Source: Desulfobacterales bacterium (lineage in GTDB: Bacteria > Desulfobacterota > UBA8473). From it: a stretch of DNA of 64,000 nucleotides. Both the position numbers and the translations under genes were made by a program. The stretch is taken from NCBI GenBank assembly GCA_016209225.1, contig JACQWO010000009.1, forward strand, positions 7,444-71,443, given 5' to 3'. Position 1 is the first letter of the stretch; every line of letters starts with the position of its first letter. Below, piece after piece: positions 1 to 64,000 of this stretch. The notes under the pieces were generated by a model. That model searched no databases, had not been told where the DNA came from, and worked only from the letters and a program-made list of their open reading frames with translations.

Positions 1-153
1 CATCAAAACTTTGGGATATTTTTTAAATTGAAGGGCAAACTGGACTCTGCTTTATTCCATTTCAATAAGGCATTAGGATACTATGGTAAAGATACAGAAG
101 AAAGCAGGGAGATTTTGAAAGAGGTTGAGGAGATACGAAAGAAAGATAAATGA
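1..153 (+). CDS. C-terminal end of a TPR-like protein (partial, runs off window start)
   Basis: Frame 1 reads HQNFGIFFKLKGKLDSALFHFNKALGYYGKDTEESREILKEVEEIRKKDK*, a TPR-like helix pair; stop TGA at 151-153. Confidence 0.55.
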   Translation, partial: HQNFGIFFKLKGKLDSALFHFNKALGYYGKDTEESREILKEVEEIRKKDK

Positions 154-192
154 ATCTTTTTAATCTTACAACAAACTACAAGGAGGTCAAAT

Positions 193-432
193 ATGTATGC
201 ATTAATTTTAATCATCTCTATTATTGCCTTGGTTCTTGCTGTAGTTTCTTTTAGGCGAACGGGGGGCTTGCAGGACATTAAAAGTCAGATCAATAATTTG
301 GAATCAATCATGGGGCCTCTCCGGGAAAAGACCGCCAATGTTCTAGGGAAGATGGAAAAGGCATTACGCAATACTGAAAAAGAAGAGGGACCTGAGAAAA
401 AAGAAGAAGATGCTGGCGAGAGCCAGGGATAA
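193..432 (+). CDS. Small membrane-anchored coiled-coil protein, unknown function
   Basis: 79 aa; N-terminal hydrophobic helix then heptad-like segment; GGAGG RBS upstream. Confidence 0.6.
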   Translation: MYALILIISIIALVLAVVSFRRTGGLQDIKSQINNLESIMGPLREKTANVLGKMEKALRNTEKEEGPEKKEEDAGESQG

Positions 433-535
433 TCCTTGTCAGAATCTTATAATGAGCCTCTAATAGCATAAAGATGAGGAAGTAGCTTTAGACAAATTCC
501 AGCTGAAATGGAGGTAAATTCTACAGGGAAAACCA

Positions 536-814
536 TTGCGGAAGGGAGTGGTCTTCGTGTATAAGAAACCAACAGTACGGGTTATGATCGGTTTATCTCT
601 TATTCTGCTCAGCTACGTTATATGCTGGCCTGCTATCGGCGTCCTCGGCGCAATATCCCTCCATATGAAGGAACCCCTGATTCTGACTGTCGGCGGCCCT
701 CTAATGTATGGGGTGTCTCATCTGGTGTTTTTAATAGGCGTATATTTTGCCGGTAGAGATTATGCCCTGGCATGTCTGAAACGGGTAAAGAAATTCTTGA
801 AGGAAAGAAAATGA
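536..814 (+). CDS. Small two-helix membrane protein at head of lipid cluster
   Basis: Two hydrophobic stretches; stop overlaps ATG of ACP (ATGA at 811-814). Start codon uncertain. Confidence 0.55.
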   Translation: MRKGVVFVYKKPTVRVMIGLSLILLSYVICWPAIGVLGAISLHMKEPLILTVGGPLMYGVSHLVFLIGVYFAGRDYALACLKRVKKFLKERK

Positions 815-1077
815 ATGAATTAGTCCGAGAACTGAAGGTTAAAATCGTTGAGACACTGAACCTCATTGACGTTCTCCCGAAGGATATAGATGAAGAGGCC
901 CAACTCATCGGAGGCGATATCGGGCTGGATTCCATTGATGTCCTGGAACTGGTCATGATGCTTGAAAAAGATTATGGTGTGAAGATTGACAGCAAGGAAA
1001 TCGGCGTCAAAGTATTTGCCTCCGTCAGGGCTTTGGCGGAGTATGTCCATCATCATCGTTCGGAGAGAAATGATTGA
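811..1077 (+). CDS. Acyl carrier protein (ACP-1)
   Basis: GLDSIDVLEL phosphopantetheine-Ser motif; acidic; likely start ATG 811 rather than 772. Confidence 0.9.
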   Translation: MNELVRELKVKIVETLNLIDVLPKDIDEEAQLIGGDIGLDSIDVLELVMMLEKDYGVKIDSKEIGVKVFASVRALAEYVHHHRSERND

Positions 1078-3257
1078 GCGGCACAGGTATTTTTATTACA
1101 GGGATGGGGATCATAAGCCCCGTCGGGCAAGGCATAGGCGATACGATAGAAGCCGTCAGGAAAGCCGTGGGGGGGATTAAACCGCTCCGTCTTTTCCCGA
1201 CGCTTCACGCCCAGCCCCTGCCTGTCGGCGAGATCGGTTCGTTCTCATCTGTAGAGACTGTCCCCCGAACCCATGCCCTTGCTCTTATTGCCGCCGAAGA
1301 GGCGATGAAACACGCCGACGGTGCGCCGGATGCCGTGATCATCGGCGTGACGACGGGGGGGATGTCCCTTACGGAGGAACTTTTAAAGTATGGCGAAGGC
1401 GATGCAAAACGGTATGAATACCACTCGACCGCCTCCGTCGCAGAGTATGTCGCACGTCGTATGGGCTGCCTGGGGCCGGTGCTGACGGTATCTACGGCAT
1501 GTTCCTCGGGAAGCGTGGCCCTGAAAATCGCCATGGCAATGCTTCGCTGCGGCAGGGCGAAGCGGATCTTGGCCGGCGGCGCCGATGCTCTATGCCGATT
1601 GACCTATTACGGTTTTCACTCCCTTCAGTTGGTTGATCCGGAGGGCGCCCGGCCTTTTGACAGAAACAGACGCGGAATGTCGGTAGGCGAAGGGGCGGCC
1701 ATGCTGCTGCTGACTGCCGCCGAAACCCCGCCGGGAAACGCCATTGCCGAACTTCTCGGGGCCGGTTTATCCTGTGACGCCTATCATCCAGCTTCACCAC
1801 ATTCCGAAGGCGCAGGGGCGCTGCGCGCCATGGAAGAGGCGCTTGCCGATGCCGGCATAACGCCTTCGGACATAGATTATATACATCTGCACGGCACAGG
1901 GACAATAGATAACGATATCGCCGAAGCAAAGGCTATATGCGCCCTGTTCAAGAGCTGTCCGATTCCTCCTCTGTCTTCCATAAAAGGATCCTTTGGGCAT
2001 TCTCTTGCGGCAGCCGGGGCGGTGGGCGCCGTCATGTCCGCTTTGAGCATTGTCCATGGCATCATCCCTGCCAATACGGGCTTTCACAATCCCGACCCCG
2101 ACTTAAACCTGATCCCCGTTGGTGCGCCGCTGGCGGCGGATGTGAACGTGGTCATTGCCAATTCTTTCGGTTTCGGCGGGAACAACGCAGTCCTCATCGT
2201 CGGCCATCCGAAACGACGAAGGGGCATAGAACCGCCGTCTTATGCCATCCAACCTATGTCGTTTTCCGTTATCGGAAGCGCATGCCTCACCGCTGCCGGC
2301 AGTTTAGAACAGACAATGGATCGTATGCGTCATGCCGAAGGGTTCCGAGGCATCGTTCCTCCTTCCGATATATTGCGGCCTCTCTCTGAGAAATCCGTCC
2401 GCCGCCTGAAGCGTTTTTCCCGTATGGTCTTGTCCCTGGCCGTTTCAGCCTGTAAAAATTCCGCAGCAGCCGGTCCGCCGGCATCGGTCTTTATGGGAAC
2501 CGGCTGGGGAGGGCTTTCTGAGACTCATGATTTTCTGACAAAACTCTTCGTCTCGAACGAACAGTTTACCAGCCCGACGGATTTTATCGGATCCGTGCAC
2601 AACGCCGCCGCAGGTCATGTCGCCATCCATTTCCAATCCACCGGGCCTAACGTGACGGCCACGGGCGGCGATTGCGCCTTTGAGCAGGCATTGTTTGCGG
2701 CAAGCCTCCTGGCTCATGATGGCGATAATCCGCTTCTTGTGATCGGCGCAGATGAATATCACGAAACATTATCCCCTCTCTTCGATGCCTCCGTGGCGAC
2801 CGCAGGGACGCCTTCAGACGGAGGGGGGGCTCTTTACCTTAAACCGGCGACGGCGACATCCCCATGCCGGATATACCCCTCTTTCATGGCTTATTCCGGC
2901 GGCAGCGGTCGGATCATCCCGGCGCTGATCCGCGCACTCGGGGGAGACAAAAGGATCAAGGAGCAATTTGGGGCCATTCTGGCGGGGATTCCCGCTGCAC
3001 AGAGGGAGAAGGGGAAGGGACAACTGGATGACTTCCTGTCCATGACGGGATACCCCCATCCCGTTATTGATTATCGGCAGTGCGTCGGTGAATTTGCCTC
3101 GGCGTCAGCCGTCGCGGCGGTACTGGGGGTCTTGTTTGTACAAGCCGGTGAAATCCCCGGAAATGTCTGCCATCAAAAGGCTACGCCATTGCTGGGACGA
3201 GGCGTTCTTGTTCTGGGATTCGGCAATTACATCACGGCAGTGGAGATTTTGCCATGA
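1074..3257 (+). CDS. Beta-ketoacyl-ACP synthase fused to C-terminal chain-length-factor-like domain
   Basis: N-terminal KS with TACSSG, HLHGTG, KGSFGHSL (Cys-His-His); C-terminal KS-like half with SPTDFIGSVHNAAAG resembling aryl-polyene CLF and lacking the catalytic Cys motif. Confidence 0.85.
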   Translation: MSGTGIFITGMGIISPVGQGIGDTIEAVRKAVGGIKPLRLFPTLHAQPLPVGEIGSFSSVETVPRTHALALIAAEEAMKHADGAPDAVIIGVTTGGMSLTEELLKYGEGDAKRYEYHSTASVAEYVARRMGCLGPVLTVSTACSSGSVALKIAMAMLRCGRAKRILAGGADALCRLTYYGFHSLQLVDPEGARPFDRNRRGMSVGEGAAMLLLTAAETPPGNAIAELLGAGLSCDAYHPASPHSEGAGALRAMEEALADAGITPSDIDYIHLHGTGTIDNDIAEAKAICALFKSCPIPPLSSIKGSFGHSLAAAGAVGAVMSALSIVHGIIPANTGFHNPDPDLNLIPVGAPLAADVNVVIANSFGFGGNNAVLIVGHPKRRRGIEPPSYAIQPMSFSVIGSACLTAAGSLEQTMDRMRHAEGFRGIVPPSDILRPLSEKSVRRLKRFSRMVLSLAVSACKNSAAAGPPASVFMGTGWGGLSETHDFLTKLFVSNEQFTSPTDFIGSVHNAAAGHVAIHFQSTGPNVTATGGDCAFEQALFAASLLAHDGDNPLLVIGADEYHETLSPLFDASVATAGTPSDGGGALYLKPATATSPCRIYPSFMAYSGGSGRIIPALIRALGGDKRIKEQFGAILAGIPAAQREKGKGQLDDFLSMTGYPHPVIDYRQCVGEFASASAVAAVLGVLFVQAGEIPGNVCHQKATPLLGRGVLVLGFGNYITAVEILP

Positions 3258-4735
3258 TGAGTGGAAGACAGACGCAGGGAGATGTCCTGATCATCGGTTC
3301 CGGCATCGGCGGTTTGACGGCCGGCATCATTCTGGCGAAACTCAATTGCCGGGTTACGGTCGTGGAAAGAAATCCCCTGCCCGGAGGATTGATGCGCGGC
3401 TATCTCCGGTCCGGCATTGAATGTCCCGTAGGGGTGCATTATATGGGCTCCCTCGGCAAGGGTCAGCCTCTCCGAAGGATGTGGGATTGTCTCGGCGTCA
3501 CTCCGTTGATCCCGGTCGAACGCATGGGTGCGGACGGCGTCATAGATCGCTATATTTTCGATGGTTTTACCTTCGATCTTCCCGAAGGCATTGACGCCTT
3601 CGAAGACAACCTTAGACGGTCCTTTCCCCTGGAGCACAGCCTGATTACAACGATCATGGACGATCTAAGGCGAACATCCCGCGCCCTGACCTCGCTCAAC
3701 ATCCTGATCTCGCCGGCTATGAGTTTGCTTTCGCCGGAGAGCTTTGAATCCATGGGAGAACAACTCTTGCGCATGGGTTGTTCAAGGCGTCTCCTCTCTG
3801 TCCTGGGAGTTCCTTCCACCCTTATCGGGCTTTCCTTGCGGGAATGCCCAGTTTTTTATTATCACATGACCATCGCCTCCTATCTCATGTCATCCTGGCG
3901 ATTAGCATGCAACAGTTCCCAGATGGCGGACGCGTTTGTGTCCCGTTTCATGTCACTGGGCGGTGATGTCGTTACCGGAGACGGCGTCGCAAGAATCCTT
4001 GTCCAATCAGGACGGGTGAAAGGCGTCGTTTTACAATCCGGCCGCATCCTTGAGGCCAGGAGCATCATTGCCGCGGTTCATCCCGGAACCGTCGTCGCAA
4101 TGTTGCCCGGAGACGCGGTCAGACCTGCTTATGTGGAGAGGGTTGCAGAACTTGAAAATACGAAAGGACTCTTTGTGGTGAATCTTGCCGTGGACGCCGA
4201 TGCGCATAAGGCGCTGTCCTACAACATCTACCGCCTTTACCCGGAAGAAGACGGAACCCTATCCCAAGGAGTATTTCATCAGTTGCGCAACAGCGGGCAG
4301 CCGGGGATCAATATCCTATCCATGATGACCACAAGCGGCATTGAGGAATGGCGGCAATGGGAAGGGACAACGTCCGGAAAACGCGGCAGTGACTATCTCG
4401 AGGCAAAGGAAAAGAAAGCCCGCCGGTTCATCGGCGAGGCTTCAAAGTTATTCGGAGACCTTAAGGGTATGAGGATACTGGACACCTATACTCCCTTGAC
4501 CATCAGGGACCGGGTAAACAGCCCGGACGGTTCTGCCTATGGGATTCTCCGCTCGACCGGACAATTTATGAAAACGGCTTCTTTGAATCGCACCTCTATC
4601 GAGGGGTTGTTCCTTGCCGGTCAGAACAGCATGGCCCCGGGGATTATGGGGACAACGATGGGATCTTTCCAGACGGTCAGAAACGTCATCGGTTACGAAA
4701 GATTCAGCCGGGAGGTTATGGGGGATTTCCTGTGA
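3254..4735 (+). CDS. Phytoene desaturase (CrtI)-like FAD-dependent oxidoreductase
   Basis: GSGIGG dinucleotide motif, VVERNPLPGG, TPLT...GSAYG and GLFLAGQ C-terminal motifs typical of the CrtI/retinol-saturase family. Confidence 0.85.
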   Translation: MMSGRQTQGDVLIIGSGIGGLTAGIILAKLNCRVTVVERNPLPGGLMRGYLRSGIECPVGVHYMGSLGKGQPLRRMWDCLGVTPLIPVERMGADGVIDRYIFDGFTFDLPEGIDAFEDNLRRSFPLEHSLITTIMDDLRRTSRALTSLNILISPAMSLLSPESFESMGEQLLRMGCSRRLLSVLGVPSTLIGLSLRECPVFYYHMTIASYLMSSWRLACNSSQMADAFVSRFMSLGGDVVTGDGVARILVQSGRVKGVVLQSGRILEARSIIAAVHPGTVVAMLPGDAVRPAYVERVAELENTKGLFVVNLAVDADAHKALSYNIYRLYPEEDGTLSQGVFHQLRNSGQPGINILSMMTTSGIEEWRQWEGTTSGKRGSDYLEAKEKKARRFIGEASKLFGDLKGMRILDTYTPLTIRDRVNSPDGSAYGILRSTGQFMKTASLNRTSIEGLFLAGQNSMAPGIMGTTMGSFQTVRNVIGYERFSREVMGDFL

Positions 4736-6084
4736 AAGTATTGCTCGTATCAACGAACACCATGATGGAGCCTTATCCGCCCTATCCGATCGGACTTGAT
4801 TATGTGATGAATGCCATATCACCGCCGCACCAGGTGAGAATAGCAGATATGAATGAACTGAAGGAAGGCGACGATACCCTGGCCGGGGTTCTTTCCGAAT
4901 ACCAGCCCGATATTATAGGTTTGTCCATCAGAAACATTGATAATATTGACGAAGCGAATGTGAAAACGTTCATCGGCGAAATCCGGGAATTGATAGGCAT
5001 CATCCGGGGACATTCGGGGGGATTTGTCGTTCTGGGAGGCAGCGGATTTACCATCCTGCCCGGCGAATTTATGAGCCGGCTCGATGCCGATTTCGGTGTC
5101 ATCGGCGAGGGGGAGCGGCTCCGGCTCCTCCTCCAGGCGATAGAGAGTAATGAAAGCGTTTCCGGCCTTCCCGGCATTGTGACCAGGGACAGTCCTGTTG
5201 TTTTCCCGGAACCATGGCCCCGGTCATTCCGCCGCAGTTTCCCCCCTGATCATTCCCATGCTTCTTTCTACCTGAAAAGAGGCGGCATGCTAAATCTACA
5301 GACAAAAAGGGGCTGTCCCTTCAAGTGCATCTATTGCACCTATCCCCATATAGAGGGAACGCGGTTCCGCTTTGCGCCACCAGGGGAAATCGCCGCTACG
5401 GCCAGAATGCTCCAGGATGCCGGAGCCGGGTATATCTATATAACGGATTCTACGTTTAACGGCAGCTACGAACATAGTCTGGATGTTGCGGCGGCATTTA
5501 AAAAAGCGGGCATTTCCGTTCCCTGGGGCGGCTTCTTCACCCCTCTGTCCCCGCCGCCGGACTATTACCGCATCCTTGCCGACGCGGGTTTGAGGCACGT
5601 CGAATTCGGCACGGAAGCCCTCTCAAATCCGATGCTCGCTTCATATCGGAAATCTTTTCGCCTTGAGGATGTTTTCACCTCACACAGGCTTGCCGTTGCC
5701 GCCGGTCTGCATGTCGCCCATTATCTCATGTTGGGGGGGCCGGGTGAAGATGAAGGCACGTTGAAAGAGACCCTGGCCAATGCCGATGAACTGGGAAAGG
5801 CCGTTTTCTTCGTTTTCAGCGGGATCAGAATTTTTCCTCACACCGCCCTGTATGATCTGGCACTTGAGGAAGGACAGCTCGAACGCGGCAGGAATCTTCT
5901 CGAACCGGCGTTTTATTGGTCGCCGGCCTTGCACCGGGAGACGGTTATGCACCTTGTGAAAGAACATGCCGGCAGTCGGGCAAACTGGGTTTTCGGTTCC
6001 GGCTCTCAACAGACGTTAAAAAATCTTGCGCGGCTGCATGCCCGGGGCCACATTGGACCTCTGTGGGAGCTCCTGATCCAATGA
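4732..6084 (+). CDS. Cobalamin-binding radical SAM protein, lipid-biosynthesis type (TIGR04072-like)
   Basis: N-terminal B12-binding domain (YPPYPIGL...GLSIRNIDN), TKRGCPFKCIYC; context next to KS/CrtI-like genes fits the family as I recall it (not HMM-verified). Confidence 0.8.
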   Translation: MKVLLVSTNTMMEPYPPYPIGLDYVMNAISPPHQVRIADMNELKEGDDTLAGVLSEYQPDIIGLSIRNIDNIDEANVKTFIGEIRELIGIIRGHSGGFVVLGGSGFTILPGEFMSRLDADFGVIGEGERLRLLLQAIESNESVSGLPGIVTRDSPVVFPEPWPRSFRRSFPPDHSHASFYLKRGGMLNLQTKRGCPFKCIYCTYPHIEGTRFRFAPPGEIAATARMLQDAGAGYIYITDSTFNGSYEHSLDVAAAFKKAGISVPWGGFFTPLSPPPDYYRILADAGLRHVEFGTEALSNPMLASYRKSFRLEDVFTSHRLAVAAGLHVAHYLMLGGPGEDEGTLKETLANADELGKAVFFVFSGIRIFPHTALYDLALEEGQLERGRNLLEPAFYWSPALHRETVMHLVKEHAGSRANWVFGSGSQQTLKNLARLHARGHIGPLWELLIQ

Positions 6085-6902
6085 AGCATGATGGGAAAAA
6101 GGAAGGATATGTTTCTCCGGCGGCGATGACCGGTTTTGTTGCCATCGCCCTGGCGTTTATCCTGTTCCCCTTTCATCCTGGGTTGGCAGTCATCCCCCTG
6201 TCTGTTTTTGTTTTTCTCTGTGTGATGGCCCCGTTTTTCCCGTCAAGGGGTTTCTTTTTGCCGGTCATCAGCCGGGGGCATACGGGAAGACCCGTGGTAT
6301 CCCTGACATTCGACGACGGCCCCGATCCGGTGACGACCCCGCCGCTTTTGCAATTGCTGGAACGGTACGCCGCAAGAGCCACCTTCTTCGTCACAGGGGA
6401 AAAGGCCGCCCAATATGGCAACCTTATTTCAGAGATACTTGCAGACGGCCACGACATCGGCAATCATTCGTACAGCCATGATCCCTTTTTAATGTTGCGC
6501 CGTTCTGAGAAGGTGTATCGGGAAATCGAGGCAACGCAGGTTTTGTTGAGACGTTTCGGCATCTCCCCTGTCGCTTTCAGGCCGCCCGTGGGCATCACCA
6601 GTCCTAAACTGGCCAATGCTCTGGAGCAACAGGGATTGCGCTGCGTCACTTTCTCCTGTCGGGCCTTTGACGGAGGGAACAGGTTTCTTCGAGATTTATC
6701 CGGGCGGATACTGAAAAAGGTCAAGCCGGATGACATTATCCTTCTTCACGATATCCGGCCGAAAGGGACGGTTGACGCAGAAGTCTTTCTGCGTGAGATG
6801 GAAGCGATCCTGTCCAGTTTGAAAAACAGAGGCTTGCAAGTTGTTCCCCTGGCCGAACTCCTGGGAAAACCGGTGATGATCAGGATCAATGGCGACGATT
6901 AA
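6081..6902 (+). CDS. Polysaccharide deacetylase (NodB/CE4) with N-terminal membrane segments
   Basis: TFDDGP, HDIGNHSYSH, FRPPVG, IILLHD motifs; likely start ATG 6081 overlapping previous stop. Confidence 0.85.
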   Translation: MKHDGKKEGYVSPAAMTGFVAIALAFILFPFHPGLAVIPLSVFVFLCVMAPFFPSRGFFLPVISRGHTGRPVVSLTFDDGPDPVTTPPLLQLLERYAARATFFVTGEKAAQYGNLISEILADGHDIGNHSYSHDPFLMLRRSEKVYREIEATQVLLRRFGISPVAFRPPVGITSPKLANALEQQGLRCVTFSCRAFDGGNRFLRDLSGRILKKVKPDDIILLHDIRPKGTVDAEVFLREMEAILSSLKNRGLQVVPLAELLGKPVMIRINGDD

Positions 6903-7272
6903 CGACGATATCTGTGATCCTGCCTGGTATCAAGAAAAAGTCAGCCACCACTATCGGCTAAAGTTGACAGATCGGGGCATAGAGGCGTCTTACCCTCTAT
7001 TTTGCGCCTCTTTGCCGGTTAACCTGGGCAGCCCCATATAATTATTCCAGCGCTCAGCTCTGCATAGGAATTGTGTTTCCCCATGGCAGACTATGCCGGT
7101 GGATGTGGATGGCAATGTTACCATATGCGATTGTCAGCCAAACCGGCCTATTGGAAACCTCCTGAACCGTCCTTTATGGGAAATATGGAATGGTAATGCC
7201 ATGGTAGAACATCGGCGGCGTATGCTTAGCAGCGATCCCCCTGAAAGTTGCAGGGGCTGTCCGCGCTTTTAA
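6889..7272 (+). pseudogene. Eroded radical SAM gene retaining only a SPASM/twitch-type C-terminus
   Basis: Frame from ATG 6889: MATINDD...SPI*(TAA 7039-7041)LFQRSALHRN-CVSPWQTMPVDVDGNVTICDCQPNRPIGNLLNRPLWEIWNG...CRGCPRF* (TAA 7270-7272). No CxxxCxxC core remains. Confidence 0.75.
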
Positions 7273-7280
7273 TAATCTCC

Positions 7281-7307
7281 TTGACATTCTCCATCCCCCG
7301 TTATAAT
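7281..7307 (+). promoter_or_regulatory. Possible sigma70-type promoter for the lipoprotein gene
   Basis: TTGACA (7281) and TATAAT (7302) are both consensus, but the 15-nt spacer is short. Confidence 0.4.
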
Positions 7308-7353
7308 CTTCCCCCAAAAGAAAATTCCTATTTTTGAAAGGAGGAGATAATCC

Positions 7354-7761
7354 ATGAGAAACAAAGTATTTAAGTCCTTCGTTTTGGCCTTCTTGTTATT
7401 TACTATCGTTAGTTGCGCCGGTACGCCAATAATAACCATGGTGAATGGTAAATCATGGCTATCCGGTAAATCGGCTCCGCCAGAGGCCAACGTGGATGGG
7501 ATTTGGTTGTCGAAAGAATTTGGTGGGATAACACTCAAACAGGCTCAGGACAGCCGGGATGTTTCAGGAAGTACCATGGATGGTTGGAATATTAATGGCG
7601 TTGTTTCTGGGAAGAGAGTCTTTCTCTTCTTTTCTGACGAGGTCAGAATCGTCTATTCAGTAGTTTTAACGGCAGTGTCTGAGAAGGAACTCACCGGAGT
7701 GTGGGCAAGAGAGCTCATTAATGAGCAGTCTAAGACCGAGCCGGTGATGTTACAAAGATAA
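7354..7761 (+). CDS. Lipoprotein of unknown function
   Basis: Basic N-terminus, hydrophobic stretch, lipobox IVS-C; AGGAG RBS. Confidence 0.7.
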   Translation: MRNKVFKSFVLAFLLFTIVSCAGTPIITMVNGKSWLSGKSAPPEANVDGIWLSKEFGGITLKQAQDSRDVSGSTMDGWNINGVVSGKRVFLFFSDEVRIVYSVVLTAVSEKELTGVWARELINEQSKTEPVMLQR

Positions 7762-7764
7762 AGA

Positions 7765-7886
7765 GTAACTACTTCGGTTCAAAGTTCCGGGGTTCACGGT
7801 TCAAGGTTAGACTGTGGATTCATGAACTATCTCAAGAAAAATTAAGAGCGCAAGCCAACCGTGAACCGTGTACCTTAGTCAGTTAC
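7765..7886. repeat. ~122-bp palindromic element with GTAACT...AGTTAC termini
   Basis: Left arm GTAACT...GGTTCACGGTT, right arm AACCGTGAACC...AGTTAC; same termini and length as 62715-62837. Confidence 0.65.
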
Positions 7887-8003
7887 GATAAATACAGCCC
7901 CGTTTGTTTTATAGCCCTGAAATGTGAAGCTGTCAAATTCCACACGGCATCTTTAGCCGTTTTCATACCTGCTGGCTTCATTATCATTTAGTGAATTCCG
8001 AGC

Positions 8004-9524
8004 ATGAAAAACAAGAGAATTTATCTTATAAATCCCAAAAATCCTGATAACTTCTGGGCAATGGAGGGCGTCCTGAATATTGTTGGTAAGGAAAAGGCCC
8101 TCATGTTCAACGCAGCCCTCCTTACGTTAATCTCGCTAACCCCGAAGAATTTGAATATTGACTATGTCTTCTGCGATGAGAATATCCGGGAGATTAACTG
8201 GAATCTCTCATCCGACTTGGTGGCAATCACCGGCTACACCCTGCAGGCCGAACGTATAAAAGTTATCAGCGCCCGGTTCAGGGAGAACAATGTCCCGGTA
8301 GCTATCGGAGGTATTTACGCTACCATAAACCCTGATGATATGAAAAATCATGCCGACTATCTTTTCATTGGCGAAGCTGAATACACCTGGCCGGAATTTT
8401 TGCAGTCATGGGTGCAAGGTAAAGCCAAGCCTCTGTATAAACAGGAAGTCCTCATCAATATGCATGACAGTCCACCGCCTGATTTATCCTATATCAGAGC
8501 AAAAGATTATCTCTATTTCCCGGTACAGACAAGCCGCGGTTGCCCCAATAACTGTGACTTCTGTGACGTCGTGCGTGTGGCTGGGAGACGTCATCGCACG
8601 AAAACGATTTTTCAAATTATGACGGAAGTAAGAAACACCCAAAAGCTCGGTGCAGAGACCGTCTTTTTCTCAGACGATAATTTCTGTGTGAATAAAAAAT
8701 TCACAATGGAACTGCTCGGCGAATTAATAAAATTCAACACCGCCCTCGCGCGACCCTTATCTTTTAGCACACAGGCCACGATTATGATTGGCGCCGATGA
8801 AGAGCTATTGAAGCTTCTCGCCGATGCCAGGTTCAGTGTCATATTCTTGGGTCTTGAAAGCATCCGCGGTGCATGCCTTGAAGAAGTGAACAAAGGGCAA
8901 ATGGTTTTTTATAACCCTTTTGAAATTATTCCCCGGATATCCAGCTATGGGATTGTACCGTTTATTGGGATGATTGTTGGGTTTGACAACGATGATAAAG
9001 GTGTATTTGGGGAGGTTGAAGAGTTCCTGAATGAAACGGGAAGCCCCATTGCATCAATCAGCGTGTTAAATGCTCCCCTAAATACACTCCTTTATGAGCG
9101 CATGAAACAAGAAGGTCGTATCAGGGAAGACTTTAAAGGCTTCTGGCATTTCACCACAAACATTATCCCCAAACAGATGACCATTGAGGAACTCTATGAC
9201 GGTCATCAAAATCTCTTTAAAAGATTGTATGAGCCGGAAAAATTTGAGTTCAGGCTCAAGAAATGGCTGCAAAATGTTAAATATTTAACCCCGCTCTATT
9301 CGACTGGGAAAAAGGATTTTTTCAGAATTTTCATAATTATGAAAATTCTGTGGCATTTCACCTTTTGTGTACCGCCAAACACACGTCGCTCTTTTTTTTC
9401 TATTATGAAAAGCGCCTGGCAAATAAATCCGAGGCTGATATCCAGGACAGTTTCCATAATGGTTCAATACTGGCATTATTATTATTTTTCCCACACTACA
9501 CCCTGGTATAATCGAGAAAGATAA
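8004..9524 (+). CDS. Cobalamin-binding radical SAM protein with DUF4070-like C-terminus
   Basis: B12-binding N-terminus (LINPK...DLVAITG), TSRGCPNNCDFC, FSDDNF; AT-richer than flanking cluster genes. Confidence 0.8.
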   Translation: MKNKRIYLINPKNPDNFWAMEGVLNIVGKEKALMFNAALLTLISLTPKNLNIDYVFCDENIREINWNLSSDLVAITGYTLQAERIKVISARFRENNVPVAIGGIYATINPDDMKNHADYLFIGEAEYTWPEFLQSWVQGKAKPLYKQEVLINMHDSPPPDLSYIRAKDYLYFPVQTSRGCPNNCDFCDVVRVAGRRHRTKTIFQIMTEVRNTQKLGAETVFFSDDNFCVNKKFTMELLGELIKFNTALARPLSFSTQATIMIGADEELLKLLADARFSVIFLGLESIRGACLEEVNKGQMVFYNPFEIIPRISSYGIVPFIGMIVGFDNDDKGVFGEVEEFLNETGSPIASISVLNAPLNTLLYERMKQEGRIREDFKGFWHFTTNIIPKQMTIEELYDGHQNLFKRLYEPEKFEFRLKKWLQNVKYLTPLYSTGKKDFFRIFIIMKILWHFTFCVPPNTRRSFFSIMKSAWQINPRLISRTVSIMVQYWHYYYFSHTTPWYNRER

Positions 9525-9613
9525 TAGAGACTGTTCCGAAAAAACTGAGGATTCCTTTAACTACTTGTAGTTAGATGTAATTTGTGATCATTCTAATAAA
9601 ACTGCAATAAGCA

Positions 9614-11728
9614 TTGTTTTTATGGTCTTTTGGTAAGGTGATTCTTGTAGAATCAAATAGTTACATCCTTACCCTTCCGGGATATTCCGCTCAGGTTTCC
9701 CATGGTTCCTGGGTAACGCTTCGCTCCGACGTCAGGGAAGAAGTCAAGGAGATCATCCGTTCCGAGGTGGACAAGCGGGAAGGCTTTTCCACCCCTCAAG
9801 AGGGGAAGGCCAATCTGAGCGCCGTGGAAGACGAGAAGGAGAAAGAGGATGCGGCGTATAAGAGAACCATTGACGTTGCCGGCAAGGAATTTACCCGGGC
9901 CAAGAAACGGCGTGATGACCTTACGACTCAGTTTCAGGCAGCTTCAACGGATATGGAGGAGCAGCAAAAGAATATCAAAACGATCAGGACGGGCATTGAG
10001 AACTTAGACAGCCAGATTGCCCGCTACAACCAGGACGTCAAGACCCAGCAGGATACCCTCAAGAAATGGCTTCAGACAGAAAAACAAGGGGAGGCCCTCG
10101 TGGCTGCGATCTTCACCCGGGGGTTTAAAGACAAGGCCCATGCCCTGGAAAGCCTGTCCGACCAAGCATCAGCCCCCCTGATGGCCGCGTACATGGGTGT
10201 CTATATCCAGTCCTTCACTCAAGTCATTGGCTCCGCTCTTTCCGTTGATTTTATCCGCGCTATCGAGGAAGGAACGGCCAAGTGGAACAACGAGGAGCCC
10301 CTAAGGATCGAACTGGAGAAGGGGGCTAAAGGCACCGCCTATCTGCGTCTGAAGCGCTATGAGCTATATCCCTTCCAGGATCCGAAGGGGGGGCGGGTCA
10401 AACCCGCGCCTTCCTCTAAAAACATCCGGGTCGCTCTCATCACTACCAGGAAGGAGCTGGAAGACTTTATCACCGGAAACGGTTATTCTCCCGCCAATTA
10501 TGATTTGAACCGGGCCTACGCCACGCTCAAGGAGACCGTGCAGATGAACGCCGCCACTGAAAGCGGCCTCCAGGAACAGGTCAGGTTGTTTCAGGAGAGA
10601 ATCGGCTCCCTCAAGCAGAAAGTTGCCTCCGCCCGGTCGGAAAAGGAGGCGCAATTGCCCTTTCTGAAGAAGAAGGAGGAGCAGGGCCGGAAAACAGCGC
10701 AAGAAACGACAGTCTTACAGTCCAGGAAAGAAGAAGCGGAGCTTTCCTTCCATGAGACTCAGAAATCCCTCCACAACATCCGGCGCATCCGGGAGTCTAT
10801 TATCGTCAAGACCGCCCTGGCCACTGCCCGTGGTTCCCAGAGTCCAGCAGAGTCCTCCGCAGAGGCCATTGTTGATAAACTATCGGAGGTGAAGAATGAT
10901 GCGAAGACCCAGCACTCCACTTCCACCACGGAGGTGACCAATTTTCAGATTACGGCGGAATCTTCAACCCAGGCCATAACGGAGGCCCATATCACTGCCG
11001 TCCGCCTGATATCTTTTATCAATGAGGGGGACAGCGTTCGGGTGAAGATAGCCTTCCGGGTGAGGACCGTGCTGGAGGAGCCGGGGGAGGAAGTCCGCCG
11101 GGGAATACCGCCTCCCTTCCGGGAAGCCCCTGCCGAACCGCAACCCTCCCGGGAAGTTCCTGCCAAGAAGAAGGTGTCTCGTTTAATCCCTTTGTTTATC
11201 AAACCGGCAGACGGGGAGGAAAGAAAAACCGCCGGGACGCCAGAACCGGAAAAGGCTGTCCCGGTCAGGGAGCGGGTGAGTAGGAATCCCAATGTCCTGG
11301 GGGATGCCGAGGCTGGCGATGTTCTGTTCGAGGTAATCAGCGCCAGGTCATCGGGCGATGATATATCTGTATTTGTGGATGTGACGAACATCACGGAGGA
11401 TTCCACTAGGAACGTAGCCATCTACGACGAGGCATACCGCTGGGTAAAATCGAAGATGATAGACGATGCAGGCAAGGAGCATGAAGTATCACAGGTGCTG
11501 TTCTGGAAAGGACAGCAGAAGACCTCCATGTACGATGCGGGGACGCGGGGGGTGCAGGTAGATGGGAGGACGACTTTCACGGCGCAGCTCATTTTCAAAA
11601 AAGTTCCTTCTAACCTGAAAACAATCAATAAGCTGACAATCCATCCATTCATCTATTTCCGCAAAGCGTTTATCTGGACATGGAAGGAGTACAGTCTGCC
11701 GTTTCAGAACATCCGTGTGAGTCGGTGA
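9614..11728 (+). CDS. Large coiled-coil protein with Pro-rich linker and C-terminal beta-rich domain, unknown function; N-terminus possibly truncated
   Basis: 704-aa ORF, long E/K/Q-rich heptads, PPPFREAPAEP linker; TTG start without clear RBS or signal peptide. Confidence 0.6.
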   Translation: MFLWSFGKVILVESNSYILTLPGYSAQVSHGSWVTLRSDVREEVKEIIRSEVDKREGFSTPQEGKANLSAVEDEKEKEDAAYKRTIDVAGKEFTRAKKRRDDLTTQFQAASTDMEEQQKNIKTIRTGIENLDSQIARYNQDVKTQQDTLKKWLQTEKQGEALVAAIFTRGFKDKAHALESLSDQASAPLMAAYMGVYIQSFTQVIGSALSVDFIRAIEEGTAKWNNEEPLRIELEKGAKGTAYLRLKRYELYPFQDPKGGRVKPAPSSKNIRVALITTRKELEDFITGNGYSPANYDLNRAYATLKETVQMNAATESGLQEQVRLFQERIGSLKQKVASARSEKEAQLPFLKKKEEQGRKTAQETTVLQSRKEEAELSFHETQKSLHNIRRIRESIIVKTALATARGSQSPAESSAEAIVDKLSEVKNDAKTQHSTSTTEVTNFQITAESSTQAITEAHITAVRLISFINEGDSVRVKIAFRVRTVLEEPGEEVRRGIPPPFREAPAEPQPSREVPAKKKVSRLIPLFIKPADGEERKTAGTPEPEKAVPVRERVSRNPNVLGDAEAGDVLFEVISARSSGDDISVFVDVTNITEDSTRNVAIYDEAYRWVKSKMIDDAGKEHEVSQVLFWKGQQKTSMYDAGTRGVQVDGRTTFTAQLIFKKVPSNLKTINKLTIHPFIYFRKAFIWTWKEYSLPFQNIRVSR

Positions 11729-12035
11729 TGTCCCCCTGTATCAGGAATTAGGCGGAGCGGATTTAAGCAAGCATCCTTTGTATGCTCCGCTTTGAGCGCG
11801 AGATGATCTCTTCCGGAATTTTAGAGGGGGCGGTGGAAATAGGGTTATGGTAAACCTGAACGGACACGAAACTGGAAACGGTGAATACAGCCAAGGAGAG
11901 ACTAAAGCCACTGGGCTACTGCTGTACTCGGCTATTTTCAGAGAACAGTGTAAAGAATTGTAGAACAACAGCAGTCAAAAAAAAATTGACATACAAATAG
12001 GTTGATGATATGTATAAAAATTAGGCATACGGTAA

Positions 12036-12482
12036 GTGATCACGGATTACCGGATGCCCGGGGACGTTGATTGCAGCGGTATGGCTGAAAATTGGCACAG
12101 TATATCATATAAGAGGGATGCATCAACCGGTGCGGTTTGGGCAGAAGCTTACGCAGAGGCCGGATCGCCCTGGTTTTCCGGCCATTTCCCCGCTGAACCT
12201 ATTCTGCCGGGTATTGCTATCCTCTCCATGGTGACGGACGTCATCAGACAATATGAGTCCGAAAAAGGAAGAAGGATCAGGATCGCCGGCATCAGGAGGG
12301 TCAGGTTCAGACTGCCGGTTAGTCCGGATGAGTTGTTGATGATATCCCTGTCTTTACCCAGCCAGGAGGGAGGTCTTTCCTATCATTTTAAGTGTGAGTT
12401 GAATGGAAAGACGGTATGCACGGGTATTGTCACTGCTGAGCCGGTGACTGATGAAATTCAGGGGCATGACGCATTTTTATAA
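12036..12482 (+). CDS. Hotdog-fold 3-hydroxyacyl-ACP dehydratase (FabZ/ApeI-like)
   Basis: WFSGHFPAEPILPG catalytic His motif; start codon uncertain. Confidence 0.8.
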   Translation: MITDYRMPGDVDCSGMAENWHSISYKRDASTGAVWAEAYAEAGSPWFSGHFPAEPILPGIAILSMVTDVIRQYESEKGRRIRIAGIRRVRFRLPVSPDELLMISLSLPSQEGGLSYHFKCELNGKTVCTGIVTAEPVTDEIQGHDAFL

Positions 12483-12527
12483 AAGTTATGGATGTGATGA
12501 CCGATTCTATTGTCAGGAGGATTATGA

Positions 12528-12794
12528 ATGGCCGTTAGTACAGATAAGAAGGGAATGATAATTCGCATTGCGGAAATTATCATCTTCGAACTGAAACTGG
12601 AAAAAATTACGCCGGAAACATTCGACCCCGATCTTGATCTGGTGGATGAACTTGGCGTTGACAGTATGGATCTGGCCACGATAGCTCTCGTGCTTCAGGA
12701 CGAATACGGCATTAAAATTGACGAAGATGATTATCCCAAACTCAGAAACATTAACATGATCGCTGAATATATCAGGCAAAAACAGACGGAATGA
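12528..12794 (+). CDS. Acyl carrier protein (ACP-2)
   Basis: ELGVDSMD motif, acidic, 88 aa; AGGAGG upstream. Confidence 0.9.
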   Translation: MAVSTDKKGMIIRIAEIIIFELKLEKITPETFDPDLDLVDELGVDSMDLATIALVLQDEYGIKIDEDDYPKLRNINMIAEYIRQKQTE

Positions 12795-12816
12795 AATCAA
12801 GGAAACCCTCAGATTC

Positions 12817-13899
12817 ATGAATACCACTAACGTCATGATAAACCCTCAATGCGATAAAGAGAAGAAAAAATGGAAGTTTTCCGAGTTGCTGGCCGACCCG
12901 GAGGTTCGCCGCCGCTGGGAAAAGGTAAGGGAATTTTTTTTCCTGCGTGAATCAACTTATGACATGACCAGCCGTTGCAATATCCGCTGCGACGGCTGTT
13001 ATTATTATGAAGGGGGAAAACAGTTTGTCGAAGAAAATGGGGATCCGGAGACGTGGCGAAAGCTGATGAAAGAGGAAAAGGCAAGGGGTATCACCTATGT
13101 CGTTCTGGCCGGCGCCGAGCCATCCATGGTTCCGAAGCTTCTGGATGTCTGTTACGGGGAAATCCCCCTTGGCTGTATTGCCACGAATGGCATTAAACGC
13201 ATTTCCCAAACGGTAGGGTATAAGATTCACATCTCCGTTTGGGGAAACGATGAAACGAGCCTGCATGTGAGAAGGGCAAAAAGTTTGCTGTCAAAACAGA
13301 TCGAAAATTACCGGGACGACCCAAGGGCCGTGTTCGTCTACACGTTTACGCGGGATAATATCGCCGAAGTTTACGAGGTCATGGACACCATCGTTGCCCA
13401 TAATTGCAAGATCACCTTCAACGTTTTTTCATCTCCTGTCGGCTATACAGGGCACCTCAGGCATAACAGGGAATCCCTTGACCGGATGCGTAAAGTCATC
13501 ATGGATCTCCTGCTTTGTTATCAGGGAAATGTGCTTTTTTCCCCTTATAACGCGGTTGCGCATACCCATGAATACGGTCTTCACAAACTTTATGGATGTC
13601 CATATCCGAGGAGAAATCCTTCGACGGATATCGGTCTTGGACGGTCTTTCAGGCAATACCGGGCAGATTTGTCCTGGGATCGGGATACGTCATGCTGTGT
13701 TCCCGACACGGACTGCGATGAATGCAGGCATTATGCCGCCGGCAGCGCCGTTGTCACGGCGCGTCTTTATCGTCATGTAACCGACCCGGATACATTCAAA
13801 TCATGGCTTGACTATGTGGATACCTACCTTGCCGTCTGGGTAAAGGGTTACGAGAAGGGCGACAACCTCTGTCCTGAGATGATCGCTCCCCCAATATGA
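12817..13899 (+). CDS. Radical SAM protein (non-B12), uncharacterised paralog A
   Basis: CNIRCDGC, GAEP, ATNG; C-terminal CP...CC...CxxC Cys cluster. Confidence 0.8.
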   Translation: MNTTNVMINPQCDKEKKKWKFSELLADPEVRRRWEKVREFFFLRESTYDMTSRCNIRCDGCYYYEGGKQFVEENGDPETWRKLMKEEKARGITYVVLAGAEPSMVPKLLDVCYGEIPLGCIATNGIKRISQTVGYKIHISVWGNDETSLHVRRAKSLLSKQIENYRDDPRAVFVYTFTRDNIAEVYEVMDTIVAHNCKITFNVFSSPVGYTGHLRHNRESLDRMRKVIMDLLLCYQGNVLFSPYNAVAHTHEYGLHKLYGCPYPRRNPSTDIGLGRSFRQYRADLSWDRDTSCCVPDTDCDECRHYAAGSAVVTARLYRHVTDPDTFKSWLDYVDTYLAVWVKGYEKGDNLCPEMIAPPI

Positions 13900-13913
13900 A
13901 ACGGGATTAATCT

Positions 13914-14912
13914 ATGAAAACCGTCAGTTCCCTGCTGGATAAAGCCTGGCATGAACGCTACAGGAAGATATCCGCTCTTAATATCCGCAGTTCCATCTAT
14001 GATGTGACCAACCGATGTAACCTGCTATGCAGGGGATGTTTTTTCTTTTCTTCCAACGAACATAAGGCGGCCACCGAAGAAATGGATGTAGAAAAATGGC
14101 GGCAGTTTGTTCACAGAGAAAAGGAACGGGGCGTTAATCTTGCTATTCTAATCGGCGGGGAACCTACGCTGTGCCTTGACCGGGTTGAGGCTTTTTATGC
14201 GCAACTGCCGACCTATTGTGCGACCAACGGACAGATAAAGATTCCCAGAGAACGCTTTCCTGATATGATGGTGGGCATCTCGCTATGGGGCGACGAAGAA
14301 GACGAAAAGATACTCAGGGGAAAAGATACGTTCGCCGTATCCGGTAAAAATTACGAAGGAGATCCGTACACCTATTATCTGTATACGATCACACCGAAAC
14401 AGGTCGGACGGATAGAATCTATGATCAGAAAGATCACCGATGTCGGGCTGAAAGTTCATCTGCAGTTGTTGACGAATGATGAACATGTAGACGGTTTTTT
14501 CTGGACGGAAGAGAAACTCAGAGATGTTCGAGCTGAAATGGACGATATGCTCGACAAATACCCCAATACCGTCATCTCCTGCAAGTACTACCACGAAATT
14601 ATTACCACGGGGAAGATGATGAATCGGACATTCGGATGGGCGGAGTGCCCATCTGTCACAGAACCGATGGACAACAGGAGTCCCCGGCCCAAAAGGCTCA
14701 TCCGGTTTATCCGCTGGGCTTCTGATCTCCACACCATGCATCGGTGCTGTACATCCGCCACAAGAGATTGCTCGACCTGCAAGGACGGTGCCGCATACAT
14801 GAGCTGGGTCATGGTCAATAAAAGAGACCATCTGCGGTCAGCGAAGGATCTCCAGAACTGGATTGAAGTGTATGAAATGTTTGCCAAACTCTACCGGTTC
14901 ATACCATGGTAG
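13914..14912 (+). CDS. Radical SAM protein (non-B12), uncharacterised paralog B
   Basis: CNLLCRGC, GGEP, ATNG; C-terminal CP...CC...CxxC; motif order identical to paralog A. Confidence 0.8.
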   Translation: MKTVSSLLDKAWHERYRKISALNIRSSIYDVTNRCNLLCRGCFFFSSNEHKAATEEMDVEKWRQFVHREKERGVNLAILIGGEPTLCLDRVEAFYAQLPTYCATNGQIKIPRERFPDMMVGISLWGDEEDEKILRGKDTFAVSGKNYEGDPYTYYLYTITPKQVGRIESMIRKITDVGLKVHLQLLTNDEHVDGFFWTEEKLRDVRAEMDDMLDKYPNTVISCKYYHEIITTGKMMNRTFGWAECPSVTEPMDNRSPRPKRLIRFIRWASDLHTMHRCCTSATRDCSTCKDGAAYMSWVMVNKRDHLRSAKDLQNWIEVYEMFAKLYRFIPW

Positions 14913-14954
14913 TCCTACAGATGCCCACTATACCCACAAACAAGACAGCCAAGC

Positions 14955-16205
14955 ATGGATAGACAAAGACCGGTAATTTTAGGGTATGATGCGGTATCCC
15001 CCCTGGGTGTCGAGATGGAAACTCAGTGGGACCGTGCCTCACATGGCGCAAGCGGTATCGGTTTCCTGACCCGTTTCCCCCTTCGTGAGGGTTTCCCCGT
15101 GCGAATAGCCGGTCAGGTTGATGAGATCGTCACCGATTACTATCCTTTTTTGGCGTCCCGTGATATGGCTTTATGGACATCGCCTGTTTTCAGGCATGCC
15201 CTGTTGGTTGTCCACCGTGCGCTGAAAAAAAGCGGGATAGAGGTAACAAGTGATATTTCACATAGAGTAGCCATTACCTTCAGTTCCGCCATCGGCGGCC
15301 TCGATGCCGTTATCCGTGCGGACAGGCTGTTGGTTTCAGAAGGGAAACTCCCCCATCCTTTTACCAATCCGAACTCCTGTATCAATATGGTGGGGGGGAA
15401 AATATCCATCATGACCGGCGCGACAGGCCCCATAACGTCCACCATCACCGCCTGTGCAACGGGTTCTACATCCATGATTATCGGGGCCATGCTTATCGCG
15501 CAGGGTATGGCGGATGTGGTCATCTGCGGCGCTGTTGATTTTCCCCTTATCGAGCCCATTCTGGGCGGTTTTGCCACGATGAACGGAGCGTACAGGCCCA
15601 GGGAAGGTCAACCGGAAGAACCTCCGGAGAAGGCAAGCCGTCCCTTCTCCATCAACAGGCGTGGTTTTATCGTATCGGAGGGCGCCGGTTGCATCATTCT
15701 CGCGGGAGAGGCATTCGCGCAGGCCCATGGCCTTATCCCCAGGATTGAAATGGCGGGATGGGCCATGACATCCGACGCCCATCATTTTGTTGCCCCGAAC
15801 CTTGAAACGGTCAGACGGTGCATCGCGGAGAGCATTGTCCATTCCGGCCTGCAGCCGGGGGATATTGACGCGGTTAATGCCCATGGGACATCAACGAAGA
15901 TCGGTGACAGGATTGAGGGGGATGCCTTGAAGGATGTTTTCGGCAGCGGCGTGCCGCCGGTATCGGCCAACAAGTCCCAGATCGGCCACGCCATGGGGGC
16001 TTCCTCCGCCATTGAAATCATACTTGCCATGGAGGGGATGATTCGTGATACGCTTCTCCCCACAATTAATTATATGCCTGACCCGGATATCGTTGTTGAT
16101 TGCGTTCCGGAAGGAGCGAGAGCTGTTGCTCAGGAGCACGTGTTAAAAAATGCATTCGGATTCGGCGGCTGTAATTCCTGTATCGTCCTGCGCAGGATCG
16201 CCTGA
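14955..16205 (+). CDS. fabF: Beta-ketoacyl-ACP synthase II-like (FabF family)
   Basis: TACATG, NAHGTST, KSQIGH, NAFGFGG. Confidence 0.85.
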   Translation: MDRQRPVILGYDAVSPLGVEMETQWDRASHGASGIGFLTRFPLREGFPVRIAGQVDEIVTDYYPFLASRDMALWTSPVFRHALLVVHRALKKSGIEVTSDISHRVAITFSSAIGGLDAVIRADRLLVSEGKLPHPFTNPNSCINMVGGKISIMTGATGPITSTITACATGSTSMIIGAMLIAQGMADVVICGAVDFPLIEPILGGFATMNGAYRPREGQPEEPPEKASRPFSINRRGFIVSEGAGCIILAGEAFAQAHGLIPRIEMAGWAMTSDAHHFVAPNLETVRRCIAESIVHSGLQPGDIDAVNAHGTSTKIGDRIEGDALKDVFGSGVPPVSANKSQIGHAMGASSAIEIILAMEGMIRDTLLPTINYMPDPDIVVDCVPEGARAVAQEHVLKNAFGFGGCNSCIVLRRIA

Positions 16206-16219
16206 GGCTTATAAATAAA

Positions 16220-16268
16220 GGCTGAAGAGGATTTTTCCCTAAAAGCCTTCAGTCTTCAGCCTAAACAC
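16220..16268. repeat. REP-like short palindromic unit (GGCTGAAG / CTTCAGCC)
   Basis: GGCTGAAG...GCCTTCAGTCTTCAGCCTAAAC; related units at 19645-19714 and 34700-34766. Confidence 0.5.
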
Positions 16269-16291
16269 CTTCTTATGAACTGTGAACGTAT

Positions 16292-17557
16292 ATGAAACCA
16301 CCAAAGAACAGACGGGTTTTTGTCGTCGGATATGGTGTGGCGTCGCCACTGGGAAAGACATTTAAACAAACATGGGAACGGGCGGTTAAAGGCGAAGCCG
16401 GCTTCCGCAAAGTGACCAGATGTCAGGTGGAATCCCTCTGCGATGTTGTGGGCGAGATTCCGGACTGGGATCCCAAGGAATTCGCTTTTTCAAATGAGAA
16501 GGAGGTTTACAACTGGAATGCGGCTTTTGTCATTCTCACCATGGTTATCTGTAAAGAAGCACTGGAGGACTCCGGGCTTCAAATAAACGGGGAGACGGGT
16601 CCCCGGACGGCCTGCCTGATCGGTTCGTCCATAAACGGAACCGACTCCTTCCGTATCGCCATGGAAAATATGACGGTCAATGGGCCGTTAAAAGTAAGCC
16701 CCTACCTGCTTCCCAACCTCTGCTCCAATCTGCCGTCAGGCAAGGCGGGTATGCTTCTGGGCTTTACCGGTCCGGTCTTTTCTCCTCAGGGGGCCTGCGC
16801 TTCCGGTAATTACGCCGTTGCCGTCGGTTCACGGATGATCCGGGACGGAGACTGCGATTTCGTCCTCGCCGGCGGCGTGGATATGCCTATTATGCCTGAG
16901 ATTATCCACGGTTTTGCCAATATGAATGCCACCGTCAAGATTGTTCCTCATGATCGCGCCTCTGAGGATCCTTCCCAGGCCTCCCGCCCTTTCAGCGTTG
17001 ACCGGAAAGGTTTTGTCCTTTCTGAAGGGGGAGGTGTGATCGTGCTGGCCGCGGATGAGGCTATTTCGCATTACGGTTTGAAGGCAAAAGCTGAAGTCAT
17101 GGGCATAGGCTGGTCGTCAGACGCCTATCATTTTACGAGACCGAACAAAGATACCATCATCCGGGCGCTCAGGGAAACCATTGAAGATGCCGGATTGAAG
17201 CCGCATGACGTGGAGTATGTCAATGCTCATGGAACATCCACGGTCAGGGGAGACAGTACGGAAATAGATTGCCTGCGCGCCGTTTTTGGTGATATGTTGA
17301 AGGATATTCCCATATCGTCGAACAAATCCCAGATAGGACATACGCTTGGCGCCGCTGCCGCCATTGAAAATGCCCTTACTATCGAGGGAATGCGGCAAGG
17401 GGTGATCCTGCCTACAATAAACCATATCCCTGATCCGCTGTTTGACGGTTTGGACTTTGTGTCCAATGAGGCCCGCCGGCGCCGGTATGAAATCGCTCTC
17501 TCAAATGCGTTCGGATTCGGCGGCACGAACTGTTGCGTTATATTCAGAGGGGTGTAG
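16292..17557 (+). CDS. fabF: Beta-ketoacyl-ACP synthase II-like (FabF family), second copy
   Basis: GACASG, NAHGTST, KSQIGH, NAFGFGG. Confidence 0.85.
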   Translation: MKPPKNRRVFVVGYGVASPLGKTFKQTWERAVKGEAGFRKVTRCQVESLCDVVGEIPDWDPKEFAFSNEKEVYNWNAAFVILTMVICKEALEDSGLQINGETGPRTACLIGSSINGTDSFRIAMENMTVNGPLKVSPYLLPNLCSNLPSGKAGMLLGFTGPVFSPQGACASGNYAVAVGSRMIRDGDCDFVLAGGVDMPIMPEIIHGFANMNATVKIVPHDRASEDPSQASRPFSVDRKGFVLSEGGGVIVLAADEAISHYGLKAKAEVMGIGWSSDAYHFTRPNKDTIIRALRETIEDAGLKPHDVEYVNAHGTSTVRGDSTEIDCLRAVFGDMLKDIPISSNKSQIGHTLGAAAAIENALTIEGMRQGVILPTINHIPDPLFDGLDFVSNEARRRRYEIALSNAFGFGGTNCCVIFRGV

Positions 17558-17558
17558 C

Positions 17559-18038
17559 GTGAGACCGAGACCGTTCATCCCGGAAGAGTTGGGAAATGAT
17601 AACCCTTATGTCCGGGATCAGGAAACCGGTCTTGTCTGGCACCGATGCCGGAAACGGACGCTGTACGCCGATACGGATCGCTCGGCGGTGGTCTATCATG
17701 CCAATTATCTTCGTTATTTTGAATTCGGCCGCACCTCGCTGATGCGTGATGCGGCGTATCCTTACCGGGAAATAGAAGAGAGCGGCTATGTTTACCCTGT
17801 CATCGAAATGGGGGTGCAGTTCCACGGGCCACTCCATTATGATGATCTCATGCTGATTTATACCCGGCCGGCGGAACTTGAACGGGTTAAGCTCCGTTTC
17901 GATTATCTGATTACCCACCTTGAAACGGGTAGAATCATCTGCAGGGGATTTACAAGGCACTGCGCTCTTAATTCATCGGGAAAGCCGGTGGCCGTTGATC
18001 CGAAGACGGTTCATCTCTGGAAGACCTTTCCGGAATAA
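17559..18038 (+). CDS. Acyl-CoA/ACP thioesterase (4HBT/YbgC family)
   Basis: YADTDRSAVVYHANYLRYFEFGR motif; likely start GTG 17559 just after fabF stop. Confidence 0.85.
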   Translation: MRPRPFIPEELGNDNPYVRDQETGLVWHRCRKRTLYADTDRSAVVYHANYLRYFEFGRTSLMRDAAYPYREIEESGYVYPVIEMGVQFHGPLHYDDLMLIYTRPAELERVKLRFDYLITHLETGRIICRGFTRHCALNSSGKPVAVDPKTVHLWKTFPE

Positions 18039-18118
18039 AAAGCGCCTAAAGTGAACTAAAATTTTTTAACTTCCAACTTTACACTTTAGTAACCATTAGG
18101 GAGTGTTTGGGAACAAAT

Positions 18119-18385
18119 ATGACACGTGAAGAGATCGTAACGCAAGTCCTCTGCTTTTTCCGAGAGGAATTTGAGATTGAAAATCCTGGATTGGATGATA
18201 ATCTGAGAGAAAAACACGGATTTGACAGTATAGATGCCATCGAGATGCTCCTTAAGATCGAAAAAATGCTTGCCTCCGAACTGAGCCATGAGGAAAAGAA
18301 ACGGGCAATGGATATCCGGACAATCAATCATATCTGCGATTACATTGAATCGCTGGCCGTGGCAAGAGCGGCATCTTCAGAATGA
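18119..18385 (+). CDS. Acyl carrier protein (ACP-3)
   Basis: HGFDSIDAIE motif; likely start ATG 18119. Confidence 0.85.
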   Translation: MTREEIVTQVLCFFREEFEIENPGLDDNLREKHGFDSIDAIEMLLKIEKMLASELSHEEKKRAMDIRTINHICDYIESLAVARAASSE

Positions 18386-19629
18386 GAGGCGGGATGGAAA
18401 GAAGGGTTGTCATTACTGCGTGTTCTGCCATCACCCCTATCGGCCGTTCCAAAGCGGAGATTCTTCACCGTCTGGTGCACGGAATTTCCGGGGTCAAGGC
18501 CTTGAGGGAAGACGACCTGTTGTCCCCCTACATCCACTCCAAGGTCTTTGGAACCGTTGATTATCCTGTTGTCTACGATTTCCAGCGTCAACACCGAAAA
18601 ACCATGGGGCCCGTCGCCTATTATGCGTGCCAGGTGGCGAAGGAGGCGCTTGAGAGCGCCGGTCTGGATCAGGAATTTGTCACGTCCGGCCGTCTGGGTG
18701 TCGCCTTCGGCTCGACCCACGGGAGCCCCACCGTTCAGCGGAATATATACAAGACTTTTTTCGGCGGATCACGAACCGAGTTTTCTTCCATCGGCGCTGT
18801 TGACTACCTGAAATCCATGGTACATACCACAGCCGTCAATATCACAAAGATGTTCGGCATTACAGGCCGCGTCATTTCATCATCCACGGCCTGCACGACA
18901 AGCAGCCAATCCATCGGTTACGGTTATGAAGCGATCAAATACGGGATGCAGGACGCCATGATTTGCGGCGGAGCTGACGAATACGATACAACCACCGTTG
19001 CCGTGTTTGATAATCTGCTCGCCTGTTCGACGGCCTTCAACGATACGCCCCACTTGACACCCCGTCCCTTTGATGCGAAGAGGGACGGGTTAGTCGTGGG
19101 AGAAGGGGCGGGGGCCGTCCTGCTGGAGGAGTATGAGTTTGCCCGAAAGAGAGGCACGCCGATACTGGCGGAGGTGATAGGGTTTGCCTGCAACAACAAC
19201 GGCGGCGACCTGATCCTGCCGAACCTGGGCGGCATTACGGAGACCATCCGGATCGGACTGAGAGAGGCAAAGATCAATGCGGAGGAGGTGGATTTCATCA
19301 GCGCCCACGCAACGGGAACCAAGATGGGAGATGTGATTGAATCACAGGCTATTTACGATGTCTATGGGAGTCTTCCCGGCGTTGTCGGGTTGAAAAGTTA
19401 TATGGGGCACTCCATGGGTTCGTGCGGCGTCATTGAGACCATCATAGCGGTATATCTGATGGAGGAAGGATTCATCGCGCCGACATTGAACCTGGATGAG
19501 ATAGATGAAAGGTGCGCCATGCTCAATCACGTCGTCTCGCTCAGGGAATCTCCGATCCGGATCGCCGCCATCCAGAATTTTGCCTTTGGCGGCGTAAATA
19601 CCAACCTCATCATAAAAAAGATGCCTTGA
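18382..19629 (+). CDS. Beta-ketoacyl-ACP synthase (FabB/FabF superfamily, aryl-polyene KS-like)
   Basis: STACTTSS, SAHATGT, KSYMGHS, NFAFGG. Confidence 0.85.
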   Translation: MRGGMERRVVITACSAITPIGRSKAEILHRLVHGISGVKALREDDLLSPYIHSKVFGTVDYPVVYDFQRQHRKTMGPVAYYACQVAKEALESAGLDQEFVTSGRLGVAFGSTHGSPTVQRNIYKTFFGGSRTEFSSIGAVDYLKSMVHTTAVNITKMFGITGRVISSSTACTTSSQSIGYGYEAIKYGMQDAMICGGADEYDTTTVAVFDNLLACSTAFNDTPHLTPRPFDAKRDGLVVGEGAGAVLLEEYEFARKRGTPILAEVIGFACNNNGGDLILPNLGGITETIRIGLREAKINAEEVDFISAHATGTKMGDVIESQAIYDVYGSLPGVVGLKSYMGHSMGSCGVIETIIAVYLMEEGFIAPTLNLDEIDERCAMLNHVVSLRESPIRIAAIQNFAFGGVNTNLIIKKMP

Positions 19630-19644
19630 CTGCTCACGTAGTCA

Positions 19645-19714
19645 GGCTGAAGCTGTTTAGGCTGAAGGAATCCGATTTTCCCTAACAGCCTTCAGTCTAT
19701 CCACCTTCAGCCTA
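19645..19714. repeat. REP-like palindromic unit (AGGCTGAAG x2 / CTTCAGCCT)
   Basis: AGGCTGAAG twice on the left, CCTTCAG twice on the right; follows KS stop. Confidence 0.55.
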
Positions 19715-19736
19715 ATAGTTTGACGGATGAGACGAT

Positions 19737-20510
19737 ATGCGAGCTATCTTTCCTGCCTTTTTAAAACCTGTTGCGGATTTCACCATCACAGTCATCCTCT
19801 GGACGTACTACATTGTGGGATTTCTCGTGTTTTTTTCCCCCTTTTATCTTTATGCCTTCTTTTTTTCTGTCCGGCGTGAAGATGCCTTTCAAAAATTGAA
19901 TTGGCTGCTCCACCGGTCTTTTTTCTCTCTGTTACGAATCATCGTTCCCAGAGTGAAATGGCATATCGCGGAAGATGTCTCCGCTATCCGCTCTTCCATC
20001 ATCATTGCCAACCATCTTTCCTTCCTTGACCCCATTCTTTTCGTGTCTCTGTTTGAAAAACAGAAAACCGTTGTCAACATCGGCTATTTCAGACTCCCCG
20101 TTTTCGGCTGGATTTTGAAGACATCCGGCTATATCCCTTCCATGACAGAAGGCCTGTTTACGGAAAACATGATCCATCAGATAGAAAACATGAAGGATTA
20201 TTTGTCAGCAGGGGGAAACCTCTTTATATTTCCTGAGGGGACGAGAAGCCGCAATGGCCGAATAGGCCCCTTTGACAGAGGCGCATTCAGAATTGCCAGG
20301 CTATGTCACGCACCCATCAAGGTAGTATTGATTAGGAACACCCATAAACTCTATCCCCCGGGGAGTTTTTCCTTGAATACCTGTGACGAAAATGTCATCG
20401 AGATGAAACTGGCCGGAAGCCTTGAACCGGATTATGAAAGCGGCGCTTTTCCCCTATCCGGTCTCATGACGGAGGCGCGATCTCTCATGGAAGGAAAGAT
20501 GAAGCGATGA
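19737..20510 (+). CDS. Lysophospholipid acyltransferase (PlsC-like)
   Basis: NHLSFLD (HX4D) and FPEGTRS motifs; N-terminal TM segment. Confidence 0.9.
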   Translation: MRAIFPAFLKPVADFTITVILWTYYIVGFLVFFSPFYLYAFFFSVRREDAFQKLNWLLHRSFFSLLRIIVPRVKWHIAEDVSAIRSSIIIANHLSFLDPILFVSLFEKQKTVVNIGYFRLPVFGWILKTSGYIPSMTEGLFTENMIHQIENMKDYLSAGGNLFIFPEGTRSRNGRIGPFDRGAFRIARLCHAPIKVVLIRNTHKLYPPGSFSLNTCDENVIEMKLAGSLEPDYESGAFPLSGLMTEARSLMEGKMKR

Positions 20511-22054
20511 AAGTTGTCCTCATCTCCATGCCGGACGTCGTGCCCATCATCATTCATGAAATGGCGATCCATATGCCCAATCACGGTATTGCCTGCATCG
20601 GCGGGAATATTGACGACGGACATGATGTCCGCCTGATTGACCTGGTGCGAAAACGGAGAAGCATCTCAACCTATCTGACGAAAACCCTGAAGAGGATCAA
20701 TCCCGGCCTGATCGGTCTGTCCGCCATGACCTGGCAGTATCCGACATGCCTGGCCTTGATCGGACTCATTAAAAGCATCCTTCCCCATGTGAAGATCGCC
20801 GTCGGAGGTTATCACGCCACCCTGATGAGCGGAGAAATGACTGCATCCGCCGAAACGCAAGACGTGGATTTTATTGTCAGGGGGGAAGGAGAAGAGACCT
20901 TCCGCAGGCTGGTGAACGCTCTGGAGGGTGTGGACAGCATAGACGCCATACCGTCACTTTCCTACAAACGGGACGGTCATTGGGTTCACAACGACCAGGG
21001 GCCGCTCTGTGATTTGTCCCGCGTGAAACTCCCTATCCGGGACCGCAGGCGTTTGACGGGCGGATATCATTTCATGAACAGCAAAATAGAAGTCATGGAA
21101 ACCTCCCGCGGCTGCACCCGGAATTGTAATTTCTGCAGCATCAATCATATGTACGGACGTTCCTACAGGACGTATCCCATTGAACGGATCATCGCTGATC
21201 TTGACGACATCTGTTTCAACAAAAAAACAAAACTGGTCTTCATCACCGATGACAATATGGTTTTAAATCCGAAGTGGGTAATGAACGTTTGTGATGCCAT
21301 TATCCGGAGAAAATATCGGAACTTGAAACTGGTCGTGCAGGCCGACTGCATTTCCATGGCACAAAATGAAACGATGGTAAAAAAGATGTCCCAGGCGGGA
21401 TTCCGTACTGTTTTTCTGGGGATTGAAAATGTATCGCCGTATAATCTACTGACCATGGGAAAGGTCGGCATCGCCTCCGCGGCGAAGCGGGCCGTAGAGA
21501 ATTGCCAACGGAACGGCATTATGGTGATCGGCGGTCTGATCTTCGGATTGCCCGATGATGATGAAGATGCCATGAAGCGTAACTATCACTTTTTAATTGA
21601 TCTGGATGCGGATGCCTCCTACTGTCAGATGCTGTCGCCCTATCCCAAGACCAAACTCAGAGAGGATCTGATCAGAGAGGGGCTGGTCACGAATCACAAT
21701 CGTTATGAGCGGTATAACGGCCTCTGGGCAAATGTGAAAACGAGGCATCTGGAAGCGGAGCAATTACAGTATGCCTTCTGGTATTACAGACAGACCGTTC
21801 TGGGCTGGTGGAAACCATCGGCCTTCGCAAAAAGGCAGGGCCGGTTATGGACGTCTGTCTGGACATATATAGTCAAGCCTGTCATGAAATTTTTCATTGA
21901 CAGGCAGATCCGTAAGATCGGATGGGATGGCCGGTATCAAAGAAATATACGGCGATTGGAGAGGATGAACCACTTTGAGGATCTGAAAAGGTTCAGCGGT
22001 GATGAAGCCCCTGAGCAGCAGGGAATCCGCAGAACCGAAGGAGATTTTTCATAA
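20507..22054 (+). CDS. Cobalamin-binding radical SAM protein
   Basis: B12 domain (IGLSAMTWQ, GGYHAT), TSRGCTRNCNFC, ITDDN. Confidence 0.85.
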   Translation: MKVVLISMPDVVPIIIHEMAIHMPNHGIACIGGNIDDGHDVRLIDLVRKRRSISTYLTKTLKRINPGLIGLSAMTWQYPTCLALIGLIKSILPHVKIAVGGYHATLMSGEMTASAETQDVDFIVRGEGEETFRRLVNALEGVDSIDAIPSLSYKRDGHWVHNDQGPLCDLSRVKLPIRDRRRLTGGYHFMNSKIEVMETSRGCTRNCNFCSINHMYGRSYRTYPIERIIADLDDICFNKKTKLVFITDDNMVLNPKWVMNVCDAIIRRKYRNLKLVVQADCISMAQNETMVKKMSQAGFRTVFLGIENVSPYNLLTMGKVGIASAAKRAVENCQRNGIMVIGGLIFGLPDDDEDAMKRNYHFLIDLDADASYCQMLSPYPKTKLREDLIREGLVTNHNRYERYNGLWANVKTRHLEAEQLQYAFWYYRQTVLGWWKPSAFAKRQGRLWTSVWTYIVKPVMKFFIDRQIRKIGWDGRYQRNIRRLERMNHFEDLKRFSGDEAPEQQGIRRTEGDFS

Positions 22055-23589
22055 TGACATCTTCGGCCTCTTCAATGGCAGACCCTTCACGCATGAAGGA
22101 ACGGATCCGACTCCCCCTTTTGATTCCCATTCATCCTTATCTCAAAGACCACCATTTCGAAGGAAAAATCATTCTCCCCGCTGTTGAAATTCTTCAACGA
22201 CTGGCCGGTTCGGTGCAGTCTTATCGGCCCGATGCGCACATCAGATGTATGCGTTTCGCCTCATTCGACCGATTTTTGAATATCGGAGAGAATTCCCCTG
22301 TCATTGAAGCCTTTAATGAATTGGAGGTCTATGAAAGTGGGCGACTATCTTCCAAATTGATCACCGTCAGCCCGATAAGAGGCACCACCGCAATCAGGAC
22401 AAAAGTCCATGCCGTCGTCAATTTCACGGCCGCGGGGGAACGCATCGCCGGGCTGCCCATAGATATGCTCTCGGCGCTGGACGGCATTTGTTATAGAATT
22501 CCCTCCGGAAAATTGTACAGCGACCTGGTACCCTTCGGGCCTTCCTATCAGAATGTCAGGGGCAACGTCTTTCTTTCTGAGAGCGGCGGTGTGGCCCAGG
22601 TGCATGGTGCGGAACATCCGGCGCCAAGAGACCCCCTCGGGTCTCCGTTTCCCTTTGACGGGGCTCTTCATGTCGCCTGTGCCTGGGGACAGCGGTTTCA
22701 TCATATCGTGGCCTTTCCTGTGGGTTTTGAGGAACGCCTCATCGTCAATCAGACGGTACCGGGAGAAACCTACTTCTGCAGGATTTTACCTGTATCAGTC
22801 ACCGGAGAATCCCTTAAATTCGATATTTGGATACATGATTCGGCGGGGTGTCTTCGGGAGGAGATTAGAGGGTTAATGATGAGGGACGTCTCCGGCGGTC
22901 GCGTCGGCCCTCCTCCCTGGGTCCGAAGTGAAGGGGTTGTCTCCCTTGCCGCCATCGGGGAGCATTGCAGAGCACTATCCGTCATTGATATTGATACCAT
23001 TGCAGATTTTGCAATAAAAGCCCTTTCAGAAGGTGAAAGTGAGCGTTTTAAACCTATGGGAGCAAAAAGGCAAAAGAGCTATCTGGCGGCGCGTCTTACC
23101 CTAAAGTATCTTTCACGGAAACTGGCCGGTGGGGATAGGGTGACACCTGCCTCCGACATACACACGATGATGGAGGATCGGATTCATCCCCGCTGTCCGA
23201 TTCCCGGCGGCAAAGGTACGGCGTTTTGTTCCGTATCCCACGATAGCCGCTTTGCCGTTGCTGTTGCTGCCGATGAGGAAATCGGGGTGGACGTAGAAAT
23301 GGTATCCGACAGGGTTCTAAAGGCGCGGCACTACTATATGGAAGAGGAAGAAATGGCATTGACGGAGACATCCCCGTTGGGGCTTGTACATGCCTCCACC
23401 AGGGTCTGGTCCATAAAGGAAGGGGTAGCCAAGGCAACGGACAGGCCTCTTGCCGAATCGTGGAAAAGGGTAAAGGTCAATGACATTGGGCGGGACAGAA
23501 GCCGTCTAACCGTCGAAGGAACACGATACGTGGCCTTTCACGATACCGCCGACGATCATATTTTTACAATGGTGAAAAGGGAATCGTGA
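22054..23589 (+). CDS. PKS-type double-hotdog dehydratase fused to Sfp-type phosphopantetheinyl transferase
   Basis: N-terminal HPYLKDHHFEGKIILPAV (PKS DH His motif), FGPSYQ, DGALH; C-terminal SVSHD, IGVDVE, WSIKEGVAKA PPTase motifs. Confidence 0.75.
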   Translation: MTSSASSMADPSRMKERIRLPLLIPIHPYLKDHHFEGKIILPAVEILQRLAGSVQSYRPDAHIRCMRFASFDRFLNIGENSPVIEAFNELEVYESGRLSSKLITVSPIRGTTAIRTKVHAVVNFTAAGERIAGLPIDMLSALDGICYRIPSGKLYSDLVPFGPSYQNVRGNVFLSESGGVAQVHGAEHPAPRDPLGSPFPFDGALHVACAWGQRFHHIVAFPVGFEERLIVNQTVPGETYFCRILPVSVTGESLKFDIWIHDSAGCLREEIRGLMMRDVSGGRVGPPPWVRSEGVVSLAAIGEHCRALSVIDIDTIADFAIKALSEGESERFKPMGAKRQKSYLAARLTLKYLSRKLAGGDRVTPASDIHTMMEDRIHPRCPIPGGKGTAFCSVSHDSRFAVAVAADEEIGVDVEMVSDRVLKARHYYMEEEEMALTETSPLGLVHASTRVWSIKEGVAKATDRPLAESWKRVKVNDIGRDRSRLTVEGTRYVAFHDTADDHIFTMVKRES

Positions 23590-23674
23590 CGTTACGAACG
23601 TCTATCGACAAGCAGGCCACTTTTGGGCGCCTTGATTCGGTCCATGCGCAACGACTGACAGCCTTCAGCCTAGG

Positions 23675-25396
23675 TTACCACATCCCGATGTCAGGCAGAA
23701 AGGCCACGGCCCAGGTTCCGGGACCCATGTGCGCGCCTGAAGTCAGGGACAGAGGATGTAACACTATTCTGGCTTCCGGATAACGCCTTGTCACCTCAAG
23801 CTTGACCTCTTCCACCCAGGGCTGATTGTCTGAATATTCCAGCATGATAAGGGCTTTTCCCCCCGGTTGCAGGGAGCGGTCCAGCGCATCCATGGCAAAA
23901 CGCAACTGTTCTTCCCTGTTCCGGACTACGCCTACCTTGCGGGCCCCATCGGTCATGGGACTCACGATAGGTTTCATATGTAACATATCACCGAAAAATG
24001 CCCCCGTTTTTGACAGTCGCCCTCCGGCAGCCAGGTATTTCAAGCAATCGAGAAACACATACTCCTCGCAGCGGGTTACAGCCTGCCGGGCGAAGGCTGC
24101 AACTTGCCCGGCCTCAACGGACTCAAAGGCATAGGCAGCCACGGCAAGGGTGAGCACGCCAAGTTGTCCCGAGGCCGTACCGGTATCTAAGACCACAAGG
24201 CGGTCATCCAGATCATGCTCCAGCTTCCAGTCCATGACCACACGGTAGTTCCCCGTGAATGCCGATCCAACGCACAGGTAGAGTATCCGCTGATGGCGGC
24301 TCATGACGCTTGCATAGATTTGATGGCGCTCGAAGACGGAGGCCTGGGCAGTCGTCACCCGCAGACCAGACCGCATGGCGCTATAGAGTTCCTCGGGGCT
24401 GAAATAGGTTTCGGGCAGGCAGCAATCTCCGACGGTGAGGTAACTGTCCAGGAGGCTTATCCCTAAAGCCTTAGCGTTCTCCCGACTCAGGGAACCCGCC
24501 GCGTCGGTCATGATATGGATGATGGGCTCGCGGCTTTCGCTGCTAAAAGATGATGTCTGATGGTATAGATCATCTTCCGTCCAGCCGATGACCTGGCCAA
24601 GGCGGGCAATTTTCCGGCGGGCGTCTTCACTGTCCTGAGTATGAAAATGTATCTTAAGATAGTCATCCTTCCGAGTTACGACGACGGACTCACCGAGGGA
24701 GGTAAGCATCTGTCCTGCCTCTGCTGCATTAGTTTCGCTTTGGAGTACCGTGTCTACACAGTAACCTGTTTCAAGGTCATCACTATAGGACGGCGAGACC
24801 TGGAGCCTGCCCTGAAAGGTCTCCGTCAGGGGACGGAGGGGTATCCGGCCATCTGCGAGGACATGGAAGAATCCTTCAAAATACAGGAACAGACCGAGGG
24901 CGCCGGCATCCACCACCCCGGCCTTCCGAAGCTTAGGCTGCTGTTCCGTTGTATCCCGGACAACGGTCTCCAGGTGCAACAGGACATCGGAAATCCGGCC
25001 ATGGTCGGAGAAGACATTGGTATTGGGAAGAAGCACCGCCAGGGCGTCGAAGAAACTCAGCATCGTTCCCGGCTGGGGATCCGGTACTGCCTGCCAGGAA
25101 TGTTCACATCCCAGCCGGACGGCATAGGGCAGGTTTTCCCTTGAACCGGCCTGTAAAAAACACTGGAAGAACGAGGATGCGATATTTCCCGAGTTTCCCC
25201 GGGCCGAAAGGAGGATATCACGGGCAATGACCCGCCCATCCCGGTCGGGCCGGCGCAGTGGAGCTAAGCTGATGACAAGATTGCGGCCGGTATCTCCATC
25301 GGCGATGGGAAATACATTGATTCGGTCCAAAATATCTGCCCAGGCCGTGAGGCGCTCGAAACCGGTGATGAGGGCTTGCCGGAAGTCATCCATCAT
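23675..25396 (-). CDS. DAK2-like domain fused to DegV fatty-acid-binding domain (FakA/FakB-like)
   Basis: INVFPIADGDTG and PGTML (DAK2), then IMTDAAGSL, TTAQ, LDTGTASG, GGRL, HMGPG (DegV). Confidence 0.8.
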   Translation of the reverse strand: MMDDFRQALITGFERLTAWADILDRINVFPIADGDTGRNLVISLAPLRRPDRDGRVIARDILLSARGNSGNIASSFFQCFLQAGSRENLPYAVRLGCEHSWQAVPDPQPGTMLSFFDALAVLLPNTNVFSDHGRISDVLLHLETVVRDTTEQQPKLRKAGVVDAGALGLFLYFEGFFHVLADGRIPLRPLTETFQGRLQVSPSYSDDLETGYCVDTVLQSETNAAEAGQMLTSLGESVVVTRKDDYLKIHFHTQDSEDARRKIARLGQVIGWTEDDLYHQTSSFSSESREPIIHIMTDAAGSLSRENAKALGISLLDSYLTVGDCCLPETYFSPEELYSAMRSGLRVTTAQASVFERHQIYASVMSRHQRILYLCVGSAFTGNYRVVMDWKLEHDLDDRLVVLDTGTASGQLGVLTLAVAAYAFESVEAGQVAAFARQAVTRCEEYVFLDCLKYLAAGGRLSKTGAFFGDMLHMKPIVSPMTDGARKVGVVRNREEQLRFAMDALDRSLQPGGKALIMLEYSDNQPWVEEVKLEVTRRYPEARIVLHPLSLTSGAHMGPGTWAVAFLPDIGMW

Positions 25397-25441
25397 GGCA
25401 CAAAACCAAAGGTCTGCCGGATCTCATGTCTTTTCGTTTCA

Positions 25442-26998
25442 TCAGGCATTATGTTTCCTCAACAGGTCCGACTCGGCAATAGCCCGGGCGAGGCGCTCGA
25501 TGTCTCCATCCATCTCGCGATCTTCAAGTACCGCCTCAGACAGGGAGCGGATATTGCGGATGAGGGCCAGGAGATTTGACCGAACAGCAATGTTCCCACG
25601 GATATCGCAACCCTGGGCAGCGGCGAGGAGGTGAATGGCCAGCACCCGCTCCGTCAGGGTGCAGACCCGTTCTGCGTCGCGGGCGGCGATAGTCCCCATG
25701 CTGACCTTATCCTGGTTGTGAGACTCTGTAGAACGTGAGAAAGATGCGGCGGGCATGGTCAGCTTCAGCGCCTCTGCCGCAAGCGCTGACGCGGACAGGG
25801 ACATGGCCTTGAAGCCGTGGTGAAAAACGAAGTCTTCTCCCTCAGTCCGCACCAGGTCAGCCGGTAGCCCACGGTTAAAAAGGGGATCCACCAGCAGGGC
25901 TACCTGTCGGTCCGACATATCTGCTATGGATGCCAAGGCCGCTTTCAGTGCATCCATGGCAAAGGCCATATGGCCGCCGTAGAAATTACCGCTCATGAGC
26001 GGTTGACCCGTCTCCGGATCGAAGAGGGGGTTATCATTGGCGCTGTTTGCCTCTATCTCGACCCATTGCCGGATCCACGTCAGAGCATCGTAGAGGACCC
26101 CGATGATATGCGGGGCACACCGAACGGAATAGGGGTCCTGCAGGTTTTCCCGGGAATGAGACTCTATATTGGCAACACTTTTTATCAGCCGGAGTAAGTC
26201 CGTAAGGCACAGGGCCACATGAACTTGCCCCGGGAAGGGTTTTGCCTCGCCGATGACGGGGTGGAAGTGGAGGACCTTCCCCTTCAGGGCATGGACGGTG
26301 AGGGCCGTGGCACAGATGCCGGCATTGAGGATTCTGCCGGCTCTTTCCACAGTTTCGATGGCCAGCCCCGTCATGGTGGATGTGCCGTTCATCATCGAGA
26401 TGGCCTCTTTCGGGGCAAATACATACGGGGCAATGCCCGCTACGCTCAACGCCTCAGCGGCAGGCATGCGCTCGCCCCGGTAGAAGACCTCACGCTCCCC
26501 CGTCAGTGCCGCCACCACATAGGACATAGGGGTCAGATCGCCGGAAGCCCCCACGGATCCCTCACAGGGAACTACGGGCGTAATCCCGTGATTGAGAAAG
26601 GCTGTCAGCCGCTCTAAGAGCCCTAAAGAAACACCGGAATACCCTCTGGATAGACAGAGGAGCCGGCAGAGCATCGCTGCTCGTGTGGCGGGAACGCCGA
26701 TAGGTTCACCGGTGCCGCAGCCGTGAAACCGAATAATATTGTCCTTACGGTGTTTCAATACCTGGTCCTGAGTCAGGCGTTTCCCACAGGACTTGCCATA
26801 CCCTGTGTTGACGCCATAGACGGGAATACCGTCGTTGATGGCTTTGTGGAGCATGACCTCGCTCCGGCGGATGCCTTCGCGGAAGGAACTCTCCTGGCTG
26901 AGCTTCACCCTGGCCTTTCCCCGGGCGACGGCGACCATTTGTTCGAGCGTCAGTGGTCTCTGACTGATGGTTATTTCTCCCGTCACACGTCGCTTCAC
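25442..26998 (-). CDS. MIO-dependent aromatic amino-acid ammonia-lyase (HAL/PAL/TAL family)
   Basis: YGVNTGYG, GSVGASGDL (MIO Ala-Ser-Gly), QDPYSVRC, NDNP, HNQDKVSMG. Confidence 0.9.
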   Translation of the reverse strand: MKRRVTGEITISQRPLTLEQMVAVARGKARVKLSQESSFREGIRRSEVMLHKAINDGIPVYGVNTGYGKSCGKRLTQDQVLKHRKDNIIRFHGCGTGEPIGVPATRAAMLCRLLCLSRGYSGVSLGLLERLTAFLNHGITPVVPCEGSVGASGDLTPMSYVVAALTGEREVFYRGERMPAAEALSVAGIAPYVFAPKEAISMMNGTSTMTGLAIETVERAGRILNAGICATALTVHALKGKVLHFHPVIGEAKPFPGQVHVALCLTDLLRLIKSVANIESHSRENLQDPYSVRCAPHIIGVLYDALTWIRQWVEIEANSANDNPLFDPETGQPLMSGNFYGGHMAFAMDALKAALASIADMSDRQVALLVDPLFNRGLPADLVRTEGEDFVFHHGFKAMSLSASALAAEALKLTMPAASFSRSTESHNQDKVSMGTIAARDAERVCTLTERVLAIHLLAAAQGCDIRGNIAVRSNLLALIRNIRSLSEAVLEDREMDGDIERLARAIAESDLLRKHNA

Positions 26999-28275
26999 GA
27001 CCGGCCTCCGATGCTCTCTTCAATTTTCCCGAACCTGCGGATCATCAGTTCCCGGTTGCGGCCACGGTAAGTCCCGTCAGCCTTTTCCTTCTCCGTGACC
27101 TTCTGCAGAAGCTTAAACATTTTGTAAGTCTGGGGTTCATCCCGATAAAATGTATCCCAAGCGTAATGGTAAAGCTCCTGGAGTTTTTCCGGCGTCATGT
27201 TTCTGGGCCGGAAAACCACCTTGTCTGCCGTGTAATCGTTCCAGTCGTAAGAGAAAATGCGCCCGGCACGATGCAGGTCCTCGAAGGCACGGGTGTGTGG
27301 AAACGGCGTGAGGATAGTAAATTCGGCGAGGTCCAGCTTGATCTCCATAAGAAAATCTACGAGCCGCCGGATGTCGTTCTCCGTATGTTCGTCGAGGCCC
27401 AGGATGATTGTTCCCTCCACGGCAATGCCGTGTTCATGATAGCGCCGGATGCGATCCCTGATATAATCCGACGTGTCGAAGACGGCCTGATAGACGTACC
27501 AGACCCCCGCCCTGACGGCAAGATCGAGAATCTCATCATCATCCTCAATGGGATGGCAGCACCATTTTTTCCTTAGGGGAATCATAGCCGTAAAAAGCTC
27601 CCGTTCCCAGTCCTTGTCCTGGGCAAAAGAATTGTCCACGATGAACAGGCGGTTGTTATCAATCCCGGCCAATTCCTCCACCACCCTCTCGATGGGACGG
27701 GGGCGAAACTTCCTTCCCCCCAGAAAGGACACGCAGCAGGGATAGCAGTCGAAACGGCATCCCCGTGAGGCATGAACGAGATCCACCATCTGCACTCCCT
27801 TATAATAGTACAATTCACGATTTAATATGTCTCTTTTTGCTGTCCCGATGGATTCGGTGGGGGGGAAATCGGTCATGTAGTCATAGCGTTTCTGCAGCCG
27901 GCCGTTACCAAAATCACGGAAGACCCCCTCCATCTTACCTTCCACCTCGCCGAGAAAGACGGCATCTGCATGCGCCATCGTCTCCTCGGCATGAAGCATC
28001 GTCGCGATGCCGCCGAAGATGACCTTGACCCCCATTTCCCTGTATCTGTCGGCAATCTCCCAGCCCCGCCTGACCTGGCTTGTCAGCATCATTGATATGC
28101 CGACGAAATCAGGAGAATCGTCAAAGTTGATGGATTCCACATTTTCATCCGTAAAAGTAATTTCCACATCATCGGGTAACGTCGCGGCAAAGACGACAGG
28201 TCCGTGGGGCGGAAGGTGGAATTCCGTCTGCCTTTCCAGCTTCTTCCATTTAGGATAAATCAGTTTGAATTTCAA
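26995..28275 (-). CDS. Cobalamin-binding radical SAM protein
   Basis: B12-type N-terminus (DFVGIS...GGIATM), SRGCRFDCYPC, FIVDNS, TILTPFPHT. Confidence 0.8.
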   Translation of the reverse strand: MKFKLIYPKWKKLERQTEFHLPPHGPVVFAATLPDDVEITFTDENVESINFDDSPDFVGISMMLTSQVRRGWEIADRYREMGVKVIFGGIATMLHAEETMAHADAVFLGEVEGKMEGVFRDFGNGRLQKRYDYMTDFPPTESIGTAKRDILNRELYYYKGVQMVDLVHASRGCRFDCYPCCVSFLGGRKFRPRPIERVVEELAGIDNNRLFIVDNSFAQDKDWERELFTAMIPLRKKWCCHPIEDDDEILDLAVRAGVWYVYQAVFDTSDYIRDRIRRYHEHGIAVEGTIILGLDEHTENDIRRLVDFLMEIKLDLAEFTILTPFPHTRAFEDLHRAGRIFSYDWNDYTADKVVFRPRNMTPEKLQELYHYAWDTFYRDEPQTYKMFKLLQKVTEKEKADGTYRGRNRELMIRRFGKIEESIGGRS

Positions 28276-28288
28276 ATTGTTTCCTGTT

Positions 28289-28996
28289 CTATTCTGAGTC
28301 CTGACTCCTGACTCCTGGCTCCTGAGCAGTTACCGGCTCTGCACTGATCAATTTCAGGCGCAGCGAATAATTACTGGATTCGAAACCGGTCAGTTCCAAT
28401 ATTCCGGGGATTCTGTCATGCACGGAAAAGGCCCTGATTTTACGCAGCCGTTCATGAGAGGCGCGATATGTTTCGATCTCCCAGGTATCATCCTGATGGA
28501 CGACCACATCCACAATCCTGTCCTGATTTTCATAGTACCTGCAGATGGATGACCCGTTTTCAAGTAAGCCGGCATCGGCGAGCCGTCCCTGAGGGGCAAG
28601 AAAAATGAGACGGACATCCTCCATGATATGTGCGGCGAAATGCCCTCCATCAAATGGCGCCGCCGCCCGATCCACACGCAGTTCTCCTTTATCATGCCGG
28701 GCATCGAAAAGAACAAACCCCTCGATAGTCATGATCACGCTGTGGATCGTTCCCGCCGCCGGGTCAAAAACGGTGACGCCCACAACCGTTCCCGTCTTGC
28801 CGCCGGGTAACGCCGCCTCGATAGAGTGCACGACACGATAGGGGATATCGAGGAACGGCCGGCGACATCTCTGTATGGCATCCGCCGCTGCCGCCGGGTC
28901 CGTATGTCTGATGACAGAGAGGGAGCTGCAGGAAATGAGTAAGACCGTTGCCATCAATATGAGGAACCGGTGTCCAAATAACATAAAGGCTTTCAT
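28289..28996 (-). CDS. Lipoprotein of the lipid cluster, possibly a LolB-like acceptor; C-terminus extended by a repeat
   Basis: Lipobox LIS-C; adjacent to lolA-like gene; last residues (AQEPGVRSQDSE) derive from a heptamer repeat. Confidence 0.65.
   Translation of the reverse strand: MKAFMLFGHRFLILMATVLLISCSSLSVIRHTDPAAAADAIQRCRRPFLDIPYRVVHSIEAALPGGKTGTVVGVTVFDPAAGTIHSVIMTIEGFVLFDARHDKGELRVDRAAAPFDGGHFAAHIMEDVRLIFLAPQGRLADAGLLENGSSICRYYENQDRIVDVVVHQDDTWEIETYRASHERLRKIRAFSVHDRIPGILELTGFESSNYSLRLKLISAEPVTAQEPGVRSQDSE
28293..28333. repeat. Half element: (CTCCTGA)n heptamers ending in CTGAGCAGTTAC terminus
   Basis: TGAGTCCTGACTCCTGACTCCTGGCTCCTGAGCAGTTAC; terminus matches CTGAGTAGTTAC at 62826-62837. 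Confidence 0.55.
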
Positions 28997-29634
28997 TCCA
29001 CTTCCCGGAAAAACGTTTCGCTGATATTCTCGTTAATCTGCACATCGATGAATTCAAAGAGGGTGTAATTCCCCTCATTTTCGACGATTTTAACGGATTT
29101 CATGACCCCCGGTCTGTCTGCCGAAAGGTTTATCACGATGCGCGATATCATGGCCGACAGTCCTTTTTCCTTTGGCGTGAGGATAATCTGCGGTCCCTTT
29201 GTTCCTTTTATGGTCGCCGAAAAATGCTTATTCCCGGTGAACTGTCCCTTGCTCCACAGACTGATCTCTTGGAGGACGATTTGCATCGCCTCAACGGTCC
29301 CGCCCGATTCCTCGACAATACCTTTATTGTCCATAGTATATCGTTTGATATTTCCCTTGTGCATCAGCAAAACGCTTTTTACGGGAGAGGTGTATTCCCA
29401 TCTGATCGAATCGGGTGCCTGAAAATAAAAACGCCCTTTTGAAACAAGGGGTTTGGTAAGGATCTGCATGTGTTTTTCCTGAGAGAAATGGGCGCTGACC
29501 GATTTTATCCTCGCCGATTCTTTCTGAATATCCTCCCAGTTGTCGGCCCACCCCAGCATAACAGGACAGGATAGAATCATCATAATGAGGAATACACATT
29601 TTGTTGCTCTGCTGTCTATCATCGTAAAATCCAT
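28993..29634 (-). CDS. lolA: LolA-like outer-membrane lipoprotein/lipid carrier (ApeL-like)
   Basis: Signal peptide, FSQEK...SKGRFYFQAPDSIRWEYTSP; start ATG 29634 overlaps fabG stop (TAATG). Confidence 0.8.
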   Translation of the reverse strand: MDFTMIDSRATKCVFLIMMILSCPVMLGWADNWEDIQKESARIKSVSAHFSQEKHMQILTKPLVSKGRFYFQAPDSIRWEYTSPVKSVLLMHKGNIKRYTMDNKGIVEESGGTVEAMQIVLQEISLWSKGQFTGNKHFSATIKGTKGPQIILTPKEKGLSAMISRIVINLSADRPGVMKSVKIVENEGNYTLFEFIDVQINENISETFFREVE

Positions 29635-30362
29635 TAAAACATACCGCCATTTACGGAAAGAACCTGTCCTGTAATATAAGAGGCATCGTCTGAACACAGG
29701 AAGCGGACAACCTTTGCTACCTCCTCCGGTCTTCCGATTCTTGACATGGGAATGATTTCTTTAATTTTATCCACCGGGGCGCCCTTAATCATTTCCGTAT
29801 CTATCAGTCCCGGCGCAACCACATTGACCCGGACGCCTAATCTTGCCACTTCAGACGCCAAAACGCGACTGGCGGCGATCAATCCGGCTTTTGCCGCAGC
29901 GTAATTGGCCTGCCCCCTGTTCCCGATGAAGGCCGACACGGACGAAATGGAAACAACGGATCCCCTGCGGTTTCGGACCATCCTTTCCATAACCGGTTTT
30001 GTTACGTTGTAAAAGCCTTTCAGGGTTGTTTGTATCACCCTGTCCCAGTCTTCTTCAGGCATCATTATAAAGAGGCCATCGGCAGCGACTCCGGCATTAT
30101 TGACCAGGACGCGAATGTCTTTATAGCGGGAGATGATTTCATCCATCTGTTTTGCCGCTTCACCCGAATCGGCCACATCAAACCGGACCTTTTCTCCCCT
30201 GCCCCCCTTCGACCGGATGATTTCCAGGGTTTCCTCGGCCGCTGCATCGTTTGATTTATACGTGATGATGACTCCATATCCTGCTTCCGACAGTTCAACA
30301 GCAATGGCACGGCCAATGCCTCGACTGCCGCCTGTCACCAGGGCAATCTGCTCGTCGTTCAT
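29634..30362 (-). CDS. fabG: 3-oxoacyl-ACP reductase
   Basis: TGGSRGIG, NNAG, YAAAK, NVVAPGLIDT, VNGG. Confidence 0.95.
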   Translation of the reverse strand: MNDEQIALVTGGSRGIGRAIAVELSEAGYGVIITYKSNDAAAEETLEIIRSKGGRGEKVRFDVADSGEAAKQMDEIISRYKDIRVLVNNAGVAADGLFIMMPEEDWDRVIQTTLKGFYNVTKPVMERMVRNRRGSVVSISSVSAFIGNRGQANYAAAKAGLIAASRVLASEVARLGVRVNVVAPGLIDTEMIKGAPVDKIKEIIPMSRIGRPEEVAKVVRFLCSDDASYITGQVLSVNGGMF

Positions 30363-30399
30363 GTTGCTTTGCTCCTATGACATGTCTTAATGTTAACCC

Positions 30400-30828
30400 T
30401 CAATCGGATTCGGACCGGAATACCTGTATCTGAACCCGGCACAGGAGCTCCGTTTCTGTCATAACGATTCCTTCCAGAACATTATAGTTTCCGGTACTGT
30501 ACAGATTTTTTACAGTGGTGATCAACACCTTATGAAGTGGAATCCGATCTAGAAAAAAATCGGCGTTCTTGATTCCAACAAGCCATCCTCCCCCACCGGC
30601 ACCTCTGTCCGCTCCCCTTTTCCAGCTTATATGGACCGCTGCCGTCTGTGCCACAATCTCGATGAGGACAAGGGGATCAACGGAAGACCCCTGACAAAGG
30701 GGCCAACGATTGGAGACAAGGGATGATGTTACTGCCGTATCGGCGCCAATGTCCAGAACCTCATTGATCAGTTTCATCCTGTCCCGGTGAGGTATCAGTT
30801 TCTCAATGTCCAGAGGCAATGTTGGCAT
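30400..30828 (-). CDS. Hotdog-fold dehydratase-like protein (ApeP-like)
   Basis: LIPHRDRMKLI and EIVAQTAA motifs; adjacent to fabG as in aryl-polyene clusters. Confidence 0.75.
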   Translation of the reverse strand: MPTLPLDIEKLIPHRDRMKLINEVLDIGADTAVTSSLVSNRWPLCQGSSVDPLVLIEIVAQTAAVHISWKRGADRGAGGGGWLVGIKNADFFLDRIPLHKVLITTVKNLYSTGNYNVLEGIVMTETELLCRVQIQVFRSESD

Positions 30829-30974
30829 GTCTTATGATCCAAAAAAAGCGTTGTCGATTTTTGATTCGATATTGTTTTGGCCGTTAATCTAGATAATTTT
30901 CAATTTCTCCTTTGAATTTTTTGCACGTTGTGGTAGACATAACTTTAAGGACTCTTTTTGTGAATATTTATATT

Positions 30975-31129
30975 TGATGGCTTCGTAAAAAGTCCATCTG
31001 CGGCGTTGCACTGCATCCTTCGTCGTTGCGGCGTACCCCTAAGTACGCCTCACTCCTCATGATTTGTGCGCCTTGCATCTGGAGCTTTTTACTTTGCCAT
31101 CCCAATTTTGACTTTTTACGAGTCCATCA
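30975..31129. mobile_element. ~155-bp MITE-like element, copy 1
   Basis: TGATGGCTTCGTAAAAAGTC ... GACTTTTTACGAGTCCATCA terminal inverted repeats; near-identical to 43830-43984. Confidence 0.8.
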
Positions 31130-31291
31130 TATTTAATTCAAATGATTATATATAACACAAAATGGAGTCCTTTACTACTGTAAAATAGTAAATAAAAGAA
31201 GTAGTTATATGTAGCAAACCCGCACTAGGGGATGCGAAACTTGATTAAAGATACTAAATAGAAAGATAAGAGAAGTCAAGGGAAATTAAAG

Positions 31292-32686
31292 ATGAAGACA
31301 CATCCTGAGATAGCTGATTGCCTCACGGGAACGGAAGGATATCGGAATATCCTTTCCCCTCCCAGGGACCTGAACGGGGAATTTATCCTGAACGGCTGTA
31401 CCTATGAAGCGGTTTATCGCCTTGCGGCAGGGATCCGTCATCTCCAGCTATCTTCGGAAAAAAGCCGCGCCACGATCTGTCTCTGTACAGACGATAAAGC
31501 TCTTCTGGCTGCTGCACTGGTTGCTTCGCTTGCCGGCGGTCCCCGTCTTGTTATCCCATATGCTTTCTCCCGGCAGGTTATTGAGGAAGTCCTGGAGATT
31601 CTGCCTTTGTCATTTCTTCTCACGGACCGTCCTGGTAATTTCCCTTCCGGCCCTGAGATCATAATTCCTTCTATGCTGCACCATGACTCTGTAATTTCCG
31701 ATACCTTCATCGATCCGGATGATCCCTTTCTCATGCTTTTTACGGGCGGATCAACGGGAAAGCCTAAGGTATGGTCCAAGACACCTCGGAATATGCTTGC
31801 AGAGGCCCTGCATCTATCAAAGAAATTCGACATATCTCCCGACGATCTTTTCCTGTCAACGGTACCGCCCCGGCATATTTACGGCCTCCTCTATTCCGTA
31901 CTGATTCCTTTCATCTGTTCTGCCCGCGTTCTTGATGGAGTATATACCTTTCCCAGAGAGATACTCCGGGTTGCTCGTGATTACAGGGCATCCGTCATGG
32001 TCAGCGTTCCCGTGCATTACCGTGTTTTAAAGGTGGATGATTTGCAGCGGCATGATCTAAGGATTGCTTTCTCCTCAGCCGGGGTGCTGAATAAAGAGGA
32101 CGCCGTATATTTTCACAGTAAAACGGGTTTGGACATTATAGAGATTTACGGATCAACAGAAACGGGAGGGGTGGCTACGAGGCATCGTTTGAGGGACGGC
32201 GAATCATGGAACCCACTGGAGACTGTAGACTGGAAGATACTGAATGGAAGATTGCATGTTCGATCGGCATTCATCTCTCCGACCCTATCCCTCGATGGAG
32301 ACGGATTCTTTGCCATAGCCGATCGTGCTGATTCTGACGGAGATCAGCGATTCATTCTCCGAGGGAGGGAGGACGATATCGTCAAGGTTGGGGGTAAGAG
32401 GGTTGACCTGGCCGCTGTGCAGACTAAACTGAAAAAGATACCTGGGGTTCGTGATGCTGTGGTTATATCCTTTCCCAGCGGGAAAGGACGTCAAAACGAA
32501 CTGGCCGTCCTCGTGGCGGGCAATCTTGATCCGCTGCAATTGAGAAAGCATCTTGCCGCGGTCAGCGAAGCGTATGCCGTTCCCAGGCGTATTGTCGTTG
32601 TGGAAGAAATCCCTGTAATGGCTACAGGCAAATATGACCGGACAAAGATCGAACGAATCTTGCTGTGCAACATAGGGGCAGAATAA
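31292..32686 (+). CDS. AMP-dependent acyl ligase (ApeH-like acyl-ACP synthetase)
   Basis: FTGGSTGKPK, YGSTETGG, GREDDIVKVGGKRV, C-terminal TGKYD. Confidence 0.85.
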   Translation: MKTHPEIADCLTGTEGYRNILSPPRDLNGEFILNGCTYEAVYRLAAGIRHLQLSSEKSRATICLCTDDKALLAAALVASLAGGPRLVIPYAFSRQVIEEVLEILPLSFLLTDRPGNFPSGPEIIIPSMLHHDSVISDTFIDPDDPFLMLFTGGSTGKPKVWSKTPRNMLAEALHLSKKFDISPDDLFLSTVPPRHIYGLLYSVLIPFICSARVLDGVYTFPREILRVARDYRASVMVSVPVHYRVLKVDDLQRHDLRIAFSSAGVLNKEDAVYFHSKTGLDIIEIYGSTETGGVATRHRLRDGESWNPLETVDWKILNGRLHVRSAFISPTLSLDGDGFFAIADRADSDGDQRFILRGREDDIVKVGGKRVDLAAVQTKLKKIPGVRDAVVISFPSGKGRQNELAVLVAGNLDPLQLRKHLAAVSEAYAVPRRIVVVEEIPVMATGKYDRTKIERILLCNIGAE

Positions 32687-32719
32687 TATCCAGATTAGAA
32701 CAGGAAAAGTAAAAACGCC

Positions 32720-33139
32720 ATGATCCGGAGCCAGCATCACAGCTATGAGATCCTTCACAGGGTGCCATTTTACGATGTCGATCCCATACAGATTGTGTGG
32801 CACGGCAATTATTTCAAATACTTTGAGAATGCCAGGGCGGCCCTTTTCGCTAATCTTGGCGTTGACCTCTTTGAGTTTTATACAAGGACACAATGTCTGT
32901 TTCCTATAACCAAGACGTCCACAAAACACATCTATCCACTGAGGTGCGGGGATGAATTTATCTGTAAAGCCACTGTGGTTGAGGGAAAGATTAAAATCGT
33001 AGTAGACTTCGAAATCAGGTTGAAAAGCGACGGAAAGCTATGCACCCGCGGCAGGACAGAACAGATCGCTGTGCAAGCGCCTGAAATGGAAATCCTGTTC
33101 GCCATACCGGATGAAATTAGTAAAGCCCTGGGATTCTGA
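32720..33139 (+). CDS. Thioesterase, 4HBT family (ApeK-like)
   Basis: VPFYDVDPIQIVWHGNYFKYFE motif. Confidence 0.85.
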   Translation: MIRSQHHSYEILHRVPFYDVDPIQIVWHGNYFKYFENARAALFANLGVDLFEFYTRTQCLFPITKTSTKHIYPLRCGDEFICKATVVEGKIKIVVDFEIRLKSDGKLCTRGRTEQIAVQAPEMEILFAIPDEISKALGF

Positions 33140-33222
33140 AATGCTTTTTAAGACATATTCATATTACTTCGTGATGTTTTCATATAACCTCGACACACGA
33201 GTGTTTCAGTTACGGTGGACCC

Positions 33223-34674
33223 ATGAAAAAGGGAATTCGCGTCGGAAAGCACATATTGCTTGTCCATCCACGTGGTTATAACTGGTTTCCCGGTCATCGT
33301 GATATCACAGATGTCGCGAATCGTATGGCCCCTCAGGGGCTGCTTTCCATTGCCGCTTATCTGTTAGAACAAGGGCATGATGTTTCCATTTACGATTGTC
33401 TTGGGCCGGGTGTTCCCTTTAATCTCCATAAGCAAATTAAAGAGATATTGGATTATAAACCGCAGGTTGTCGGATTTTCGGCCACAACGTCTTCGTTTCC
33501 TGATGCCGCAGATATGGCGCAGAAAATCAAGGAACACGCCTCGCATATTAAAACTGTTTGCGGAGGCGTACATGTTTCTGCTTTGGAAGGCGAACTGCTG
33601 CGCGCTTATCCCGCCTTTGATTTTCTTTGTACCGGCGAGGGCGAGCTCACAATGGCGGACCTTGCCCAAGAGATTGATCCCTCGGAAATCAAGGGGTTGA
33701 TATGGCGTCAAGATTCCCAGGTGTTTACTAATCAGCCACACCCACAGATAGCCGATTTGGACAGCCTCCCTTTTCCCGCTTATGAAAAGCTTAAAGGCTT
33801 TCCTCACGATTACCATCTGCCTTTGTTCAGCTATGTCAATACGCCCGGGGCGACAATGATTACGTCACGGGGCTGCATGTATCAATGTTCTTATTGTGAT
33901 CGTTCCGTTTTTAAAAAGGGATTTCGTTATAACTCGGCTCCTTACATATACGAACATATAAAATATTTGAAGACAAGATTTAGTGTGCGGCATATCAATA
34001 TTTATGATGATTTGTTTACAGCAGATCGCGCACGTATTGCTGAGCTCTGCGAAAAGCTCGCTCGTTATCCATTGGGGATTAATTTCAACTGTGCCGTGAG
34101 GGTGGGCTATACTGATGACGAATTACTCAAAATGCTGAAAGATGCGGGTTGCCTTATGGTTTCTCTGGGCATAGAATCAGCAAACTCACAAATATTAGCC
34201 AGGCACAAATCCGGGGTTTCGCTTGATGAGGTGCGTGCTGCCGTAAAACAGATTCAGGCCGCAGGACTGCGGGCAAAAGGACTATTTATAATGGGTTTAC
34301 CGGGAGAAACGGAAGAATCTATTCGACAGACATCTGATTTTATTATTTCGTTGGGGCTGGACGACATGAATATGTCCAAATTTACCCCCTTTCCCGGGGC
34401 GCCGCTTTGGCCAACTATTAAGGAAGAAGGAGATTTTAATGAAGATTGGCGGCTAATGAATTGCCTCAATTTTGTTTTTATCCCCAACGGGATCGCCTCA
34501 AAGGAGAGATTGGATCTGCTTTACAATAAACACGTGAAGCGTTTTTACTCTGATCCTGAGTGGCGCAGGAAATTCCGACGTCGTCTTTGGCAACACCGTA
34601 AAAGTCTTGCGTATTTAATTCGTCATTTGCCGTCGTTCTGGTTGGCCAAGCGCCGGTTTGAGCCCGGCAGATGA
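33223..34674 (+). CDS. Cobalamin-binding radical SAM protein
   Basis: APQGLLSIAA, VVGFSATT, GGVHVS; TSRGCMYQCSYC; IYDDLF. Confidence 0.85.
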   Translation: MKKGIRVGKHILLVHPRGYNWFPGHRDITDVANRMAPQGLLSIAAYLLEQGHDVSIYDCLGPGVPFNLHKQIKEILDYKPQVVGFSATTSSFPDAADMAQKIKEHASHIKTVCGGVHVSALEGELLRAYPAFDFLCTGEGELTMADLAQEIDPSEIKGLIWRQDSQVFTNQPHPQIADLDSLPFPAYEKLKGFPHDYHLPLFSYVNTPGATMITSRGCMYQCSYCDRSVFKKGFRYNSAPYIYEHIKYLKTRFSVRHINIYDDLFTADRARIAELCEKLARYPLGINFNCAVRVGYTDDELLKMLKDAGCLMVSLGIESANSQILARHKSGVSLDEVRAAVKQIQAAGLRAKGLFIMGLPGETEESIRQTSDFIISLGLDDMNMSKFTPFPGAPLWPTIKEEGDFNEDWRLMNCLNFVFIPNGIASKERLDLLYNKHVKRFYSDPEWRRKFRRRLWQHRKSLAYLIRHLPSFWLAKRRFEPGR

Positions 34675-34683
34675 AGTTTATCA

Positions 34684-34766
34684 GTAGCTACTCAGGTAGA
34701 TAGACTGTAGGCTTTTAGACTGTAGGAACGGTCTATACGCAACGACTAACAGCCTTCAGCCTAAAC
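34684..34766. repeat. Partial palindromic element (GTAGCTACTCAG left terminus; AGACTGTAGG x2; CCTTCAGCC)
   Basis: Left terminus resembles GTAACTACTCAG; internal units relate to the 16.2 and 19.6 kb repeats. Confidence 0.45.
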
Positions 34767-34780
34767 ACAGGTAGATAGAG

Positions 34781-35629
34781 ATGTATATGCGTATTCGTCA
34801 TGGGATGATGCTAACTTTAATGCTCTCGGTATTTCTATTATCCCAAAACGCTATATGTGAGGAAAAACCTCTCTGGGAAGCGGGGGTAGGATTGGCATTT
34901 CTCCATATGCCCGATTACCGTGGTTCTGACGAAAAAAGATTTCTGCTGCTGCCGTATCCTTACCTTGTCTATCGCGGTGATATTTTAAAAGTCGAAAGGG
35001 AGAGTATTTCAGGACGCATTTTTAAAACTGACAGACTTTTATTGGACGTCAGCTTCTTTGGTAACAGACCGGTTGATAGTTCTAAAAATACCGCCCGCAA
35101 CGGTATGCAGGATCTGGACCCCACTTTTGAAATAGGTCCCTCTTTAAATATAACGCTACTGGAAAACCGGCAAGACCATTATAAATTGAATTTTTCTTTA
35201 CCGTTGCGTGCTTTTTTTTCAACCGATTTTTCATCGCTGCGACATGAAGGTTGGATATTTAGTCCTCGATTGACTTTCGAAAAAACCGATTTCATTCCTG
35301 AGAGCGGTTTGAACCTGGGGATTTCAACTGGGCCGATTTTCGCCGACAGCGCCTACAATAAATATTTTTATTCGGTCGAACCTGGTTATGCTACTGCAAC
35401 ACGTCCTTCCTATGATGCCGGTAGCGGATACAGTGGTTCCACGCTTACCATCGGTTTAAACAAAGGATTCAGACAATTTATCTTTAATGCCTTTGTCAGC
35501 GTGGATTTTCTCCAGGGCGCCGTTATTGAAGATAGTCCCTTAGTAAAAACCAAATATTCCGTCATGAGCGGATTTGCCGTATCCTGGATCTTCCTAAAAT
35601 CAGCAAAACTTGTACCTACCGGAAGGTAA
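34781..35629 (+). CDS. MipA/OmpV family outer-membrane protein
   Basis: Signal peptide; PLWEAGVG...PDYRGSDE...LLPYPYLVYRG; C-terminal aromatic beta-strand. Confidence 0.8.
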   Translation: MYMRIRHGMMLTLMLSVFLLSQNAICEEKPLWEAGVGLAFLHMPDYRGSDEKRFLLLPYPYLVYRGDILKVERESISGRIFKTDRLLLDVSFFGNRPVDSSKNTARNGMQDLDPTFEIGPSLNITLLENRQDHYKLNFSLPLRAFFSTDFSSLRHEGWIFSPRLTFEKTDFIPESGLNLGISTGPIFADSAYNKYFYSVEPGYATATRPSYDAGSGYSGSTLTIGLNKGFRQFIFNAFVSVDFLQGAVIEDSPLVKTKYSVMSGFAVSWIFLKSAKLVPTGR

Positions 35630-35738
35630 AAAAATTTAATTTGAGTCAATTCGCTGTTTACGAACGTCAATTCTATGAAAAACAACTTGTAGCTTGAACC
35701 GAATTGGTATCCACTATTGACGACCGACCTCATGGAGG

Positions 35739-36470
35739 ATGGTAACCGGACTTATGGACAAAGACCGCGTTGTTGTAGTGATTCCCGTGTACAACCATGA
35801 AAGTAAGGTTGCCCAAGTGGTTAGGGAAGCCCTGAAGCTTCGCTTGCCCCTGTTCGTTATAGATGACGGATCAACGGATTCCACTTACGACCGGATAAAA
35901 GACATATCTTCCATAACCATTATACGTCATAGCGTCAACAGAGGGAAAGGGGCTGCCATTATGACCGGTTTTGCCGCGGCCGCCACATCGGCGGACTGGG
36001 TTGTCACCATGGATGCCGACGGACAGCATCATCCCAAAGATGTCTGTAATCTGATCCGTGCTGTCCCCCCTGGAGAAAGGCCCATCATCGTCGGTCAAAG
36101 GGAGAAAATGAATCACCGGCATGTGCCTTGGAAGAGCCGTTTCGGCAGGTTGTTTTCCAATTTTTGGGTACGGACATGCGGAGGTCCAAACATCCGTGAC
36201 ACCCAAAGCGGATTCAGACTGTATCCCTTACCGGAAGCCATGCATCTCAATGTCAGGGCGCGGCGTTTCCAATTTGAGGTTGAGATTCTGGTCAGGGCAA
36301 AATGGCAGGGAATTCCTGTTCTGGAGACACCCGTCCGAGTGACGTATGATGCCAAAGATGAAAGGATCTCTCATTATCGCGGTTTCATTGATTTCTTCCG
36401 GAATGCGGGCACCTTCAGTCGTTTGATCTTCGTGAGATTATGTGTATTGCCCTTCATACGAGGGAAATAG
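35739..36470 (+). CDS. Glycosyltransferase family 2 (ApeJ GT-domain-like)
   Basis: VIPVYNH, DDGSTD, NRGKGAA, DADGQH, DTQSGFRLY. Confidence 0.9.
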   Translation: MVTGLMDKDRVVVVIPVYNHESKVAQVVREALKLRLPLFVIDDGSTDSTYDRIKDISSITIIRHSVNRGKGAAIMTGFAAAATSADWVVTMDADGQHHPKDVCNLIRAVPPGERPIIVGQREKMNHRHVPWKSRFGRLFSNFWVRTCGGPNIRDTQSGFRLYPLPEAMHLNVRARRFQFEVEILVRAKWQGIPVLETPVRVTYDAKDERISHYRGFIDFFRNAGTFSRLIFVRLCVLPFIRGK

Positions 36471-37977
36471 GTTTATGCGCAGATACCTTTTGAGATGGCT
36501 CCTTGTGGTCTTCGTAATTTTAGCTGTCATTGGACTTTTTACGGCAGGGATATACCGTCTGCAATTCGATACCGATCTCCTGGCATCCCTTCCCCAAAAC
36601 GATCCCGTTTTGGCCGATGCCCGTTACGTCATTATGCATCATCCAATTCAGGACCGTGTGGTTATTGATGTGGGACATCCCGGCATGGACATAGATGTCC
36701 TTGCTGAAGGGGCAGACACAGTTGGGGCAAGAATGCTGGATAGCGGCCTTTTCAAGGAGGTGGGGTTCCAACAGATCGCTCAACTGATGCCGGAGCTTAT
36801 TCAGCATCTTGTCGCTCACCTCCCCATCCTTTTCAGCAGGGAGGAACTCGAAGAAAACATCAAACCACTTCTGACGCCTGAAAAGGTTCGTCAGACCATG
36901 AATGACCATTTTTCTTCCCTGCATCTTCTTGACAGCATCGGCCAGACGGGGTTTATCTCCGATGATCCCCTTGCCTTGCGAAGCCTTATTCTGTCTCGTT
37001 TATCACATCTTTCACCGACAAAAGGCGCCAGGATACATAAAGGTCATATAGTCTCACCGGACGGGAGACACATTTTGATCATTGCAAAGCCTTTGATTTC
37101 CGGTATGGATACACGGTTTGCAGGACGGATCACGGCGCTGATGGAAGAGATCTCCGTAGAACTGCAAAAGAAGTATGGTCGGCAGAACGGATTCACCATA
37201 ACGCCCGTCGGCGCCTATCGCGCTGCCCTTGATAATGAGATCAGCGCCAAACGTAATGTTAAAAGGGCGGTTCTTTTTTCAACCGTTGCCATTGCTATGC
37301 TGCTCTTCGCGGGTTTTCCCAGACCCCTGATCGGACTGCTGTCCCTTTTGCCGGCCTTTGCCGGTACCATGGTGGCGTTTTTTGTGTATTCTCTTTTTTA
37401 CCCCTCCATTTCTATGCTGGCCGTCGGTTTTGGCGGAGCGATTATTTCATTTACCGTAGATTACGGTGTAACCTACCTTCTTTTTCTTGATCGTCCGTAC
37501 GAAACACGCGGCATGGAAACCACAGCAGAGGTCTGGTCCCTGGGTCTGCTTGCCATGCTGACGACGGCTGTCAGTTTTGCATTTCTCTCTGTAAGCGGAT
37601 TCCCCGCTCTGGTGCAGATAGGACAGTTTACCGCTCTGGGAGTGGTGTTTACCTATATTTTTGTTCATCTCTTCTTCCCGCTGATATTTCCCGTGATGCC
37701 CCCCGCAAAACGGTCTCCTTACCTGCCGCTGCAGCGTTTCATCAACAAAATAGCATCTTCTCAGGGTATTTGGAAAACGTATGCCGCATTGACTTTCGGG
37801 GTTGCCATGTTGTTTTTCGCCAAGCCGGAATTTCATGCCGATCTGAATACCATTAACGCAGTTAGCCAGGAGACGTTAAACGCCGAGAAAACCATTCGGG
37901 ATGTATGGGGGGACATATTCAGTAAGGTGTATCTCATGGTTGAAGGACATGATCGGCATGATCTGCAGCAAAAATGA
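36442..37977 (+). CDS. MMPL/RND-type lipid exporter, N-terminal half (ends at in-frame TGA)
   Basis: TM helices after a periplasmic domain, VDYGV motif; TGA 37975-37977 is in frame with the next ORF. Likely start ATG 36475. Confidence 0.75.
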   Translation: MYCPSYEGNRFMRRYLLRWLLVVFVILAVIGLFTAGIYRLQFDTDLLASLPQNDPVLADARYVIMHHPIQDRVVIDVGHPGMDIDVLAEGADTVGARMLDSGLFKEVGFQQIAQLMPELIQHLVAHLPILFSREELEENIKPLLTPEKVRQTMNDHFSSLHLLDSIGQTGFISDDPLALRSLILSRLSHLSPTKGARIHKGHIVSPDGRHILIIAKPLISGMDTRFAGRITALMEEISVELQKKYGRQNGFTITPVGAYRAALDNEISAKRNVKRAVLFSTVAIAMLLFAGFPRPLIGLLSLLPAFAGTMVAFFVYSLFYPSISMLAVGFGGAIISFTVDYGVTYLLFLDRPYETRGMETTAEVWSLGLLAMLTTAVSFAFLSVSGFPALVQIGQFTALGVVFTYIFVHLFFPLIFPVMPPAKRSPYLPLQRFINKIASSQGIWKTYAALTFGVAMLFFAKPEFHADLNTINAVSQETLNAEKTIRDVWGDIFSKVYLMVEGHDRHDLQQK

Positions 37978-37983
37978 GACCGT

Positions 37984-39576
37984 ATGGCCGATTTGTTAAA
38001 TCAAGAAGTAGCAGCCGGCCGGCTTTCCCAGGCATTTGTTCCTTCCATGATTTTCCCGGGCGAGGAGGAGGCGCATAAAAATTTTGCAGCCTGGCAGCAG
38101 TTCTGGAATCCTGATCAGATTGCCAAGCTTCGCAAAGTCATGGAAGATACATCACGGCCATTAGGTTTTTCGCCGGCCGCTTTCGATCCGTTTTTTACGT
38201 TGCTCGCTAAACGGGACATGCAGGGAACAGACATGCCGGAGAGGTTTTCCGGCCTTCTTGGCATATCGGTGGACCAGGATCGGTCTACCTGGGTACAGGT
38301 TGCTGCCCTGATACCAGGACCTGCGTATGCGGCAGAGGATTTTTACAGGCGTTTCACGGCAACGGGTCAGGCGAGGGTATTTGACCCGGCCCTGTTCAGT
38401 AAACGCCTGGAAGCAACCCTCCTGTCCGCTTTTATAAAAATGGCAGTTATTATAAGCATAATCACGATTTTGACGGCTTTTTTATATTTTCTCGACTGGC
38501 AGCTAACCCTTATCAGCATGGCGCCGACCCTCTTCGCCATGGTCTGTACCCTCGGCACATTGAATCTCATCGGGCAGCCCCTCAGTATTCCGACTCTCAT
38601 GGTATCCGTGGTGGTCATCGGAATGGGAACGGATTACGCTCTTTATCTGGCGCGTTCCTACCAGCGTTATCTTGATGAAGATGAACCTTACCTGGGACTG
38701 ATCCGTCTATCCGTTTTTCTCTCCTTTGCCACGACTTTTCTTGGTTTCGGCGTCCTGGCGCTTTCCGATAATGCCATGCTGAAAAGTGCGGGATTGGGCC
38801 TGGCTCTGGGGATTGGCTATTCTTTCCTGGGCGCCGTGACGATTCTACCGCCCGTGCTGAAACGGATATTTACCCTGAAACCTCCGGCGGATGAGGCGGT
38901 AGCCCCAGGATCAAAAACGCACCGTCAGCGCGCCGTCCGGCGGTATCGGCATATGGAGCCCTATCCGAGATTCTTTGCCCGCTTCAAGATCATTCTCGAT
39001 CCTATGTTTCCGCGTCTCGCTGCTTTCGTCAAATATCCGGAAATCATCATAGATGTGGGCTCTGGTTTTGGCGTACCGGCTGTCTGGCTTCTCGAGTTGT
39101 ACCCTCGTGCACGGCTCTATGGGATTGAACCAAATCGTAAGCGTGTCCGATTCGCGTTGCAGGCGATCGGGACAAGAGGTAACATCGAAATCGGAAGCGC
39201 TCCCCAGGTACCTGATGTCCCCGAAAGGGCCGATACGGCGCTTCTCCTCGATATGATCCATTTGTTGACCGATGACAAGTTCAGCTTGACTTTAAAACGC
39301 TTGCACGGAAAGCTTCGTCCGGACGGTTCTTTGATTATCAGGGCGACGATTCCTTCGGGAAAACGCTTTCCCTGGAAGCGATGGATCGAGATGACGAGGC
39401 TCCGGATGCATAAAGGTATACCACACTTTCGTTCGGAGAAGGACATCCTATCCATCATATCGGAGGGAGGATTCGACATTACATGCACGGAAATCAGCGC
39501 GCCGGGCGGGGAAGAGTGGTGGTTCGTCGCCAAGCCGAGCGCCCGGGAAGAGAAAATAGCTGTACCGGCGTCATAA
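37984..39576 (+). CDS. MMPL exporter C-terminal half fused to class I SAM methyltransferase domain
   Basis: Second TM bundle (GMGTDYA), then IIDVGSGFG SAM-binding motif and LLDMIH. Confidence 0.75.
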   Translation: MADLLNQEVAAGRLSQAFVPSMIFPGEEEAHKNFAAWQQFWNPDQIAKLRKVMEDTSRPLGFSPAAFDPFFTLLAKRDMQGTDMPERFSGLLGISVDQDRSTWVQVAALIPGPAYAAEDFYRRFTATGQARVFDPALFSKRLEATLLSAFIKMAVIISIITILTAFLYFLDWQLTLISMAPTLFAMVCTLGTLNLIGQPLSIPTLMVSVVVIGMGTDYALYLARSYQRYLDEDEPYLGLIRLSVFLSFATTFLGFGVLALSDNAMLKSAGLGLALGIGYSFLGAVTILPPVLKRIFTLKPPADEAVAPGSKTHRQRAVRRYRHMEPYPRFFARFKIILDPMFPRLAAFVKYPEIIIDVGSGFGVPAVWLLELYPRARLYGIEPNRKRVRFALQAIGTRGNIEIGSAPQVPDVPERADTALLLDMIHLLTDDKFSLTLKRLHGKLRPDGSLIIRATIPSGKRFPWKRWIEMTRLRMHKGIPHFRSEKDILSIISEGGFDITCTEISAPGGEEWWFVAKPSAREEKIAVPAS

Positions 39577-39588
39577 TCAAATGAGGCG

Positions 39589-40524
39589 ATGATGAAGGAA
39601 ATTTTCTACCGGTTTTTAATCGCCCTGTCGAAGCGAATGGGACAGTGGGTGTTCCTGGTTATAGCCTGGGGCATTGCCTCCGGCTATTTTTTCCTTTTCC
39701 CGGGTAGGGTAGCCGTAAGCGTACGATTTTACAGGGCTCTCTTTCCGTCAAAGCGATGGTTACATCATCTCCGGTGCACGTGGAGGCAGTATCACCATTT
39801 TCCGCACGTATTTCTGGACAGGTTTTTACTATCCGATAACCATAATATTGCCATTGCCTATACCCAGGAAGGGTGGGAATATCTTGAGGATGCCGTAAAC
39901 AGGAAGATCGGCGGCATTATTCTCATGTCCCATGTAGGAACCTGGGAAATTGCCGCTCATTTGCTTCAGTCCAGGGGCCGGAATAATCCGGGGATGAAAC
40001 TGCTTCTCTACCTGGGACAAAAGCACAAAGAGCAGATTGAACGGATGCAGAAGGAGAGCCTTATCCGGAGCGGCGTGAAGATTATCGCCGTGGAACGGGA
40101 AGGGGGATCCCCTTTTGATGTTGTCGAAGGCATCAACTTTCTGAAGGCGGGCGGACTGGTTTCTCTGACGGGTGACCGTAAATGGCGTGAAGACCAGCGT
40201 TCCATACCTGTACGATTCCTGGGGCATGAGGCCTTCCTGCCGGAAACCCCCTTTGTCTTTGCCCTGCTGTCCGGCTCCCCTCTTTTCATCTTTTTTGCGT
40301 ATCGGACAGGCAGACATACATACCACGTTGAAATCATGCCGCCGGAATATGTCTGTGCGCAAGGACGCAAGGACAGACAGGACGCCATCAGAAGTGCGGC
40401 GCAGGCTTATGCCGAACGTCTTGAGGATACCGTACGGCAGCATCCCTTTGAATGGTACCATTTTGAACCCTTTCTCGGCCGGAAACTGGATGAAGAATGT
40501 CCGCACAACAATGGTCAAACATGA
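39589..40524 (+). CDS. Lipid A lauroyl (LpxL/HtrB)-like acyltransferase
   Basis: SHVGTWE, LTGDR, VRFLG, HPFEWYHF motifs. Confidence 0.8.
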   Translation: MMKEIFYRFLIALSKRMGQWVFLVIAWGIASGYFFLFPGRVAVSVRFYRALFPSKRWLHHLRCTWRQYHHFPHVFLDRFLLSDNHNIAIAYTQEGWEYLEDAVNRKIGGIILMSHVGTWEIAAHLLQSRGRNNPGMKLLLYLGQKHKEQIERMQKESLIRSGVKIIAVEREGGSPFDVVEGINFLKAGGLVSLTGDRKWREDQRSIPVRFLGHEAFLPETPFVFALLSGSPLFIFFAYRTGRHTYHVEIMPPEYVCAQGRKDRQDAIRSAAQAYAERLEDTVRQHPFEWYHFEPFLGRKLDEECPHNNGQT

Positions 40525-40575
40525 GATATATGGACAAAGTGACCGTGTTGGGAAGAAAATAGGAGAAGACCCAAA

Positions 40576-42120
40576 ATGATTATAGGAAAACTAATTGCGA
40601 GGAATGCAAAAAGGTATCCCAATAAGACCGCTGTGGTGTCTGGTGATTATGCTTTCACCTTTAAAGAGTTTAATGAAAGAGTAAATAAGCTGGCAAATAC
40701 CTTGGCTGACCTGGGAGTAAAGAAAGGAGACAGAATAGCAGCCTTATTGGACAACTGTCATCAATATGTGGAGTTATACTGTTCTGCACCCAAGGGTGGA
40801 TTTGTACTGGTACCCCTTAACTACATGTTAAGTGGGAAGGAACTGGCTTTTATTATAAATAATTCTGGTGCGAATACCCTTTTTCTGGGGGAAAAATATA
40901 TTGACACCATTAACTCCGTAAGAGGGGATTTAAAAGGAGTGAGACATTTCATCATCATTGGAACCCCTACCGAGGGGATGAGAAGCTACGAAGAGCTCAT
41001 TTCTCGATACCCGGCGGATGAACCCAAGGTGGATATTGGTGAGGATGATCTTGCCTATCTCTTATATACCAGTGGTACAACAGGTTTGCCAAAAGGGGTC
41101 ATGCATAGTCATAGGAGCATACTTGAGATCGTAATGCAGTATGTTATTTTGCCGGACCTAAAAAGAGACGATATTGATTTGATCACTATACCGCTCTATT
41201 GGGGGCCGTCTCTGCTTCTCCATATCTTACCTCATTTCTACGTGGGCTCAACGATCGTTGTCCTAAAGGAGTTCAATCCCGACGTTATCTTGAAGGCAAT
41301 CGAAACAGAAAAGGTATCAACTACCCTTATGCCGCCATCCTTCATCATCTCCCTCCTAAATCATCCGGGGATGGATCAGTATAACATCAGCAGCTTACGC
41401 TCTATTGTATTCGGTGGAGAGCCAATGCCGGTAGAGGTGCTTAAAAGGGCTATTGTGGTATTCGGTAATATATTCGCCCATGTATACGGACTTATGGAGA
41501 TAACGCCAGTAACCTATTTTCGTGAGGATGATTTGGTGCTTGATGGTCCCCCTGAAGTACTGAAAAGGGTGCAATCCTGTGGGAAAGAGGCGATCAATGT
41601 AGAAGTGAGGGTCGTAGATGAGAATGATAATGACGTAATTCCGGGAGAAGTTGGAGAGGTAATTGCTAAAGGCGATAATATGATGAAAGGATACTGGGAA
41701 CTGCCCCAGGCAACCGCAGAGACTATCAGAGGAGGTTATGTCTATACAGGAGATCTGGCTACTATAGACAAAGAGGGCTATATATATCTGGTTGGCAGGA
41801 AAAAGGATATTATTAACTCTAGTGGTAAGACTATCTATCCCGGAGATATTGAGGATGTTCTCTACAGACACTATTCTGTCTCCCAGGCGGCCGTAATAGG
41901 AGTGACTGATGCAAAGCTGGGTGAATCCGTAAAAGCGGTTGTAGTACTTAAAGAAGGAATGGAATCAACTGAAAATGAAATATTGGATTTTTGCAAGCAG
42001 AATATTGCAGCCCATGCCGTACCACAATCTGTAGAGTTTGTAAATGAATTACCAAGAAACCCATCGGGAAAGATACTGAAAAGGAAATTGAGGGAGAGAT
42101 ACGGCAAGGAAAAGAAATAG
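40576..42120 (+). CDS. Long-chain fatty-acid-CoA ligase
   Basis: YTSGTTGLPKG, YGLME, TGDL, PRNPSGKILK. Confidence 0.9.
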   Translation: MIIGKLIARNAKRYPNKTAVVSGDYAFTFKEFNERVNKLANTLADLGVKKGDRIAALLDNCHQYVELYCSAPKGGFVLVPLNYMLSGKELAFIINNSGANTLFLGEKYIDTINSVRGDLKGVRHFIIIGTPTEGMRSYEELISRYPADEPKVDIGEDDLAYLLYTSGTTGLPKGVMHSHRSILEIVMQYVILPDLKRDDIDLITIPLYWGPSLLLHILPHFYVGSTIVVLKEFNPDVILKAIETEKVSTTLMPPSFIISLLNHPGMDQYNISSLRSIVFGGEPMPVEVLKRAIVVFGNIFAHVYGLMEITPVTYFREDDLVLDGPPEVLKRVQSCGKEAINVEVRVVDENDNDVIPGEVGEVIAKGDNMMKGYWELPQATAETIRGGYVYTGDLATIDKEGYIYLVGRKKDIINSSGKTIYPGDIEDVLYRHYSVSQAAVIGVTDAKLGESVKAVVVLKEGMESTENEILDFCKQNIAAHAVPQSVEFVNELPRNPSGKILKRKLRERYGKEKK

Positions 42121-42136
42121 ATAACTTGAGGAGAAT

Positions 42137-43801
42137 ATGAAAAGAGAACAGTTAGTAATAATAGGCGGTGTTGCAGCAGGTATGAAGGCGGCTACCAGGG
42201 CTAGGAGGGTCAACCCAAATCTTAAGATAACCGTCTTTGAAGAAAAAGACTATGTATCGTATGCCGCATGTGGCCTTCCCTATTATACATCAGGGGTTGT
42301 TAAAGAACGAGAAGAACTTGTGCTTAGAACACCCGAGGACTTCATAATACCCTTTGATATTCAGGTACACACAAACCATCGGGTTACGAAGATAGACCCT
42401 CAAAATAATCAGATAACGGTCTTTGACCTAAAAGGGCGGAAGGAGATCGTCCAATATTATGATAAGCTTATTATTGCCACTGGAGCGAAACCCATTGTTC
42501 CACCTTTGCCAGGTGTTAACCTTTCAAGAATTTACACCATAAAGACTGTAGAAGACGCCTCTTCTATAAAAGATTACATTGGAAGGAAACAGACCAAAAA
42601 GGCCATAATTATTGGGGCAGGACTCATTGGATTGGAGATGGCTGAAAGTCTTGTTTCTCAGGGATTAGAAGTTACTATAGTGGAAATGATGAATCAAGTT
42701 CTTCCCCCATTAGATGAAGACATGGCATATCTTATTGAGAAACACCTGATTGAAAAAGGGGTGAATGTATCTAAAGAAAATCCGGTTGAAGCCTTTGAAG
42801 GAAATATTAAAGCAGGAGTGAAACAGGTAATAACAAAAAATGCCCGATTTGACGCGGACTTGGTAATTTTATCTATAGGAATAAGACCCAATACACAACT
42901 GGCACAGGAAGCCGGAGTTGCCTTAGGCGAAACCAGGGCCATTAAAGTTAACGAGAGGATGCTAACCAACATTCCTGAAATTTATGCTGCGGGAGATTGT
43001 TCTGAAACGTTTAGTCTGATAACTGGGAAACCGACATGGGTCCCCCTGGGCTCAACTGCTAATAAACAAGGACGGGTAGCAGGAGAAAATGCGGCAGGTG
43101 GTGATGCCTTCTTTAGAGGGGTATCAGGTACTATGATAGCCAAGGTATTCGACTACACCGTGGCAAAAACCGGCCTTTCAGAAAGAGAAGCTATGAAACA
43201 TGGATATGAGATAGAAAGGGCTATTATATACCCCAATTCCCATGCTCACTACTATACTGATGCCAAGGGAATGTTCTTTAAGATAATAGCAGAAAAGAAG
43301 TCCAACCGGGTATTGGGGGCACAGATAATTGGAGAAGATGGAGTAGATAAAAGGATTGACGTGATAGCATCTGCTATAGCCCAAAAAGCCACATTTGGAG
43401 ATTTACAAGGTTTAGATATGGCGTACGCCCCACCCTATTCACCTGCAGTAGATCCAGTAATAGTGGCGGGTTATGTCTTGTCAAATAAATCATTGGGGCT
43501 TCTAAAAGGTATGCCGGCAGATGAGTTAAAGAGGAAGTTAGACAGTGGCGAGAAGTTTACTCTTTTGGATGTCAGAGATGATGAGGAGTATAAGAAAGGT
43601 CATCTCCCTGGCGCCAAACACATACCCTTCAACGAACTTCGAGGAAGGATCGGAGAACTCGACCCAGATCAGGAGGTGATAATCTACTGCCTCCAAGGAC
43701 TCAGGAGCTACAACGCCATCAGGACCCTACAGGGAAAAGGTTTTACAAAAGTGATGAATCTGGATGGTGGTATCAACATGTGGAGGTGGAAGCTAGAGTA
43801 G
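42137..43801 (+). CDS. CoA-disulfide reductase / NADH oxidase with C-terminal rhodanese domain
   Basis: GGVAAG, SYAACGLPY (redox Cys), GAGLIG, AYAPPYS, LDVR...YCLQGLRS. Confidence 0.9.
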   Translation: MKREQLVIIGGVAAGMKAATRARRVNPNLKITVFEEKDYVSYAACGLPYYTSGVVKEREELVLRTPEDFIIPFDIQVHTNHRVTKIDPQNNQITVFDLKGRKEIVQYYDKLIIATGAKPIVPPLPGVNLSRIYTIKTVEDASSIKDYIGRKQTKKAIIIGAGLIGLEMAESLVSQGLEVTIVEMMNQVLPPLDEDMAYLIEKHLIEKGVNVSKENPVEAFEGNIKAGVKQVITKNARFDADLVILSIGIRPNTQLAQEAGVALGETRAIKVNERMLTNIPEIYAAGDCSETFSLITGKPTWVPLGSTANKQGRVAGENAAGGDAFFRGVSGTMIAKVFDYTVAKTGLSEREAMKHGYEIERAIIYPNSHAHYYTDAKGMFFKIIAEKKSNRVLGAQIIGEDGVDKRIDVIASAIAQKATFGDLQGLDMAYAPPYSPAVDPVIVAGYVLSNKSLGLLKGMPADELKRKLDSGEKFTLLDVRDDEEYKKGHLPGAKHIPFNELRGRIGELDPDQEVIIYCLQGLRSYNAIRTLQGKGFTKVMNLDGGINMWRWKLE

Positions 43802-43829
43802 TCCAACTTCCCATTCTTCCTGCCAAACA

Positions 43830-43984
43830 TGATGGCTTCGCAAAAAGTCCATCTGCGGCGTTACGCTGCACCCTTCGTCGTTGCGGCGTACCCCTAAGTA
43901 CGCCTCACTCCTTCGGATTTGCGCGCCTTGCATCTGGAGCTTTTTACTTTGCCATCCCAATTTTGACTTTTTACGAGTCCATCA
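43830..43984. mobile_element. ~155-bp MITE-like element, copy 2
   Basis: Same TIRs and core (GCGGCGTACCCCTAAGTACGCCTCACTCC) as 30975-31129. Confidence 0.8.
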
Positions 43985-44009
43985 TACTTTGGTGCCAAAT
44001 CTTTTACAA

Positions 44010-44264
44010 TCACCATTCTTTTATATCTGCTGGGGGCTCAATAGGCTGCACTTCAAACTCGTCCCTTAGATTATCTAATATTTCGGTTACTTCCCTTTCA
44101 AAATCCGGGGCTATTATTAGTTCAACCACACCTTCATGTGGATCTAATGTTCTCATCACTGCCATCCCATCATAGGCTTCAAGAATGAACTTTATGAACG
44201 CAATATTCTTTCTTTGAACCCTGAAATACCTTTCTATAGTCTTCAAGGAGTATACTACACACAA
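44010..44264 (-). CDS. DUF4911-like small protein
   Basis: IAFIKFILEAYDGMAVMRTLDP motif recalled as DUF4911. Confidence 0.65.
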   Translation of the reverse strand: MCVVYSLKTIERYFRVQRKNIAFIKFILEAYDGMAVMRTLDPHEGVVELIIAPDFEREVTEILDNLRDEFEVQPIEPPADIKEW

Positions 44265-44403
44265 TTCCTGTGATAGCTCTGAGAAGGGATATCTGAGAGC
44301 AAATTGATACTAGGGCGAAAAGGTACGCTTTTTTAGAACTTTTTTGTAACATCTCAATCCAAAATTTGCAACTCAAATCTGTATTCCCTTGTACGCTTAA
44401 TTC

Positions 44404-44432
44404 TTGACATTCTTAGAAGATGCCGGTAAGAT
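44404..44432 (+). promoter_or_regulatory. Sigma70-type promoter upstream of transposase remnant and MNT-HEPN
   Basis: TTGACA-17 nt-TAAGAT. Confidence 0.6.
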
Positions 44433-44439
44433 TTCAAGT

Positions 44440-44532
44440 ATGGCACGGATAGTAAGAGTCATCATACCGGATACACCTCACAATATTATCCAGCGGGGAA
44501 ACCGCCGGGAAAAAAGGAGAATATGGACATAA
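44440..44532 (+). pseudogene. N-terminal fragment of REP-associated (Y1/HUH) tyrosine transposase
   Basis: MARIVRVIIPDTPHNIIQRGNRREK* matches the typical RAYT start (MARxxRxxxPxxPHHxxQRGNRR). Confidence 0.65.
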
Positions 44533-44963
44533 AAGCATTAAAAAATTACTTTGAAAACCGCAAGGGCATTGCTTTTGCCTTTTTATTCGGCTCCTATGCA
44601 AGAGGCACGGCAACAAAGCTGTCTGATGTTGATATAGCGGTTTATTTTTATCCTGAAAAAAGGCATCCCATAGAGTATGAAGAAGATGTATTTTATAAGG
44701 GCGAGGATGAGATATGGTCAGATATCGAAAAGCTTCTTAAAAAAGAGGTTGAGATGCTCGTTTTAAACAGGGGTTCTTCGAGTGTAGCTGCAAGCGCTAT
44801 AAGAGGGATACCGCTTGCTATAAATGATTGGGGTCTTTATCTTGATTTTATGGAGGTTGTAACTGAAGCGGCCGAGGATTTCAGGGAAATGGTCTTTCGG
44901 GACTTTCTTGAAAGGATGAAATTTGAAAGAAGAGCTAAAGCAGAGATTACTGAAACACATTAG
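44523..44963 (+). CDS. mntA: Minimal nucleotidyltransferase antitoxin (MNT)
   Basis: FLFGSYARG...SDVDIAV (GS-x10-DxD). Confidence 0.85.
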   Translation: MDIKALKNYFENRKGIAFAFLFGSYARGTATKLSDVDIAVYFYPEKRHPIEYEEDVFYKGEDEIWSDIEKLLKKEVEMLVLNRGSSSVAASAIRGIPLAINDWGLYLDFMEVVTEAAEDFREMVFRDFLERMKFERRAKAEITETH

Positions 44964-45363
44964 TTTTCTGGAGGTTGAACTCCGGGATTATCAGAAATTC
45001 AGACAACTCACTAAGGCAGAATATCTTGATGATGTCGACAAGAGAAGGAACGTAGAACGCTGGGTAGAAAATATAATAAATTCGTCAATAGACATATCCA
45101 AGGTCATTCTTACGCTTGAAGGTAAAAGTCTGCCTGACAACTACAAAGAGATTGTGTCTTCCATTTCGGCGGTTAAGGAATTGAAGCTTGAATCAGCAGA
45201 CTTGCTCTCTCGCTGGGTGAAGTTCAGAAACATCATTTCCGATGAATACCTCGATATAAGATGGTCATCCATCAAGAAGTTCATCTCGGAAACAGAACCT
45301 TTCTATAAAGATCTTTTGAATAAGGTGCAATTATATCTTAAAAAGAAAATAGCAGACGACTAA
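44923..45363 (+). CDS. hepT: HEPN/DUF86 ribonuclease toxin, catalytic His apparently replaced by Asp
   Basis: VERWVENIINSSIDI, FRNIISDEY where the family has R-x4-H. Confidence 0.8.
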   Translation: MKEELKQRLLKHISFLEVELRDYQKFRQLTKAEYLDDVDKRRNVERWVENIINSSIDISKVILTLEGKSLPDNYKEIVSSISAVKELKLESADLLSRWVKFRNIISDEYLDIRWSSIKKFISETEPFYKDLLNKVQLYLKKKIADD

Positions 45364-45424
45364 GGGGTGTATGGTTAGATAATAGTTGTTGTAAGTCCCT
45401 AAACCCAAGGCACAAAGGGGCAAT

Positions 45425-45489
45425 TATGAAGGGCGTCTTTCTTGATTCCTGAGATTATAGGGAGCAAAGAGGAAGGCGCTTTTTTTGTT
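45425..45489 (+). terminator. Repeated hairpin plus T-run, copy 1
   Basis: GTCTTTCTTGATTCCTGAGATTATAGGGAGCAAAGAGGAAGGCGCTTTTTTT; near-copy at 46431-46494. Confidence 0.6.
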
Positions 45490-45606
45490 GAAGAATGGGC
45501 TTTTCGCTTAATAGTTTTTAGCGTAATCTATATTGATTTTTTATATTGTCATCGTATGCTTTCGCTGAATATAGAATAAGCATAAAAATGAATGTTCGAC
45601 GAAAAC

Positions 45607-45643
45607 TTGACAGCGTATGCATAGAATGTTAAGCTTATGCATA
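45607..45643 (+). promoter_or_regulatory. vapBC promoter with two TATGCATA palindromes (putative operator)
   Basis: TTGACA-17-TAAGCT; TATGCATA at 45616 and 45636. Confidence 0.6.
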
Positions 45644-45660
45644 TAATAAGGAGGCCAATT

Positions 45661-45864
45661 ATGAGAACAACGCTTGACATACCTGAAGACTTAATTGATG
45701 AGGCTATGAAAGCTACTAGAATTAATACAAAAACCAAAGTCATAATCACTGCCTTAGAAGATTTAATAAGAAAATCAAAGATATCCGGCTTGAAAGAATT
45801 CAAAGGCAAGATAAATTTGGACATTGACATGAATGCAATTAGAGGGCGTCAATGTCGGTACTAG
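45661..45864 (+). CDS. vapB: VapB-type antitoxin (DUF2191-like)
   Basis: MRTTLDIPEDLIDEAM...TKTKVIITAL; precedes PIN toxin with overlap. Confidence 0.85.
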   Translation: MRTTLDIPEDLIDEAMKATRINTKTKVIITALEDLIRKSKISGLKEFKGKINLDIDMNAIRGRQCRY

Positions 45865-46232
45865 TAGATACATCCATATGGATAGAATATTTCAGAAGTG
45901 GAAATAGGTCTGAAAGACTTGATTTCTTAATTGATGAAAACCTAATTGTTATTAACGATCTCATTCTTGCCGAATTAGTACCATCTTTGAGGGTTATCAA
46001 TCAACGAAAAATTATTAAATTATTGTATGATATAAACAAGTTAGAGTTATCCATTAATTGGAACCAGCTTATTGACTTCCAATTCAAGTGTTTGAAAAAT
46101 GGTTTAAACGGAATCGGCATCCCTGATCTTATTGTAGTCCAAAACGCGAAACAAAACCGCTGCCAAATTTATTCACATGATAACCATTTTAAACTCATGG
46201 AAGACATCCTTGAACTCCGGCTGTTGGTTTAA
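45852..46232 (+). CDS. vapC: PIN-domain toxin
   Basis: VLVDTSIWIEY, ILAEL, IPDLIV, YSHDNHF. Confidence 0.9.
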   Translation: MSVLVDTSIWIEYFRSGNRSERLDFLIDENLIVINDLILAELVPSLRVINQRKIIKLLYDINKLELSINWNQLIDFQFKCLKNGLNGIGIPDLIVVQNAKQNRCQIYSHDNHFKLMEDILELRLLV

Positions 46233-46304
46233 AAGAACCTACGCCGAACCTCAGCTTTGAGTAGGGTGCTCATTCCGTGGCGCTCTATTCGTATCTGGCA
46301 AGCC

Positions 46305-46436
46305 CCGGAAGATTTTATGTGCTAATTGACCAAAGAAGAATTTGACTACTTGAAATCGCAAATTGCGACATCAAGTTATGATTGGAGTAGTCGACGAAAA
46401 CTATCATTGGTTTTTGCAGAACATGGCGCCATGCAG
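46305..46436 (+). pseudogene. ORF6N-domain protein remnant
   Basis: PEDFMC*LTKEEFDYLKSQIATSS...RRKLSLVFAEHGAM resembles the ORF6N motif FPEDFMFQL...FTEHG with an internal TAA. Confidence 0.6.
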
Positions 46437-46494
46437 GGGTCTTTCTTTAGTTCCTGAGATTACAGGGAGCAAAGAGAAAGGGCGTTTTTTTGTT
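46431..46494 (+). terminator. Repeated hairpin plus T-run, copy 2
   Basis: GTCTTTCTTTAGTTCCTGAGATTACAGGGAGCAAAGAGAAAGGGCGTTTTTTT. Confidence 0.6.
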
Positions 46495-46532
46495 TTAATC
46501 CTAAATATATTCTTATAATAAAGAGGTTTAAA

Positions 46533-46988
46533 ATGAATTCCAGCAGCAAACACAGGACAAAAAATTTCCTATTATGTTCACTCAGTATCTTGATGGTCTT
46601 ACTTTCCCCTCACATCTCAATAGCTAAGCAGGTAACCTTTGAAAGAGAATATACCTATCAGGCGAGTGAAGCTGACAGCAAACTTTCATGCAGGGCTATT
46701 GCGTTAGAGCAGGTAAAAAGGCTGCTTTTAGAGGAATTGGGGACATATCTTGAGAGCAGGACAGAGGTAAAGGATTTTAAGCTGACAAAGGACCAGATTA
46801 TAACCCTTACAGCAGGGATAGTAAGGACAGAGATAGAAAAAGAGACATGGGATGGTAAGGCATTCTGGTTGAAGGCCAAGATTGAAGCTGACCCTGATGA
46901 GGTAATAAGGTCCGTTGATTCTTTACGAAAAGACCATCAGAAGACAAAGGAGCTTGAGGAGACGAGGAGAAAAGCAGCGAGAGCTTAG
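46533..46988 (+). pseudogene. Secreted protein, probably C-terminally truncated at the island-border inverted repeat
   Basis: Signal peptide plus REYTYQASEADSK domain; TAG stop coincides with first base of the 46988 inverted repeat. Confidence 0.5.
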
Positions 46989-47066
46989 GGACGTTGTTTC
47001 TAAACAATAAATTACTTGACAGGCAGTCGATTCTTCTATAAAAATCATAAATAGAAACAACGTCTC
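46988..47066. repeat. 79-bp element bounded by 15-bp inverted repeats enclosing TTGACA
   Basis: GGGACGTTGTTTCTA (46988-47002) vs TAGAAACAACGTCTC (47052-47066), one mismatch. Confidence 0.7.
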
Positions 47067-47232
47067 TAAAGGCCCTAAAGGCCTTCCTGGTGACCCCATT
47101 CCTGTTGTGTAACGAAAGGGGGGTTGGATCAAGGAAAGGGGCAGAGAGAGCAATATCGTTAGAGTTATGTGCACGTTCTGCACCAACCCCCCCATCCCCT
47201 TATGCATGGTGTGAATCTGAGGTCATTTCGAG

Positions 47233-50200
47233 ATGCAGCCATATTCGGGGATTCTTATTACTGGCGTCGGTTGTGTCGGTAAAAGTTCTCTTAGACGCCG
47301 GGTGGCTGAAGCCTTTGGCAACCGAGTAGTATGCGTTGACCGGGATGACGCACTTCCTGAGCCGGAGGTGGCTCCAGGTCAAGTTCTGGTTGTTGAGTCT
47401 GTTCATGGACTTGAAGAACCCCCAGACCGATGGGGACTAGTGATTTATCTTCTTCCCCGACCGGGACTTGCACTTCGCTGGCTTTGGCGTGGGCTTATTT
47501 GGTTCAGGACCGGCAAGGTAGATCGTCCGCCACGAGCGTTACGAAAGGCTTTGTCATTACGTAATATTCCTATTATTGTTCATCTGGTAGCAAGAAATCT
47601 CTGGAATTCAAAGCGCTGGGTCGAGCAGGATTTAAAACGCATTACTGAACTTTCCTATAAAAACATCTTGGTGACAAATGACTCAGAAAAAGCGTTCAGT
47701 GAAATACGAGAATTGATCGAGAGGATGAACATGGTTACGGAAAATAATGAGGATAAACTTAAGAAATGGATCAGAGACAGCATTGAATTGGATTTGGTAT
47801 ACGATGAGGAGAACTATAATAAAGTAAACGGATGGGATTTACCATCTGTTAAAGATGCTTATAAATCAATTGAGGATCATAAATCAGCAGATTTATTTAA
47901 TTCCCTTGATAATTCTAAATCTTCCGATTCTTATTATTTCTATTTTAAATGCCTAAAGAAGAGACGTATCTTCTATGATTTGGAGTATGATAAAGCAAGA
48001 AAAGCTTTTGCCGACCAGGATCCTAATTTTGAATATAAATCTGTATGTGAGGCAGATGAAGTACGAAAGGAAATCCTTGATGGCATCATGTGGCGCTGTG
48101 CTGCCGCTATTTCCGATCTTCTAACTCAAAAAAAATCTCTAAAAAAAAATGAAGTACCCACATTCGAAGAGACATATCAAATTAAGGAGTTTGCCACTTT
48201 AATAGCCCTATTCCATTCGGAACTCTGTGCCAGCGCCACTCCAGATGTATCCTTGGGGCAAGCAAATACTTTTCATCTTACCGTTCCAGAAGAAGCCATC
48301 GGTTACGAAGTATTTAAATGGCTCGCCCGTCATAATCTTGCGCGTGGGTATACCCATATACATTTGAATCTTGAAGCTCTGAAATACATAGACACTTTGG
48401 TCGATGATTTTCCTAACAAAATCAGCGGCTTCGCAAAATCTATTAATTGTGATGAAAATCTCCTTTATCAGTGGCTTTTTTTCCCAACATCACGTACACT
48501 CGCTCAATCCCTTCTTGATCTGGGACGGCATTCAGAACAGAGATATTATTTAAAGAAAGCACTTGATGTGGCCAAATCAAAAAATATTGATCATTGGAAG
48601 AATAGACTACAGCTAGACTTAGACCTTGAGTGGAGAGATTCCGAAATATCTCTCAATTCTGACGAAATCTCTAAACGATTGGATAATTGGAAAAATTTGC
48701 CTGCTAGGCTCGAAGAAGCCTGCCAAACTGTTAAATCTTCATGCCCAGAATTGTTCTTAAATAAAACGGATGATGAAAAAAAATGGAATGAATGGAAAGA
48801 AAGTGAAGAATGGATTATTAGGTGGCACTCGGCAGATTTAACCGGATTTGGTCGTCATCTTAAAACGATAGCTAAAACAATTTCCGAGATGCTTAAAAAT
48901 AGGCCTGGGAAAAAATTATCTATTAAAGCCCTTCAGAGCATGATAAAGATGTTGGTTGAAGTCTACAGTGGTATCAAACGATTTGGTCAGAATGGTAAAA
49001 AACCTTATCCTTATGTTTATTACTTAATCCCTGATAACGATGGAGATAATTTTTCAGAAAAAGATCGGGTTTCAATTTGGGAGCAAGGTAGCGCGTTATT
49101 CAGTGCTATTAGAGATATACTAGATGATGAAGATATATCAGAGAGAGAAGAAATAGAAAAGAGGAAGGGAATAGTATCCGAACTAAGTAGCTTAAAATGG
49201 AAAGAGCACCTGAAAAAACTTTTAAACAAGAAAGATATAGATTTTGATAAATATCGCTCCCAAGCGATAAAGGCTGATGTATTTCGGGAAGACCAATGGC
49301 CCCAACAATATAAATGCCCACGAGATAAAGTTAAAGTTACTTGTAAGTCAACTTGCCCAGCTAATACATTTTCAGGAGATGTGTCTCCTATAATGAAAGA
49401 TACTCATTTGGCCCAATTAGGCCATTACAAATCAATTATGGCCGGTCAGCAGGAACGTTTTCTTAATTATCTGAAATATCGAACAGGACAGAAAAGGTGC
49501 TATAGACAGGGTGAAGCATACCTTCAGACACCTAATTTTGAATTAATTTGCCTTAGGCGTTGGAATTCTTTTTCTCCTAATCTTGGCTCTCGTGCGGCAG
49601 CTACTGTAGGGGGCGGCTACCTTGTACGAGCATGGGATGAAGATAAAAAACGCTATATTGGTATTGTAATTGACCCCGGTTATAATTTCCTAGAGAATTT
49701 GTTTAATGAAGGCTTTACACTACCGGATATAGATGTTGTGGTGATTACTCACGCACATCCAGACCATATCGAGAACCTCACTAATATTCTTACACTCATT
49801 AGAGAACGTAAAAATCGAGTGAGAGAAAAAAACAATGAAGAAAATGGGGATCACTGTAGAATCTCACCTCAAGATCACCGCATTCTTTTAGCCATGACCG
49901 AGGGTGTATTCGAGAGGTTTAGCCGATATCTTGATGACGAGAAAGATTATATCAGAGACGTATTAGTTCTATCAGCCGCCAACGCCCCTAGAGGAAATAA
50001 AGCTGGGAAAAATGAATTAAAGCTCTTGCTTGATAGTAATAACGATGTAACCTGTCATATGAAACTTGAATGCAATAAAGAAAATAAAGGAAAAATCAGT
50101 TTACGTGCCGCCCGCGCTTGGCATTTTGATGGCACTGATCATGATAGTATGGGTGTTGTAATAGAGTATAACGTACCCTCAAAAGACCCATATAAATTGG

Positions 50201-50826
50201 GAATAATTGGAGATACCAGATATATTCGAGATGATCTTTGCGATGATTATAAAGACTGCGATGTAGTGGTCGCTCACCTCGGCAGCCTTATTGATAAGAA
50301 AATGTATATGGACATGTTAGGAAGTAATGATAAACATAATTCTGTAGACAATAATGAATTCAATGATAAACTCTTGAAATTAATTACTAAAAAGAATCAC
50401 CTCTATCTTCCCGGACTTGCTCTATTAATATGCAACCTTCAGATAAAATCGCGAAAGTTCCCATTATTTGTTCTCTCTGAGTTCGGTGAAGAGCTACGTG
50501 GTGGTTTACGGAGGGATTTAACTCTTCGACTTTCATCTATTCTGGCTCACCCTGATAAAACTGATAAAACAAGTCCCATACCTATCATCCCGGGTGATGT
50601 GGGCTTGCGTATTGACATTGAGAATAATAAAGTCTTTTGCTGCATTTGTAACCGTTATGAAGATCCAATAAATATCAAATTTGAAACCGTATTGCCGGAC
50701 GAAGAGTCAATGGCCTATGTATGTAATGACTGTTATGAATTGAGACGAGGGGAGTTGACAAAGCTGTTAGAACAGTGGTGCACAACTGCCAGACCTGTGT
50801 GCAAGCTTGAGAAAAAAGCCAAATAA
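47233..50826 (+). CDS. Large multidomain protein: N-terminal P-loop kinase-like domain, helical middle, C-terminal metallo-beta-lactamase fold with Cys-rich tail
   Basis: ITGVGCVGKS Walker A; LRRWNSFSP...GGGYLV...IDPGY...THAHPDH (HxHxDH); later AWH, GDT, AH ligands; CCIC...CNDC tail; possible internal start ATG 47731. Confidence 0.75.
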   Translation: MQPYSGILITGVGCVGKSSLRRRVAEAFGNRVVCVDRDDALPEPEVAPGQVLVVESVHGLEEPPDRWGLVIYLLPRPGLALRWLWRGLIWFRTGKVDRPPRALRKALSLRNIPIIVHLVARNLWNSKRWVEQDLKRITELSYKNILVTNDSEKAFSEIRELIERMNMVTENNEDKLKKWIRDSIELDLVYDEENYNKVNGWDLPSVKDAYKSIEDHKSADLFNSLDNSKSSDSYYFYFKCLKKRRIFYDLEYDKARKAFADQDPNFEYKSVCEADEVRKEILDGIMWRCAAAISDLLTQKKSLKKNEVPTFEETYQIKEFATLIALFHSELCASATPDVSLGQANTFHLTVPEEAIGYEVFKWLARHNLARGYTHIHLNLEALKYIDTLVDDFPNKISGFAKSINCDENLLYQWLFFPTSRTLAQSLLDLGRHSEQRYYLKKALDVAKSKNIDHWKNRLQLDLDLEWRDSEISLNSDEISKRLDNWKNLPARLEEACQTVKSSCPELFLNKTDDEKKWNEWKESEEWIIRWHSADLTGFGRHLKTIAKTISEMLKNRPGKKLSIKALQSMIKMLVEVYSGIKRFGQNGKKPYPYVYYLIPDNDGDNFSEKDRVSIWEQGSALFSAIRDILDDEDISEREEIEKRKGIVSELSSLKWKEHLKKLLNKKDIDFDKYRSQAIKADVFREDQWPQQYKCPRDKVKVTCKSTCPANTFSGDVSPIMKDTHLAQLGHYKSIMAGQQERFLNYLKYRTGQKRCYRQGEAYLQTPNFELICLRRWNSFSPNLGSRAAATVGGGYLVRAWDEDKKRYIGIVIDPGYNFLENLFNEGFTLPDIDVVVITHAHPDHIENLTNILTLIRERKNRVREKNNEENGDHCRISPQDHRILLAMTEGVFERFSRYLDDEKDYIRDVLVLSAANAPRGNKAGKNELKLLLDSNNDVTCHMKLECNKENKGKISLRAARAWHFDGTDHDSMGVVIEYNVPSKDPYKLGIIGDTRYIRDDLCDDYKDCDVVVAHLGSLIDKKMYMDMLGSNDKHNSVDNNEFNDKLLKLITKKNHLYLPGLALLICNLQIKSRKFPLFVLSEFGEELRGGLRRDLTLRLSSILAHPDKTDKTSPIPIIPGDVGLRIDIENNKVFCCICNRYEDPINIKFETVLPDEESMAYVCNDCYELRRGELTKLLEQWCTTARPVCKLEKKAK

Positions 50827-50844
50827 GGTAAGTCAGGCGTTGGT

Positions 50845-51948
50845 TTATAACTTCAGGACCAGTGGGTCCGCCGCCCCAGTTATTAGTCCGGCGGCTGAAC
50901 GACACCCCCCGGCACATTCGTAAAATATTTTGCATAGGTAGCCTGTTTCGTAATCTACGCATTTCTTCGGAAGGAAAGAAAAGGTACGTCGTTTAACAAG
51001 TAATGGATGCTCGTTCCACATTTTTATTGGTTCTACTTCCAAGAGGGAAAGCCCGACTGGCGGGCCTCCGGGACACAGCTTGAAGTGACCTTCCGGGTCA
51101 AAGGCAAGCTGGGATATGGCCATGTAACAGGGACGAATACTTGCAAGGAGCGCGTCAATAAATGCTGAACTCAGTCTATTGGAATTCGCTCGATCTAGTA
51201 TCCAGCAATGGGGCACAGCTTCAACTCGCATTTCCCAGTCTCCACTGGCCAACTGTCCGATCGCCTGCATCACATTCCACCAACCATCCTCGTCCAAGAA
51301 TACACTTTGGCCTCTTTCCGCACCTTCCCCGTATGGCAAAAGACGATTAACATCAATGAAGCGGACAACACCGCTATACCTAGTACTTAGCATAGCAGCT
51401 AATGCTTCAAGTCCATTTTTATCAAGTCTTGTAGGTGAGTATTGAACGAATACCCTCACACCTGCCTCAACCATAGTATCAAGACTATTTATGGCTCGAA
51501 GAAAAGAATTTGATGAACCCGTCAAGCGATCATGAATATCTGCCACAGAGCTATGTAATGAGACTCCAACTTCAATATTAATATCTGATAGGAGGTTAGC
51601 ACGCTTTTTATTGATATGGCCTCCATTAGTAACAATTCGTTGCTCAAGACCCAACTTCGCGCCAAGTTCTAAAATTGATTCGAAATCCGGATGAATTGTT
51701 GGTTCACCACCCAGGTATAATATTTCACGCACCCCCCAGGTCGCCAATGTCTGAATAATTTTTCTTGTAGTCTCCCCGGGAGGATTAGCGTGACTATGAT
51801 TTTCGACCGGATTATAACAAAAGGCGCACCTTTGATCGCAGCACCAGGTTAAATCAAACATAACATTATCTGGTGCATTGGGAATACGGTAGAGGCAACC
51901 GGGCCGCACATCATAAGTAAAAAGATGTCGGGATTTCATTACAACCAT
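50845..51948 (-). CDS. Radical SAM/SPASM protein (RiPP operon, distal)
   Basis: CDQRCAFC, GGEP, TNG; C-terminal CYM...GHFKLCPGG...C...C...CAGGC. Confidence 0.85.
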   Translation of the reverse strand: MVVMKSRHLFTYDVRPGCLYRIPNAPDNVMFDLTWCCDQRCAFCYNPVENHSHANPPGETTRKIIQTLATWGVREILYLGGEPTIHPDFESILELGAKLGLEQRIVTNGGHINKKRANLLSDINIEVGVSLHSSVADIHDRLTGSSNSFLRAINSLDTMVEAGVRVFVQYSPTRLDKNGLEALAAMLSTRYSGVVRFIDVNRLLPYGEGAERGQSVFLDEDGWWNVMQAIGQLASGDWEMRVEAVPHCWILDRANSNRLSSAFIDALLASIRPCYMAISQLAFDPEGHFKLCPGGPPVGLSLLEVEPIKMWNEHPLLVKRRTFSFLPKKCVDYETGYLCKIFYECAGGCRSAAGLITGAADPLVLKL

Positions 51949-52021
51949 TCCCCCACTGTGGCTGTAGTCATGGAAGGACGCCGGGATTGAGGTAATGAAA
52001 GTAAAATTCTGTTAAAGATGC

Positions 52022-53152
52022 TCATTCCCTTACCTTATTTGATCGCTTAGCTTCAAAATATAAAGATGCGGTAGCTTCAATATACTTATCAAAGTTTTCC
52101 ACAAGGCCACCGGGAGGCTCAACTTTATTCATTAAGGCCGCTTTATCCAGAGCATCGGCAACACTTGCGGGATCTTCCGGATCGACCACAAGAAGCAATG
52201 GAGAATCTCGGAGCAAATCGGTATCAGGATGGTTAACTGTGGATGGCGATACCAGACATGGACGCCCTACGGATAAAGTCTCCCAAACAATGTTACTGAA
52301 ATTAGATATACCGCCCTCGCGTTCTACCGCCCAAACAGCTGTTGCTTCGGAAAGCAAGGATGGCATTTGGTCAGGAGAGATAAAAGACCGACGAGTAATA
52401 CGCTGAGACAGCCCATGTTTTTTTATCTCGCTTTCAAAATCTTCTCTTCCTTTACCATCAGCTACCATTTTAAGACGCCAGTCTTGCCGCAATCTGAAGG
52501 ACTCTAATAAGGTGTCGAGGGCTTTTAGCTTCCAGTAATAATTTATCTTTCCAGCGAATAGCAGGCAAAAAGGAGAAGGGGAAATTCCAACAGGCGAAAA
52601 GGCCTGGGGATCTGGAGCGTATCTTGGAAGGAAGACGAGCGAATTGGCAGAGTTGGTTCTTTCAGGTAATTGTGAAACTGCATCGGGTGTCGAAACAATA
52701 AAGTCAGCTTTGATTATAAGTGACTCTAAAGCGCGCTGAGCTGGCTTCCAATTATAGAGCTTGGCCAAGTCACTTCCAGCGTGTCGAATGAGCAAAGGGA
52801 CACCAAGCATCCGAGAGATAGTGAATGCGGCGAATCCATAGGGGACTAGATAATTGGCTTCAATTAAGCCGGGCATTTGATCGTTTGCAAGGTCAAGAGC
52901 AGCGGAAACAAGCCGCTCTATCCAAAGCCCTCCGCCGGGTATGAACCAAGGAGGCTCCTCCTCGATTGTGATTTGACGAAGTCGAATCTTGTTCGGAAGT
53001 TTGCCAGTAGTCTCTGACCGATACAGTGTAGGAACGATAGTAACTATGTCGAAATAAATGTCGTGCGCGGCCAGTGCATGGCATAGCCAGAAGCTCCTCG
53101 AAGAAATCCCTCCCTGGCCTGGCGGGAACTTTCCTATGAGAAGGACCTTCAT
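52022..53152 (-). CDS. GT-B fold glycosyltransferase (GT4-like)
   Basis: LLIGKFPPGQGG start, HAGSDL, FAGKIN, FSNIVWETLSVGRP; ATGA overlap with asnB. Confidence 0.75.
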   Translation of the reverse strand: MKVLLIGKFPPGQGGISSRSFWLCHALAAHDIYFDIVTIVPTLYRSETTGKLPNKIRLRQITIEEEPPWFIPGGGLWIERLVSAALDLANDQMPGLIEANYLVPYGFAAFTISRMLGVPLLIRHAGSDLAKLYNWKPAQRALESLIIKADFIVSTPDAVSQLPERTNSANSLVFLPRYAPDPQAFSPVGISPSPFCLLFAGKINYYWKLKALDTLLESFRLRQDWRLKMVADGKGREDFESEIKKHGLSQRITRRSFISPDQMPSLLSEATAVWAVEREGGISNFSNIVWETLSVGRPCLVSPSTVNHPDTDLLRDSPLLLVVDPEDPASVADALDKAALMNKVEPPGGLVENFDKYIEATASLYFEAKRSNKVRE

Positions 53153-54855
53153 GAGGCAATTACCTGCTTGTTAACTTCAGCTGCAAAGTCATAAATGGAA
53201 AAGTCAGGTGGAGTAGAAAACCCTGGCTCGACATGCAGGTAGATGAAAAGTTCTGCAAGAAGGCTCTGCAAATAATCTGGTTTCTTCTTGCCGTTTTTAT
53301 CGTTGGGAAGTTTTTCCAAGAGCTGCGCTGCTGCCATTTCTACCGCTGAAGGCATCGCTCTTTTCCGACGTACTGCAACTCGTTCCATACCAGGTTCAGT
53401 AAACCGACGTCTGGCAATTGATCTTAAGGGCATCTTCGTCCAGTTATGGGTCCTGTCGATAAGTGAAGCTTCGTCAAGGCGAGCAACATAATCAACTAAT
53501 TCATTGTCAAGGTAGGGAGGGCGGATTTCAAGACCAAAGGCCATTCCTGAACGGTCCACGCTTGGGAGGTGATACTCAGAAAGGCCTTGATGGAGAGCGA
53601 GATCACGGATTGCATGGTTCCCTCCAGAATTTGGGTGTAGCAAATTGTGAACCTCTAGCCACTCTCTGAGAGCTGGGGTCGCATGGCTTTCAGCGCGTTC
53701 CTTCATAGTTTCAATAAAAAGATTTGGTTCCATATGGAGTCTATGATAACCAAGAAATAGCTCGTCAGCCCCTTCTCCGCAGAGAGCAACCCGGAAGTCA
53801 CTCCCTACGTTGCGCGCCAGAGCGTGGAATGCAACCCCACCCAAAAGGTCAAAAGTACCACCAGCAATTGGATGTTCAAAATGCCATGCATAGTGGACAA
53901 TTTCGCGGGCAAGGTCAGACTCATTGATTAATCGCTCTTGAAGAGGTACATCGAGAGTGGTAGCAATCTTCCTAGCCTCTACTAGATCGTCGGTGTCTTC
54001 TCTGTCACTCAAAATGAAAGCGGTGACTGGAATTTCTTTCCTTGCAATATCAAGTAGCAGCGAGGAGTCGAGTCCTCCTGAGAAAAAGAGGGCCTTTGGA
54101 TTCAGATCATGCAATACAGCTCGTTTTACTGATGTGGTTAAGAGATTCTCTACAACATCTCGAAGCTCTTCAGGATCTGGATGGCTACCTTGACCAGGTT
54201 GAGGAACTTTAGGAACCTGGGCAAAGAGCAATTCTTTTATAACTCCAAAAGATTGAACTTCGACAAAGTGGCCTGGTTGTACTGCACTGATGGCTCTAAA
54301 AGGAGTCTTCCCAACAAATATGTTATATCCCAGGACAGAAAAAGACGACATGACATCTTCGTCTAATTCCCGAGAGAAGCCGTGAAGCGATAGCAGTACT
54401 TTCATTTCAGAAGCGAAAACTAGACCTCCTCGATGGTTAGCATAATAAAGTGGCTTGATGCCGAATCGGTCCCTGGCCAGAATCAAACTGTTTCCGTCAA
54501 AAAAGCATAAAGAAAATAGTCCATTTAAGTCAGGTAAAAGTCTCGTACCACGTTCTTTAAGAAGCTGGCCCATAAATTCGGTATCTGTTTTAGGAAAAGC
54601 TGATTTAGGATTTTCATAATTTATGCCTAACCCATAAATTTCACCATTAAGCACTAACACCTGCTGATCGGATGGAGAGCATATCGGAGGCGAATCCAGA
54701 GGTGGCAGGATGGCAAGACGGCAACTTCCAAGTGCAAGAGTGTCTATTTGCTTCACTTGACGACAATCTGGTCCTCGGTACCCAAGCACGTTGAGTGCTA
54801 CTGATATCTCTTCACAAGAAATGTCTGTGTTGAAGGCTCCTACAAACCCACACAC
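53149..54855 (-). CDS. asnB: Asparagine synthetase B-like glutamine amidotransferase
   Basis: N-terminal MCG (Ntn Cys), RGPD, NGEIY, RDRFGIKPLYY, SGGLDS, GEGADELF, DRSGMAFGLEIRPPYLD. Confidence 0.9.
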   Translation of the reverse strand: MCGFVGAFNTDISCEEISVALNVLGYRGPDCRQVKQIDTLALGSCRLAILPPLDSPPICSPSDQQVLVLNGEIYGLGINYENPKSAFPKTDTEFMGQLLKERGTRLLPDLNGLFSLCFFDGNSLILARDRFGIKPLYYANHRGGLVFASEMKVLLSLHGFSRELDEDVMSSFSVLGYNIFVGKTPFRAISAVQPGHFVEVQSFGVIKELLFAQVPKVPQPGQGSHPDPEELRDVVENLLTTSVKRAVLHDLNPKALFFSGGLDSSLLLDIARKEIPVTAFILSDREDTDDLVEARKIATTLDVPLQERLINESDLAREIVHYAWHFEHPIAGGTFDLLGGVAFHALARNVGSDFRVALCGEGADELFLGYHRLHMEPNLFIETMKERAESHATPALREWLEVHNLLHPNSGGNHAIRDLALHQGLSEYHLPSVDRSGMAFGLEIRPPYLDNELVDYVARLDEASLIDRTHNWTKMPLRSIARRRFTEPGMERVAVRRKRAMPSAVEMAAAQLLEKLPNDKNGKKKPDYLQSLLAELFIYLHVEPGFSTPPDFSIYDFAAEVNKQVIAS

Positions 54856-54875
54856 GATTGTTTACCCCTTACTGT

Positions 54876-55733
54876 TTATCTGCTCAGTCGATGTAGCGCT
54901 GCACTCCAACCAAGATGGAGCCAAGCTGATCCTTCCTCTATAAAATGTGTAGCAAATAAGCCGTTATCTAGGCGGTTAGATTCACACCAATGGATGGCAC
55001 GTTTCAGAGCTTCATCGCTCTGTCTGCTATTGGACACGGAGGCAATCGCCCACATAGCGATACCGGTAGAGAAACAATCGGTAGGGGCAGGATGGTTACG
55101 CCAGGGCCCCCAGACACCGTCGTCTCTTTGGTCGGCGAGCAGATGATTCAGCGTTCGTTCAAATAGACTAGAATTTCCCTCCTGTTTATCTTGCGCGAGA
55201 AGAAACCATGCAGCCTTATAAGAAAGACACTGGAGGTTATTAACATCCTTCAACCACTGGTTATTTAGCCAAGTCGCTGAACGTTCATCACGAAGGGAAG
55301 GCACTAGAAGCCGAATGGTAGAAGTAATGGGAATGCAAGGTGTGTCCCGATGACAATATCCCCATCCGTCTCCAGAACGCTCTTCTGCTAACCATTTAAT
55401 GCTAAGTCCTGTATCGATAGAAGGATCCCCAAGGTATCGGAGGACTAAGATGCACCAAGCAGTATCTTCACAGTCAACCCACGCGCCATCAGTGTGACGT
55501 TTGCTGACTAAGTAGCTTAATACACTTTCCCGCCAGGTAACAGAGGTTCCTTCTATACCAGAGAGCAACAATAGCCCAGCTAGCCTTGCTACACGCCGAT
55601 GAGGCAACTTCCTTTGTATGAAATCGACAAGAATCCTCTGGAGAGTAGCCGAGGTTGGCTTGAGAGCATCGGGCCTAGGTTCAGTACTGATCCCATTCTC
55701 CTTTAGAATAATAAATTTCCTATCTACACCCAT
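54876..55733 (-). CDS. Prenyltransferase/squalene-cyclase repeat (alpha/alpha barrel) protein
   Basis: QW-like repeats RHTDGAW, RSGDGWG, QRDDGVWG, RLDNGLF; likely start ATG 55733 (ORF track 55760). Confidence 0.7.
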   Translation of the reverse strand: MGVDRKFIILKENGISTEPRPDALKPTSATLQRILVDFIQRKLPHRRVARLAGLLLLSGIEGTSVTWRESVLSYLVSKRHTDGAWVDCEDTAWCILVLRYLGDPSIDTGLSIKWLAEERSGDGWGYCHRDTPCIPITSTIRLLVPSLRDERSATWLNNQWLKDVNNLQCLSYKAAWFLLAQDKQEGNSSLFERTLNHLLADQRDDGVWGPWRNHPAPTDCFSTGIAMWAIASVSNSRQSDEALKRAIHWCESNRLDNGLFATHFIEEGSAWLHLGWSAALHRLSR

Positions 55734-55842
55734 GGCACCCAGAACATTGACGGCAGACATACTTCCAGCCTGCTCGTATTGGCCGAAGGATGAAATCTAA
55801 ACCTTTTTTACGTTTGAAAACCGGTTTTTCATATCGCTGCAT
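55720..55842 (-). CDS. Putative RiPP precursor peptide, 40 aa (not in ORF track)
   Basis: MQRYEKPVFKRKKGLDFILRPIRAGWKYVCRQCSGCHGCR*; GGGGGGTG SD-like motif upstream; YxxP leader motif; directly after PqqD-like gene. Confidence 0.8.
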   Translation of the reverse strand: MQRYEKPVFKRKKGLDFILRPIRAGWKYVCRQCSGCHGCR

Positions 55843-56173
55843 TTTTTTCACCCCCCTTTTTTTCGTTGATTATTTTCTTCTCATTGGAATCATGCAATAA
55901 TTCCAAACACCCTTCGCAAACAGCTTCCTTGATTAAGATTTCCAAATCGTTGCGGGCTTCGTTTGCTTCCTTAAAATTAGTCTGGATATCCAAGCAAATT
56001 TTATCAATGTCCCTTGAGCCGTCCATTCTTATGAACATTTCAAAAGCGACTTTATTGAGTTCGAAGCGTTCACCTGTCCCAGACTTATACATAAAGTATT
56101 GATCAGTACCCTCAGGGTGGACGAGCTTTACTCCTTTTACTAGGCGCGGGTATTTTCGGGTTCGATCCAACAT
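55829..56173 (-). CDS. PqqD-family RiPP recognition element (RRE)
   Basis: FELNKVAFEMFIRMDGSRDIDKIC...DLEILIKEAVCEGCL fits the PqqD pattern (LN..A..I...DG....I...L....EEG.L). Confidence 0.8.
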   Translation of the reverse strand: MLDRTRKYPRLVKGVKLVHPEGTDQYFMYKSGTGERFELNKVAFEMFIRMDGSRDIDKICLDIQTNFKEANEARNDLEILIKEAVCEGCLELLHDSNEKKIINEKKGGEKNAAI

Positions 56174-57204
56174 TGAGGGTCACCTCCTAACCAATCGCCG
56201 CAAAATGACAGAGCCATTGCACGACAACCACGACAAATCGGTATAAACCTGCAGTTTGAACACAGGCCTTTTAAATTAGATGGTTCTCTAATCCTCCATA
56301 ATATTGGCGAGGCGTACCAAATGTCATAAAGACTATCGGTCAGGATATTTCCAAGAGGAATGGGCAACCTCCTACATGGGTAGATCGTCCCATCATGAAG
56401 AATGCATAAAGCATTTATTCCAACCGAGCACATGGCTCCAACATGTGGTGACTGATCATCAACAAGACAATAGAGCGGCCGATACATTAATACTTTTGGT
56501 CTATCATGCTCGTGTGCCCATTTATAGACACCATGAAAAGCTTTTTTCAATTGTTCGGGCGTAAGTATCCAGGACTTCTGATCTGCCGCCTGTCCTTCAG
56601 GAATAAATCGTTCGACGCTGAAAAAGTCAACATTGTATTCATGGAGAAGATCAAGAAGGGGAATGATGTCATTTACATTATGCTGTGATATTGTCATCAT
56701 AATAGAGACCGTTAAGCCATGACGCTTCATCCGGGAAATAGCATCAAGCGTTTTCCGAAAAGAACCTTTGCCACGGATACCATCATGAGATTCTGCAGTA
56801 GCTCCTTCCAAAGAAACCTGGACTCGCCTTAGCAATGATTTATGCGCTAATTCTTCACAATCTGAATCGCTTAGAAGAAGACCATTTGTAAGCAGATCTA
56901 CTCGATCAATAAGGCCGCCACTGGCAAAGCGGTCGAGCAATGATAAAACAGAGTGTCGGCGTAACCAGGGTTCACCGCCCGTTAAGCTAACTGCGCCTCG
57001 ACGATCCCATTCTTCAATGGCGGCTTCCAGAATATCTACCACTTTTAGAAGCAGCTGATCAGAAAGTTCGTTTGCAGAATCATAAGAGGTATGGTAGCAA
57101 TGACGACAGCGACAATTACACTGTTCGGTTATATGCCATTGGAAATAAAATTCAGTGTCAATTGAGGGTTCCTGGTAGACCATTCGAGATCCAGAATCTA
57201 TCAT
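56140..57204 (-). CDS. Radical SAM/SPASM peptide maturase (RiPP operon, proximal)
   Basis: QWHITEQCNCRCRHC, TGGEP, TNG, VQVSLEG; full SPASM CSVG...DGTIYPC...LGNI...CSNCRFIPICRGCR...DPQC. Confidence 0.9.
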   Translation of the reverse strand: MIDSGSRMVYQEPSIDTEFYFQWHITEQCNCRCRHCYHTSYDSANELSDQLLLKVVDILEAAIEEWDRRGAVSLTGGEPWLRRHSVLSLLDRFASGGLIDRVDLLTNGLLLSDSDCEELAHKSLLRRVQVSLEGATAESHDGIRGKGSFRKTLDAISRMKRHGLTVSIMMTISQHNVNDIIPLLDLLHEYNVDFFSVERFIPEGQAADQKSWILTPEQLKKAFHGVYKWAHEHDRPKVLMYRPLYCLVDDQSPHVGAMCSVGINALCILHDGTIYPCRRLPIPLGNILTDSLYDIWYASPILWRIREPSNLKGLCSNCRFIPICRGCRAMALSFCGDWLGGDPQCWIEPENTRA

Positions 57205-57399
57205 TTCAGAACGTTTGAAAATTTTTCCTTCTTAACCAATTGATTTCACTACAAATTTGACTGTTGTCAAAAATTAATTCAGATTATATCAAAATTTACC
57301 ATCTTTACACCTGATGCGCAAGGGAAAAATCACGATACATGTAACAATTCAGTTTTTAGTGGGAGGGGCTTAAAGGGAAGGACAAGGGAGGGGGTTAGA

Positions 57400-57428
57400 G
57401 GGACATTATTTCTGAAACAACTTGACAG
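57400..57428. repeat. Degenerate copy of the 46988 element left end
   Basis: GGGACATTATTTCTGAAACAACTTGACAG vs GGGACGTTGTTTCTAAACAATAAATTACTTGACAG. Confidence 0.5.
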
Positions 57429-57482
57429 TTGAAGCGAAAGGGATGTACTTGGGGAGGTTGGTTCGGGACGACGAGGTACTTG

Positions 57483-57648
57483 GGGACGTTCTTTCTAAAT
57501 AAATGCTTTTCGGGGCAGAGATGAGCTTGGTCTTTCGGCGGCTGAAATAGCGCGGCAGGTAGGCGTGAATACATCAGGTGTTACAAAGGCAATCGAGAGG
57601 GCTGAACAACGTTATGGCTATAAATACCGCAAATAGAAGCGACGTTCC
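57483..57648 (+). mobile_element. Internally deleted transposase element: C-terminal HTH remnant between imperfect inverted repeats
   Basis: GGGACGTTCTTTCTA ... TAGAAGCGACGTTCC (11/15); inside, FRGRDELGLSAAEIARQVGVNTSGVTKAIERAE* resembles the HTH tail of RAYT-type transposases. Confidence 0.6.
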
Positions 57649-57674
57649 TAAAGGCGTCCCACTCTATTTTTATC

Positions 57675-57709
57675 TTGATATACACATCATTTCTATGATA
57701 ATGTGTATA
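57675..57709 (+). promoter_or_regulatory. Second vapBC promoter with 9-bp inverted repeat operator
   Basis: TTGATA-16-GATAAT; TATACACAT (57679) / ATGTGTATA (57701). Confidence 0.55.
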
Positions 57710-57728
57710 GATAATGGAGGTGATTATA

Positions 57729-57929
57729 ATGGGACGCACAAATATTGTTCTCGATGATAAACTTGTGGATGCTTGCCTTAAGGCCACTGGAATCAAAACT
57801 CGCAAAACGTTAATCGATCATGCCCTCATGGAACTGCTTCGGCATGAATCCCAAAAGAAAATTCTCGAGCTTAAAGGAAAAATTCATTGGGAAGGAAACC
57901 TGGCAGAGTGGCGACAGGGACGTGATTAA
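57729..57929 (+). CDS. vapB: VapB-type antitoxin (DUF2191-like)
   Basis: MGRTNIVLDDKLV...IKTRKTLIDHAL...LKGKIHWEG; GGAGG RBS. Confidence 0.85.
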   Translation: MGRTNIVLDDKLVDACLKATGIKTRKTLIDHALMELLRHESQKKILELKGKIHWEGNLAEWRQGRD

Positions 57930-57931
57930 CA

Positions 57932-58381
57932 ATGCTTATCGTCGATACGACCGTCTGGATTGATTTCTTTGCTGCACGATCAGCGCCACATGTGGAGATA
58001 TTAGAAACGCTTATCGAGGAAAGAGAAGATATATGCATCTGCGGGATCATTCTCTCAGAAGTACTTCAAGGCATTCGTAAAGAATCCGAATTCAGAAAGA
58101 CAAGAGACCTGTTCGATTCTCTGGTTTTCCTCCCGATGGAATACAAAACTTTTTTACGCTCAGCCGAGATATACCGACTGCTTCGCCGAAAAGGCATAAC
58201 TATTAGTCAGCCTATAGATTGCATGATAGCGTCGGTTGCCATTGAAAATGATATTCCGCTTCTCCACAACGATAAGCATTTTAACCCCATAGAAAAACAC
58301 TGTGGATTAAAGCGATTTTGCCAGCACTTGACACCCTCCCCTTCATCCCCTACCATTAAGGGAGGAAAGAGGGGGAAGTAA
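57932..58381 (+). CDS. vapC: PIN-domain toxin
   Basis: IVDTTVWIDF, ILSEVLQG, IDCMIA, LLHNDKHF. Confidence 0.9.
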   Translation: MLIVDTTVWIDFFAARSAPHVEILETLIEEREDICICGIILSEVLQGIRKESEFRKTRDLFDSLVFLPMEYKTFLRSAEIYRLLRRKGITISQPIDCMIASVAIENDIPLLHNDKHFNPIEKHCGLKRFCQHLTPSPSSPTIKGGKRGK

Positions 58382-58539
58382 TTTCGAATGAAACCCACAT
58401 ACCTCAAAGAGACACAAAGACAAGGAAAATGTCTTTGGGAGGGGCTCGCCATATGTGAGCAACCCCTACAACAGCGCACTTAAGTGTGCTGTTGAAAAGG
58501 ATGGGATTGCTTCGCCTGCGGCTCGCAATGACAGAATAG

Positions 58540-60267
58540 GTGCATTTTCAAGTGAAAAAAAGGTGGTGTATTAAAGAACCAGACGAAGAGACTCAAAGGC
58601 TTTTATCCCAAGAGCTGGACATTTCCCCAATTGTAGCTCAAGTTCTTATAAACAGGGGGATAAAGGATGTTGAGCAAGCACATCGATTCCTGTTTCCAAG
58701 TTTGTCTCACCTCCATTCTCCCCTTATGATGAAGGACATGGAAAAGGCATTAGAACGGATTATTAAGGCAATCTTTGAAAATGAAAAGATAGTTATTTAT
58801 GGTGATTATGATGTAGACGGCATCACATCTGTAGCGGTGCTAATAACCTTCCTCCGAGAGGTAAATGCCGATGCGTCTTACTATATCCCTCACAGGTTGT
58901 CTGAAGGGTATGGACTGAACCCTGAAGCATTGGAGAAAATAAGTAGCCTTGGCACCAACCTTTTGATCACTGTAGACTGCGGGATAATGGATTTTCAGGA
59001 GATTCACTTTGCGCAAAGAAACGGTATTGATGTAATCGTTACAGACCATCATGAGATTCCTGATGTTCTCCCACCAGCATACGCCATATTGAACCCCAAA
59101 CAAAAGGGATGTAATTTCCCGTTTAAGTCACTGGCAGGCGTGGGAATAGTCTTTAATTTGATTATTGCCCTTCGAACAAGATTGAGGGATATGGGGTTTT
59201 GGAACAACCAAAAGGTTCCTAATCTAAAGGAGTATCTTGACCTGGTTGCCCTGGGTACTATAGCCGATATTGTGCCATTAACCGATGAGAATCGTATATT
59301 CGTTAAATTTGGACTGGAGCAGTTAACCAATAGCTCAAGACCTGGGGTAATTGCCTTGAAAGAGGTTAGTGGATTAAAAGACACCGTTATAACCCCCGGC
59401 ATGGTTGGATTCAGGCTTGCCCCCAGGATAAATGCTGCCGGTAGATTGAGTAGAGGAGACGAGGGTGTTCGACTACTCATTACTAAGGATTTGAAAGAGG
59501 CAGAAGATATCGCAAATATTCTCGACTCAGAAAATACAGAGAGGCAGCAGATTGAGAATCGTATCCTTGAAGAGGCGAAAGGGCTTGTTGAAAATAATGA
59601 GGGGCTACTCACTGGCAAGGCGATTATTCTGGTGTCCCCTGACTGGCATCCAGGGGTGATAGGTATAGTGGCATCCAGATTAGCTGAAGAGTATTATAAG
59701 CCTACGGTTATGATTAGCCTGGATGGAGAAACAGGCAAAGGATCTGCCAGGAGCATTGAAGGTTTTCATCTCTATGAAGGCTTAAAAGGCTGTGCTTATC
59801 TTCTGGAAGGCTTTGGGGGTCACAAGTACGCAGCAGGTTTAACTATTGATGAAAAAAATATCCCGGAGTTTCAGAATCTTTTTGAGGAGATTGTAAAGAA
59901 GACACTATCGGAAGAGGATTTCATCCCGAAGATCCATATCGATGCTCATATAGCCCTAAGAGAATTAACAGAGGGATTTTTAAAAGAGCTGGATACACTG
60001 TCCCCATTTGGTCCTTCCAACCCGGAACCCACTTTTTGCTCTTCAATACTCGCTGTTTCAGATTTTAAGGTAGTTGGCAATAGACATTTGAAATTAAAGG
60101 TAAAAGAAGAGGGGGTTGTATATGATGCTATTGGCTTTAATATGGGAAAGGATATTTTTCCCCTTGACCAATGCATAAAGGCAGCCTTTGTTCCTCAAAT
60201 AAACGACTGGAATGGGACGAGAACCATTCAATTGAGGTTGAAGGATATACAGGTTCTGAGTTTATGA
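58540..60267 (+). CDS. recJ: Single-stranded DNA 5'-3' exonuclease RecJ
   Basis: YGDYDVDG, TVDCG, TDHH, GTIAD, APRINAAGR, KGSARS, GGHKYAAG. Confidence 0.95.
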   Translation: MHFQVKKRWCIKEPDEETQRLLSQELDISPIVAQVLINRGIKDVEQAHRFLFPSLSHLHSPLMMKDMEKALERIIKAIFENEKIVIYGDYDVDGITSVAVLITFLREVNADASYYIPHRLSEGYGLNPEALEKISSLGTNLLITVDCGIMDFQEIHFAQRNGIDVIVTDHHEIPDVLPPAYAILNPKQKGCNFPFKSLAGVGIVFNLIIALRTRLRDMGFWNNQKVPNLKEYLDLVALGTIADIVPLTDENRIFVKFGLEQLTNSSRPGVIALKEVSGLKDTVITPGMVGFRLAPRINAAGRLSRGDEGVRLLITKDLKEAEDIANILDSENTERQQIENRILEEAKGLVENNEGLLTGKAIILVSPDWHPGVIGIVASRLAEEYYKPTVMISLDGETGKGSARSIEGFHLYEGLKGCAYLLEGFGGHKYAAGLTIDEKNIPEFQNLFEEIVKKTLSEEDFIPKIHIDAHIALRELTEGFLKELDTLSPFGPSNPEPTFCSSILAVSDFKVVGNRHLKLKVKEEGVVYDAIGFNMGKDIFPLDQCIKAAFVPQINDWNGTRTIQLRLKDIQVLSL

Positions 60268-60269
60268 CA

Positions 60270-61508
60270 TCATTTTTTTGTCAGACTAACAATGGTTTCC
60301 ACGTGGAAGGTTTGGGGGAAGAGGTCTATACCATAACCAGAAACAATTTCGTATCCGTTATCTATGAGCATCCTTAGGTCTCTAGCCATTGTTGCTGGAT
60401 TGCAGGAAACCATGATGATTTGAGAGGGATTTAACCTTACCAGTTCTTCAATTAATATTTTCGAGCACCCGCTTCGTGGGGGATCGATGATAACAACATC
60501 AACAGAACTTATCCCTGAAAGACAGTTTTTTAATCCCAGGTCCTGCCTGTAAAACTCCATATTGCTTAATCCGTTGAGTTTTGCATTTTCTCTCGCCAAC
60601 TGTACAGATTCCTGTTGGTTGTCAATGCCAACGACGTGGTTGAAGTGAGAAGAAACAGGGATGGAGAGGAAACCCACACCACAGCAAAGATCAAGAAGCA
60701 GATTCTCCCTTTTTTCTCCAATCAAGTCTTTTATAATCTCTATAAGCTTACTATTTAACGTGCTGTGTCCTTGAAGGAACACCTTTCCATTAGCAAGGTA
60801 TTTGAATCCACCTGTGAAAAACTCAATATACTGAGGACCAGGGGTGCCTTTTTTCCCCTCAAGATGTAAATGGACATCGTTTCCGTTTGTAATGATACTG
60901 GCTGAGTTGACAGATTTAAGCATATCAAAATTTTCGTGAAGCGTAGAGAGCGCTTGGTTTATAGATGGGACACACAGGGGGCATTCTTCTATCGGTATGA
61001 TGTCATTGGTATTGAAGCGGTAAAACCCTATTGCTGATTTTTTGTGACAAATGTGAAAGAAACTACGGAGCCTGGTTCCCTTGAAACAGGGATCAAATGC
61101 CAGGGGCGGGAATTTGACAATCTCCTTTCCAATCCTTTCTATGCTCTCTTCGATTATTCTTCTCTTTATTTTCACCTGTTGAAGATAATCTATGTGCTGC
61201 CATTGACAGCCTCCGCACCCCTTTGCAAAGTTATCACAAAATGGTGAAACCCTGTGTTCTGAAGGCTTAAGTATCTCCTGAAGCCTTCCATGAAGCACTC
61301 CTTTTCTTTTATGGATAGAAGAGACAAGGATGGATTCACCAGGCACGGTATAAGGTGTCAGTATAACCCCAAGTTCCGTTCTTGCAAGTCCTTCACCGCC
61401 ATAGATAAGCTTTTCTATATCTACGTTCAGGTTCTCCGGAATCGAGTTATTTTGTTTCAAGTCTTTCACCTTAAAATGCCTCGAGCGATTAGCAGATGGA
61501 GCAGTCAT
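60270..61508 (-). CDS. rlmD: 23S rRNA m5U methyltransferase (RlmD/TrmA family)
   Basis: TRAM-like start (IEKLIYGGEG), C...CGGCQWQH Fe-S motif, LDLCCGVG, IDPPRSG, VSCNPAT, DLFPQT. Confidence 0.85.
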   Translation of the reverse strand: MTAPSANRSRHFKVKDLKQNNSIPENLNVDIEKLIYGGEGLARTELGVILTPYTVPGESILVSSIHKRKGVLHGRLQEILKPSEHRVSPFCDNFAKGCGGCQWQHIDYLQQVKIKRRIIEESIERIGKEIVKFPPLAFDPCFKGTRLRSFFHICHKKSAIGFYRFNTNDIIPIEECPLCVPSINQALSTLHENFDMLKSVNSASIITNGNDVHLHLEGKKGTPGPQYIEFFTGGFKYLANGKVFLQGHSTLNSKLIEIIKDLIGEKRENLLLDLCCGVGFLSIPVSSHFNHVVGIDNQQESVQLARENAKLNGLSNMEFYRQDLGLKNCLSGISSVDVVIIDPPRSGCSKILIEELVRLNPSQIIMVSCNPATMARDLRMLIDNGYEIVSGYGIDLFPQTFHVETIVSLTKK

Positions 61509-62674
61509 TTGCCCCTTATTATTTGGGGCCTGTATATCAAAAGCCCGGCAAGAAGGGCAATGCCTGCGACAAAAAAGAGTGCCCTAAATCCTGCCCATTC
61601 TCCGATGTAACCGAGAATAATAGACCCCACAAATGATCCGGTATCAATACCTCCCGTGAAGATTCCTGTGATCTTCCCGCGGATATTGATCGGCTGGTTG
61701 CGGATAATCAGCGAATTCAGGCATGGAAAGAGGGCACCGTGGCCACAGCCGGACAAAAGCCCGGAAATAATCAGTATCGTTGTACTTCCCGGAAAAATCA
61801 ATATCAGAAGGCCTGTGCCCGTCATGACCATGGCATAGGGGATGATTTGGCCTTCACCAATCCTGTCAGCAAACCTGCCTCCAAGAAGTCTTGTGGTAAC
61901 AGCCGATAAAGAATAGGAGATGTAATAGAGGAAGATGAATGGTAAATGGTGTTCTTTAGCAAAAGGGGAAACAAAACTGCCGGAAGCCGCTAAGCCAAAA
62001 CCAAATAGCATCGCCACCAAGGCCACGTTGAAAACACCTCTTTTAACAAGTACCGAGAAAAAGGACGGAGAGAACTCATGGGAGACACGAACATAAGACT
62101 CAGGGATGGGAAGATGGACCAAAAGCCCAAGGGTGGCCATTAAGGCAGCGGCAAGGAAGAAGACGGAAAAACCAAATGACCGGATCATTATCTCGGCAAT
62201 GATAGGCCCAATTGCTAATCCCGTAAGCCCTGTCACACCAAATATGCCTATACCTTCATTAAGGCGTTCTTCAGGAACGATGTCGGCAATGTAGGTTAAT
62301 GCTGAGGTAAAACAGATGGCAAATCCAACACCATGTAAAAACCTGATGAAAATGAGGGGGAGGTAAAAGCGGGACAGATCCCCTTCAAAGAGCAGATACG
62401 TGACGGGCAGGAGACTCATGATAAGGCATCCAACGGTATAGCTTCTCTTCCTCCCTATCCTGTCGATCATGTCAGATACCCAGGGACGACAAAGAACACC
62501 AGAGAGAGCAAACAAACCCATTAAGATTCCTATGTCTGCCTTTGAGCCTCCATGGTGCGTAATGAAAAGAGGGAAGAGGAAAAAGCTGCTGAAGCTCGAT
62601 ATGGTAAACAGATTCGCAATACCCATCATGATAAATGAAGGGCCGTACAGATTTGAGGCTGTTCTTGAGCTCAA
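61505..62674 (-). CDS. MFS transporter
   Basis: About 12 TM segments; MIDRIGRKR motif A, repeated FADRIG. Confidence 0.9.
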   Translation of the reverse strand: MSSRTASNLYGPSFIMMGIANLFTISSFSSFFLFPLFITHHGGSKADIGILMGLFALSGVLCRPWVSDMIDRIGRKRSYTVGCLIMSLLPVTYLLFEGDLSRFYLPLIFIRFLHGVGFAICFTSALTYIADIVPEERLNEGIGIFGVTGLTGLAIGPIIAEIMIRSFGFSVFFLAAALMATLGLLVHLPIPESYVRVSHEFSPSFFSVLVKRGVFNVALVAMLFGFGLAASGSFVSPFAKEHHLPFIFLYYISYSLSAVTTRLLGGRFADRIGEGQIIPYAMVMTGTGLLILIFPGSTTILIISGLLSGCGHGALFPCLNSLIIRNQPINIRGKITGIFTGGIDTGSFVGSIILGYIGEWAGFRALFFVAGIALLAGLLIYRPQIIRGK

Positions 62675-62707
62675 TTTGGAGTCAGACCTTTCCAGGCTGT
62701 TGTCAAA

Positions 62708-62844
62708 ATACTTTGTAACTATTCAAATAGGCGCAAAGGCACAGAGTACCAAAGGCACAAAGAAGGAAAAAACAACGAAACGACCCTGATCTGCTTTGTG
62801 CCTATGTGCCTTTGCCACTTTGTGCCTGAGTAGTTACAAAGTAT
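62708..62844. repeat. Palindromic element with GTAACT...AGTTAC termini and (AAAGGCAC)-type internal units
   Basis: ATACTTTGTAACTA / TAGTTACAAAGTAT outer inverted repeat; GGCACAAAG / CTTTGTGCC inner arms. Confidence 0.7.
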
Positions 62845-63023
62845 CTATCAAAGAAGCCTGTTATTGTCAAGGAGTTAACTGGGCGGAAAAAGCCCACTTC
62901 CTGGAAGGTATGATTTTACTTATTGATGAAAAGCAAAAGATATGGTAAGGATATAAAATATTAGTTGTGTGGCTTTAGAATACCTGCTGTACTTTTGTGT
63001 CTTTTTAGAAAGGGTCCAAGACC

Positions 63024-64000
63024 ATGGATATGAAAAGGGACTATCGCGAAGACATCAGGTTGTTCCCAAGCAATGTAGTAAAAGTCTGGTTCTTCTTATT
63101 GATTGCCTTCCTGGTATTGTTACCCCTGTTTACAAAGGGTTATATTGTCTATAACCTTAATCTTGTACTAATAAATGTGATAGTAGCGCTGGGCATGAAT
63201 ATCCTGGTAGGGTACACAGGGCAGATATCTCTGGGGCATGCCGGTTTTTTTGCCATTGGGGCATATGCCTCGGCTCTAATAATGACCCGACTTAACCTCC
63301 CTTTTGTATTTGCGTTGCCTGCTTCCGGTCTGATTGCAGCTGTCTTTGGTTTTCTTCTGGGTCTTCCTGCATTGAGGTTAAAGGGGCCCTATCTGGTTAT
63401 TGCTACAATGGGTTTTGGGATGGCAATCATCCAGATTATTGGACATTGGGAGGGATTGTTTGGCGGTCATATGGGCATTATTACTCCAAAGATATCATTT
63501 GGGCCTTTTGAGCTGAACACAGACAGGCAGCTCTACTATTTAATCATGATAGTTACAGTAGGGATGACCATAGCGGCTATAAACATAATTAAATCAAGGA
63601 TAGGCCGAGCGTTTATCGCTATCCGGGATAGTGATATAGCTGCTGAGACTATAGGGGTAAATCTTACCTACTATAAGACTCTGGCCTTTGCAGTGAGTGC
63701 ATTCTACACTGGTATTGGAGGGAGTTTGATGGGTTTTGTTCTGGGGTTCATCAACCCCCAGAACTTCAATTTTTTTCTTTCTATCTCTTTCCTGGCTATG
63801 GTTGTGGTAGGGGGTCTTGGTTCCATTTTGGGTTCTATTCTTGGAGCAATAATAATCACCTTTTTGCAGATACAGTTGAATAATATCCCTGAAGTTCCTC
63901 TCTTGGGGAAAGGGGTAATTTATCTATCCGAGAGATGGTTTAGCATGAGTGGGATAGCCAATGTCTCAAGCATAATATTTGGATTGGTATTGATCGTTAT
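63024..64000 (+). CDS. livM: Branched-chain amino-acid ABC transporter permease (partial, runs off window end)
   Basis: MDMKRDY...GMNILVGYTGQISLGHAGFFAIGAY, later LRLKGPYL, SRIGRAFIAIRD, GGLGS motifs. Confidence 0.9.
   Translation, partial: MDMKRDYREDIRLFPSNVVKVWFFLLIAFLVLLPLFTKGYIVYNLNLVLINVIVALGMNILVGYTGQISLGHAGFFAIGAYASALIMTRLNLPFVFALPASGLIAAVFGFLLGLPALRLKGPYLVIATMGFGMAIIQIIGHWEGLFGGHMGIITPKISFGPFELNTDRQLYYLIMIVTVGMTIAAINIIKSRIGRAFIAIRDSDIAAETIGVNLTYYKTLAFAVSAFYTGIGGSLMGFVLGFINPQNFNFFLSISFLAMVVVGGLGSILGSILGAIIITFLQIQLNNIPEVPLLGKGVIYLSERWFSMSGIANVSSIIFGLVLIV

Follow-up and report, generated by a model that had tools for sequence, protein, structure and literature searches.

What does a 40-kb cluster of type II fatty-acid and polyketide synthase genes with seven radical SAM (rSAM) enzymes produce, and how did it come to lie in the genome of a Syntrophales-affiliated Desulfobacterota strain? 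We examined the cluster within a 64,000-nucleotide stretch of DNA (the window), to which all positions below refer.

A single island in the leader of an acyl-CoA ligase gene

A preliminary description of this DNA had drawn the cluster limits at 536-40524 and did not mention that all of it arrived as an island by horizontal transfer. Three same-genus genomes (G006, G001 and G002) correct the limits: nucleotide identity to the flanks is 87-97%, and in all three genomes homology breaks off at 518 and restarts at 40573. The island therefore occupies 519-40572 (40,054 bp) and holds 36 genes of fatty-acid/polyketide type. The same three genomes carry the empty site, and the insertion point lies in the spacer that separates the ribosome-binding site of the host acyl-CoA ligase gene from its ATG. 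GC content is 0.51 in the island against 0.43 in the genome and GC3 is 0.56 against 0.42, with an abrupt shift at both island ends. Such a sharp change at either end, in a host genome assembled into 95 contigs, might also arise if a foreign 40-kb contig piece had been joined to a host contig during assembly or binning. We give this reading almost no credence, since host sequence flanks the island exactly where it is contiguous in the three congeners and since contigs assembled independently from four sequencing runs (L104-L108) cover both junctions at 100% identity. The precise single island, its insertion in the ligase spacer, the empty sites, the GC contrast and the junction coverage are new in the present analysis.

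Gene content of the island

Pfam and NCBIfam scans, on which the inventory is based, recovered the components named in the preliminary description almost item for item and where it had placed them (Table 1). These include three acyl carrier proteins (ACPs), each with a DSxD site, as well as FabG, two thioesterases, two acyltransferases, the ligase, the ammonia-lyase, the CrtI-like enzyme, the GT2 glycosyltransferase, the deacetylase and the export genes. The ORF at the left end, which had been taken for an ACP, is instead a small membrane protein (g01) whose place beside ACP1 is conserved in L002 and L007. Further cluster genes, beyond the earlier list, encode a FakA-DegV fusion, a 704-aa coiled-coil protein and two lipoproteins.

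Table 1. Genes of the island and the adjoining host ligase gene, with positions in the window and the basis of each assignment
Gene	Product	Position	Strand	Basis
g01	small 2-TM membrane protein, probably shorter 76-aa form	536-814	+	two hydrophobic spans; no Pfam match
g02	ACP1	772-1077	+	PP-binding 37 bits; GLDSID motif
g03	fused ketosynthase/chain-length factor	1074-3257	+	KS N and C domains plus Ketoacyl-synt_2
g04	CrtI/CrtD/CrtISO-like FAD oxidoreductase	3254-4735	+	Amino_oxidase, NAD_binding_8
g05	B12-rSAM 1, TIGR04072 (rSAM_ladder_B12) member	4732-6084	+	391.1 bits, cut-off 360; CPFKCIYC motif
g06	CE4 polysaccharide-deacetylase-family enzyme	6081-6902	+	Polysacc_deac_1 101 bits
g07	predicted lipoprotein	7354-7761	+	signal peptide plus Cys; no Pfam match
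g08	B12-rSAM 2, Radical_SAM_N2 + DUF4070 type	8004-9524	+	CPNNCDFC motif
g09	704-aa coiled-coil protein	9614-11728	+	Pfam: coiled-coil-type noise only
g10	FabA/ApeI-like dehydratase	12036-12482	+	FabA 37 bits; ApeI-like 33.3 bits, cut-off 28.5
g11	ACP2	12528-12794	+	PP-binding 42 bits
g12	SPASM/twitch-type rSAM, tandem paralogue of g13	12817-13899	+	weak Radical_SAM Pfam match
g13	SPASM/twitch-type rSAM, tandem paralogue of g12	13914-14912	+	weak Radical_SAM Pfam match
g14	FabF-like ketosynthase	14955-16205	+	triad intact
g15	FabF-like ketosynthase	16292-17557	+	triad intact
g16	4HBT-fold thioesterase	17442-18038, true start probably ~17555	+	4HBT_2 48 bits
g17	ACP3	18107-18385	+	domain scan, DSxD site
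g18	ketosynthase 4	18382-19629	+	domain scan, Cys-His-His kept
g19	PlsC-type (lysophospholipid) acyltransferase	19737-20510	+	Acyltransferase 74.6 bits; AGP_acyltrn domain
g20	B12-rSAM 3, BchE/HpnR-like	20507-22054	+	no family cut-off passed
g21	PS-DH-like N-terminal part fused to Sfp-type phosphopantetheinyl transferase	22054-23589	+	ACPS 36 bits
g22	FakA-like (Dak2 + middle domain) fused to DegV fatty-acid-binding domain	23675-25396	-	domain scans
g23	MIO aromatic-amino-acid ammonia-lyase	25442-26998	-	Lyase_aromatic 510 bits; ASG at 151
g24	B12-rSAM 4	26995-28275	-	domain scans, CX3CX2C
g25	lipoprotein, weakly DUF3261/ApeN-like	28289-28996	-	weak matches of orthologues, not of the window protein itself
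g26	LolA-like carrier	28993-29697	-	LolA 61.6 bits
g27	FabG-type ketoreductase	29634-30362	-	adh_short_C2 206 bits; S...YxxxK
g28	ApeP-like hot-dog dehydratase, 142 aa	30400-30828	-	weak matches of orthologues, not of the window protein itself
g29	adenylate-forming ligase	31292-32686	+	domain scan
g30	4HBT thioesterase	32720-33139	+	domain scan
g31	B12-rSAM 5	33223-34674	+	best model HpnJ 193 bits, under cut-off
g32	MipA-family outer-membrane protein	34781-35629	+	domain scan
g33	GT2 glycosyltransferase	35739-36470	+	best model polyprenyl-phospho-HexNAc synthase, under cut-off
g34+g35	RND/MMPL transporter split in two genes	36442-39576	+	MMPL, HAE3 matches
g36	LpxL/PIM-type lipid acyltransferase, final island gene	39589-40524	+	Lip_A_acyltrans 62 bits
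host	acyl-CoA ligase, outside the cluster	40576-42120	+	directly adjoins a 79-aa ORF in G006, G001 and G002

As described earlier, there are four ketosynthases (KS) and a chain-length-factor (CLF)-like domain. The four KS keep Cys-His-His; the CLF-like domain, fused to the first of them as the C-terminal half of g03, lacks all three residues and is inactive. The top PDB matches of g03 are polyene-type KS/CLF structures, namely 9s5h_B (194 bits), the ishigamide KS 6kxd and the aryl-polyene (APE) KS 6qsp; from bioRxiv 10.64898/2026.05.19.726425 we infer that 9s5h is probably the Brocadia amxFabF heterodimer. The three dehydratase-type genes are ApeI-like (g10), ApeP-like (g28, with PF22817 matched by seven of eight orthologues, best E 4.5e-5) and PS-DH-like (g21, with a weak score of 18.7 bits that is under the model's cut-off). 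Domain scans found no enoyl reductase domain (FabI/K/V) in the island, where the sole SDR is of the FabG type. Orthologues of the thioesterase g16 start at the stop of g15.

Among the putative starter and tailoring genes, the ligase g29 is best matched by 4-coumarate-CoA ligase (105 bits) and stays under every specific cut-off. The ammonia-lyase g23 has an unusual Phe-His selectivity pair, keeps an FHGCGTG motif that its cluster orthologues share, and scores under the NCBIfam cut-offs for HutH, TAL and PAL; its substrate is not assignable because of this pair and because all NCBIfam cut-offs are missed. The CrtI-like g04 overlaps both neighbours by 4 bp, scores 77 bits for CrtD, far under the cut-off, and yielded no close relative in a search of the PDB. 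The start of the deacetylase gene g06 overlaps g05, and the L082 gene call is 273 aa. On the export side, DUF3261 is matched by two of six orthologues of g25 (E 1.3e-3). The transporter halves g34 and g35 align to each other (hhalign 97%) with TM patterns of 1+5 and 5, and the C-terminus of g35 is a SAM methyltransferase.

Seven radical SAM enzymes

The count of five cobalamin-type (B12) and two other rSAM enzymes stands, each of the seven having a CX3CX2C motif. In g08 the B12-binding domain reaches 26.6 bits, under the cut-off of 32.1, and in L005 and L033 the g08 orthologues (68-69%) have LpxL on one side and ACP1 on the other. Clusters of both Desulfobacterales and Syntrophales contain g24 orthologues (69-82%). 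The tandem pair g12/g13 are paralogues (hhalign probability 100) that combine CX3CX2C with an invariant C-terminal CCx(n)CxxC; an AF2 model (pLDDT 89.8) has SuiB, SkfB and anSME as its closest folds at a TM score of ~0.5, and orthologues at 71-80% identity are found in at least 10 families. Because none of the seven reaches the cut-off of any characterised family, no reaction is assigned to any of them.

Hopanoid side chains are tailored by a set comprising HpnI (GT2), HpnK (deacetylase), HpnJ (B12-rSAM) and HpnN (RND), in which HpnK belongs to a deacetylase family different from the CE4 family of the island. The island resembles this set by analogy only, through its GT2, deacetylase, B12-rSAM (g31) and RND exporter; its proteins score far under the Hpn family cut-offs, and hopanoid genes are absent from it.

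An aryl-polyene-type core with additional genes

APE lipids are made by apeA-R clusters in E. coli CFT073 and Xenorhabdus doucetiae (10.1101/2020.12.19.423268; PMC8253772). The description of the island as a type II FAS/PKS cluster with an APE-type core is borne out by the ApeI-like score and by matches to the roles of the APE-lipid pathway (10.1101/2020.12.19.423268). Shared with APE clusters are KS and CLF, at least two ACPs, ApeI- and ApeP-type dehydratases, a FabG-type ketoreductase and no enoyl reductase; an adenylating ligase, a 4HBT thioesterase, GT2, an LpxL/PlsC-type acyltransferase and a methyltransferase; and LolA-like and DUF3261-like proteins with an RND/MMPL exporter. The island departs from APE clusters in its KS-CLF fusion, in its divided RND transporter with the methyltransferase attached, and in an MIO lyase, which flexirubin clusters also have; an ApeG-like (COG4648) gene was not recognised, and the host is a strict anaerobe. 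The additional genes encode the CrtI-like enzyme, the CE4 deacetylase, the FakA-DegV fusion, three further KS, the phosphopantetheinyl transferase fusion, MipA and the seven rSAM enzymes. This rSAM load is unusually high; no rSAM is listed for the published APE clusters (apeA-R).

A distant relation to anammox loci

It had been proposed that a B12-rSAM/CrtI-like/deacetylase island is shared between anammox bacteria and some Desulfobacterota. Membership of g05 in TIGR04072, a family whose name comes from the anammox "ladderane" candidates, and a similar gene set in Brocadiaceae uphold this in part: locus L037 has KS, CLF-like, ligase, rSAM, a TIGR04072 rSAM (428 bits), ACP, FabA-like, MMPL, CrtI-like and GT2 genes. 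For the deacetylase it is not upheld: the 10 kb to either side of the TIGR04072 gene of Brocadiaceae contain no homologue, and identity between island and anammox proteins is only 23-37%. With the anammox "ladderane candidate" loci (Kuenenia kuste3335-3352 and kuste3603-3608; Rattray 2009, PMC2649909; Dietl 2023, PMC10139942) the island shares a TIGR04072 B12-rSAM, KS with an inactive KS partner, ACP, a FabA/FabZ-like dehydratase, the CrtI-like enzyme, ligase, GT2, MMPL and methyltransferases. The Brocadiaceae locus L037 displays this set; neither g12/g13 nor the lyase nor the LolA and LpxL genes were found in it. The anammox loci themselves lack an experimental link to ladderanes. Judged from sequence, the relation is real but distant.

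These likenesses, together with a best solved KS relative that is probably the anammox amxFabF heterodimer, might suggest a ladderane-like or other polycyclic lipid, whose rings would be formed by the TIGR04072 rSAM and the tandem pair through the same chemistry as in anammox bacteria. We consider this very improbable. The identities are low, g05 falls in a separate, well-supported clade, g12/g13 have no close anammox orthologue, and no hydrazine synthase was found in the host genome. Ladderanes have been found in anammox bacteria only, with none in Desulfotalea psychrophila, and none are reported from Desulfobacterota, about one fifth of whose genomes carry TIGR04072.

In Geobacter, Pelobacter carbinolicus and D. 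psychrophila, Rattray et al. 2009 (PMC2649909) drew attention to syntenic FASII-like loci. Likened by description, with SAM-radical and phytoene-dehydrogenase-like enzymes, a "phenylacetyl-CoA ligase", a glycosyltransferase and a membrane protein in common, they are of the same cluster family as the island, which is of the larger Syntrophales type with seven rSAMs. These authors proposed (PMC2649909) that the D. psychrophila loci serve to make polyunsaturated fatty acids or hydrocarbons anaerobically. Transferred to the island, such a pathway would have the CrtI-like enzyme and the rSAMs as desaturases, with neither aryl starter nor glycolipid. Synteny with D. psychrophila, a maker of polyunsaturated hydrocarbons (PMC2649909), the lack of an enoyl reductase and the translational coupling of the CrtI-like enzyme to KS-CLF would fit. 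Yet the MIO lyase, aryl-acid-type ligase, GT2, deacetylase, acyltransferases and export set would be superfluous for a free hydrocarbon, OleABCD-type genes were not seen, and no genetic experiment ties the cluster to the hydrocarbons of D. psychrophila; we hold this pathway to be quite improbable here.

Probable Syntrophales origin, and sub-modules that also occur apart

The island lies in a genus otherwise without the cluster: neither TIGR04072 over cut-off nor a g13 orthologue was found in any of six same-genus or 12 same-family genomes. A Syntrophaceae contig is 92% identical to the island over 5.9 kb at the nucleotide level, and g05 falls inside a Syntrophales clade with support of 100/100. 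Near-complete copies occur in many Syntrophales MAGs, in which nearly all island genes stand together at 65-95% amino-acid identity; the MAG G041 has a near-whole gene set at 65-89%. Examples of this supercluster are JBKQQP010000026.1 (G041), CAZIPU010000001.1 (G042) and CAYVMK010000005.1 (L002). Their gene content is nearly that of the island, coiled-coil protein and B12-rSAM 2 included, with amino-acid identities of 58-95%, but the blocks are rearranged, the order in the window being a cyclic permutation, and g07-g09 are placed between deacetylase and ApeI-like dehydratase. The lipoprotein g07 is missing from the equivalent position in Syntrophales relatives, and the orthologue of g09 (69%) lies elsewhere within the G041 cluster. 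The island was thus acquired by horizontal transfer, and we favour another Syntrophales lineage as the probable donor.

As a type the cluster is neither rare nor new, since such clusters appear in Rattray et al. 2009 (PMC2649909), 78 of the 401 sampled genomes from the phylum (~19%) exceed the TIGR04072 cut-off, and Syntrophales copies are many. Parts of it also occur on their own. Five Desulfobacterales loci (L015, L018, L024, L058 and L016) contain the APE-type part, g05/g06 and g24 included, and lack g10-g21; in L014, L019 and L023 g05 is joined to g10-g16, and in some loci directly to g10-g13, with no export genes within 10 kb. It does not follow, then, that the island makes just one product. 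Two or three independent pathways might travel together: an APE-type pigment or lipid pathway (g01-g06, g22-g36) and an rSAM-modified fatty-acid pathway (g10-g21) whose output would enter ordinary membrane phospholipids through the PlsC-like enzyme. The separate loci, the freely shuffled block order and six genomes with a g13 orthologue but no strong TIGR04072 match speak for this. Conversely, TIGR04072 is present in 22 of 28 g13-bearing genomes, in 18 of them on the same contig within 21 kb; the blocks moved into the host as a single piece; and APE clusters are known to make two different chains on two ACPs for one lipid. On balance we think independent pathways unlikely.

Proposed product and pathway

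We favour one pathway, whose most likely product, as predicted from the genes, would be a polyene (glyco)lipid that resembles APE lipids, is modified by the rSAM enzymes and is exported; the radical-modified exported lipid suggested in the preliminary description is likewise plausible. The MIO ammonia-lyase would supply an aryl-acrylate starter, which the ligase would put onto an ACP. The fused KS-CLF, FabG and the ApeI/ApeP-like dehydratases would build a polyene chain without an enoyl reductase, and a second sub-module (ACP2/ACP3, the three other KS and a thioesterase) would provide one or two more acyl chains. The CrtI-like flavoenzyme, the five cobalamin rSAMs and the tandem SPASM/twitch pair may then act on the chains or on the head group, methylating or desaturating them or forming C-C bonds. 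The PlsC-like and LpxL-like acyltransferases, GT2 and the CE4 deacetylase would assemble an APE-lipid-like glyco(phospho)lipid, and LolA, the DUF3261-like lipoprotein, the split RND transporter and MipA could carry it to the outer membrane.

Taken as a whole, a Syntrophales-derived island working in this way seems to us the best explanation, and a reasonably probable one. The cluster belongs to a widespread, long-noticed and uncharacterised "ladderane-like" extension of the aryl-polyene-type lipid clusters in anaerobic Desulfobacterota.

The island occupies a site that is empty in genomes of the same genus

Nucleotide alignment with genomes of the same genus revealed homology as far as window position 518 and again from 40573, and the island therefore spans 519-40572 (40,054 bp). 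In three of these genomes (G006, G001, and G002) the site is empty, with a 79-aa ORF followed by an acyl-CoA ligase some 90 bp on. The insertion point lies between the ribosome-binding site of the host ligase (GGAGGTAAA) and its ATG, where the empty site reads GGAGGTAAAAATG, and the final bases of the island (AGGAGAAGACCCAAAATG) provide a new AGGAG as the replacement ribosome-binding site. The overlap at the island ends (window 500-540 and 40550-40590) is a 2-nt A-run at most, no direct or inverted repeats of at least 8 nt or att-like sites were found there, and Pfam scans detected no integrase or transposase domain in any island ORF.

The genome to which the window belongs (contig C2) is 3.10 Mb in size and 98.5% complete. 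GC content is 51.0% in the cluster versus 43.0% in the genome, and GC3 is 0.56 versus approximately 0.42 in the flanking host genes. Both junctions, the right one located via the host ligase sequence, are present at 100% identity in contigs from independent assemblies of four sequencing runs, which excludes a binning or assembly chimera; these assemblies derive from the series SRR12113399-406. An exact-protein look-up returned no identical protein on record for the product of the LpxL-like gene at the right end of the island. TIGR04072 (rSAM_ladder_B12), the family of the island's first B12-binding radical SAM protein (g05), had no member over cut-off in any of 6 same-genus and 12 same-family genomes, nor did these contain an orthologue of g13, the second gene of the island's tandem radical SAM pair. 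The empty site in congeners, the deviant composition and the position of the nearest relatives in another lineage (see below) together show that the island was gained by horizontal transfer.

Two features of the surroundings were also recorded. A housekeeping acpP-fabF pair lies 2 kb upstream of the island, a core fatty-acid synthesis neighbor that may be there by chance. Past the host ligase/CoA-disulfide-reductase pair, at window 44-57 kb, GC falls to 0.38-0.41; small nucleotidyltransferase-type genes occur there, along with a 1197-aa ORF and, on the minus strand, an operon containing radical SAM-like genes.

Coordinates of features in the window and in related loci
Feature	Coordinates	Strand	Remark
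Transcription block 1	536-23589	+	
Transcription block 2	23675-30828	-	
Transcription block 3	31292-40524	+	
Small two-span membrane protein (g01, orf92)	536-814		
Segment between deacetylase and ApeI-like dehydratase genes	7354-11728		
Tandem radical SAM gene g12	12817-13899		
Tandem radical SAM gene g13	13914-14912		
MIO ammonia-lyase (g23)	25442-26998	-	
LpxL-like/ACP1 adjacency in relatives	L002:820-2434; G042 (L090):13159-14832		window counterparts at 536-1077 and 39589-40524
Host acyl-CoA ligase, start	40576		
Genes upstream of the window			methylmalonyl-CoA mutase, MFS transporter, acpP-fabF, M48/TPR peptidase, 79-aa ORF
Housekeeping acpP-fabF pair	L001:4670-6170		
CE4 deacetylase-SAM methyltransferase fusion	L109:6107-7582		

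Relatives of the island in other Syntrophales show a different gene order

The host methylmalonyl-CoA mutase shares 98% identity with its counterpart in the MAG 'Deltaproteobacteria bacterium CG12_big_fil_rev..._43' and 85-89% with those of Syntrophales/Syntrophaceae MAGs, and because of these identities we place the host among the Syntrophales-affiliated Desulfobacterota. The relatives of the island are found in other Syntrophales: a Syntrophaceae contig (L012) shares 92.0% nucleotide identity over 5.85 kb, the MAG contig L002 (CAYVMK010000005.1) matches at 84-89% identity along some 16 kb, and a maximum-likelihood tree places g05 within a 14-sequence Syntrophales clade with a support of 100/100. 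When all 39 window proteins were compared by tblastn with the fetched loci and extended contigs, the Syntrophales MAG G041 (JBKQQP010000026.1) was found to encode almost all of them at 65-89% identity in a region of about 40 kb, including the coiled-coil protein and B12-rSAM 2 (g08).

In L002, G041, and a third relative, G042 (CAZIPU010000001.1), the LpxL-like gene is directly followed by orf92 and the gene for the first acyl carrier protein (ACP1), with B12-rSAM 2 in between in G041. In the window, orf92/ACP1 and the LpxL-like gene lie at opposite ends of the island. The genes that are neighbors in the relatives are thus the two ends of the island, and the order in the window is a cyclic permutation of that in the relatives. 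A circular intermediate opened in the LpxL-like/orf92 intergenic region would explain this permutation; no direct evidence for a circular form of the island was found. The order also differs internally: the deacetylase and ApeI-like dehydratase genes, which directly adjoin in all Syntrophales relatives, are separated in the window by a lipoprotein gene, B12-rSAM 2 and the gene for the 704-aa coiled-coil protein. The G041 cluster has the genes for its coiled-coil protein (69% identity) and B12-rSAM 2 (68%) elsewhere.

The gene set resembles that of aryl-polyene clusters

Six-frame ORF analysis combined with Pfam and NCBIfam scans yielded 36 genes between 536 and 40524, with frequent start/stop overlaps of 1-4 bp (e.g., 1077/1074, 3257/3254, 4735/4732, 6084/6081, 18385/18382, 20510/20507, and 26998/26995). 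The preliminary description had listed an inventory of type II fatty acid/polyketide synthase, radical SAM, tailoring and export genes, and the scans recovered every item on it. Three PP-binding proteins, each with a DSxD motif, represent the ACPs. A fused KS-CLF protein (g03) and three further ketosynthases retain the Cys-His-His triad in all four KS domains, and the C-terminal CLF domain of g03 (Ketoacyl-synt_2, 53.8 bits) has lost the Cys and both His residues. The dehydratases comprise the FabA/ApeI-like g10 (ApeI-like, PF22818, 33.3 bits versus a cut-off of 28.5), a PS-DH-like part joined to a phosphopantetheinyl transferase (PPTase) whose PS-DH match is under its cut-off, and g28, a 142-aa hot-dog-like ORF that itself has no Pfam match and for which seven of eight orthologues match ApeP-like, at a best E of only 4.5e-5. 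The ketoreductase g27 is a classical SDR of the FabG type, and no island ORF contains an enoyl reductase domain of the FabI/K/V type.

Two 4HBT thioesterases, one PlsC-like and one LpxL-like acyltransferase, an adenylating ligase of aryl-acid-like type, an MIO ammonia-lyase, a CrtI-like flavoenzyme (g04), a GT2 glycosyltransferase and a CE4 deacetylase accompany this core. Export functions are represented by a clear LolA match and an RND/MMPL transporter; the latter is divided over two genes, as judged from the transmembrane pattern and an hhalign score of 97% between the halves, and the second gene bears a C-terminal methyltransferase. Further genes encode a FakA-like::DegV fusion, a MipA-family outer-membrane protein, two lipoproteins and the coiled-coil protein. 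DUF3261 was matched by only two of six orthologues of one of the lipoproteins, g25 (E 1.3e-3). No signal was obtained by hhalign between the g28 family and g10 or between the g25 family and LolA, and a PDB sequence search with g04 was uninformative. An Rfam scan of the whole window identified no riboswitch or other RNA family, and in a promoter/terminator scan of 22.5-32 kb the counts were not above those of shuffles.

The defining core of aryl-polyene (APE) clusters consists of the KS apeO/R, ACP apeE/F, CLF apeC, DH apeI/P, KR apeQ and transporter apeM genes (10.1101/2020.12.19.423268). Counterparts of all of these are found in the island, that of ApeP through the weak orthologue matches and that of the transporter in split form. 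Accessory functions are matched as well, by the ligase (ApeH), thioesterase (ApeK), GT2 (ApeJ), acyltransferase (ApeD), methyltransferase (ApeB) and LolA-like protein (ApeL), while the counterpart of ApeN (DUF3261) is weak. The island shares with APE clusters an ApeQ-type ketoreductase unaccompanied by an enoyl reductase, and its three ACPs cover the two dedicated ones, ApeE and ApeF. The best PDB relatives of the g03 KS domain are polyene-type KS/CLF proteins, namely 9s5h (194 bits), ishigamide 6kxd and APE 6qsp. Judging from its date and a 2026 preprint, 9s5h is probably the Brocadia amxFabF heterodimer.

The MIO lyase carries ASG as its MIO motif and a Phe-His pair within NIIRFHGCGTG. Orthologues associated with such clusters (G044, L016) retain this motif, and it is missing from a 29%-identical Spirochaetales lyase, which reads SHAAGTG. 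At the position of the pair, TALs have His-Leu, PALs Phe-Leu and HALs Ser-His. The lyase falls under every NCBIfam cut-off, HutH included, and this, together with Phe-His rather than Ser-His, is a lead against a plain histidine ammonia-lyase. Among specific models, 4-coumarate-CoA ligase fits the ligase (g29) best, at a score far under its cut-off.

A TIGR04072 member and a highly conserved tandem pair are among the seven radical SAM enzymes

The CX3CX2C motif is present in all seven radical SAM proteins, five of which are B12-binding. These five combine a B12-binding domain with the CX3CX2C core, as in cobalamin-dependent (class B) enzymes; the B12-binding match of g08 is 26.6 bits, under the Pfam cut-off of 32.1, and this protein has Radical_SAM_N2 and DUF4070, typical of class B. 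The TIGR04072 model is matched by g05 with 391.1 bits over positions 1-443 of 443 (curated cut-off 360), and the other four, at 54-105 bits, are non-members. Only distant likeness of g05 was detected, to TsrM, AprD4 and CysS in a PDB search and to BzaD; for g31 (B12-rSAM 5) the best model is HpnJ (193 bits).

Clusters of the TIGR04072 type in Kuenenia were described as syntenic with loci in Desulfotalea psychrophila, Geobacter spp. and Pelobacter carbinolicus (Rattray et al. 2009, PMC2649909), and antiSMASH surveys of Desulfobacterota have recorded clusters of the 'ladderane' class (PMC9902471). Of 401 genomes sampled evenly across the phylum, 78 contain a TIGR04072 protein over cut-off. Orthologues of g13 occur in 28 other genomes of this sample, from at least 10 families and always at 71-80% identity; 22 of the 28 also encode a TIGR04072 protein, and in 18 the two genes are no more than 21 kb apart on the same contig.

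The tandem genes g12 and g13, which are paralogues by hhalign and have an invariant C-terminal three-Cys motif, are far better conserved than the remaining cluster. The best 120 relatives of g12 are all at least 70% identical to it. At 90% identity, its family splits into at least 2057 clusters, with 'radical SAM protein' as the sole annotation, and its superfamily is compact at 50% clustering (81 representatives, E <= 1e-30). Foldseek with the confident AlphaFold model of g12 (pLDDT 89.8) retrieved only generic SPASM/twitch radical SAM folds at a TM of about 0.5, and a PDB sequence search with g12 was uninformative.

Cluster variants were also found. Desulfobacterales loci combine an APE-type part with g05/g06 and B12-rSAM 4 and lack the CrtI-like gene and g10-g21, and in other loci g05 is joined straight to g10-g13. 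A closed 4.57-Mb contig (L109, ENA ERZ21831019) encodes a CE4 deacetylase fused to a SAM methyltransferase, with an additional B12-binding radical SAM gene on the opposite strand between the CrtI-like and TIGR04072 genes. Moreover, a 5.8-kb contig of 'Planctomycetota bacterium NIOZ-UU13' (L014, JACNGQ010000165.1) carries g05 and g10-g14 at 56-79% identity; it is binned to a 6.7-Mb Planctomycetota MAG and reflects either cross-phylum transfer or misbinning.

The island and the anammox locus share gene families at low identity

Hydrazine synthase (PF18582) had no match in the host's 98.5%-complete genome, ruling out that the host is an anammox bacterium. A Brocadiaceae genome contains one TIGR04072 member over cut-off (428 bits), in a locus with the order KS, CLF-like, MT, KS, KS fragment, ligase, rSAM-SPASM, B12-rSAM, ACP, FabA-like, MT, MMPL, CrtI-like, GT2. 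The locus therefore comprises the same kinds of genes as the island, yet its proteins are only 23-37% identical to those of the island, and g05 and the Brocadiaceae B12-rSAM fall into separate, well-supported clades in the tree. The search with g13 revealed no close anammox orthologue of the tandem pair, and a second TIGR04072-like gene of the Brocadiaceae genome (C12) has no FAS-type neighbors within 9 kb. These comparisons argue against orthology of the island with the anammox ladderane genes beyond shared families. The anammox 'Cluster I' has been said to occur exclusively in ladderane producers (PMC10139942); in our searches, this was true for the orthologues and untrue for the cluster type.

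Proposed product and significance

APE clusters produce two chains on two ACPs, joined to a GalNAc-phosphate-glycerol backbone (10.1101/2020.12.19.423268). For the island, all chemistry is read from the genes: the MIO lyase would likely supply an aryl-acrylate starter, and the chain made by KS-CLF, ketoreductase and dehydratases would stay unsaturated, there being no enoyl reductase. By analogy with APE, the three ACPs, four KS, two thioesterases, two acyltransferases, GT2 and deacetylase may build a multi-chain glyco(phospho)lipid; the best model for the GT2 is a HexNAc-phosphate transferase. Export would proceed via LolA, lipoprotein, the split RND transporter and MipA. The radical SAM enzymes may act on ACP-bound chains, with methylation, desaturation or C-C bond formation as candidate reactions. 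The host's use of cobalamin is independent of the island, as a B12-dependent mutase is encoded 5 kb upstream.

The cluster type itself is already known, from the literature since 2009 and from NCBI annotation models. New are the exact limits of the island, the finding that its site is empty in congeners, its transfer among Syntrophales, the cyclically permuted gene order and the mapping of the genes, one by one, onto those of APE clusters. Between lineages, the complete supercluster with its seven radical SAM genes is transferred as one 40-kb unit that has no recognizable mobility gene, and the precisely empty site within the same genus provides a natural with/without pair. The single-unit transfer and this empty site make it likely that the 36 genes form a largely self-contained set. 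With its own PPTase, ACPs, ligase and exporter, this set is a defined candidate for heterologous expression. The source organism is uncultured, and the lipid product is a predicted one.

Such clusters are the sole genetic lead to ladderane biosynthesis. They also count among a small number of cases in which radical SAM enzymes have been proposed to act on fatty-acyl instead of isoprenoid lipids (review PMC13459092). An idea that we hold to be improbable is that the Syntrophales-type supercluster would make a lipid class new to Desulfobacterota, a glycolipid of the polyene or aryl-polyene type with chains cross-linked, cyclized or multiply C-methylated by the TIGR04072 enzyme and the tandem radical SAM pair, by a chemistry that was the ancestral step to anammox ladderane synthesis. 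If this were true, the non-anammox carriers would be a tractable system for finding the function of these enzymes.

Follow-up and report, generated by a model that had tools for sequence, protein, structure and literature searches.

Small precursor, stand-alone PqqD, SPASM radical-SAM (rSAM) enzyme and MBL-fold protein in one cassette, together with an intracellular logic, are features that the locus described here has in common with PQQ, for which precursor-only copies are also known in viruses (PMC7678222). However, the present cassette misses the equivalog cut-offs (PqqE, 77 vs 381 bits; PqqD, 30 vs 46 bits), has a Cys4-His core in place of the Glu/Tyr of the PQQ precursor, lacks PqqC and PqqF, and contains in addition an AsnB, a glycosyltransferase (GT), a barrel protein and a second rSAM (rSAM2), while its MBL protein (about 1000 aa, with TPR-like solenoid and Zn ribbon) is structurally nearer to RNase Z. 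Mycofactocin (MftA/B/C plus MftF) likewise combines peptide, RRE, SPASM rSAM and glycosyltransferase with an intracellular product, whereas here the MftC model scores 113.5 bits (cut-off 265), the C-terminal Gly-Val-Tyr as well as MftD and MftE are absent, and the GT belongs to another family (GT4). A Cys-rich C-terminal core and an RRE-dependent SPASM rSAM are shared with sacti- and ranthipeptides (SkfB, AlbA, CteB/SCIFF, PapB); in contrast to these, the cassette stays far below all curated cut-offs, lacks genes for protease, exporter and immunity, shows linkage to a nuclease-like protein, has phage-borne copies and displays an invariant rather than diversifying core. The ACGX system (TIGR04340), which also targets small Cys/Gly-containing peptides, provides the top NCBIfam model for the first rSAM (rSAM1), aligned end to end (E 1e-56), but the score of 192.7 bits is below the 400-bit cut-off, the peptide has no ACGX repeats and the accessory genes differ.

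Effector swapping is known from anti-phage systems with TPR sensors or with dGTPases that deplete nucleotides, and phages escape abortive-infection modules by copying the inhibitor (ToxIN/pseudo-ToxI). The cassette resembles such systems in its defence-island location, mutually exclusive phosphoesterase effectors, a nuclease joined to helical repeats, and the presence of the small component alone in phages. To our knowledge, no defence system is based on a radical-SAM-matured ribosomal peptide. PADLOC yielded no system-level match and no fitting model, the HD proteins of related cassettes score 109–119 bits with the anti-phage dGTPase model (cut-off 400), and protection by the cassette is a prediction. 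Neither the curated families and defence models nor the literature yielded a match to the cassette or a description of the peptide, and all cassette proteins score below the curated cut-offs of the named NCBIfam systems, agreeing with the initial annotation, to which the enzyme combination was unfamiliar.

Operon structure and precursor peptide

In the window (the whole 64-kb stretch of DNA analysed), seven minus-strand ORFs at 50845–57204 encode, in operon order, rSAM1, PqqD, the peptide, the barrel protein, AsnB, GT and rSAM2. All are present and co-oriented as initially described, and the claimed tight packing (≤ ~75 nt) was confirmed: successive genes overlap by 34, 14 and 14 nt, are separated by 20 nt, overlap by 4 nt and are separated by 73 nt. 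While the seven genes themselves stand, the boundary drawn at 50845 does not, since a convergent gene (47233–50826, plus strand), the stop of which lies 18 nt from the last stop of the operon, is also part of the unit. Likewise, the interpretation as a radical-SAM/RRE operon with a hidden precursor is supported, but had missed the candidate effector, the defence islands and the phage copies. Gene order and translational coupling are kept across bacteria and archaea; the locus is best explained as a self-contained cassette of two linked halves that moves horizontally.

The precursor peptide (40 aa, MQRYEKPVFKRKKGLDFILRPIRAGWKYVCRQCSGCHGCR; 55720–55842, minus strand) starts with an ATG after a Shine-Dalgarno-like GGGGGG run and ends with CRQCSGCHGCR, its ORF overlapping the PqqD stop at one end and the barrel start at the other. 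A degenerate DNA pattern of the C-terminus (~44 bits) matched 52 viral (IMG/VR) and >120 metagenome contigs; since >170 loci were found vs ~0.01 expected, conservation of the peptide is not due to chance. These loci use all synonymous codons, and this scrambling of codons under a conserved peptide indicates selection acting on the protein rather than on the DNA. A peptide profile search retrieved 858 protein clusters, every one of them unannotated. Homologues share the leader YEKP..K...(M/L).F and the core CxQCxxCHGCR-stop, with strict conservation of C-terminus and stop position; the figure for core invariance is inflated, because the DNA pattern itself required the core, and CLQC and CIQC variants occur in independently found loci. 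The same leader and core were present in loci reached via the barrel or MBL protein, i.e., independently of the pattern. Conservation of the peptide ORF in homologous loci, on which the initial annotation had made its proposal depend, was observed in every locus examined.

Predicted maturation enzymes

The predicted peptide maturase rSAM1 (354 aa; 56140–57204, minus strand) matches Pfam Radical_SAM (69 bits) and SPASM (36.8 bits); its closest solved relatives are SkfB, the best by sequence, and PqqE. A gene of this family is located upstream of the peptide in 31 of the 33 system loci with enough flank. The stand-alone PqqD-like RRE (114 aa; 55829–56173, minus strand; PF05402, 26.1 bits vs cut-off 23.4) is encoded with the 34-nt overlap to rSAM1, a position kept in relatives. 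For the α/α6-barrel protein (~285 aa; 54876–55733, minus strand), the AF2 model (pLDDT 89.6) has a terpene-cyclase/thioester-domain fold, with drimenyl-PP synthase, MstE, SHC and α2M/C3d thioester domains as Foldseek matches. It is translationally coupled to the peptide, its ATG at 55733 falling within the His-Gly codons of the latter. A start at 55760 (longer ORF, 54876–55760) was rejected, as homologues begin at 55733 and residues 1–23 are disordered in the model. The barrel family comprises ~44 representative clusters at E ≤ 1e-30 (1.84 billion proteins searched) and has the invariant motifs DGxWVDCEDTAW, ERxxxGWGYCxRD, QRxDGxWGPW and HxIEEG.

The AsnB-type glutamine-dependent amidotransferase (568 aa; 53149–54855, minus strand; Pfam GATase_7 and Asn_synthase; TIGR01536 228.8 bits, below the cut-off of 267) has an intact N-terminal Cys2 of the glutaminase and is encoded in all eight loci having ≥7 kb downstream (long loci); a short AsnB with the synthetase domain alone is found in other systems and in some phages. 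The GT-B glycosyltransferase of family GT4 (376 aa; 52022–53152, minus strand; Glyco_trans_1_4 41.3 bits, Glycos_transf_1 28.9 bits) occurs in seven of the long loci and also in the Bacteroidales and Bathyarchaeota cassettes, whereas rSAM2 (364–367 aa; 50845–51948, minus strand; Radical_SAM 65.3 bits) is a variable accessory gene (4/8). Its original designation as rSAM-SPASM is borne out by the Radical_SAM domain and a SPASM-like C-terminal Cys pattern read from the sequence (Cx12Gx4C...Cx8Cx5Cx3C), but not by a Pfam SPASM match; end-to-end alignment was obtained with the NirJ2, ScmE and AhbD models. No conserved protease, transporter or immunity gene was found in any of ~50 loci. The earlier remark that protease and exporter are lacking thus extends to the relatives, and because of this absence the suggested intracellular product still fits.

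Convergent MBL gene, genomic context and phage-borne copies

The convergent gene encodes a 1197-aa protein with a P-loop, a TPR-like α-solenoid, an RNase-Z-type MBL domain and a C-terminal Zn ribbon, which is a candidate effector or partner of the peptide. In its AF2 model (pLDDT 86.2, pTM 0.89), the MBL domain is fused to ~520 aa of helical repeats and the Zn ribbon; Foldseek ranked RNase Z, ZipD, YhfI and Apyc1 above PqqB for this domain and returned TPR repeats for the N-terminal half. Homologues, sharing a THAHPDH motif, are encoded in or adjoining the cassette in 23 loci and directly after the peptide in 13; the P-loop fusion is kept in six, and distant homologues are explicit TPR-MBL fusions. 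In some relatives the MBL protein is replaced by a set of a PSTK-like kinase, a PHP protein resembling pAp phosphatase and a dGTPase-type HD protein, the latter reaching the dGTP triphosphohydrolase subfamily cut-off and resembling anti-phage dGTPases. Seven of the eight long loci encode MBL-large or dGTPase-HD, none of them both, and no sensor domain common to the two large proteins was detectable.

An 18-nt motif (TAGAAAGAACGTCCCCAA; 57480–57497, minus strand) is located ~275 nt upstream of the first operon gene, and an inverted repeat of it (46985–47069, without strand) flanks TTGACA ... TATAAA hexamers upstream of the MBL gene. The motif TAGAAASAACGTCYCYAA has three copies in 64 kb vs 0 expected, two surrounding this promoter-like site and the third upstream of the operon; judged from its placement, it may represent an operator common to both transcription units.

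Bacteroidales and Bathyarchaeota are among the lineages that possess the cassette, which in bacteria as well as archaea is located in anti-phage defence islands, next to restriction-modification (RM), Abi and toxin-antitoxin genes. It is flanked by HNH/M78-HTH and PemK plus type I RM in Bacteroidales and adjoined by HEPN_AbiV and a McrA-like gene in Bathyarchaeota; other loci contain Eco57I-type RM (three loci), NERD and SNF2, and in the window the cassette is part of an island of low GC content, with PIN toxin genes at either side. Some system neighbourhoods consist of ordinary housekeeping genes. Among the genomes sampled from the phylum of the window, one of 401 has the cassette (0/6 of the genus). 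A likely MNT/HEPN pair in the window was judged by eye from ORF translations.

Diverse phages, complete genomes included, carry the peptide gene alone, which points to a peptide-centred host-virus conflict. Its phage neighbours are terminase, portal, major head, Lar-like (anti-restriction), DarB-like and DNA methyltransferase genes, and most copies are in late, structural modules. Radical-SAM genes are missing from seven of the eight phage records that are ≥90 % complete, and for at least 43 stand-alone copies (orphans) there is no maturase within reach; in some phages AsnB, and no other enzyme, accompanies the peptide. Leader consensus and spacing are identical in phage and system peptides, and the leaders interleave (up to 90 % identity), a system peptide being nearest neighbour for 22 of 42 orphans.

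Possible function of the cassette

We tentatively favour a function of the matured peptide as intracellular ligand of the nuclease-like effector, with phages mimicking the precursor. The stand-alone PqqD would bind the peptide via its leader, and the SPASM rSAM would modify the CxQCxxCHGCR terminus, most likely introducing thioether or other Cys-centred cross-links. Barrel protein, GT, rSAM2 and AsnB may then tailor the product; since the C-terminal carboxylate is the sole one of the core, its amidation or some other form of capping is the most likely task of AsnB. The second half would provide a large metal-dependent phosphoesterase (the MBL protein here, the kinase/PHP/HD set elsewhere), controlled inside the cell by the matured peptide as inhibitor or activator, probably via the helical repeats of peptide-binding type. 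The whole would represent an anti-phage or inter-element conflict module, in which phage look-alikes of the precursor may be accepted by the host enzymes and keep the effector under phage control. For the link between peptide and effector speak the exclusivity of MBL-large and dGTPase-HD, the MBL gene following the peptide, the TPR-like repeats with an RNase Z/Apyc1-like fold, and the 18-nt motif upstream of both units. Conversely, conflict genes normally diversify, whereas the 11-residue core hardly varies between bacteria, archaea and phages, a pattern typically seen in cofactor precursors; cross-links in RiPPs usually make peptides more stable, a poor fit for a labile antitoxin; counter-defence genes would be expected in early rather than late phage modules; and the missing common sensor domain, the lack of a PADLOC system and the housekeeping neighbours also count against a conflict.

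The main rival, which we consider doubtful, is consumption of the peptide for a small intracellular cofactor or metal-binding prosthetic group as in PQQ or mycofactocin, with the MBL protein catalysing a PqqB-like step or being a client enzyme, and the phage precursor serving as auxiliary metabolic gene that sustains supply during infection. Peptide, MBL-fold protein, PqqD and SPASM rSAM indeed parallel PqqA/B/D/E, Foldseek lists PqqB among its matches, and the glycosyltransferase has a counterpart in mycofactocin. Further arguments in favour are a core that does not vary between domains of life, the absence of any conserved exporter or protease, and the precedent of virus-borne PqqA (PMC7678222). 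Yet such a cofactor route is at odds with a sporadic cassette in defence islands, with no candidate client enzymes outside it, with an MBL domain nearer to RNase Z/Apyc1 than PqqB and fused to repeats and Zn ribbon, and with the absence of PqqC-, PqqF-, MftD- and MftE-like genes; dGTPase-type HD, PHP nuclease/phosphatase and kinase are also hard to fit in cofactor synthesis.

It is improbable that the peptide is a pearlin-like scaffold, on the free C-terminus of which the AsnB-type ligase builds a small molecule, possibly an antiviral nucleoside or nucleotide analogue tailored by rSAMs and GT and processed or released by phosphoesterases and kinase. The strictly kept C-terminus, AsnB as most constant partner and sole enzyme accompanying the peptide in some phages, and the nucleotide-handling enzymes (dGTPase-type HD, pAp-phosphatase-like PHP, PSTK-like kinase) would agree with this, but aminoacyl-tRNA-dependent ligase and release protease are absent, the retained glutaminase suggests simple amidation, and identical phage scaffolds would raise antiviral output, which is of no help to the phage. 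Similarly unlikely is a small metal-binding or Fe-S protein (CxxCxxCxxC plus His), unmodified in phages and some cells and acted on by the enzymes in some lineages only: the orphans, including complete phages without rSAM, and a Cys spacing that we take to resemble ferredoxin cluster motifs favour it, but orphans conserve the leader motif presumed to serve RRE binding equally and with the same spacing, and their leaders follow the system subfamilies, as expected only if orphans still meet maturation enzymes. Least probable is a secreted antimicrobial or signalling sacti-/ranthipeptide with additional tailoring and with unlinked processing and export, suggested by the Cys-rich core beside an RRE-associated SPASM rSAM related best to the sactipeptide maturase SkfB; for such a bacteriocin, precursor-only copies in complete phage genomes make no sense, the core lacks bacteriocin-style diversification, none of the loci conserves the required genes (protease, transporter, immunity), and the MBL/HD linkage, which like the phage copies would have to be incidental, is systematic.

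The gene cassette is real and undescribed; it is predicted to mature a tiny Cys-rich peptide by means of radical-SAM enzymes and has a large nuclease-like protein tied to it. Together, the MBL/HD linkage, defence islands and phage-borne precursor make host-virus conflict a more likely role than a natural product or metallophore, the chief competing explanation being a PQQ-like cofactor.

Precursor peptide and predicted modifying enzymes

The initial annotation of the minus-strand operon at 50845-57204 had proposed an undescribed radical-SAM RiPP system around a hidden peptide. ORF reading combined with domain searches recovered all seven genes of this proposal, tightly packed as claimed with overlaps or gaps of at most 73 nt throughout. 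The first gene (56140-57204, minus strand) encodes a radical SAM enzyme (rSAM1; Radical_SAM PF04055, 69 bits; SPASM PF13186, 36.8 bits) with a CxxxCxxC motif read in the sequence, and is followed by a PqqD-like RRE (55829-56173, minus strand; PF05402, 26.1 bits versus a cut-off of 23.4 bits), the position of which is conserved in relatives. Downstream on the same strand lie the genes for a 40-aa Cys-rich peptide (55720-55842), a protein with squalene-cyclase repeat matches (barrel protein; 294 aa for the long ORF), an AsnB-type amidotransferase (568 aa) retaining the N-terminal catalytic Cys and, according to domain searches, a GT4-type glycosyltransferase (376 aa) and a second radical SAM enzyme (rSAM2; 50845-51948). 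The generic hallmarks of RRE-dependent radical-SAM/SPASM RiPP systems, i.e., an rSAM enzyme with SPASM domain, an adjacent PqqD-like RRE and an adjacent short precursor, are all present.

The peptide, MQRYEKPVFKRKKGLDFILRPIRAGWKYVCRQCSGCHGCR, is read from the ATG at 55842, which is preceded by a G-rich, Shine-Dalgarno-like run, and its gene overlaps the pqqD-like stop codon by 14 nt. Conservation of a peptide ORF in homologous loci, named beforehand as a check, was observed in all loci reached via homologues of the barrel protein (40–64 % identity): each carries a small ORF at the same place, terminating in CRQC(S/A)xCHGCR-stop. A degenerate DNA pattern for this C-terminus (~44 bits) was found in 52 contigs of IMG/VR and in at least 120 from metagenomes; extending each match back to the preceding stop codon gave 149 distinct peptide translations. 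In almost all of these, a Lys-rich N-terminus precedes Y-(E/Q/I)-K-P, a basic stretch and (M/L)-x-F, with the core (the C-terminal part) placed 38 residues past the Tyr; the two exceptions, loci L026 and L147, appear to be false positives. All synonymous codons are in use, including all six Arg codons, indicating selection on the peptide. The small ORF is a real gene. Since the DNA pattern requires the core, the apparent invariance of the latter is biased upward; the variants CLQC (Bathyarchaeota) and CIQC (jumbo phage) in independently reached loci reduce the true invariant to C-x-Q-C-x-x-C-H-G-C-R.

A peptide profile search retrieved 858 protein clusters (E ≤ 0.01), annotated as "hypothetical" or by a misnomer, with a Pfam domain in none of them. 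No model matched the peptides in NCBIfam (E up to 10) or PHROGs (E up to 0.01), or the window peptide in Pfam (E up to 0.01). A published description of the peptide family or of the enzyme combination was not found in the literature, correlations between RiPPs and phages being covered in general terms only (PMC11118758).

The enzyme combination indeed falls outside the characterized classes, as no curated NCBIfam cut-off of a named rSAM system is reached. Nearest by score is the ACGX system (TIGR04340, 192.7 of 400 bits), the repeats of which are lacking in the window peptide. Scores for sactipeptide and ranthipeptide maturases remain far below the cut-offs (SkfB, 79.5 vs 300 bits; StsB, 95.8 vs 625 bits; PapB, 73.9 vs 340 bits; AlbA, 47 vs 850 bits, the latter from rSAM2). 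In contrast to bacteriocins of these classes, neither leader protease nor exporter nor immunity genes are conserved in ~50 system loci (peptide together with cassette enzymes), agreeing with the initially noted absence of protease and exporter from the operon. The cassette likewise differs from mycofactocin (MftC, 113.5 vs 265 bits), its peptide ending in HGCR in contrast to GVY of MftA, and from PQQ biosynthesis (PqqE, 77.3 vs 381 bits; PqqD, 30 vs 46 bits), where PqqA carries Glu-x3-Tyr instead of the core CxQCxxCHGCR; a PqqC-like gene was not found in any of the relatives' loci examined. PADLOC v2 provided no matching defence-system model for any cassette protein, the matches being generic radical-SAM similarity to pVip (54–69 bits) and two for the product of the convergent gene described below (E > 0.004). 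We know of no case in which the enzymes of this cassette act together.

The start of the barrel protein is placed at ATG 55733, within the His-Gly codons of the peptide gene, since homologues start there and the structural model shows disorder for residues 1–23 of the longer ORF. The AF2 model (pLDDT 89.6) displays an alpha/alpha6 barrel with QW-type repeats, and the profile matches the QW repeats of SHC. Closest folds (Foldseek) are class II terpene cyclase domains as well as the thioester domains of alpha2-macroglobulin and C3, with 8zg5, MstE and SHC among the matches. An invariant DGxWVDCEDTAW resembles the cyclase motif DxDDTA and is at most a candidate for its structural equivalent. Assignment as a LanC-like protein or protein prenyltransferase is unsupported by the top Foldseek matches, and a route via Ser phosphorylation and dehydration was discarded, as Ser is not conserved at the two variable core positions (variants CRQCGGC and CRQCAGC). 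The family is small, comprising 44 representative clusters (E ≤ 1e-30) among 1.84 billion proteins; a search of genome contigs with the single barrel protein retrieved one relative only.

Cassette organization and effector candidates

Gene neighbourhoods were mapped in 153 non-redundant loci, the majority on short metagenome contigs, with our own scripts, the crude ORF calling of which missed some barrel genes. The genes for rSAM and PqqD are located upstream of the peptide in 31 of the 33 system loci with sufficient flank. The first recognizable gene downstream encodes the barrel protein (12 loci), a metallo-β-lactamase-type (MBL) protein of 1000–1260 aa (13 loci) or AsnB (4 loci). Where at least 7 kb of downstream sequence is available (n = 8), AsnB is present in all loci and the glycosyltransferase in seven; seven also contain either the large MBL protein or a dGTPase-type HD protein, never both together. 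The unit extends beyond the operon to include the convergent gene at 47233-50826 (plus strand), which encodes the MBL protein (1197 aa) of this cassette.

An 18-nt motif occurs in three copies in the window (none expected), two of them arranged as an inverted repeat that encloses promoter-like hexamers ahead of the MBL gene, the third being located upstream of the operon. Its presence ahead of both suggests their joint regulation, with the motif as candidate operator. A 151-aa ORF (46533-46988, plus strand) with hydrophobic N-terminus and no family match extends into the first arm of this operator-like repeat, where it ends.

Reading the 1197-aa ORF as split genes was dismissed, because the fusion with its N-terminal P-loop domain is conserved in six homologues. 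The AF2 model (pLDDT 86.2, pTM 0.89) comprises ~520 residues of helical repeats, matched by TPR proteins in Foldseek, and a C-terminal Zn ribbon. The MBL domain is nearest to RNase Z (top match 1y44, E 4e-8, TM(target) 0.75), ZipD, YhfI and the anti-Pycsar nuclease Apyc1. PqqB ranks behind these, weakening a PqqB-like reading of the domain. THAHPDH and later His/Asp residues are invariant among the homologues, in line with an HxHxDH motif on an RNase-Z-like topology. The RNase Z equivalog TIGR02651 scores 20.8 bits versus 293 bits for the MBL protein, arguing against tRNA 3' processing, and the 520-aa solenoid and Zn ribbon set the protein apart from RNase Z and ElaC. Distant homologues are explicit TPR-MBL fusions. 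One of these (695 aa, locus L185, 7001-9088) resides amid housekeeping genes such as those for gyrase and SOD, away from any peptide cassette, so that this architecture also exists outside the peptide system.

The HD proteins replacing the MBL protein in other cassettes (838–960 aa; L008, 12435-14951; L006, 9920-12802; L186, 13580-16327) reach the dGTP triphosphohydrolase subfamily cut-off and co-occur with a PHP gene and a kinase-like P-loop protein encoded by a gene of its own. Between their HD and HD_assoc parts ~650 residues with several conserved Cys clusters are inserted; to our knowledge, this is not a recognized architecture. A sensor domain common to the large MBL and HD proteins was found neither by BLAST nor by hhalign. 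The peptide of the HD-type cassette of L186, L187 and L188 occurs in 134 blocks of the collection; in these loci (~430-7050), the cassette has a Fic-domain gene and two ABC half-transporter genes under MarR regulation as neighbours.

Genomic setting and phage-borne copies

The cassette is located in a lower-GC stretch and occurs once in the genome. It is flanked on either side by plus-strand PIN-domain (VapC-like) genes (45852-46232 and 57714-58381), the right one with a likely vapB upstream, and on the left by a likely MNT/HEPN pair (two 146-aa plus-strand ORFs, ~44522-45363, judged by eye from the translations). Together, these genes mark a lower-GC island rich in toxin-antitoxin modules. 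Long flanking repeats as island boundaries were not found around the cassette, short motifs only. A 64-nt direct repeat (45426-45489 and 46431-46494, 78 % identity), located in intergenic DNA next to the 151-aa ORF and the PIN gene, could be a terminator present twice or else a small mobile element. A further cluster (ACP, FabF-like, radical SAM and B12-rSAM; 12036-23589, plus strand) in the higher-GC part of the window is seemingly unrelated to the cassette.

None of the other 400 genomes sampled from the phylum, six of the same genus among them, contains the cassette. In Bacteroidales, it is bracketed by HNH and M78/HTH genes at one end and by PemK together with a type I restriction system at the opposite end. 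Neighbours elsewhere are HEPN_AbiV and an McrA-like gene (Bathyarchaeota) or Eco57I-type enzymes, NERD and SNF2 proteins; some system loci adjoin housekeeping genes.

Nearly all IMG/VR matches carry the peptide without any cassette enzyme. Neighbours of these stand-alone (orphan) peptide genes span many unrelated PHROG families and include small and large terminase subunits, portal/adaptor and major head proteins, endonuclease VII and HNH as well as Lar-like and DarB-like anti-restriction proteins and DNA methyltransferases. Among 28 whole viral records, radical-SAM genes occur in a 316-kb record only, at a large distance from the peptide gene. Eight records have a completeness of at least 90 %, and seven of these, including some with terminal repeats, contain no such gene. 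Leaders (the N-terminal part) of orphan and system peptides share the same consensus and spacing, and they interleave, a system peptide being the nearest neighbour of 22 of 42 orphans (leader identity up to 90 %). In four phage-like loci, the peptide adjoins a short AsnB consisting of the synthetase domain only, the form that also represents the cassette AsnB in Bacteroidales and Bathyarchaeota. The jumbo phage of the 316-kb record (L061) encodes, in peptide orientation at ~2416-3569, a short AsnB followed by two tandem precursors, one with an extra Cys-rich insert and the other with the core CIQCSGCHGCR, the latter closely resembling the peptide of the Bathyarchaeota cassette.

Possible function of the matured peptide

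Sequence evidence makes the peptide a well-supported candidate substrate of a PqqD-guided SPASM rSAM enzyme and of further tailoring enzymes. Maturation may involve Cys-centred cross-links, addition of a sugar and capping of the C-terminus; the last is suggested by the core's only carboxylate being C-terminal and by AsnB being the most constant partner.

With respect to function, we favour a candidate conflict module, in which the matured peptide would serve as intracellular ligand of a nuclease-like effector. This reading draws on the systematic, mutually exclusive MBL or HD partners and their repeat domain of a peptide-binding type, on the defence-island setting and sporadic distribution, and on stand-alone precursor genes in accessory regions of many phages, their leaders tracking host subfamilies. 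The chief competing explanation is a cofactor pathway resembling that of PQQ, in which the phage copies would be auxiliary metabolic genes. Virus-borne PqqA offers a precedent (PMC7678222), and the invariance of the core would suit a cofactor; however, the island context, the RNase-Z-like architecture of the MBL protein and the dGTPase-type alternative partner speak against such a pathway.

Within the favoured conflict-module reading, an inhibitor that phages replenish would best explain the phage copies as regards the peptide's direction of control. Taken as a whole, the scheme would be an immune module in which an rSAM-matured, glycosylated and capped peptide gates a TPR-like RNase-Z-type nuclease (or dGTPase-type enzyme) and phages from diverse lineages counter with look-alike precursors; we advance it tentatively, our expectation leaning somewhat against it. 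The matured peptide would then act as an intracellular password for the effector, and the phage precursors would be indistinguishable to the host maturation line, sometimes supplied together with the phage's own AsnB-type capping enzyme.

At least 858 unannotated peptide clusters share a core with hardly any variation between bacteria, archaea and phages, and nuclease-like or dNTPase-like proteins are systematic companions of the cassette. If the product is a cofactor, it would represent a new peptide-derived cofactor of anaerobes with a supply boosted by phages. In both cases, a Cys4-His core, an alpha/alpha barrel with a peptide as its presumed substrate and predicted capping by AsnB represent unexplored chemistry. 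If the peptide controls the effector, both immune signalling and phage counter-measures would gain a new class; should the immune-module reading hold true, it would be the first RiPP-based defence system and the first instance of phages mimicking a RiPP precursor for a purpose other than cofactor supply.

Follow-up and report, generated by a model that had tools for sequence, protein, structure and literature searches.

The locus described here raises two questions: whether a 40-codon open reading frame behind genes for a PqqD-like protein and a radical SAM (rSAM)/SPASM enzyme is a gene at all, and what its product would do in the cell. It lies in a stretch of 64,000 nucleotides from a Desulfobacterales bacterium, referred to below as the window. 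An earlier sequence-only reading of the window had proposed an unannotated precursor-type peptide directly behind the PqqD and rSAM/SPASM genes, and comparison across genomes and viral contigs supports that proposal. The peptide ORF is confirmed as a real, strongly conserved gene. Its product is probably an RRE-docked precursor, with an rSAM/SPASM enzyme modifying its Cys-rich C-terminus and a separate PqqD-like protein serving for docking. A radical-SAM/PqqD peptide-modifying cluster with this peptide has apparently gone undescribed so far, and literature searches by motif strings and by combinations of cluster terms found no description of the peptide family.

The peptide gene and its cluster in the window

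The features on which the analysis rests are these.

47233..50826, plus strand: 1197-aa MBL protein (Pfam Lactamase_B_2), converging on the operon
50845..51948, minus strand: second radical SAM enzyme, 367 aa (Pfam Radical_SAM)
52022..53152, minus strand: GT4-family glycosyltransferase, 376 aa (Pfam Glyco_trans_1_4 and Glycos_transf_1), conserved in the cluster
53149..54855, minus strand: AsnB-like glutamine amidotransferase, 568 aa, with Cys2 glutaminase and PP-loop (Pfam Asn_synthase and GATase_7)
54876..55733, minus strand: single-domain alpha/alpha toroid, terpene-cyclase-like, approximately 285 aa (weak SQHop_cyclase_C match)
55720..55842, minus strand: candidate precursor peptide gene, 40 aa (sequence, family, codon-level purifying selection)
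55849..55856, minus strand: G-rich, Shine-Dalgarno-like GGGGGGTG, 6 nt (six A's) before the peptide ATG
55829..56173, minus strand: PqqD-like RRE protein, 114 aa (PF05402, 26.1 bits against a cutoff of 23.4)
56140..57204, minus strand: radical SAM/SPASM maturase, 354 aa (Pfam Radical_SAM and SPASM)

The peptide ORF runs on the minus strand from an ATG at 55842 to a TAG at 55722-55720, and its translation is MQRYEKPVFKRKKGLDFILRPIRAGWKYVCRQCSGCHGCR. The exact 40 residues that had been claimed are recovered, with Cys at 30, 33, 36 and 39, Y4-E-K-P7 near the N-terminus and a C-terminus reading C-R-Q-C-S-G-C-H-G-C-R. The G-rich motif reported ahead of the ATG is likewise in place at 55856-55849, and in the closest relative, L157, its place is taken by GAAGGAGGG. 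The overlap with both neighbours was also read correctly, being 14 nt with the PqqD ORF, whose stop lies at 55829, and either 41 or 14 nt with the toroid gene, depending on whether the latter begins at ATG 55760 or ATG 55733. The alignment of orthologs favours the later of these starts, ATG 55733, which is probably the one used and which overlaps the last peptide codons. Rfam and promoter/terminator scans of the operon gave no signal above chance.

A conserved peptide family

Homologs of the peptide form 270 clusters at 50% identity in a set of 1.84 billion proteins and 42 clusters in a collection of 5.8 billion, and the family occupies 82 loci in approximately 186,000 species genomes, with 58 more in viral contigs from IMG/VR. 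The peptide has no match in NCBIfam or Pfam, even at E≤10, and none among PHROGs and PADLOC models. One member of the family has been named 'cytochrome c' by JGI.

An alignment of 41 members shows no variation at Y4, P7, C30, Q32, C33, S34, C36, H37 and C39. Conservation of YxxP and of the four Cys had been suggested as a check, and both are upheld; the same invariance of Q32, S34 and H37 was absent from that account, and G38 is conserved along with H37 and the Cys residues. Of 48 full-locus peptides, 42 have their C-terminus 38 residues from the Tyr. A second suggested check, for homologs near PqqD and SPASM genes, is also positive: 48 of the 50 full loci have a PqqD-like ORF no more than 1.5 kb from the peptide, and a syntenic peptide ortholog stands behind the closest rSAM ortholog, 47% identical (G015/L014). 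The proposal that W26-K27-Y28 provide sites for modification or cross-linking is not supported by conservation, W26 being confined to the small subfamily of the window and K27 and Y28 being variable.

Between the window peptide and that of L157, which share 80% amino-acid identity, 21 codons differ, 13 of them synonymously and 8 not, and third positions hold 16 of the 26 base differences. The last 11 codons occur in 89 different DNA versions, which use all synonymous codons for unchanging residues; this saturation of synonymous codons under invariant residues points to a translated peptide on which purifying selection acts strongly. A chance ORF was rejected on these saturated sites, the size of the family and its synteny. 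A c-type cytochrome was also considered, since C33-S-G-C36-H fits CXXCH, and was rejected, as no signal peptide is visible by eye and the family stands beside cytoplasmic rSAM enzymes; we judge the fit to be a coincidence.

The maturase and the genes around it

The maturase carries CxxxCxxC and a SPASM auxiliary-cluster domain, and exceeds both Pfam cutoffs (Radical_SAM 69 bits, SPASM 36.8 bits). Its best-scoring NCBIfam matches are all models of peptide maturases (ACGX, SbtM, WgkB and StsB) and all below cutoff, the top match being TIGR04340 (ACGX) with 192.7 bits against a cutoff of 400. Models of thioether-forming enzymes score (bits/cutoff) 95.8/625 for StsB, 73.9/340 for PapB and 79.5/300 for SkfB, while PqqE (TIGR02109) gives 77 bits against 381 and MftC (TIGR03962) 113.5 against 265. 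The nearest solved structure is SkfB 6efn (E 2.7e-18). Because all curated maturase models fall below their cutoffs, the chemistry of the enzyme cannot be read from homology.

Approximately 50 genome loci hold the cluster of the window, consisting of rSAM/SPASM, PqqD, peptide, RNase Z-like MBL, toroid, AsnB-like and GT4 genes, with maturase orthologs approximately 1.4 kb upstream of the peptide. These full loci span bacterial and archaeal phyla and keep the rSAM-PqqD-peptide order tight; the distribution of the cluster is rare and patchy in both Bacteria and Archaea. The core gene set, as defined by tblastn across the loci, includes no transporter or exporter and no protease, and ABC_tran matches occur in only 3 of 141 flank ORFs; the earlier reading noted neither this lack nor the nuclease-like protein of the cluster.

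The AF2 model of the toroid (pLDDT 91) is matched best in Foldseek by drimenyl-PP synthase, SHC, MstE and alpha2-macroglobulin TED, and the best 50 matches comprise class II terpene cyclases and alpha2-macroglobulin/C3 TED domains. No Cys is invariant among 40 toroid orthologs. Prenylation or LanC-type chemistry by this neighbour is not supported, and both a LanC-like cyclase and a protein prenyltransferase beta were rejected on the lack of a conserved Cys and on the terpene-cyclase-like fold of the predicted structure. The AsnB-like protein, whose gene is conserved in the cluster, scores 229 bits with TIGR01536 (cutoff 267) and has PDB matches 7ylz and 1ct9. The second rSAM is restricted to one cluster subtype, with orthologs in L065, L076, L083, L088 and L089.

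The 1197-aa protein consists, from N- to C-terminus, of a P-loop kinase-like domain, a long and poorly conserved middle, an RNase Z-like MBL phosphodiesterase domain and a Cys-rich tail, and in most full loci its ortholog directly follows the peptide. In the window its co-expression with the operon is not assured, because the gene is on the opposite strand. The AF2 model of residues 700-1197 (pLDDT 76) places the MBL domain closest, by Foldseek, to RNase Z, ELAC, YhfI, PNGM-1 and Apyc1. A PqqB-like role is not supported, the fold being nearest RNase Z/ELAC and PqqB lying outside the best 50 fold matches. Three loci of the subtype with two rSAM enzymes (L076, L088 and L065) have a PHP phosphoesterase gene, followed in L076 and L088 by a gene for a protein of approximately 900 aa, that of L088 having an HD domain.

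Toxin-antitoxin (TA) modules flank the cluster in the window, and mad2/mad3, AriA, R-M, SoFic, PtuA, integrase and T4SS genes flank it at other loci; L018 is placed between WYL-RNase T and AbiEi/AbiEii. This association with defence islands is a raw count without a matched background control. PADLOC-DB v2, compared with the cluster proteins themselves, gave generic rSAM similarity to pVip only, with LmuA and PDC-M48B matches at E ~0.005.

Peptide genes without a maturase

The maturase is absent for roughly two thirds of peptide-family members, a feature that the sequence-only reading missed. Approximately 90 loci, in phages, CPR and DPANN, hold the peptide gene with no rSAM or PqqD nearby, and in the 58 viral contigs it adjoins terminase, portal, head or tail genes. 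Neither maturase nor PqqD was detected near orphan peptides (tblastn at E 1e-3 within 10 kb; jackhmmer for PqqD), nor anywhere in 23 orphan genomes, mostly CPR or DPANN, that were searched whole. The possibility of a hidden maturase in these loci or genomes was rejected, the top match reaching only 144 bits compared to 260-410 bits for orthologs. Because no rSAM or PqqD is found nearby or in the 23 genomes, the peptide may work unmodified in orphan hosts.

The orphan peptides nevertheless retain YxxP and the fixed spacing from Tyr to C-terminus, and in phage copies leader motif and invariant core are both intact. The DNA of phage L116 is 98.2% identical to that of the Bacteroidales cluster L040 over 111 nt, covering the ORF only, and L105 and L031 share 90% DNA identity over 220 nt; DNA homology between phages and host clusters is limited to the peptide gene. 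Some orphan peptides are accompanied by regulators of their own (TrmB) or by an ABC exporter.

Proposed mechanism and alternative explanations

From these features we infer PqqD docking, the site and type of modification, and an intracellular role for the peptide. The N-terminal Y-x-x-P and the hydrophobic stretch that follows it would dock on the PqqD-like protein, bringing C-x-Q-C-S-x-C-H-G-C-R, the invariant C-terminal motif, to the active site of the rSAM. The enzyme would carry out Cys-centred radical chemistry at this core, thioether-type cross-links being most likely, and further tailoring may fall to the AsnB-like amidotransferase, GT4 and the toroid, joined in the subtype of the window by the second rSAM. 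Action inside the cell is probable, because the core has no exporter or protease while a phosphodiesterase or phosphohydrolase is present in the cluster; the product would act there with the RNase Z-like phosphodiesterase, or in other subtypes with a PHP/HD phosphohydrolase, in a setting of mobile and defence islands.

The solitary peptide genes of phages, CPR and DPANN hint at a role in host-parasite conflict, and we offer tentatively, as a possibility, that the peptide is a shared object of such conflict, its matured form controlling a nuclease/phosphohydrolase module and parasites carrying counterfeit precursors. Host enzymes would then mature the phage copies, and perhaps those of CPR and DPANN, keeping the effector silent; in free-living anaerobes an abortive-infection system could, for instance, have the peptide as its labile, antitoxin-like ligand. 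Viral copies that retain leader and core without a maturase, phage-host homology confined to the peptide gene, interchangeable phosphohydrolase modules (RNase Z-like MBL, or PHP plus HD), and flanks with defence, TA and mobile genes, L018 included, are consistent with this. However, PADLOC matches of the cluster proteins stop at pVip similarity, the enrichment in defence genes is a count without background comparison, and CPR and DPANN are separate cells, so that access of their peptides to host enzymes is not obvious. Rather doubtful is a module of RiPP type that serves immunity or addiction inside the cell, in which a peptide matured by rSAM, AsnB, glycosyltransferase and toroid would gate an interchangeable effector, either the RNase Z-like MBL or the PHP plus HD protein, and phages, possibly also CPR and DPANN, would steal the precursor gene only and leave host enzymes to make their silencing ligand.

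If instead the peptide were mainly a stand-alone metal-binding mini-protein, functional unmodified and holding Zn or Fe-S through C-x2-C-x2-C-x2-C and His, the rSAM cluster would have been added in particular lineages, and binding would be like that of the DnaJ-like CxxCxGxG knuckle. The DnaJ zinc-knuckle motif resembles CSGCHG, H37 and G38 are conserved together with the Cys, most members have no maturase in cis and the 23 orphan genomes none at all, and the regulators and exporter at some orphans fit the same picture. We consider it unlikely, given that orphans keep YxxP and its fixed spacing, which are best understood as a device for docking on an RRE, that full clusters are the recent source of the phage copies, and that the rSAM-PqqD-peptide order is tight in approximately 50 loci. 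More unlikely still is a pathway on the model of PQQ and mycofactocin, in which the peptide would give rise to a small cofactor or metabolite and the phage copies would be auxiliary metabolic genes raising the supply in the host, as has been reported for PqqA in phages. The gene set is indeed similar (peptide, PqqD-like chaperone, rSAM/SPASM, MBL-fold protein, and a glycosyltransferase, which is MftF in mycofactocin), and PqqA begins WKKPAF, which the leader YEKPVF of the window resembles. A phage carrying only PqqA has also been published (Coutinho et al. 2020, PMC7678222). But the PqqE and MftC scores are far below cutoff, the MBL domain is RNase Z-like, the core includes no peptidase and no PqqC-like or MftD-like oxidase, and the cluster is rare and patchy in TA/defence flanks and not beside a dependent dehydrogenase. 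A lasso precursor, with the RRE binding its YxxP leader and the AsnB homolog in the role of lasso cyclase, would account for the invariant YxxP and for an Asn-synthase homolog in the cluster; we reject it as extremely improbable, since AsnB reaches 71 bits against the NF033535 cutoff of 525 and still has the glutaminase Cys2 that amidotransferases keep, the seven cluster proteins include no peptidase and in particular no transglutaminase-like leader protease, and the last acidic residue is D16, leaving no Asp or Glu in the last 24 residues for an isopeptide bond.

If the reading of the peptide as an RRE-docked, rSAM-modified precursor holds, it represents a large and still unnamed family across Bacteria, Archaea and their viruses, with an 11-residue core conserved beyond the active sites of most enzymes. 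The more interesting part is the occurrence of precursor-only copies in phages and genome-reduced episymbionts, including an ORF-sized, 98%-identical capture from a host cluster: either the peptide functions without its enzymes, or parasites exploit the maturation machinery of the host. Such a pattern has so far been published only for phage-borne PqqA, and here it is tied to a nuclease-bearing cluster amid defence and TA genes, so that a possible peptide-gated immune system can be tested directly.

Comparison with known systems

In lasso peptides the B1 protein binds the YxxP leader through its RRE, and the invariant Y-x-x-P near the N-terminus with an adjoining PqqD-family protein recalls that mode of recognition; the cluster of the window differs in having no leader protease, lasso cyclase or core Asp/Glu acceptor. 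The ACGX-repeat system (TIGR04340), the best-scoring curated rSAM model for the maturase, is likewise a Cys-containing peptide system that is uncharacterised and defined by bioinformatics, but in the peptide of the window Cys recurs every third residue and ACGX repeats are absent. Mycofactocin (MftA/MftB/MftC/MftF) also combines a peptide, a PqqD-like chaperone and a glycosyltransferase, and its rSAM/SPASM acts on the extreme C-terminus, which is where modification is proposed here; the window peptide, however, ends CHGCR and not GVY, and its cluster has no MftD or MftE equivalents and an MftC score below cutoff.

PQQ biosynthesis (PqqA/PqqD/PqqE/PqqB) similarly involves a tiny peptide with an aromatic-x-x-P leader, a separate PqqD and an rSAM/SPASM enzyme. 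PqqB is an MBL-fold protein, so that both clusters contain one, and in both cases the precursor gene occurs alone in phages. In contrast to PqqA, the window peptide has no Glu...Tyr pair and no Glu in its C-terminal part; the PqqE score is below cutoff, PqqC is missing, the MBL domain resembles RNase Z and not PqqB, and clusters of this type sit in islands with TA and defence genes.

The sactipeptide and ranthipeptide systems (SCIFF-CteB, PapA-PapB, subtilosin AlbA, SkfA-SkfB, StsB) have a short precursor with a Cys-rich C-terminal core and an rSAM/SPASM maturase that uses a PqqD-type RRE, as here, and their StsB, PapB and SkfB models match the maturase partially, far below cutoffs. The system of the window differs from them in that its RRE is a separate protein, its peptide matches no known precursor model (e.g. 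SCIFF), and its core is an 11-residue invariant motif in which Gln, Ser and His are conserved like Cys; its cluster also encodes the large RNase Z-like protein, AsnB, GT4 and the toroid, its core is without an exporter or a protease, and the family has precursor-only copies in phages, CPR and DPANN. The cluster agrees with the generic class of rSAM/SPASM enzyme and discrete PqqD (RRE) in its enzyme, its adjoining PqqD and its syntenic, co-oriented short gene, whose product would be bound by the RRE and modified.

Conservation of the peptide gene

The sequence-only reading had proposed an unannotated gene of 40 codons overlapping both of its neighbours, and its coordinates, translation and overlaps were reproduced from the sequence. 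Translation of the minus strand from the ATG at 55842 to the TAG at 55720 gives MQRYEKPVFKRKKGLDFILRPIRAGWKYVCRQCSGCHGCR, preceded by GGGGGGTG at 55856-55849, with six A's between the latter and the ATG. With the end of the upstream PqqD ORF (stop 55829) the gene shares 14 nt, and with the start of the downstream gene, encoding an alpha/alpha barrel protein (the toroid), 41 nt (ATG 55760) or 14 nt (ATG 55733), the later start being favoured by alignment of 40 toroid orthologs. These overlaps are a local trait of the window genome; in the closest relative (L157, 80% identity) the copy was called as a gene in its own right, is preceded by GAAGGAGGG and does not overlap its neighbours. Searches of Pfam, PHROGs, PADLOC and NCBIfam (the last even at E<=10) gave no match to the peptide.

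The family is large. Only one of 40 relatives of the window genome has a close rSAM ortholog (47% identity), with a 45-codon ORF, MEKEKKPYEKPVIKKETGMRFPIEILQAGSKKIVCKQCSSCHGCR, behind its rSAM and PqqD genes. A profile built from these two peptides matched 42 clusters in a collection of 5.8 billion proteins, and one built from 41 peptides matched 270 clusters (50% identity) in a set of 1.84 billion representatives. In the 150 matches listed, proteins were 39-104 aa long and the profile match nearly always reached the C-terminus. Pattern scans located the peptide in 82 species-genome loci and 58 IMG/VR viral-contig loci. When 41 members were aligned, Y4, P7, C30, Q32, C33, S34, C36, H37 and C39 (numbered after the window peptide) were invariant, which bears out the expected conservation of the YxxP motif and all four cysteines, and F17, G38 and R40 were nearly so. 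The last 11 codons occur in 89 distinct DNA versions, across which every synonymous codon is in use with the residues unchanged: Cys is encoded by TGC and TGT at about 1:1, Arg by six codons and Ser by both TCN and AGY. The window peptide gene and that of L157 differ synonymously at 13 codons and non-synonymously at 8. Together, family size, invariant residues and synonymous codon use indicate that the ORF is a translated gene under strong purifying selection.

In two viral members (L146 9980-10162 and L148 9754-9945) the invariant C-terminal motif is preceded by an insertion with additional Cys, such as CQDCKTELCYRECIH, and a Pacearchaeota locus (L051 9723-10120) has a tandem pair of different family members.

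Organisation of the gene cluster

The window contains a compact operon of seven co-oriented minus-strand genes, on which the gene for a large metallo-beta-lactamase-fold (MBL) protein converges:

57204-56140, minus strand, rSAM/SPASM gene
56173-55829, minus strand, PqqD-like gene
55842-55720, minus strand, peptide gene, between the PqqD-like and toroid genes
directly after the peptide gene, minus strand, toroid gene, weakly SQHop_cyclase-like
54855-53149, minus strand, AsnB-like amidotransferase gene
53152-52022, minus strand, GT4 glycosyltransferase gene
51948-50845, minus strand, second rSAM gene
47233-50826, converging on the operon, gene for a 1197-aa protein with a metallo-beta-lactamase centre

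Full loci, which combine the peptide with the rSAM/PqqD cluster, were defined by tblastn of window proteins against all fetched loci and number about 50. Their order is rSAM (about 1.4 kb upstream), PqqD, peptide, MBL protein, toroid, AsnB-like and GT4, an MBL protein of 950-1250 aa usually coming directly behind the peptide. Homologs thus lie near PqqD and SPASM genes, as had been anticipated, a PqqD-like ORF occurring within 1.5 kb of the peptide in 48/50. In 42 of the 48 peptides from full loci, the YxxP tyrosine is 38 residues away from the C-terminus. Bacterial full loci come from Desulfobacterota-type MAGs, one Desulfovibrio isolate, Actinomycetota, Chloroflexota, Bacteroidales, Firmicutes, KSB1, Calditrichota and one Levybacteria MAG, and archaeal ones from Methanoperedens, Methanophagales, Thermoplasmatota and Bathyarchaeia.

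A second rSAM defines a subtype comprising the window and loci L065, L076, L083, L088 and L089, and the full MBL protein was not seen in the latter five. Three of them have a PHP phosphoesterase gene (module spans L076 13174-17239, L088 13705-17282 and L065 15901-17432), preceded in L076 and L065 by a small P-loop kinase-like (P-loop NTPase) gene and followed in L076 and L088 by that for a protein of about 900 aa, with HD and HD_assoc domains in the L088 copy. This occurrence of PHP/HD genes where the MBL nuclease was not found looks like effector swapping. A B12-binding rSAM gene (about 490-516 aa; L083 10601-12151, L076 6950-8419, L065 13380-14852), absent from the window, brings these clusters to three rSAM enzymes each.

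Predicted enzymes and accessory proteins

The window rSAM falls under the cutoff of every curated NCBIfam family, its best match being TIGR04340 of the ACGX system (193 bits vs a cutoff of 400), and the solved structure nearest to it is that of the thioether-forming SkfB. The AsnB homolog retains the N-terminal glutaminase Cys and the PP-loop, features that fit carboxylate amidation. The C-terminal 498 residues of the MBL protein (model pLDDT 76) resemble RNase Z/ELAC, YhfI, PNGM-1 and the cyclic-nucleotide phosphodiesterase Apyc1, a likeness that assigns the modelled domain to the phosphodiesterase/nuclease branch of this fold. The P-loop kinase-like N-terminus of the 1197-aa protein (window 47233-47730) is missing from most orthologs.

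The toroid is modelled as a single alpha/alpha barrel (pLDDT 91), nearest to one class II terpene cyclase domain (drimenyl-diphosphate synthase, SHC, MstE) and to alpha2-macroglobulin/C3 thioester domains. Its invariant residues in the 40-ortholog alignment include no Cys, and LanC and prenyltransferase beta are missing from its top 50 structure matches; a role in Zn-thiolate alkylation or lanthionine formation is therefore unsupported.

Orphan copies in phages, CPR bacteria and DPANN archaea

About 90 loci are orphans, in which rSAM, PqqD, toroid, AsnB and GT4 are all absent up to 10 kb from the peptide. They form three groups: viral contigs, CPR bacteria (Uhr-, Parcu-, Paceibacterota, Moran-, Wolfe- and Saccharibacteria) and DPANN archaea (Woese-, Pace- and Nanoarchaeota). 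Viral copies adjoin terminase large subunit, portal, major head, tail sheath or virion structural genes, belonging to several unrelated PHROG families. Orphan and full loci share DNA homology in the peptide gene only: over 111 nt, phage contig L116, with a portal gene immediately behind the peptide, has 98.2% identity with the precursor gene of L040, a Bacteroidales cluster, and L105 matches L031 at 90% over 220 nt. This restriction indicates that phages have captured the precursor gene alone, recently at least once.

Directly upstream of the peptide in three phage loci (L125 686-1360, L135 2721-3446, L148 8965-9753) is an Asn_synthase PP-loop gene of 224-262 aa, the only cluster-like enzyme seen beside phage copies. 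Five DPANN loci (L025, L030, L051, L081, L086) have a divergent TrmB-family regulator about 150-900 nt upstream of the peptide. Four CPR/DPANN loci have an APH kinase and, as a free-standing ORF of about 190 aa, a P-loop kinase-like relative of the 1197-aa protein's N-terminus (L019 3207-3803, L041 10220-10777, L051 10107-10679, L055 569-1180). An ABC exporter lies beside one orphan peptide, and in the 60-kb viral contig L104 a 3187-aa ORF (about 340-9900) terminates roughly 100 nt ahead of the peptide gene.

Genomic setting

Toxin-antitoxin genes bracket the cluster in the window, which suggests that the block is an accessory island:

44523-45363, MNT nucleotidyltransferase and HepT RNase pair
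45852-46232, PIN-domain gene
57932-58381, second PIN-domain gene, with a small ORF before it (span 57714-58381)

A set of 141 flanking ORFs (150 aa or longer, no more than 5 kb from about 45 full clusters) gave PADLOC matches to mad3 (6), mad2 (3), AriA (3), SoFic (2), PtuA (2), PDC-S04, HEC-01A and type I and IIG restriction-modification, to which Pfam added N6_Mtase (4), AAA_21 (4), AAA_15 (3), NERD, Fic, integrase and T4SS coupling proteins. One full locus is flanked by WYL-RNase T on one side and AbiEi/AbiEii on the other. As raw counts without a matched background, these are an indication only of a mobile or defence-island setting.

Interpretation

We conclude with high confidence that the product of the ORF is the peptide on which the adjacent rSAM/PqqD pair acts as its substrate. 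YxxP would be the docking motif, by analogy with PqqA-PqqD and lasso leaders, and the invariant C-terminus, with its constant spacing from that motif, the putative modification site. Thioether-type cross-linking is the most likely chemistry, and Q32, S34 and H37 must also be important. The conserved cluster core has no exporter or peptidase, and we favour an intracellular role tied to the nuclease or phosphohydrolase module.

A reading as a conflict system, with counterfeit precursors made by parasites, would draw on the phage copies and the flanking defence genes; no cluster protein matched a described defence system in PADLOC, and we regard this reading as rather unlikely. A cofactor-type product, with the phage copies auxiliary, seems more doubtful still; PqqB lay outside the top 50 structure matches of the MBL domain. 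Orphan copies retain Y, P, F and the C-terminal motif. No rSAM ortholog was found in 23 orphan genomes searched whole, most of 0.5-1.2 Mb (best match 144 bits vs 260-410 for true orthologs). For the orphan copies, the unmodified peptide is possibly a stand-alone metal binder.

Comparison with known systems

A literature search with motif strings and the gene combination returned no paper containing or describing either. The closest published parallel to the precursor-only phage copies is phage-borne PqqA (PMC7678222), the two systems sharing a precursor gene carried alone in phages.
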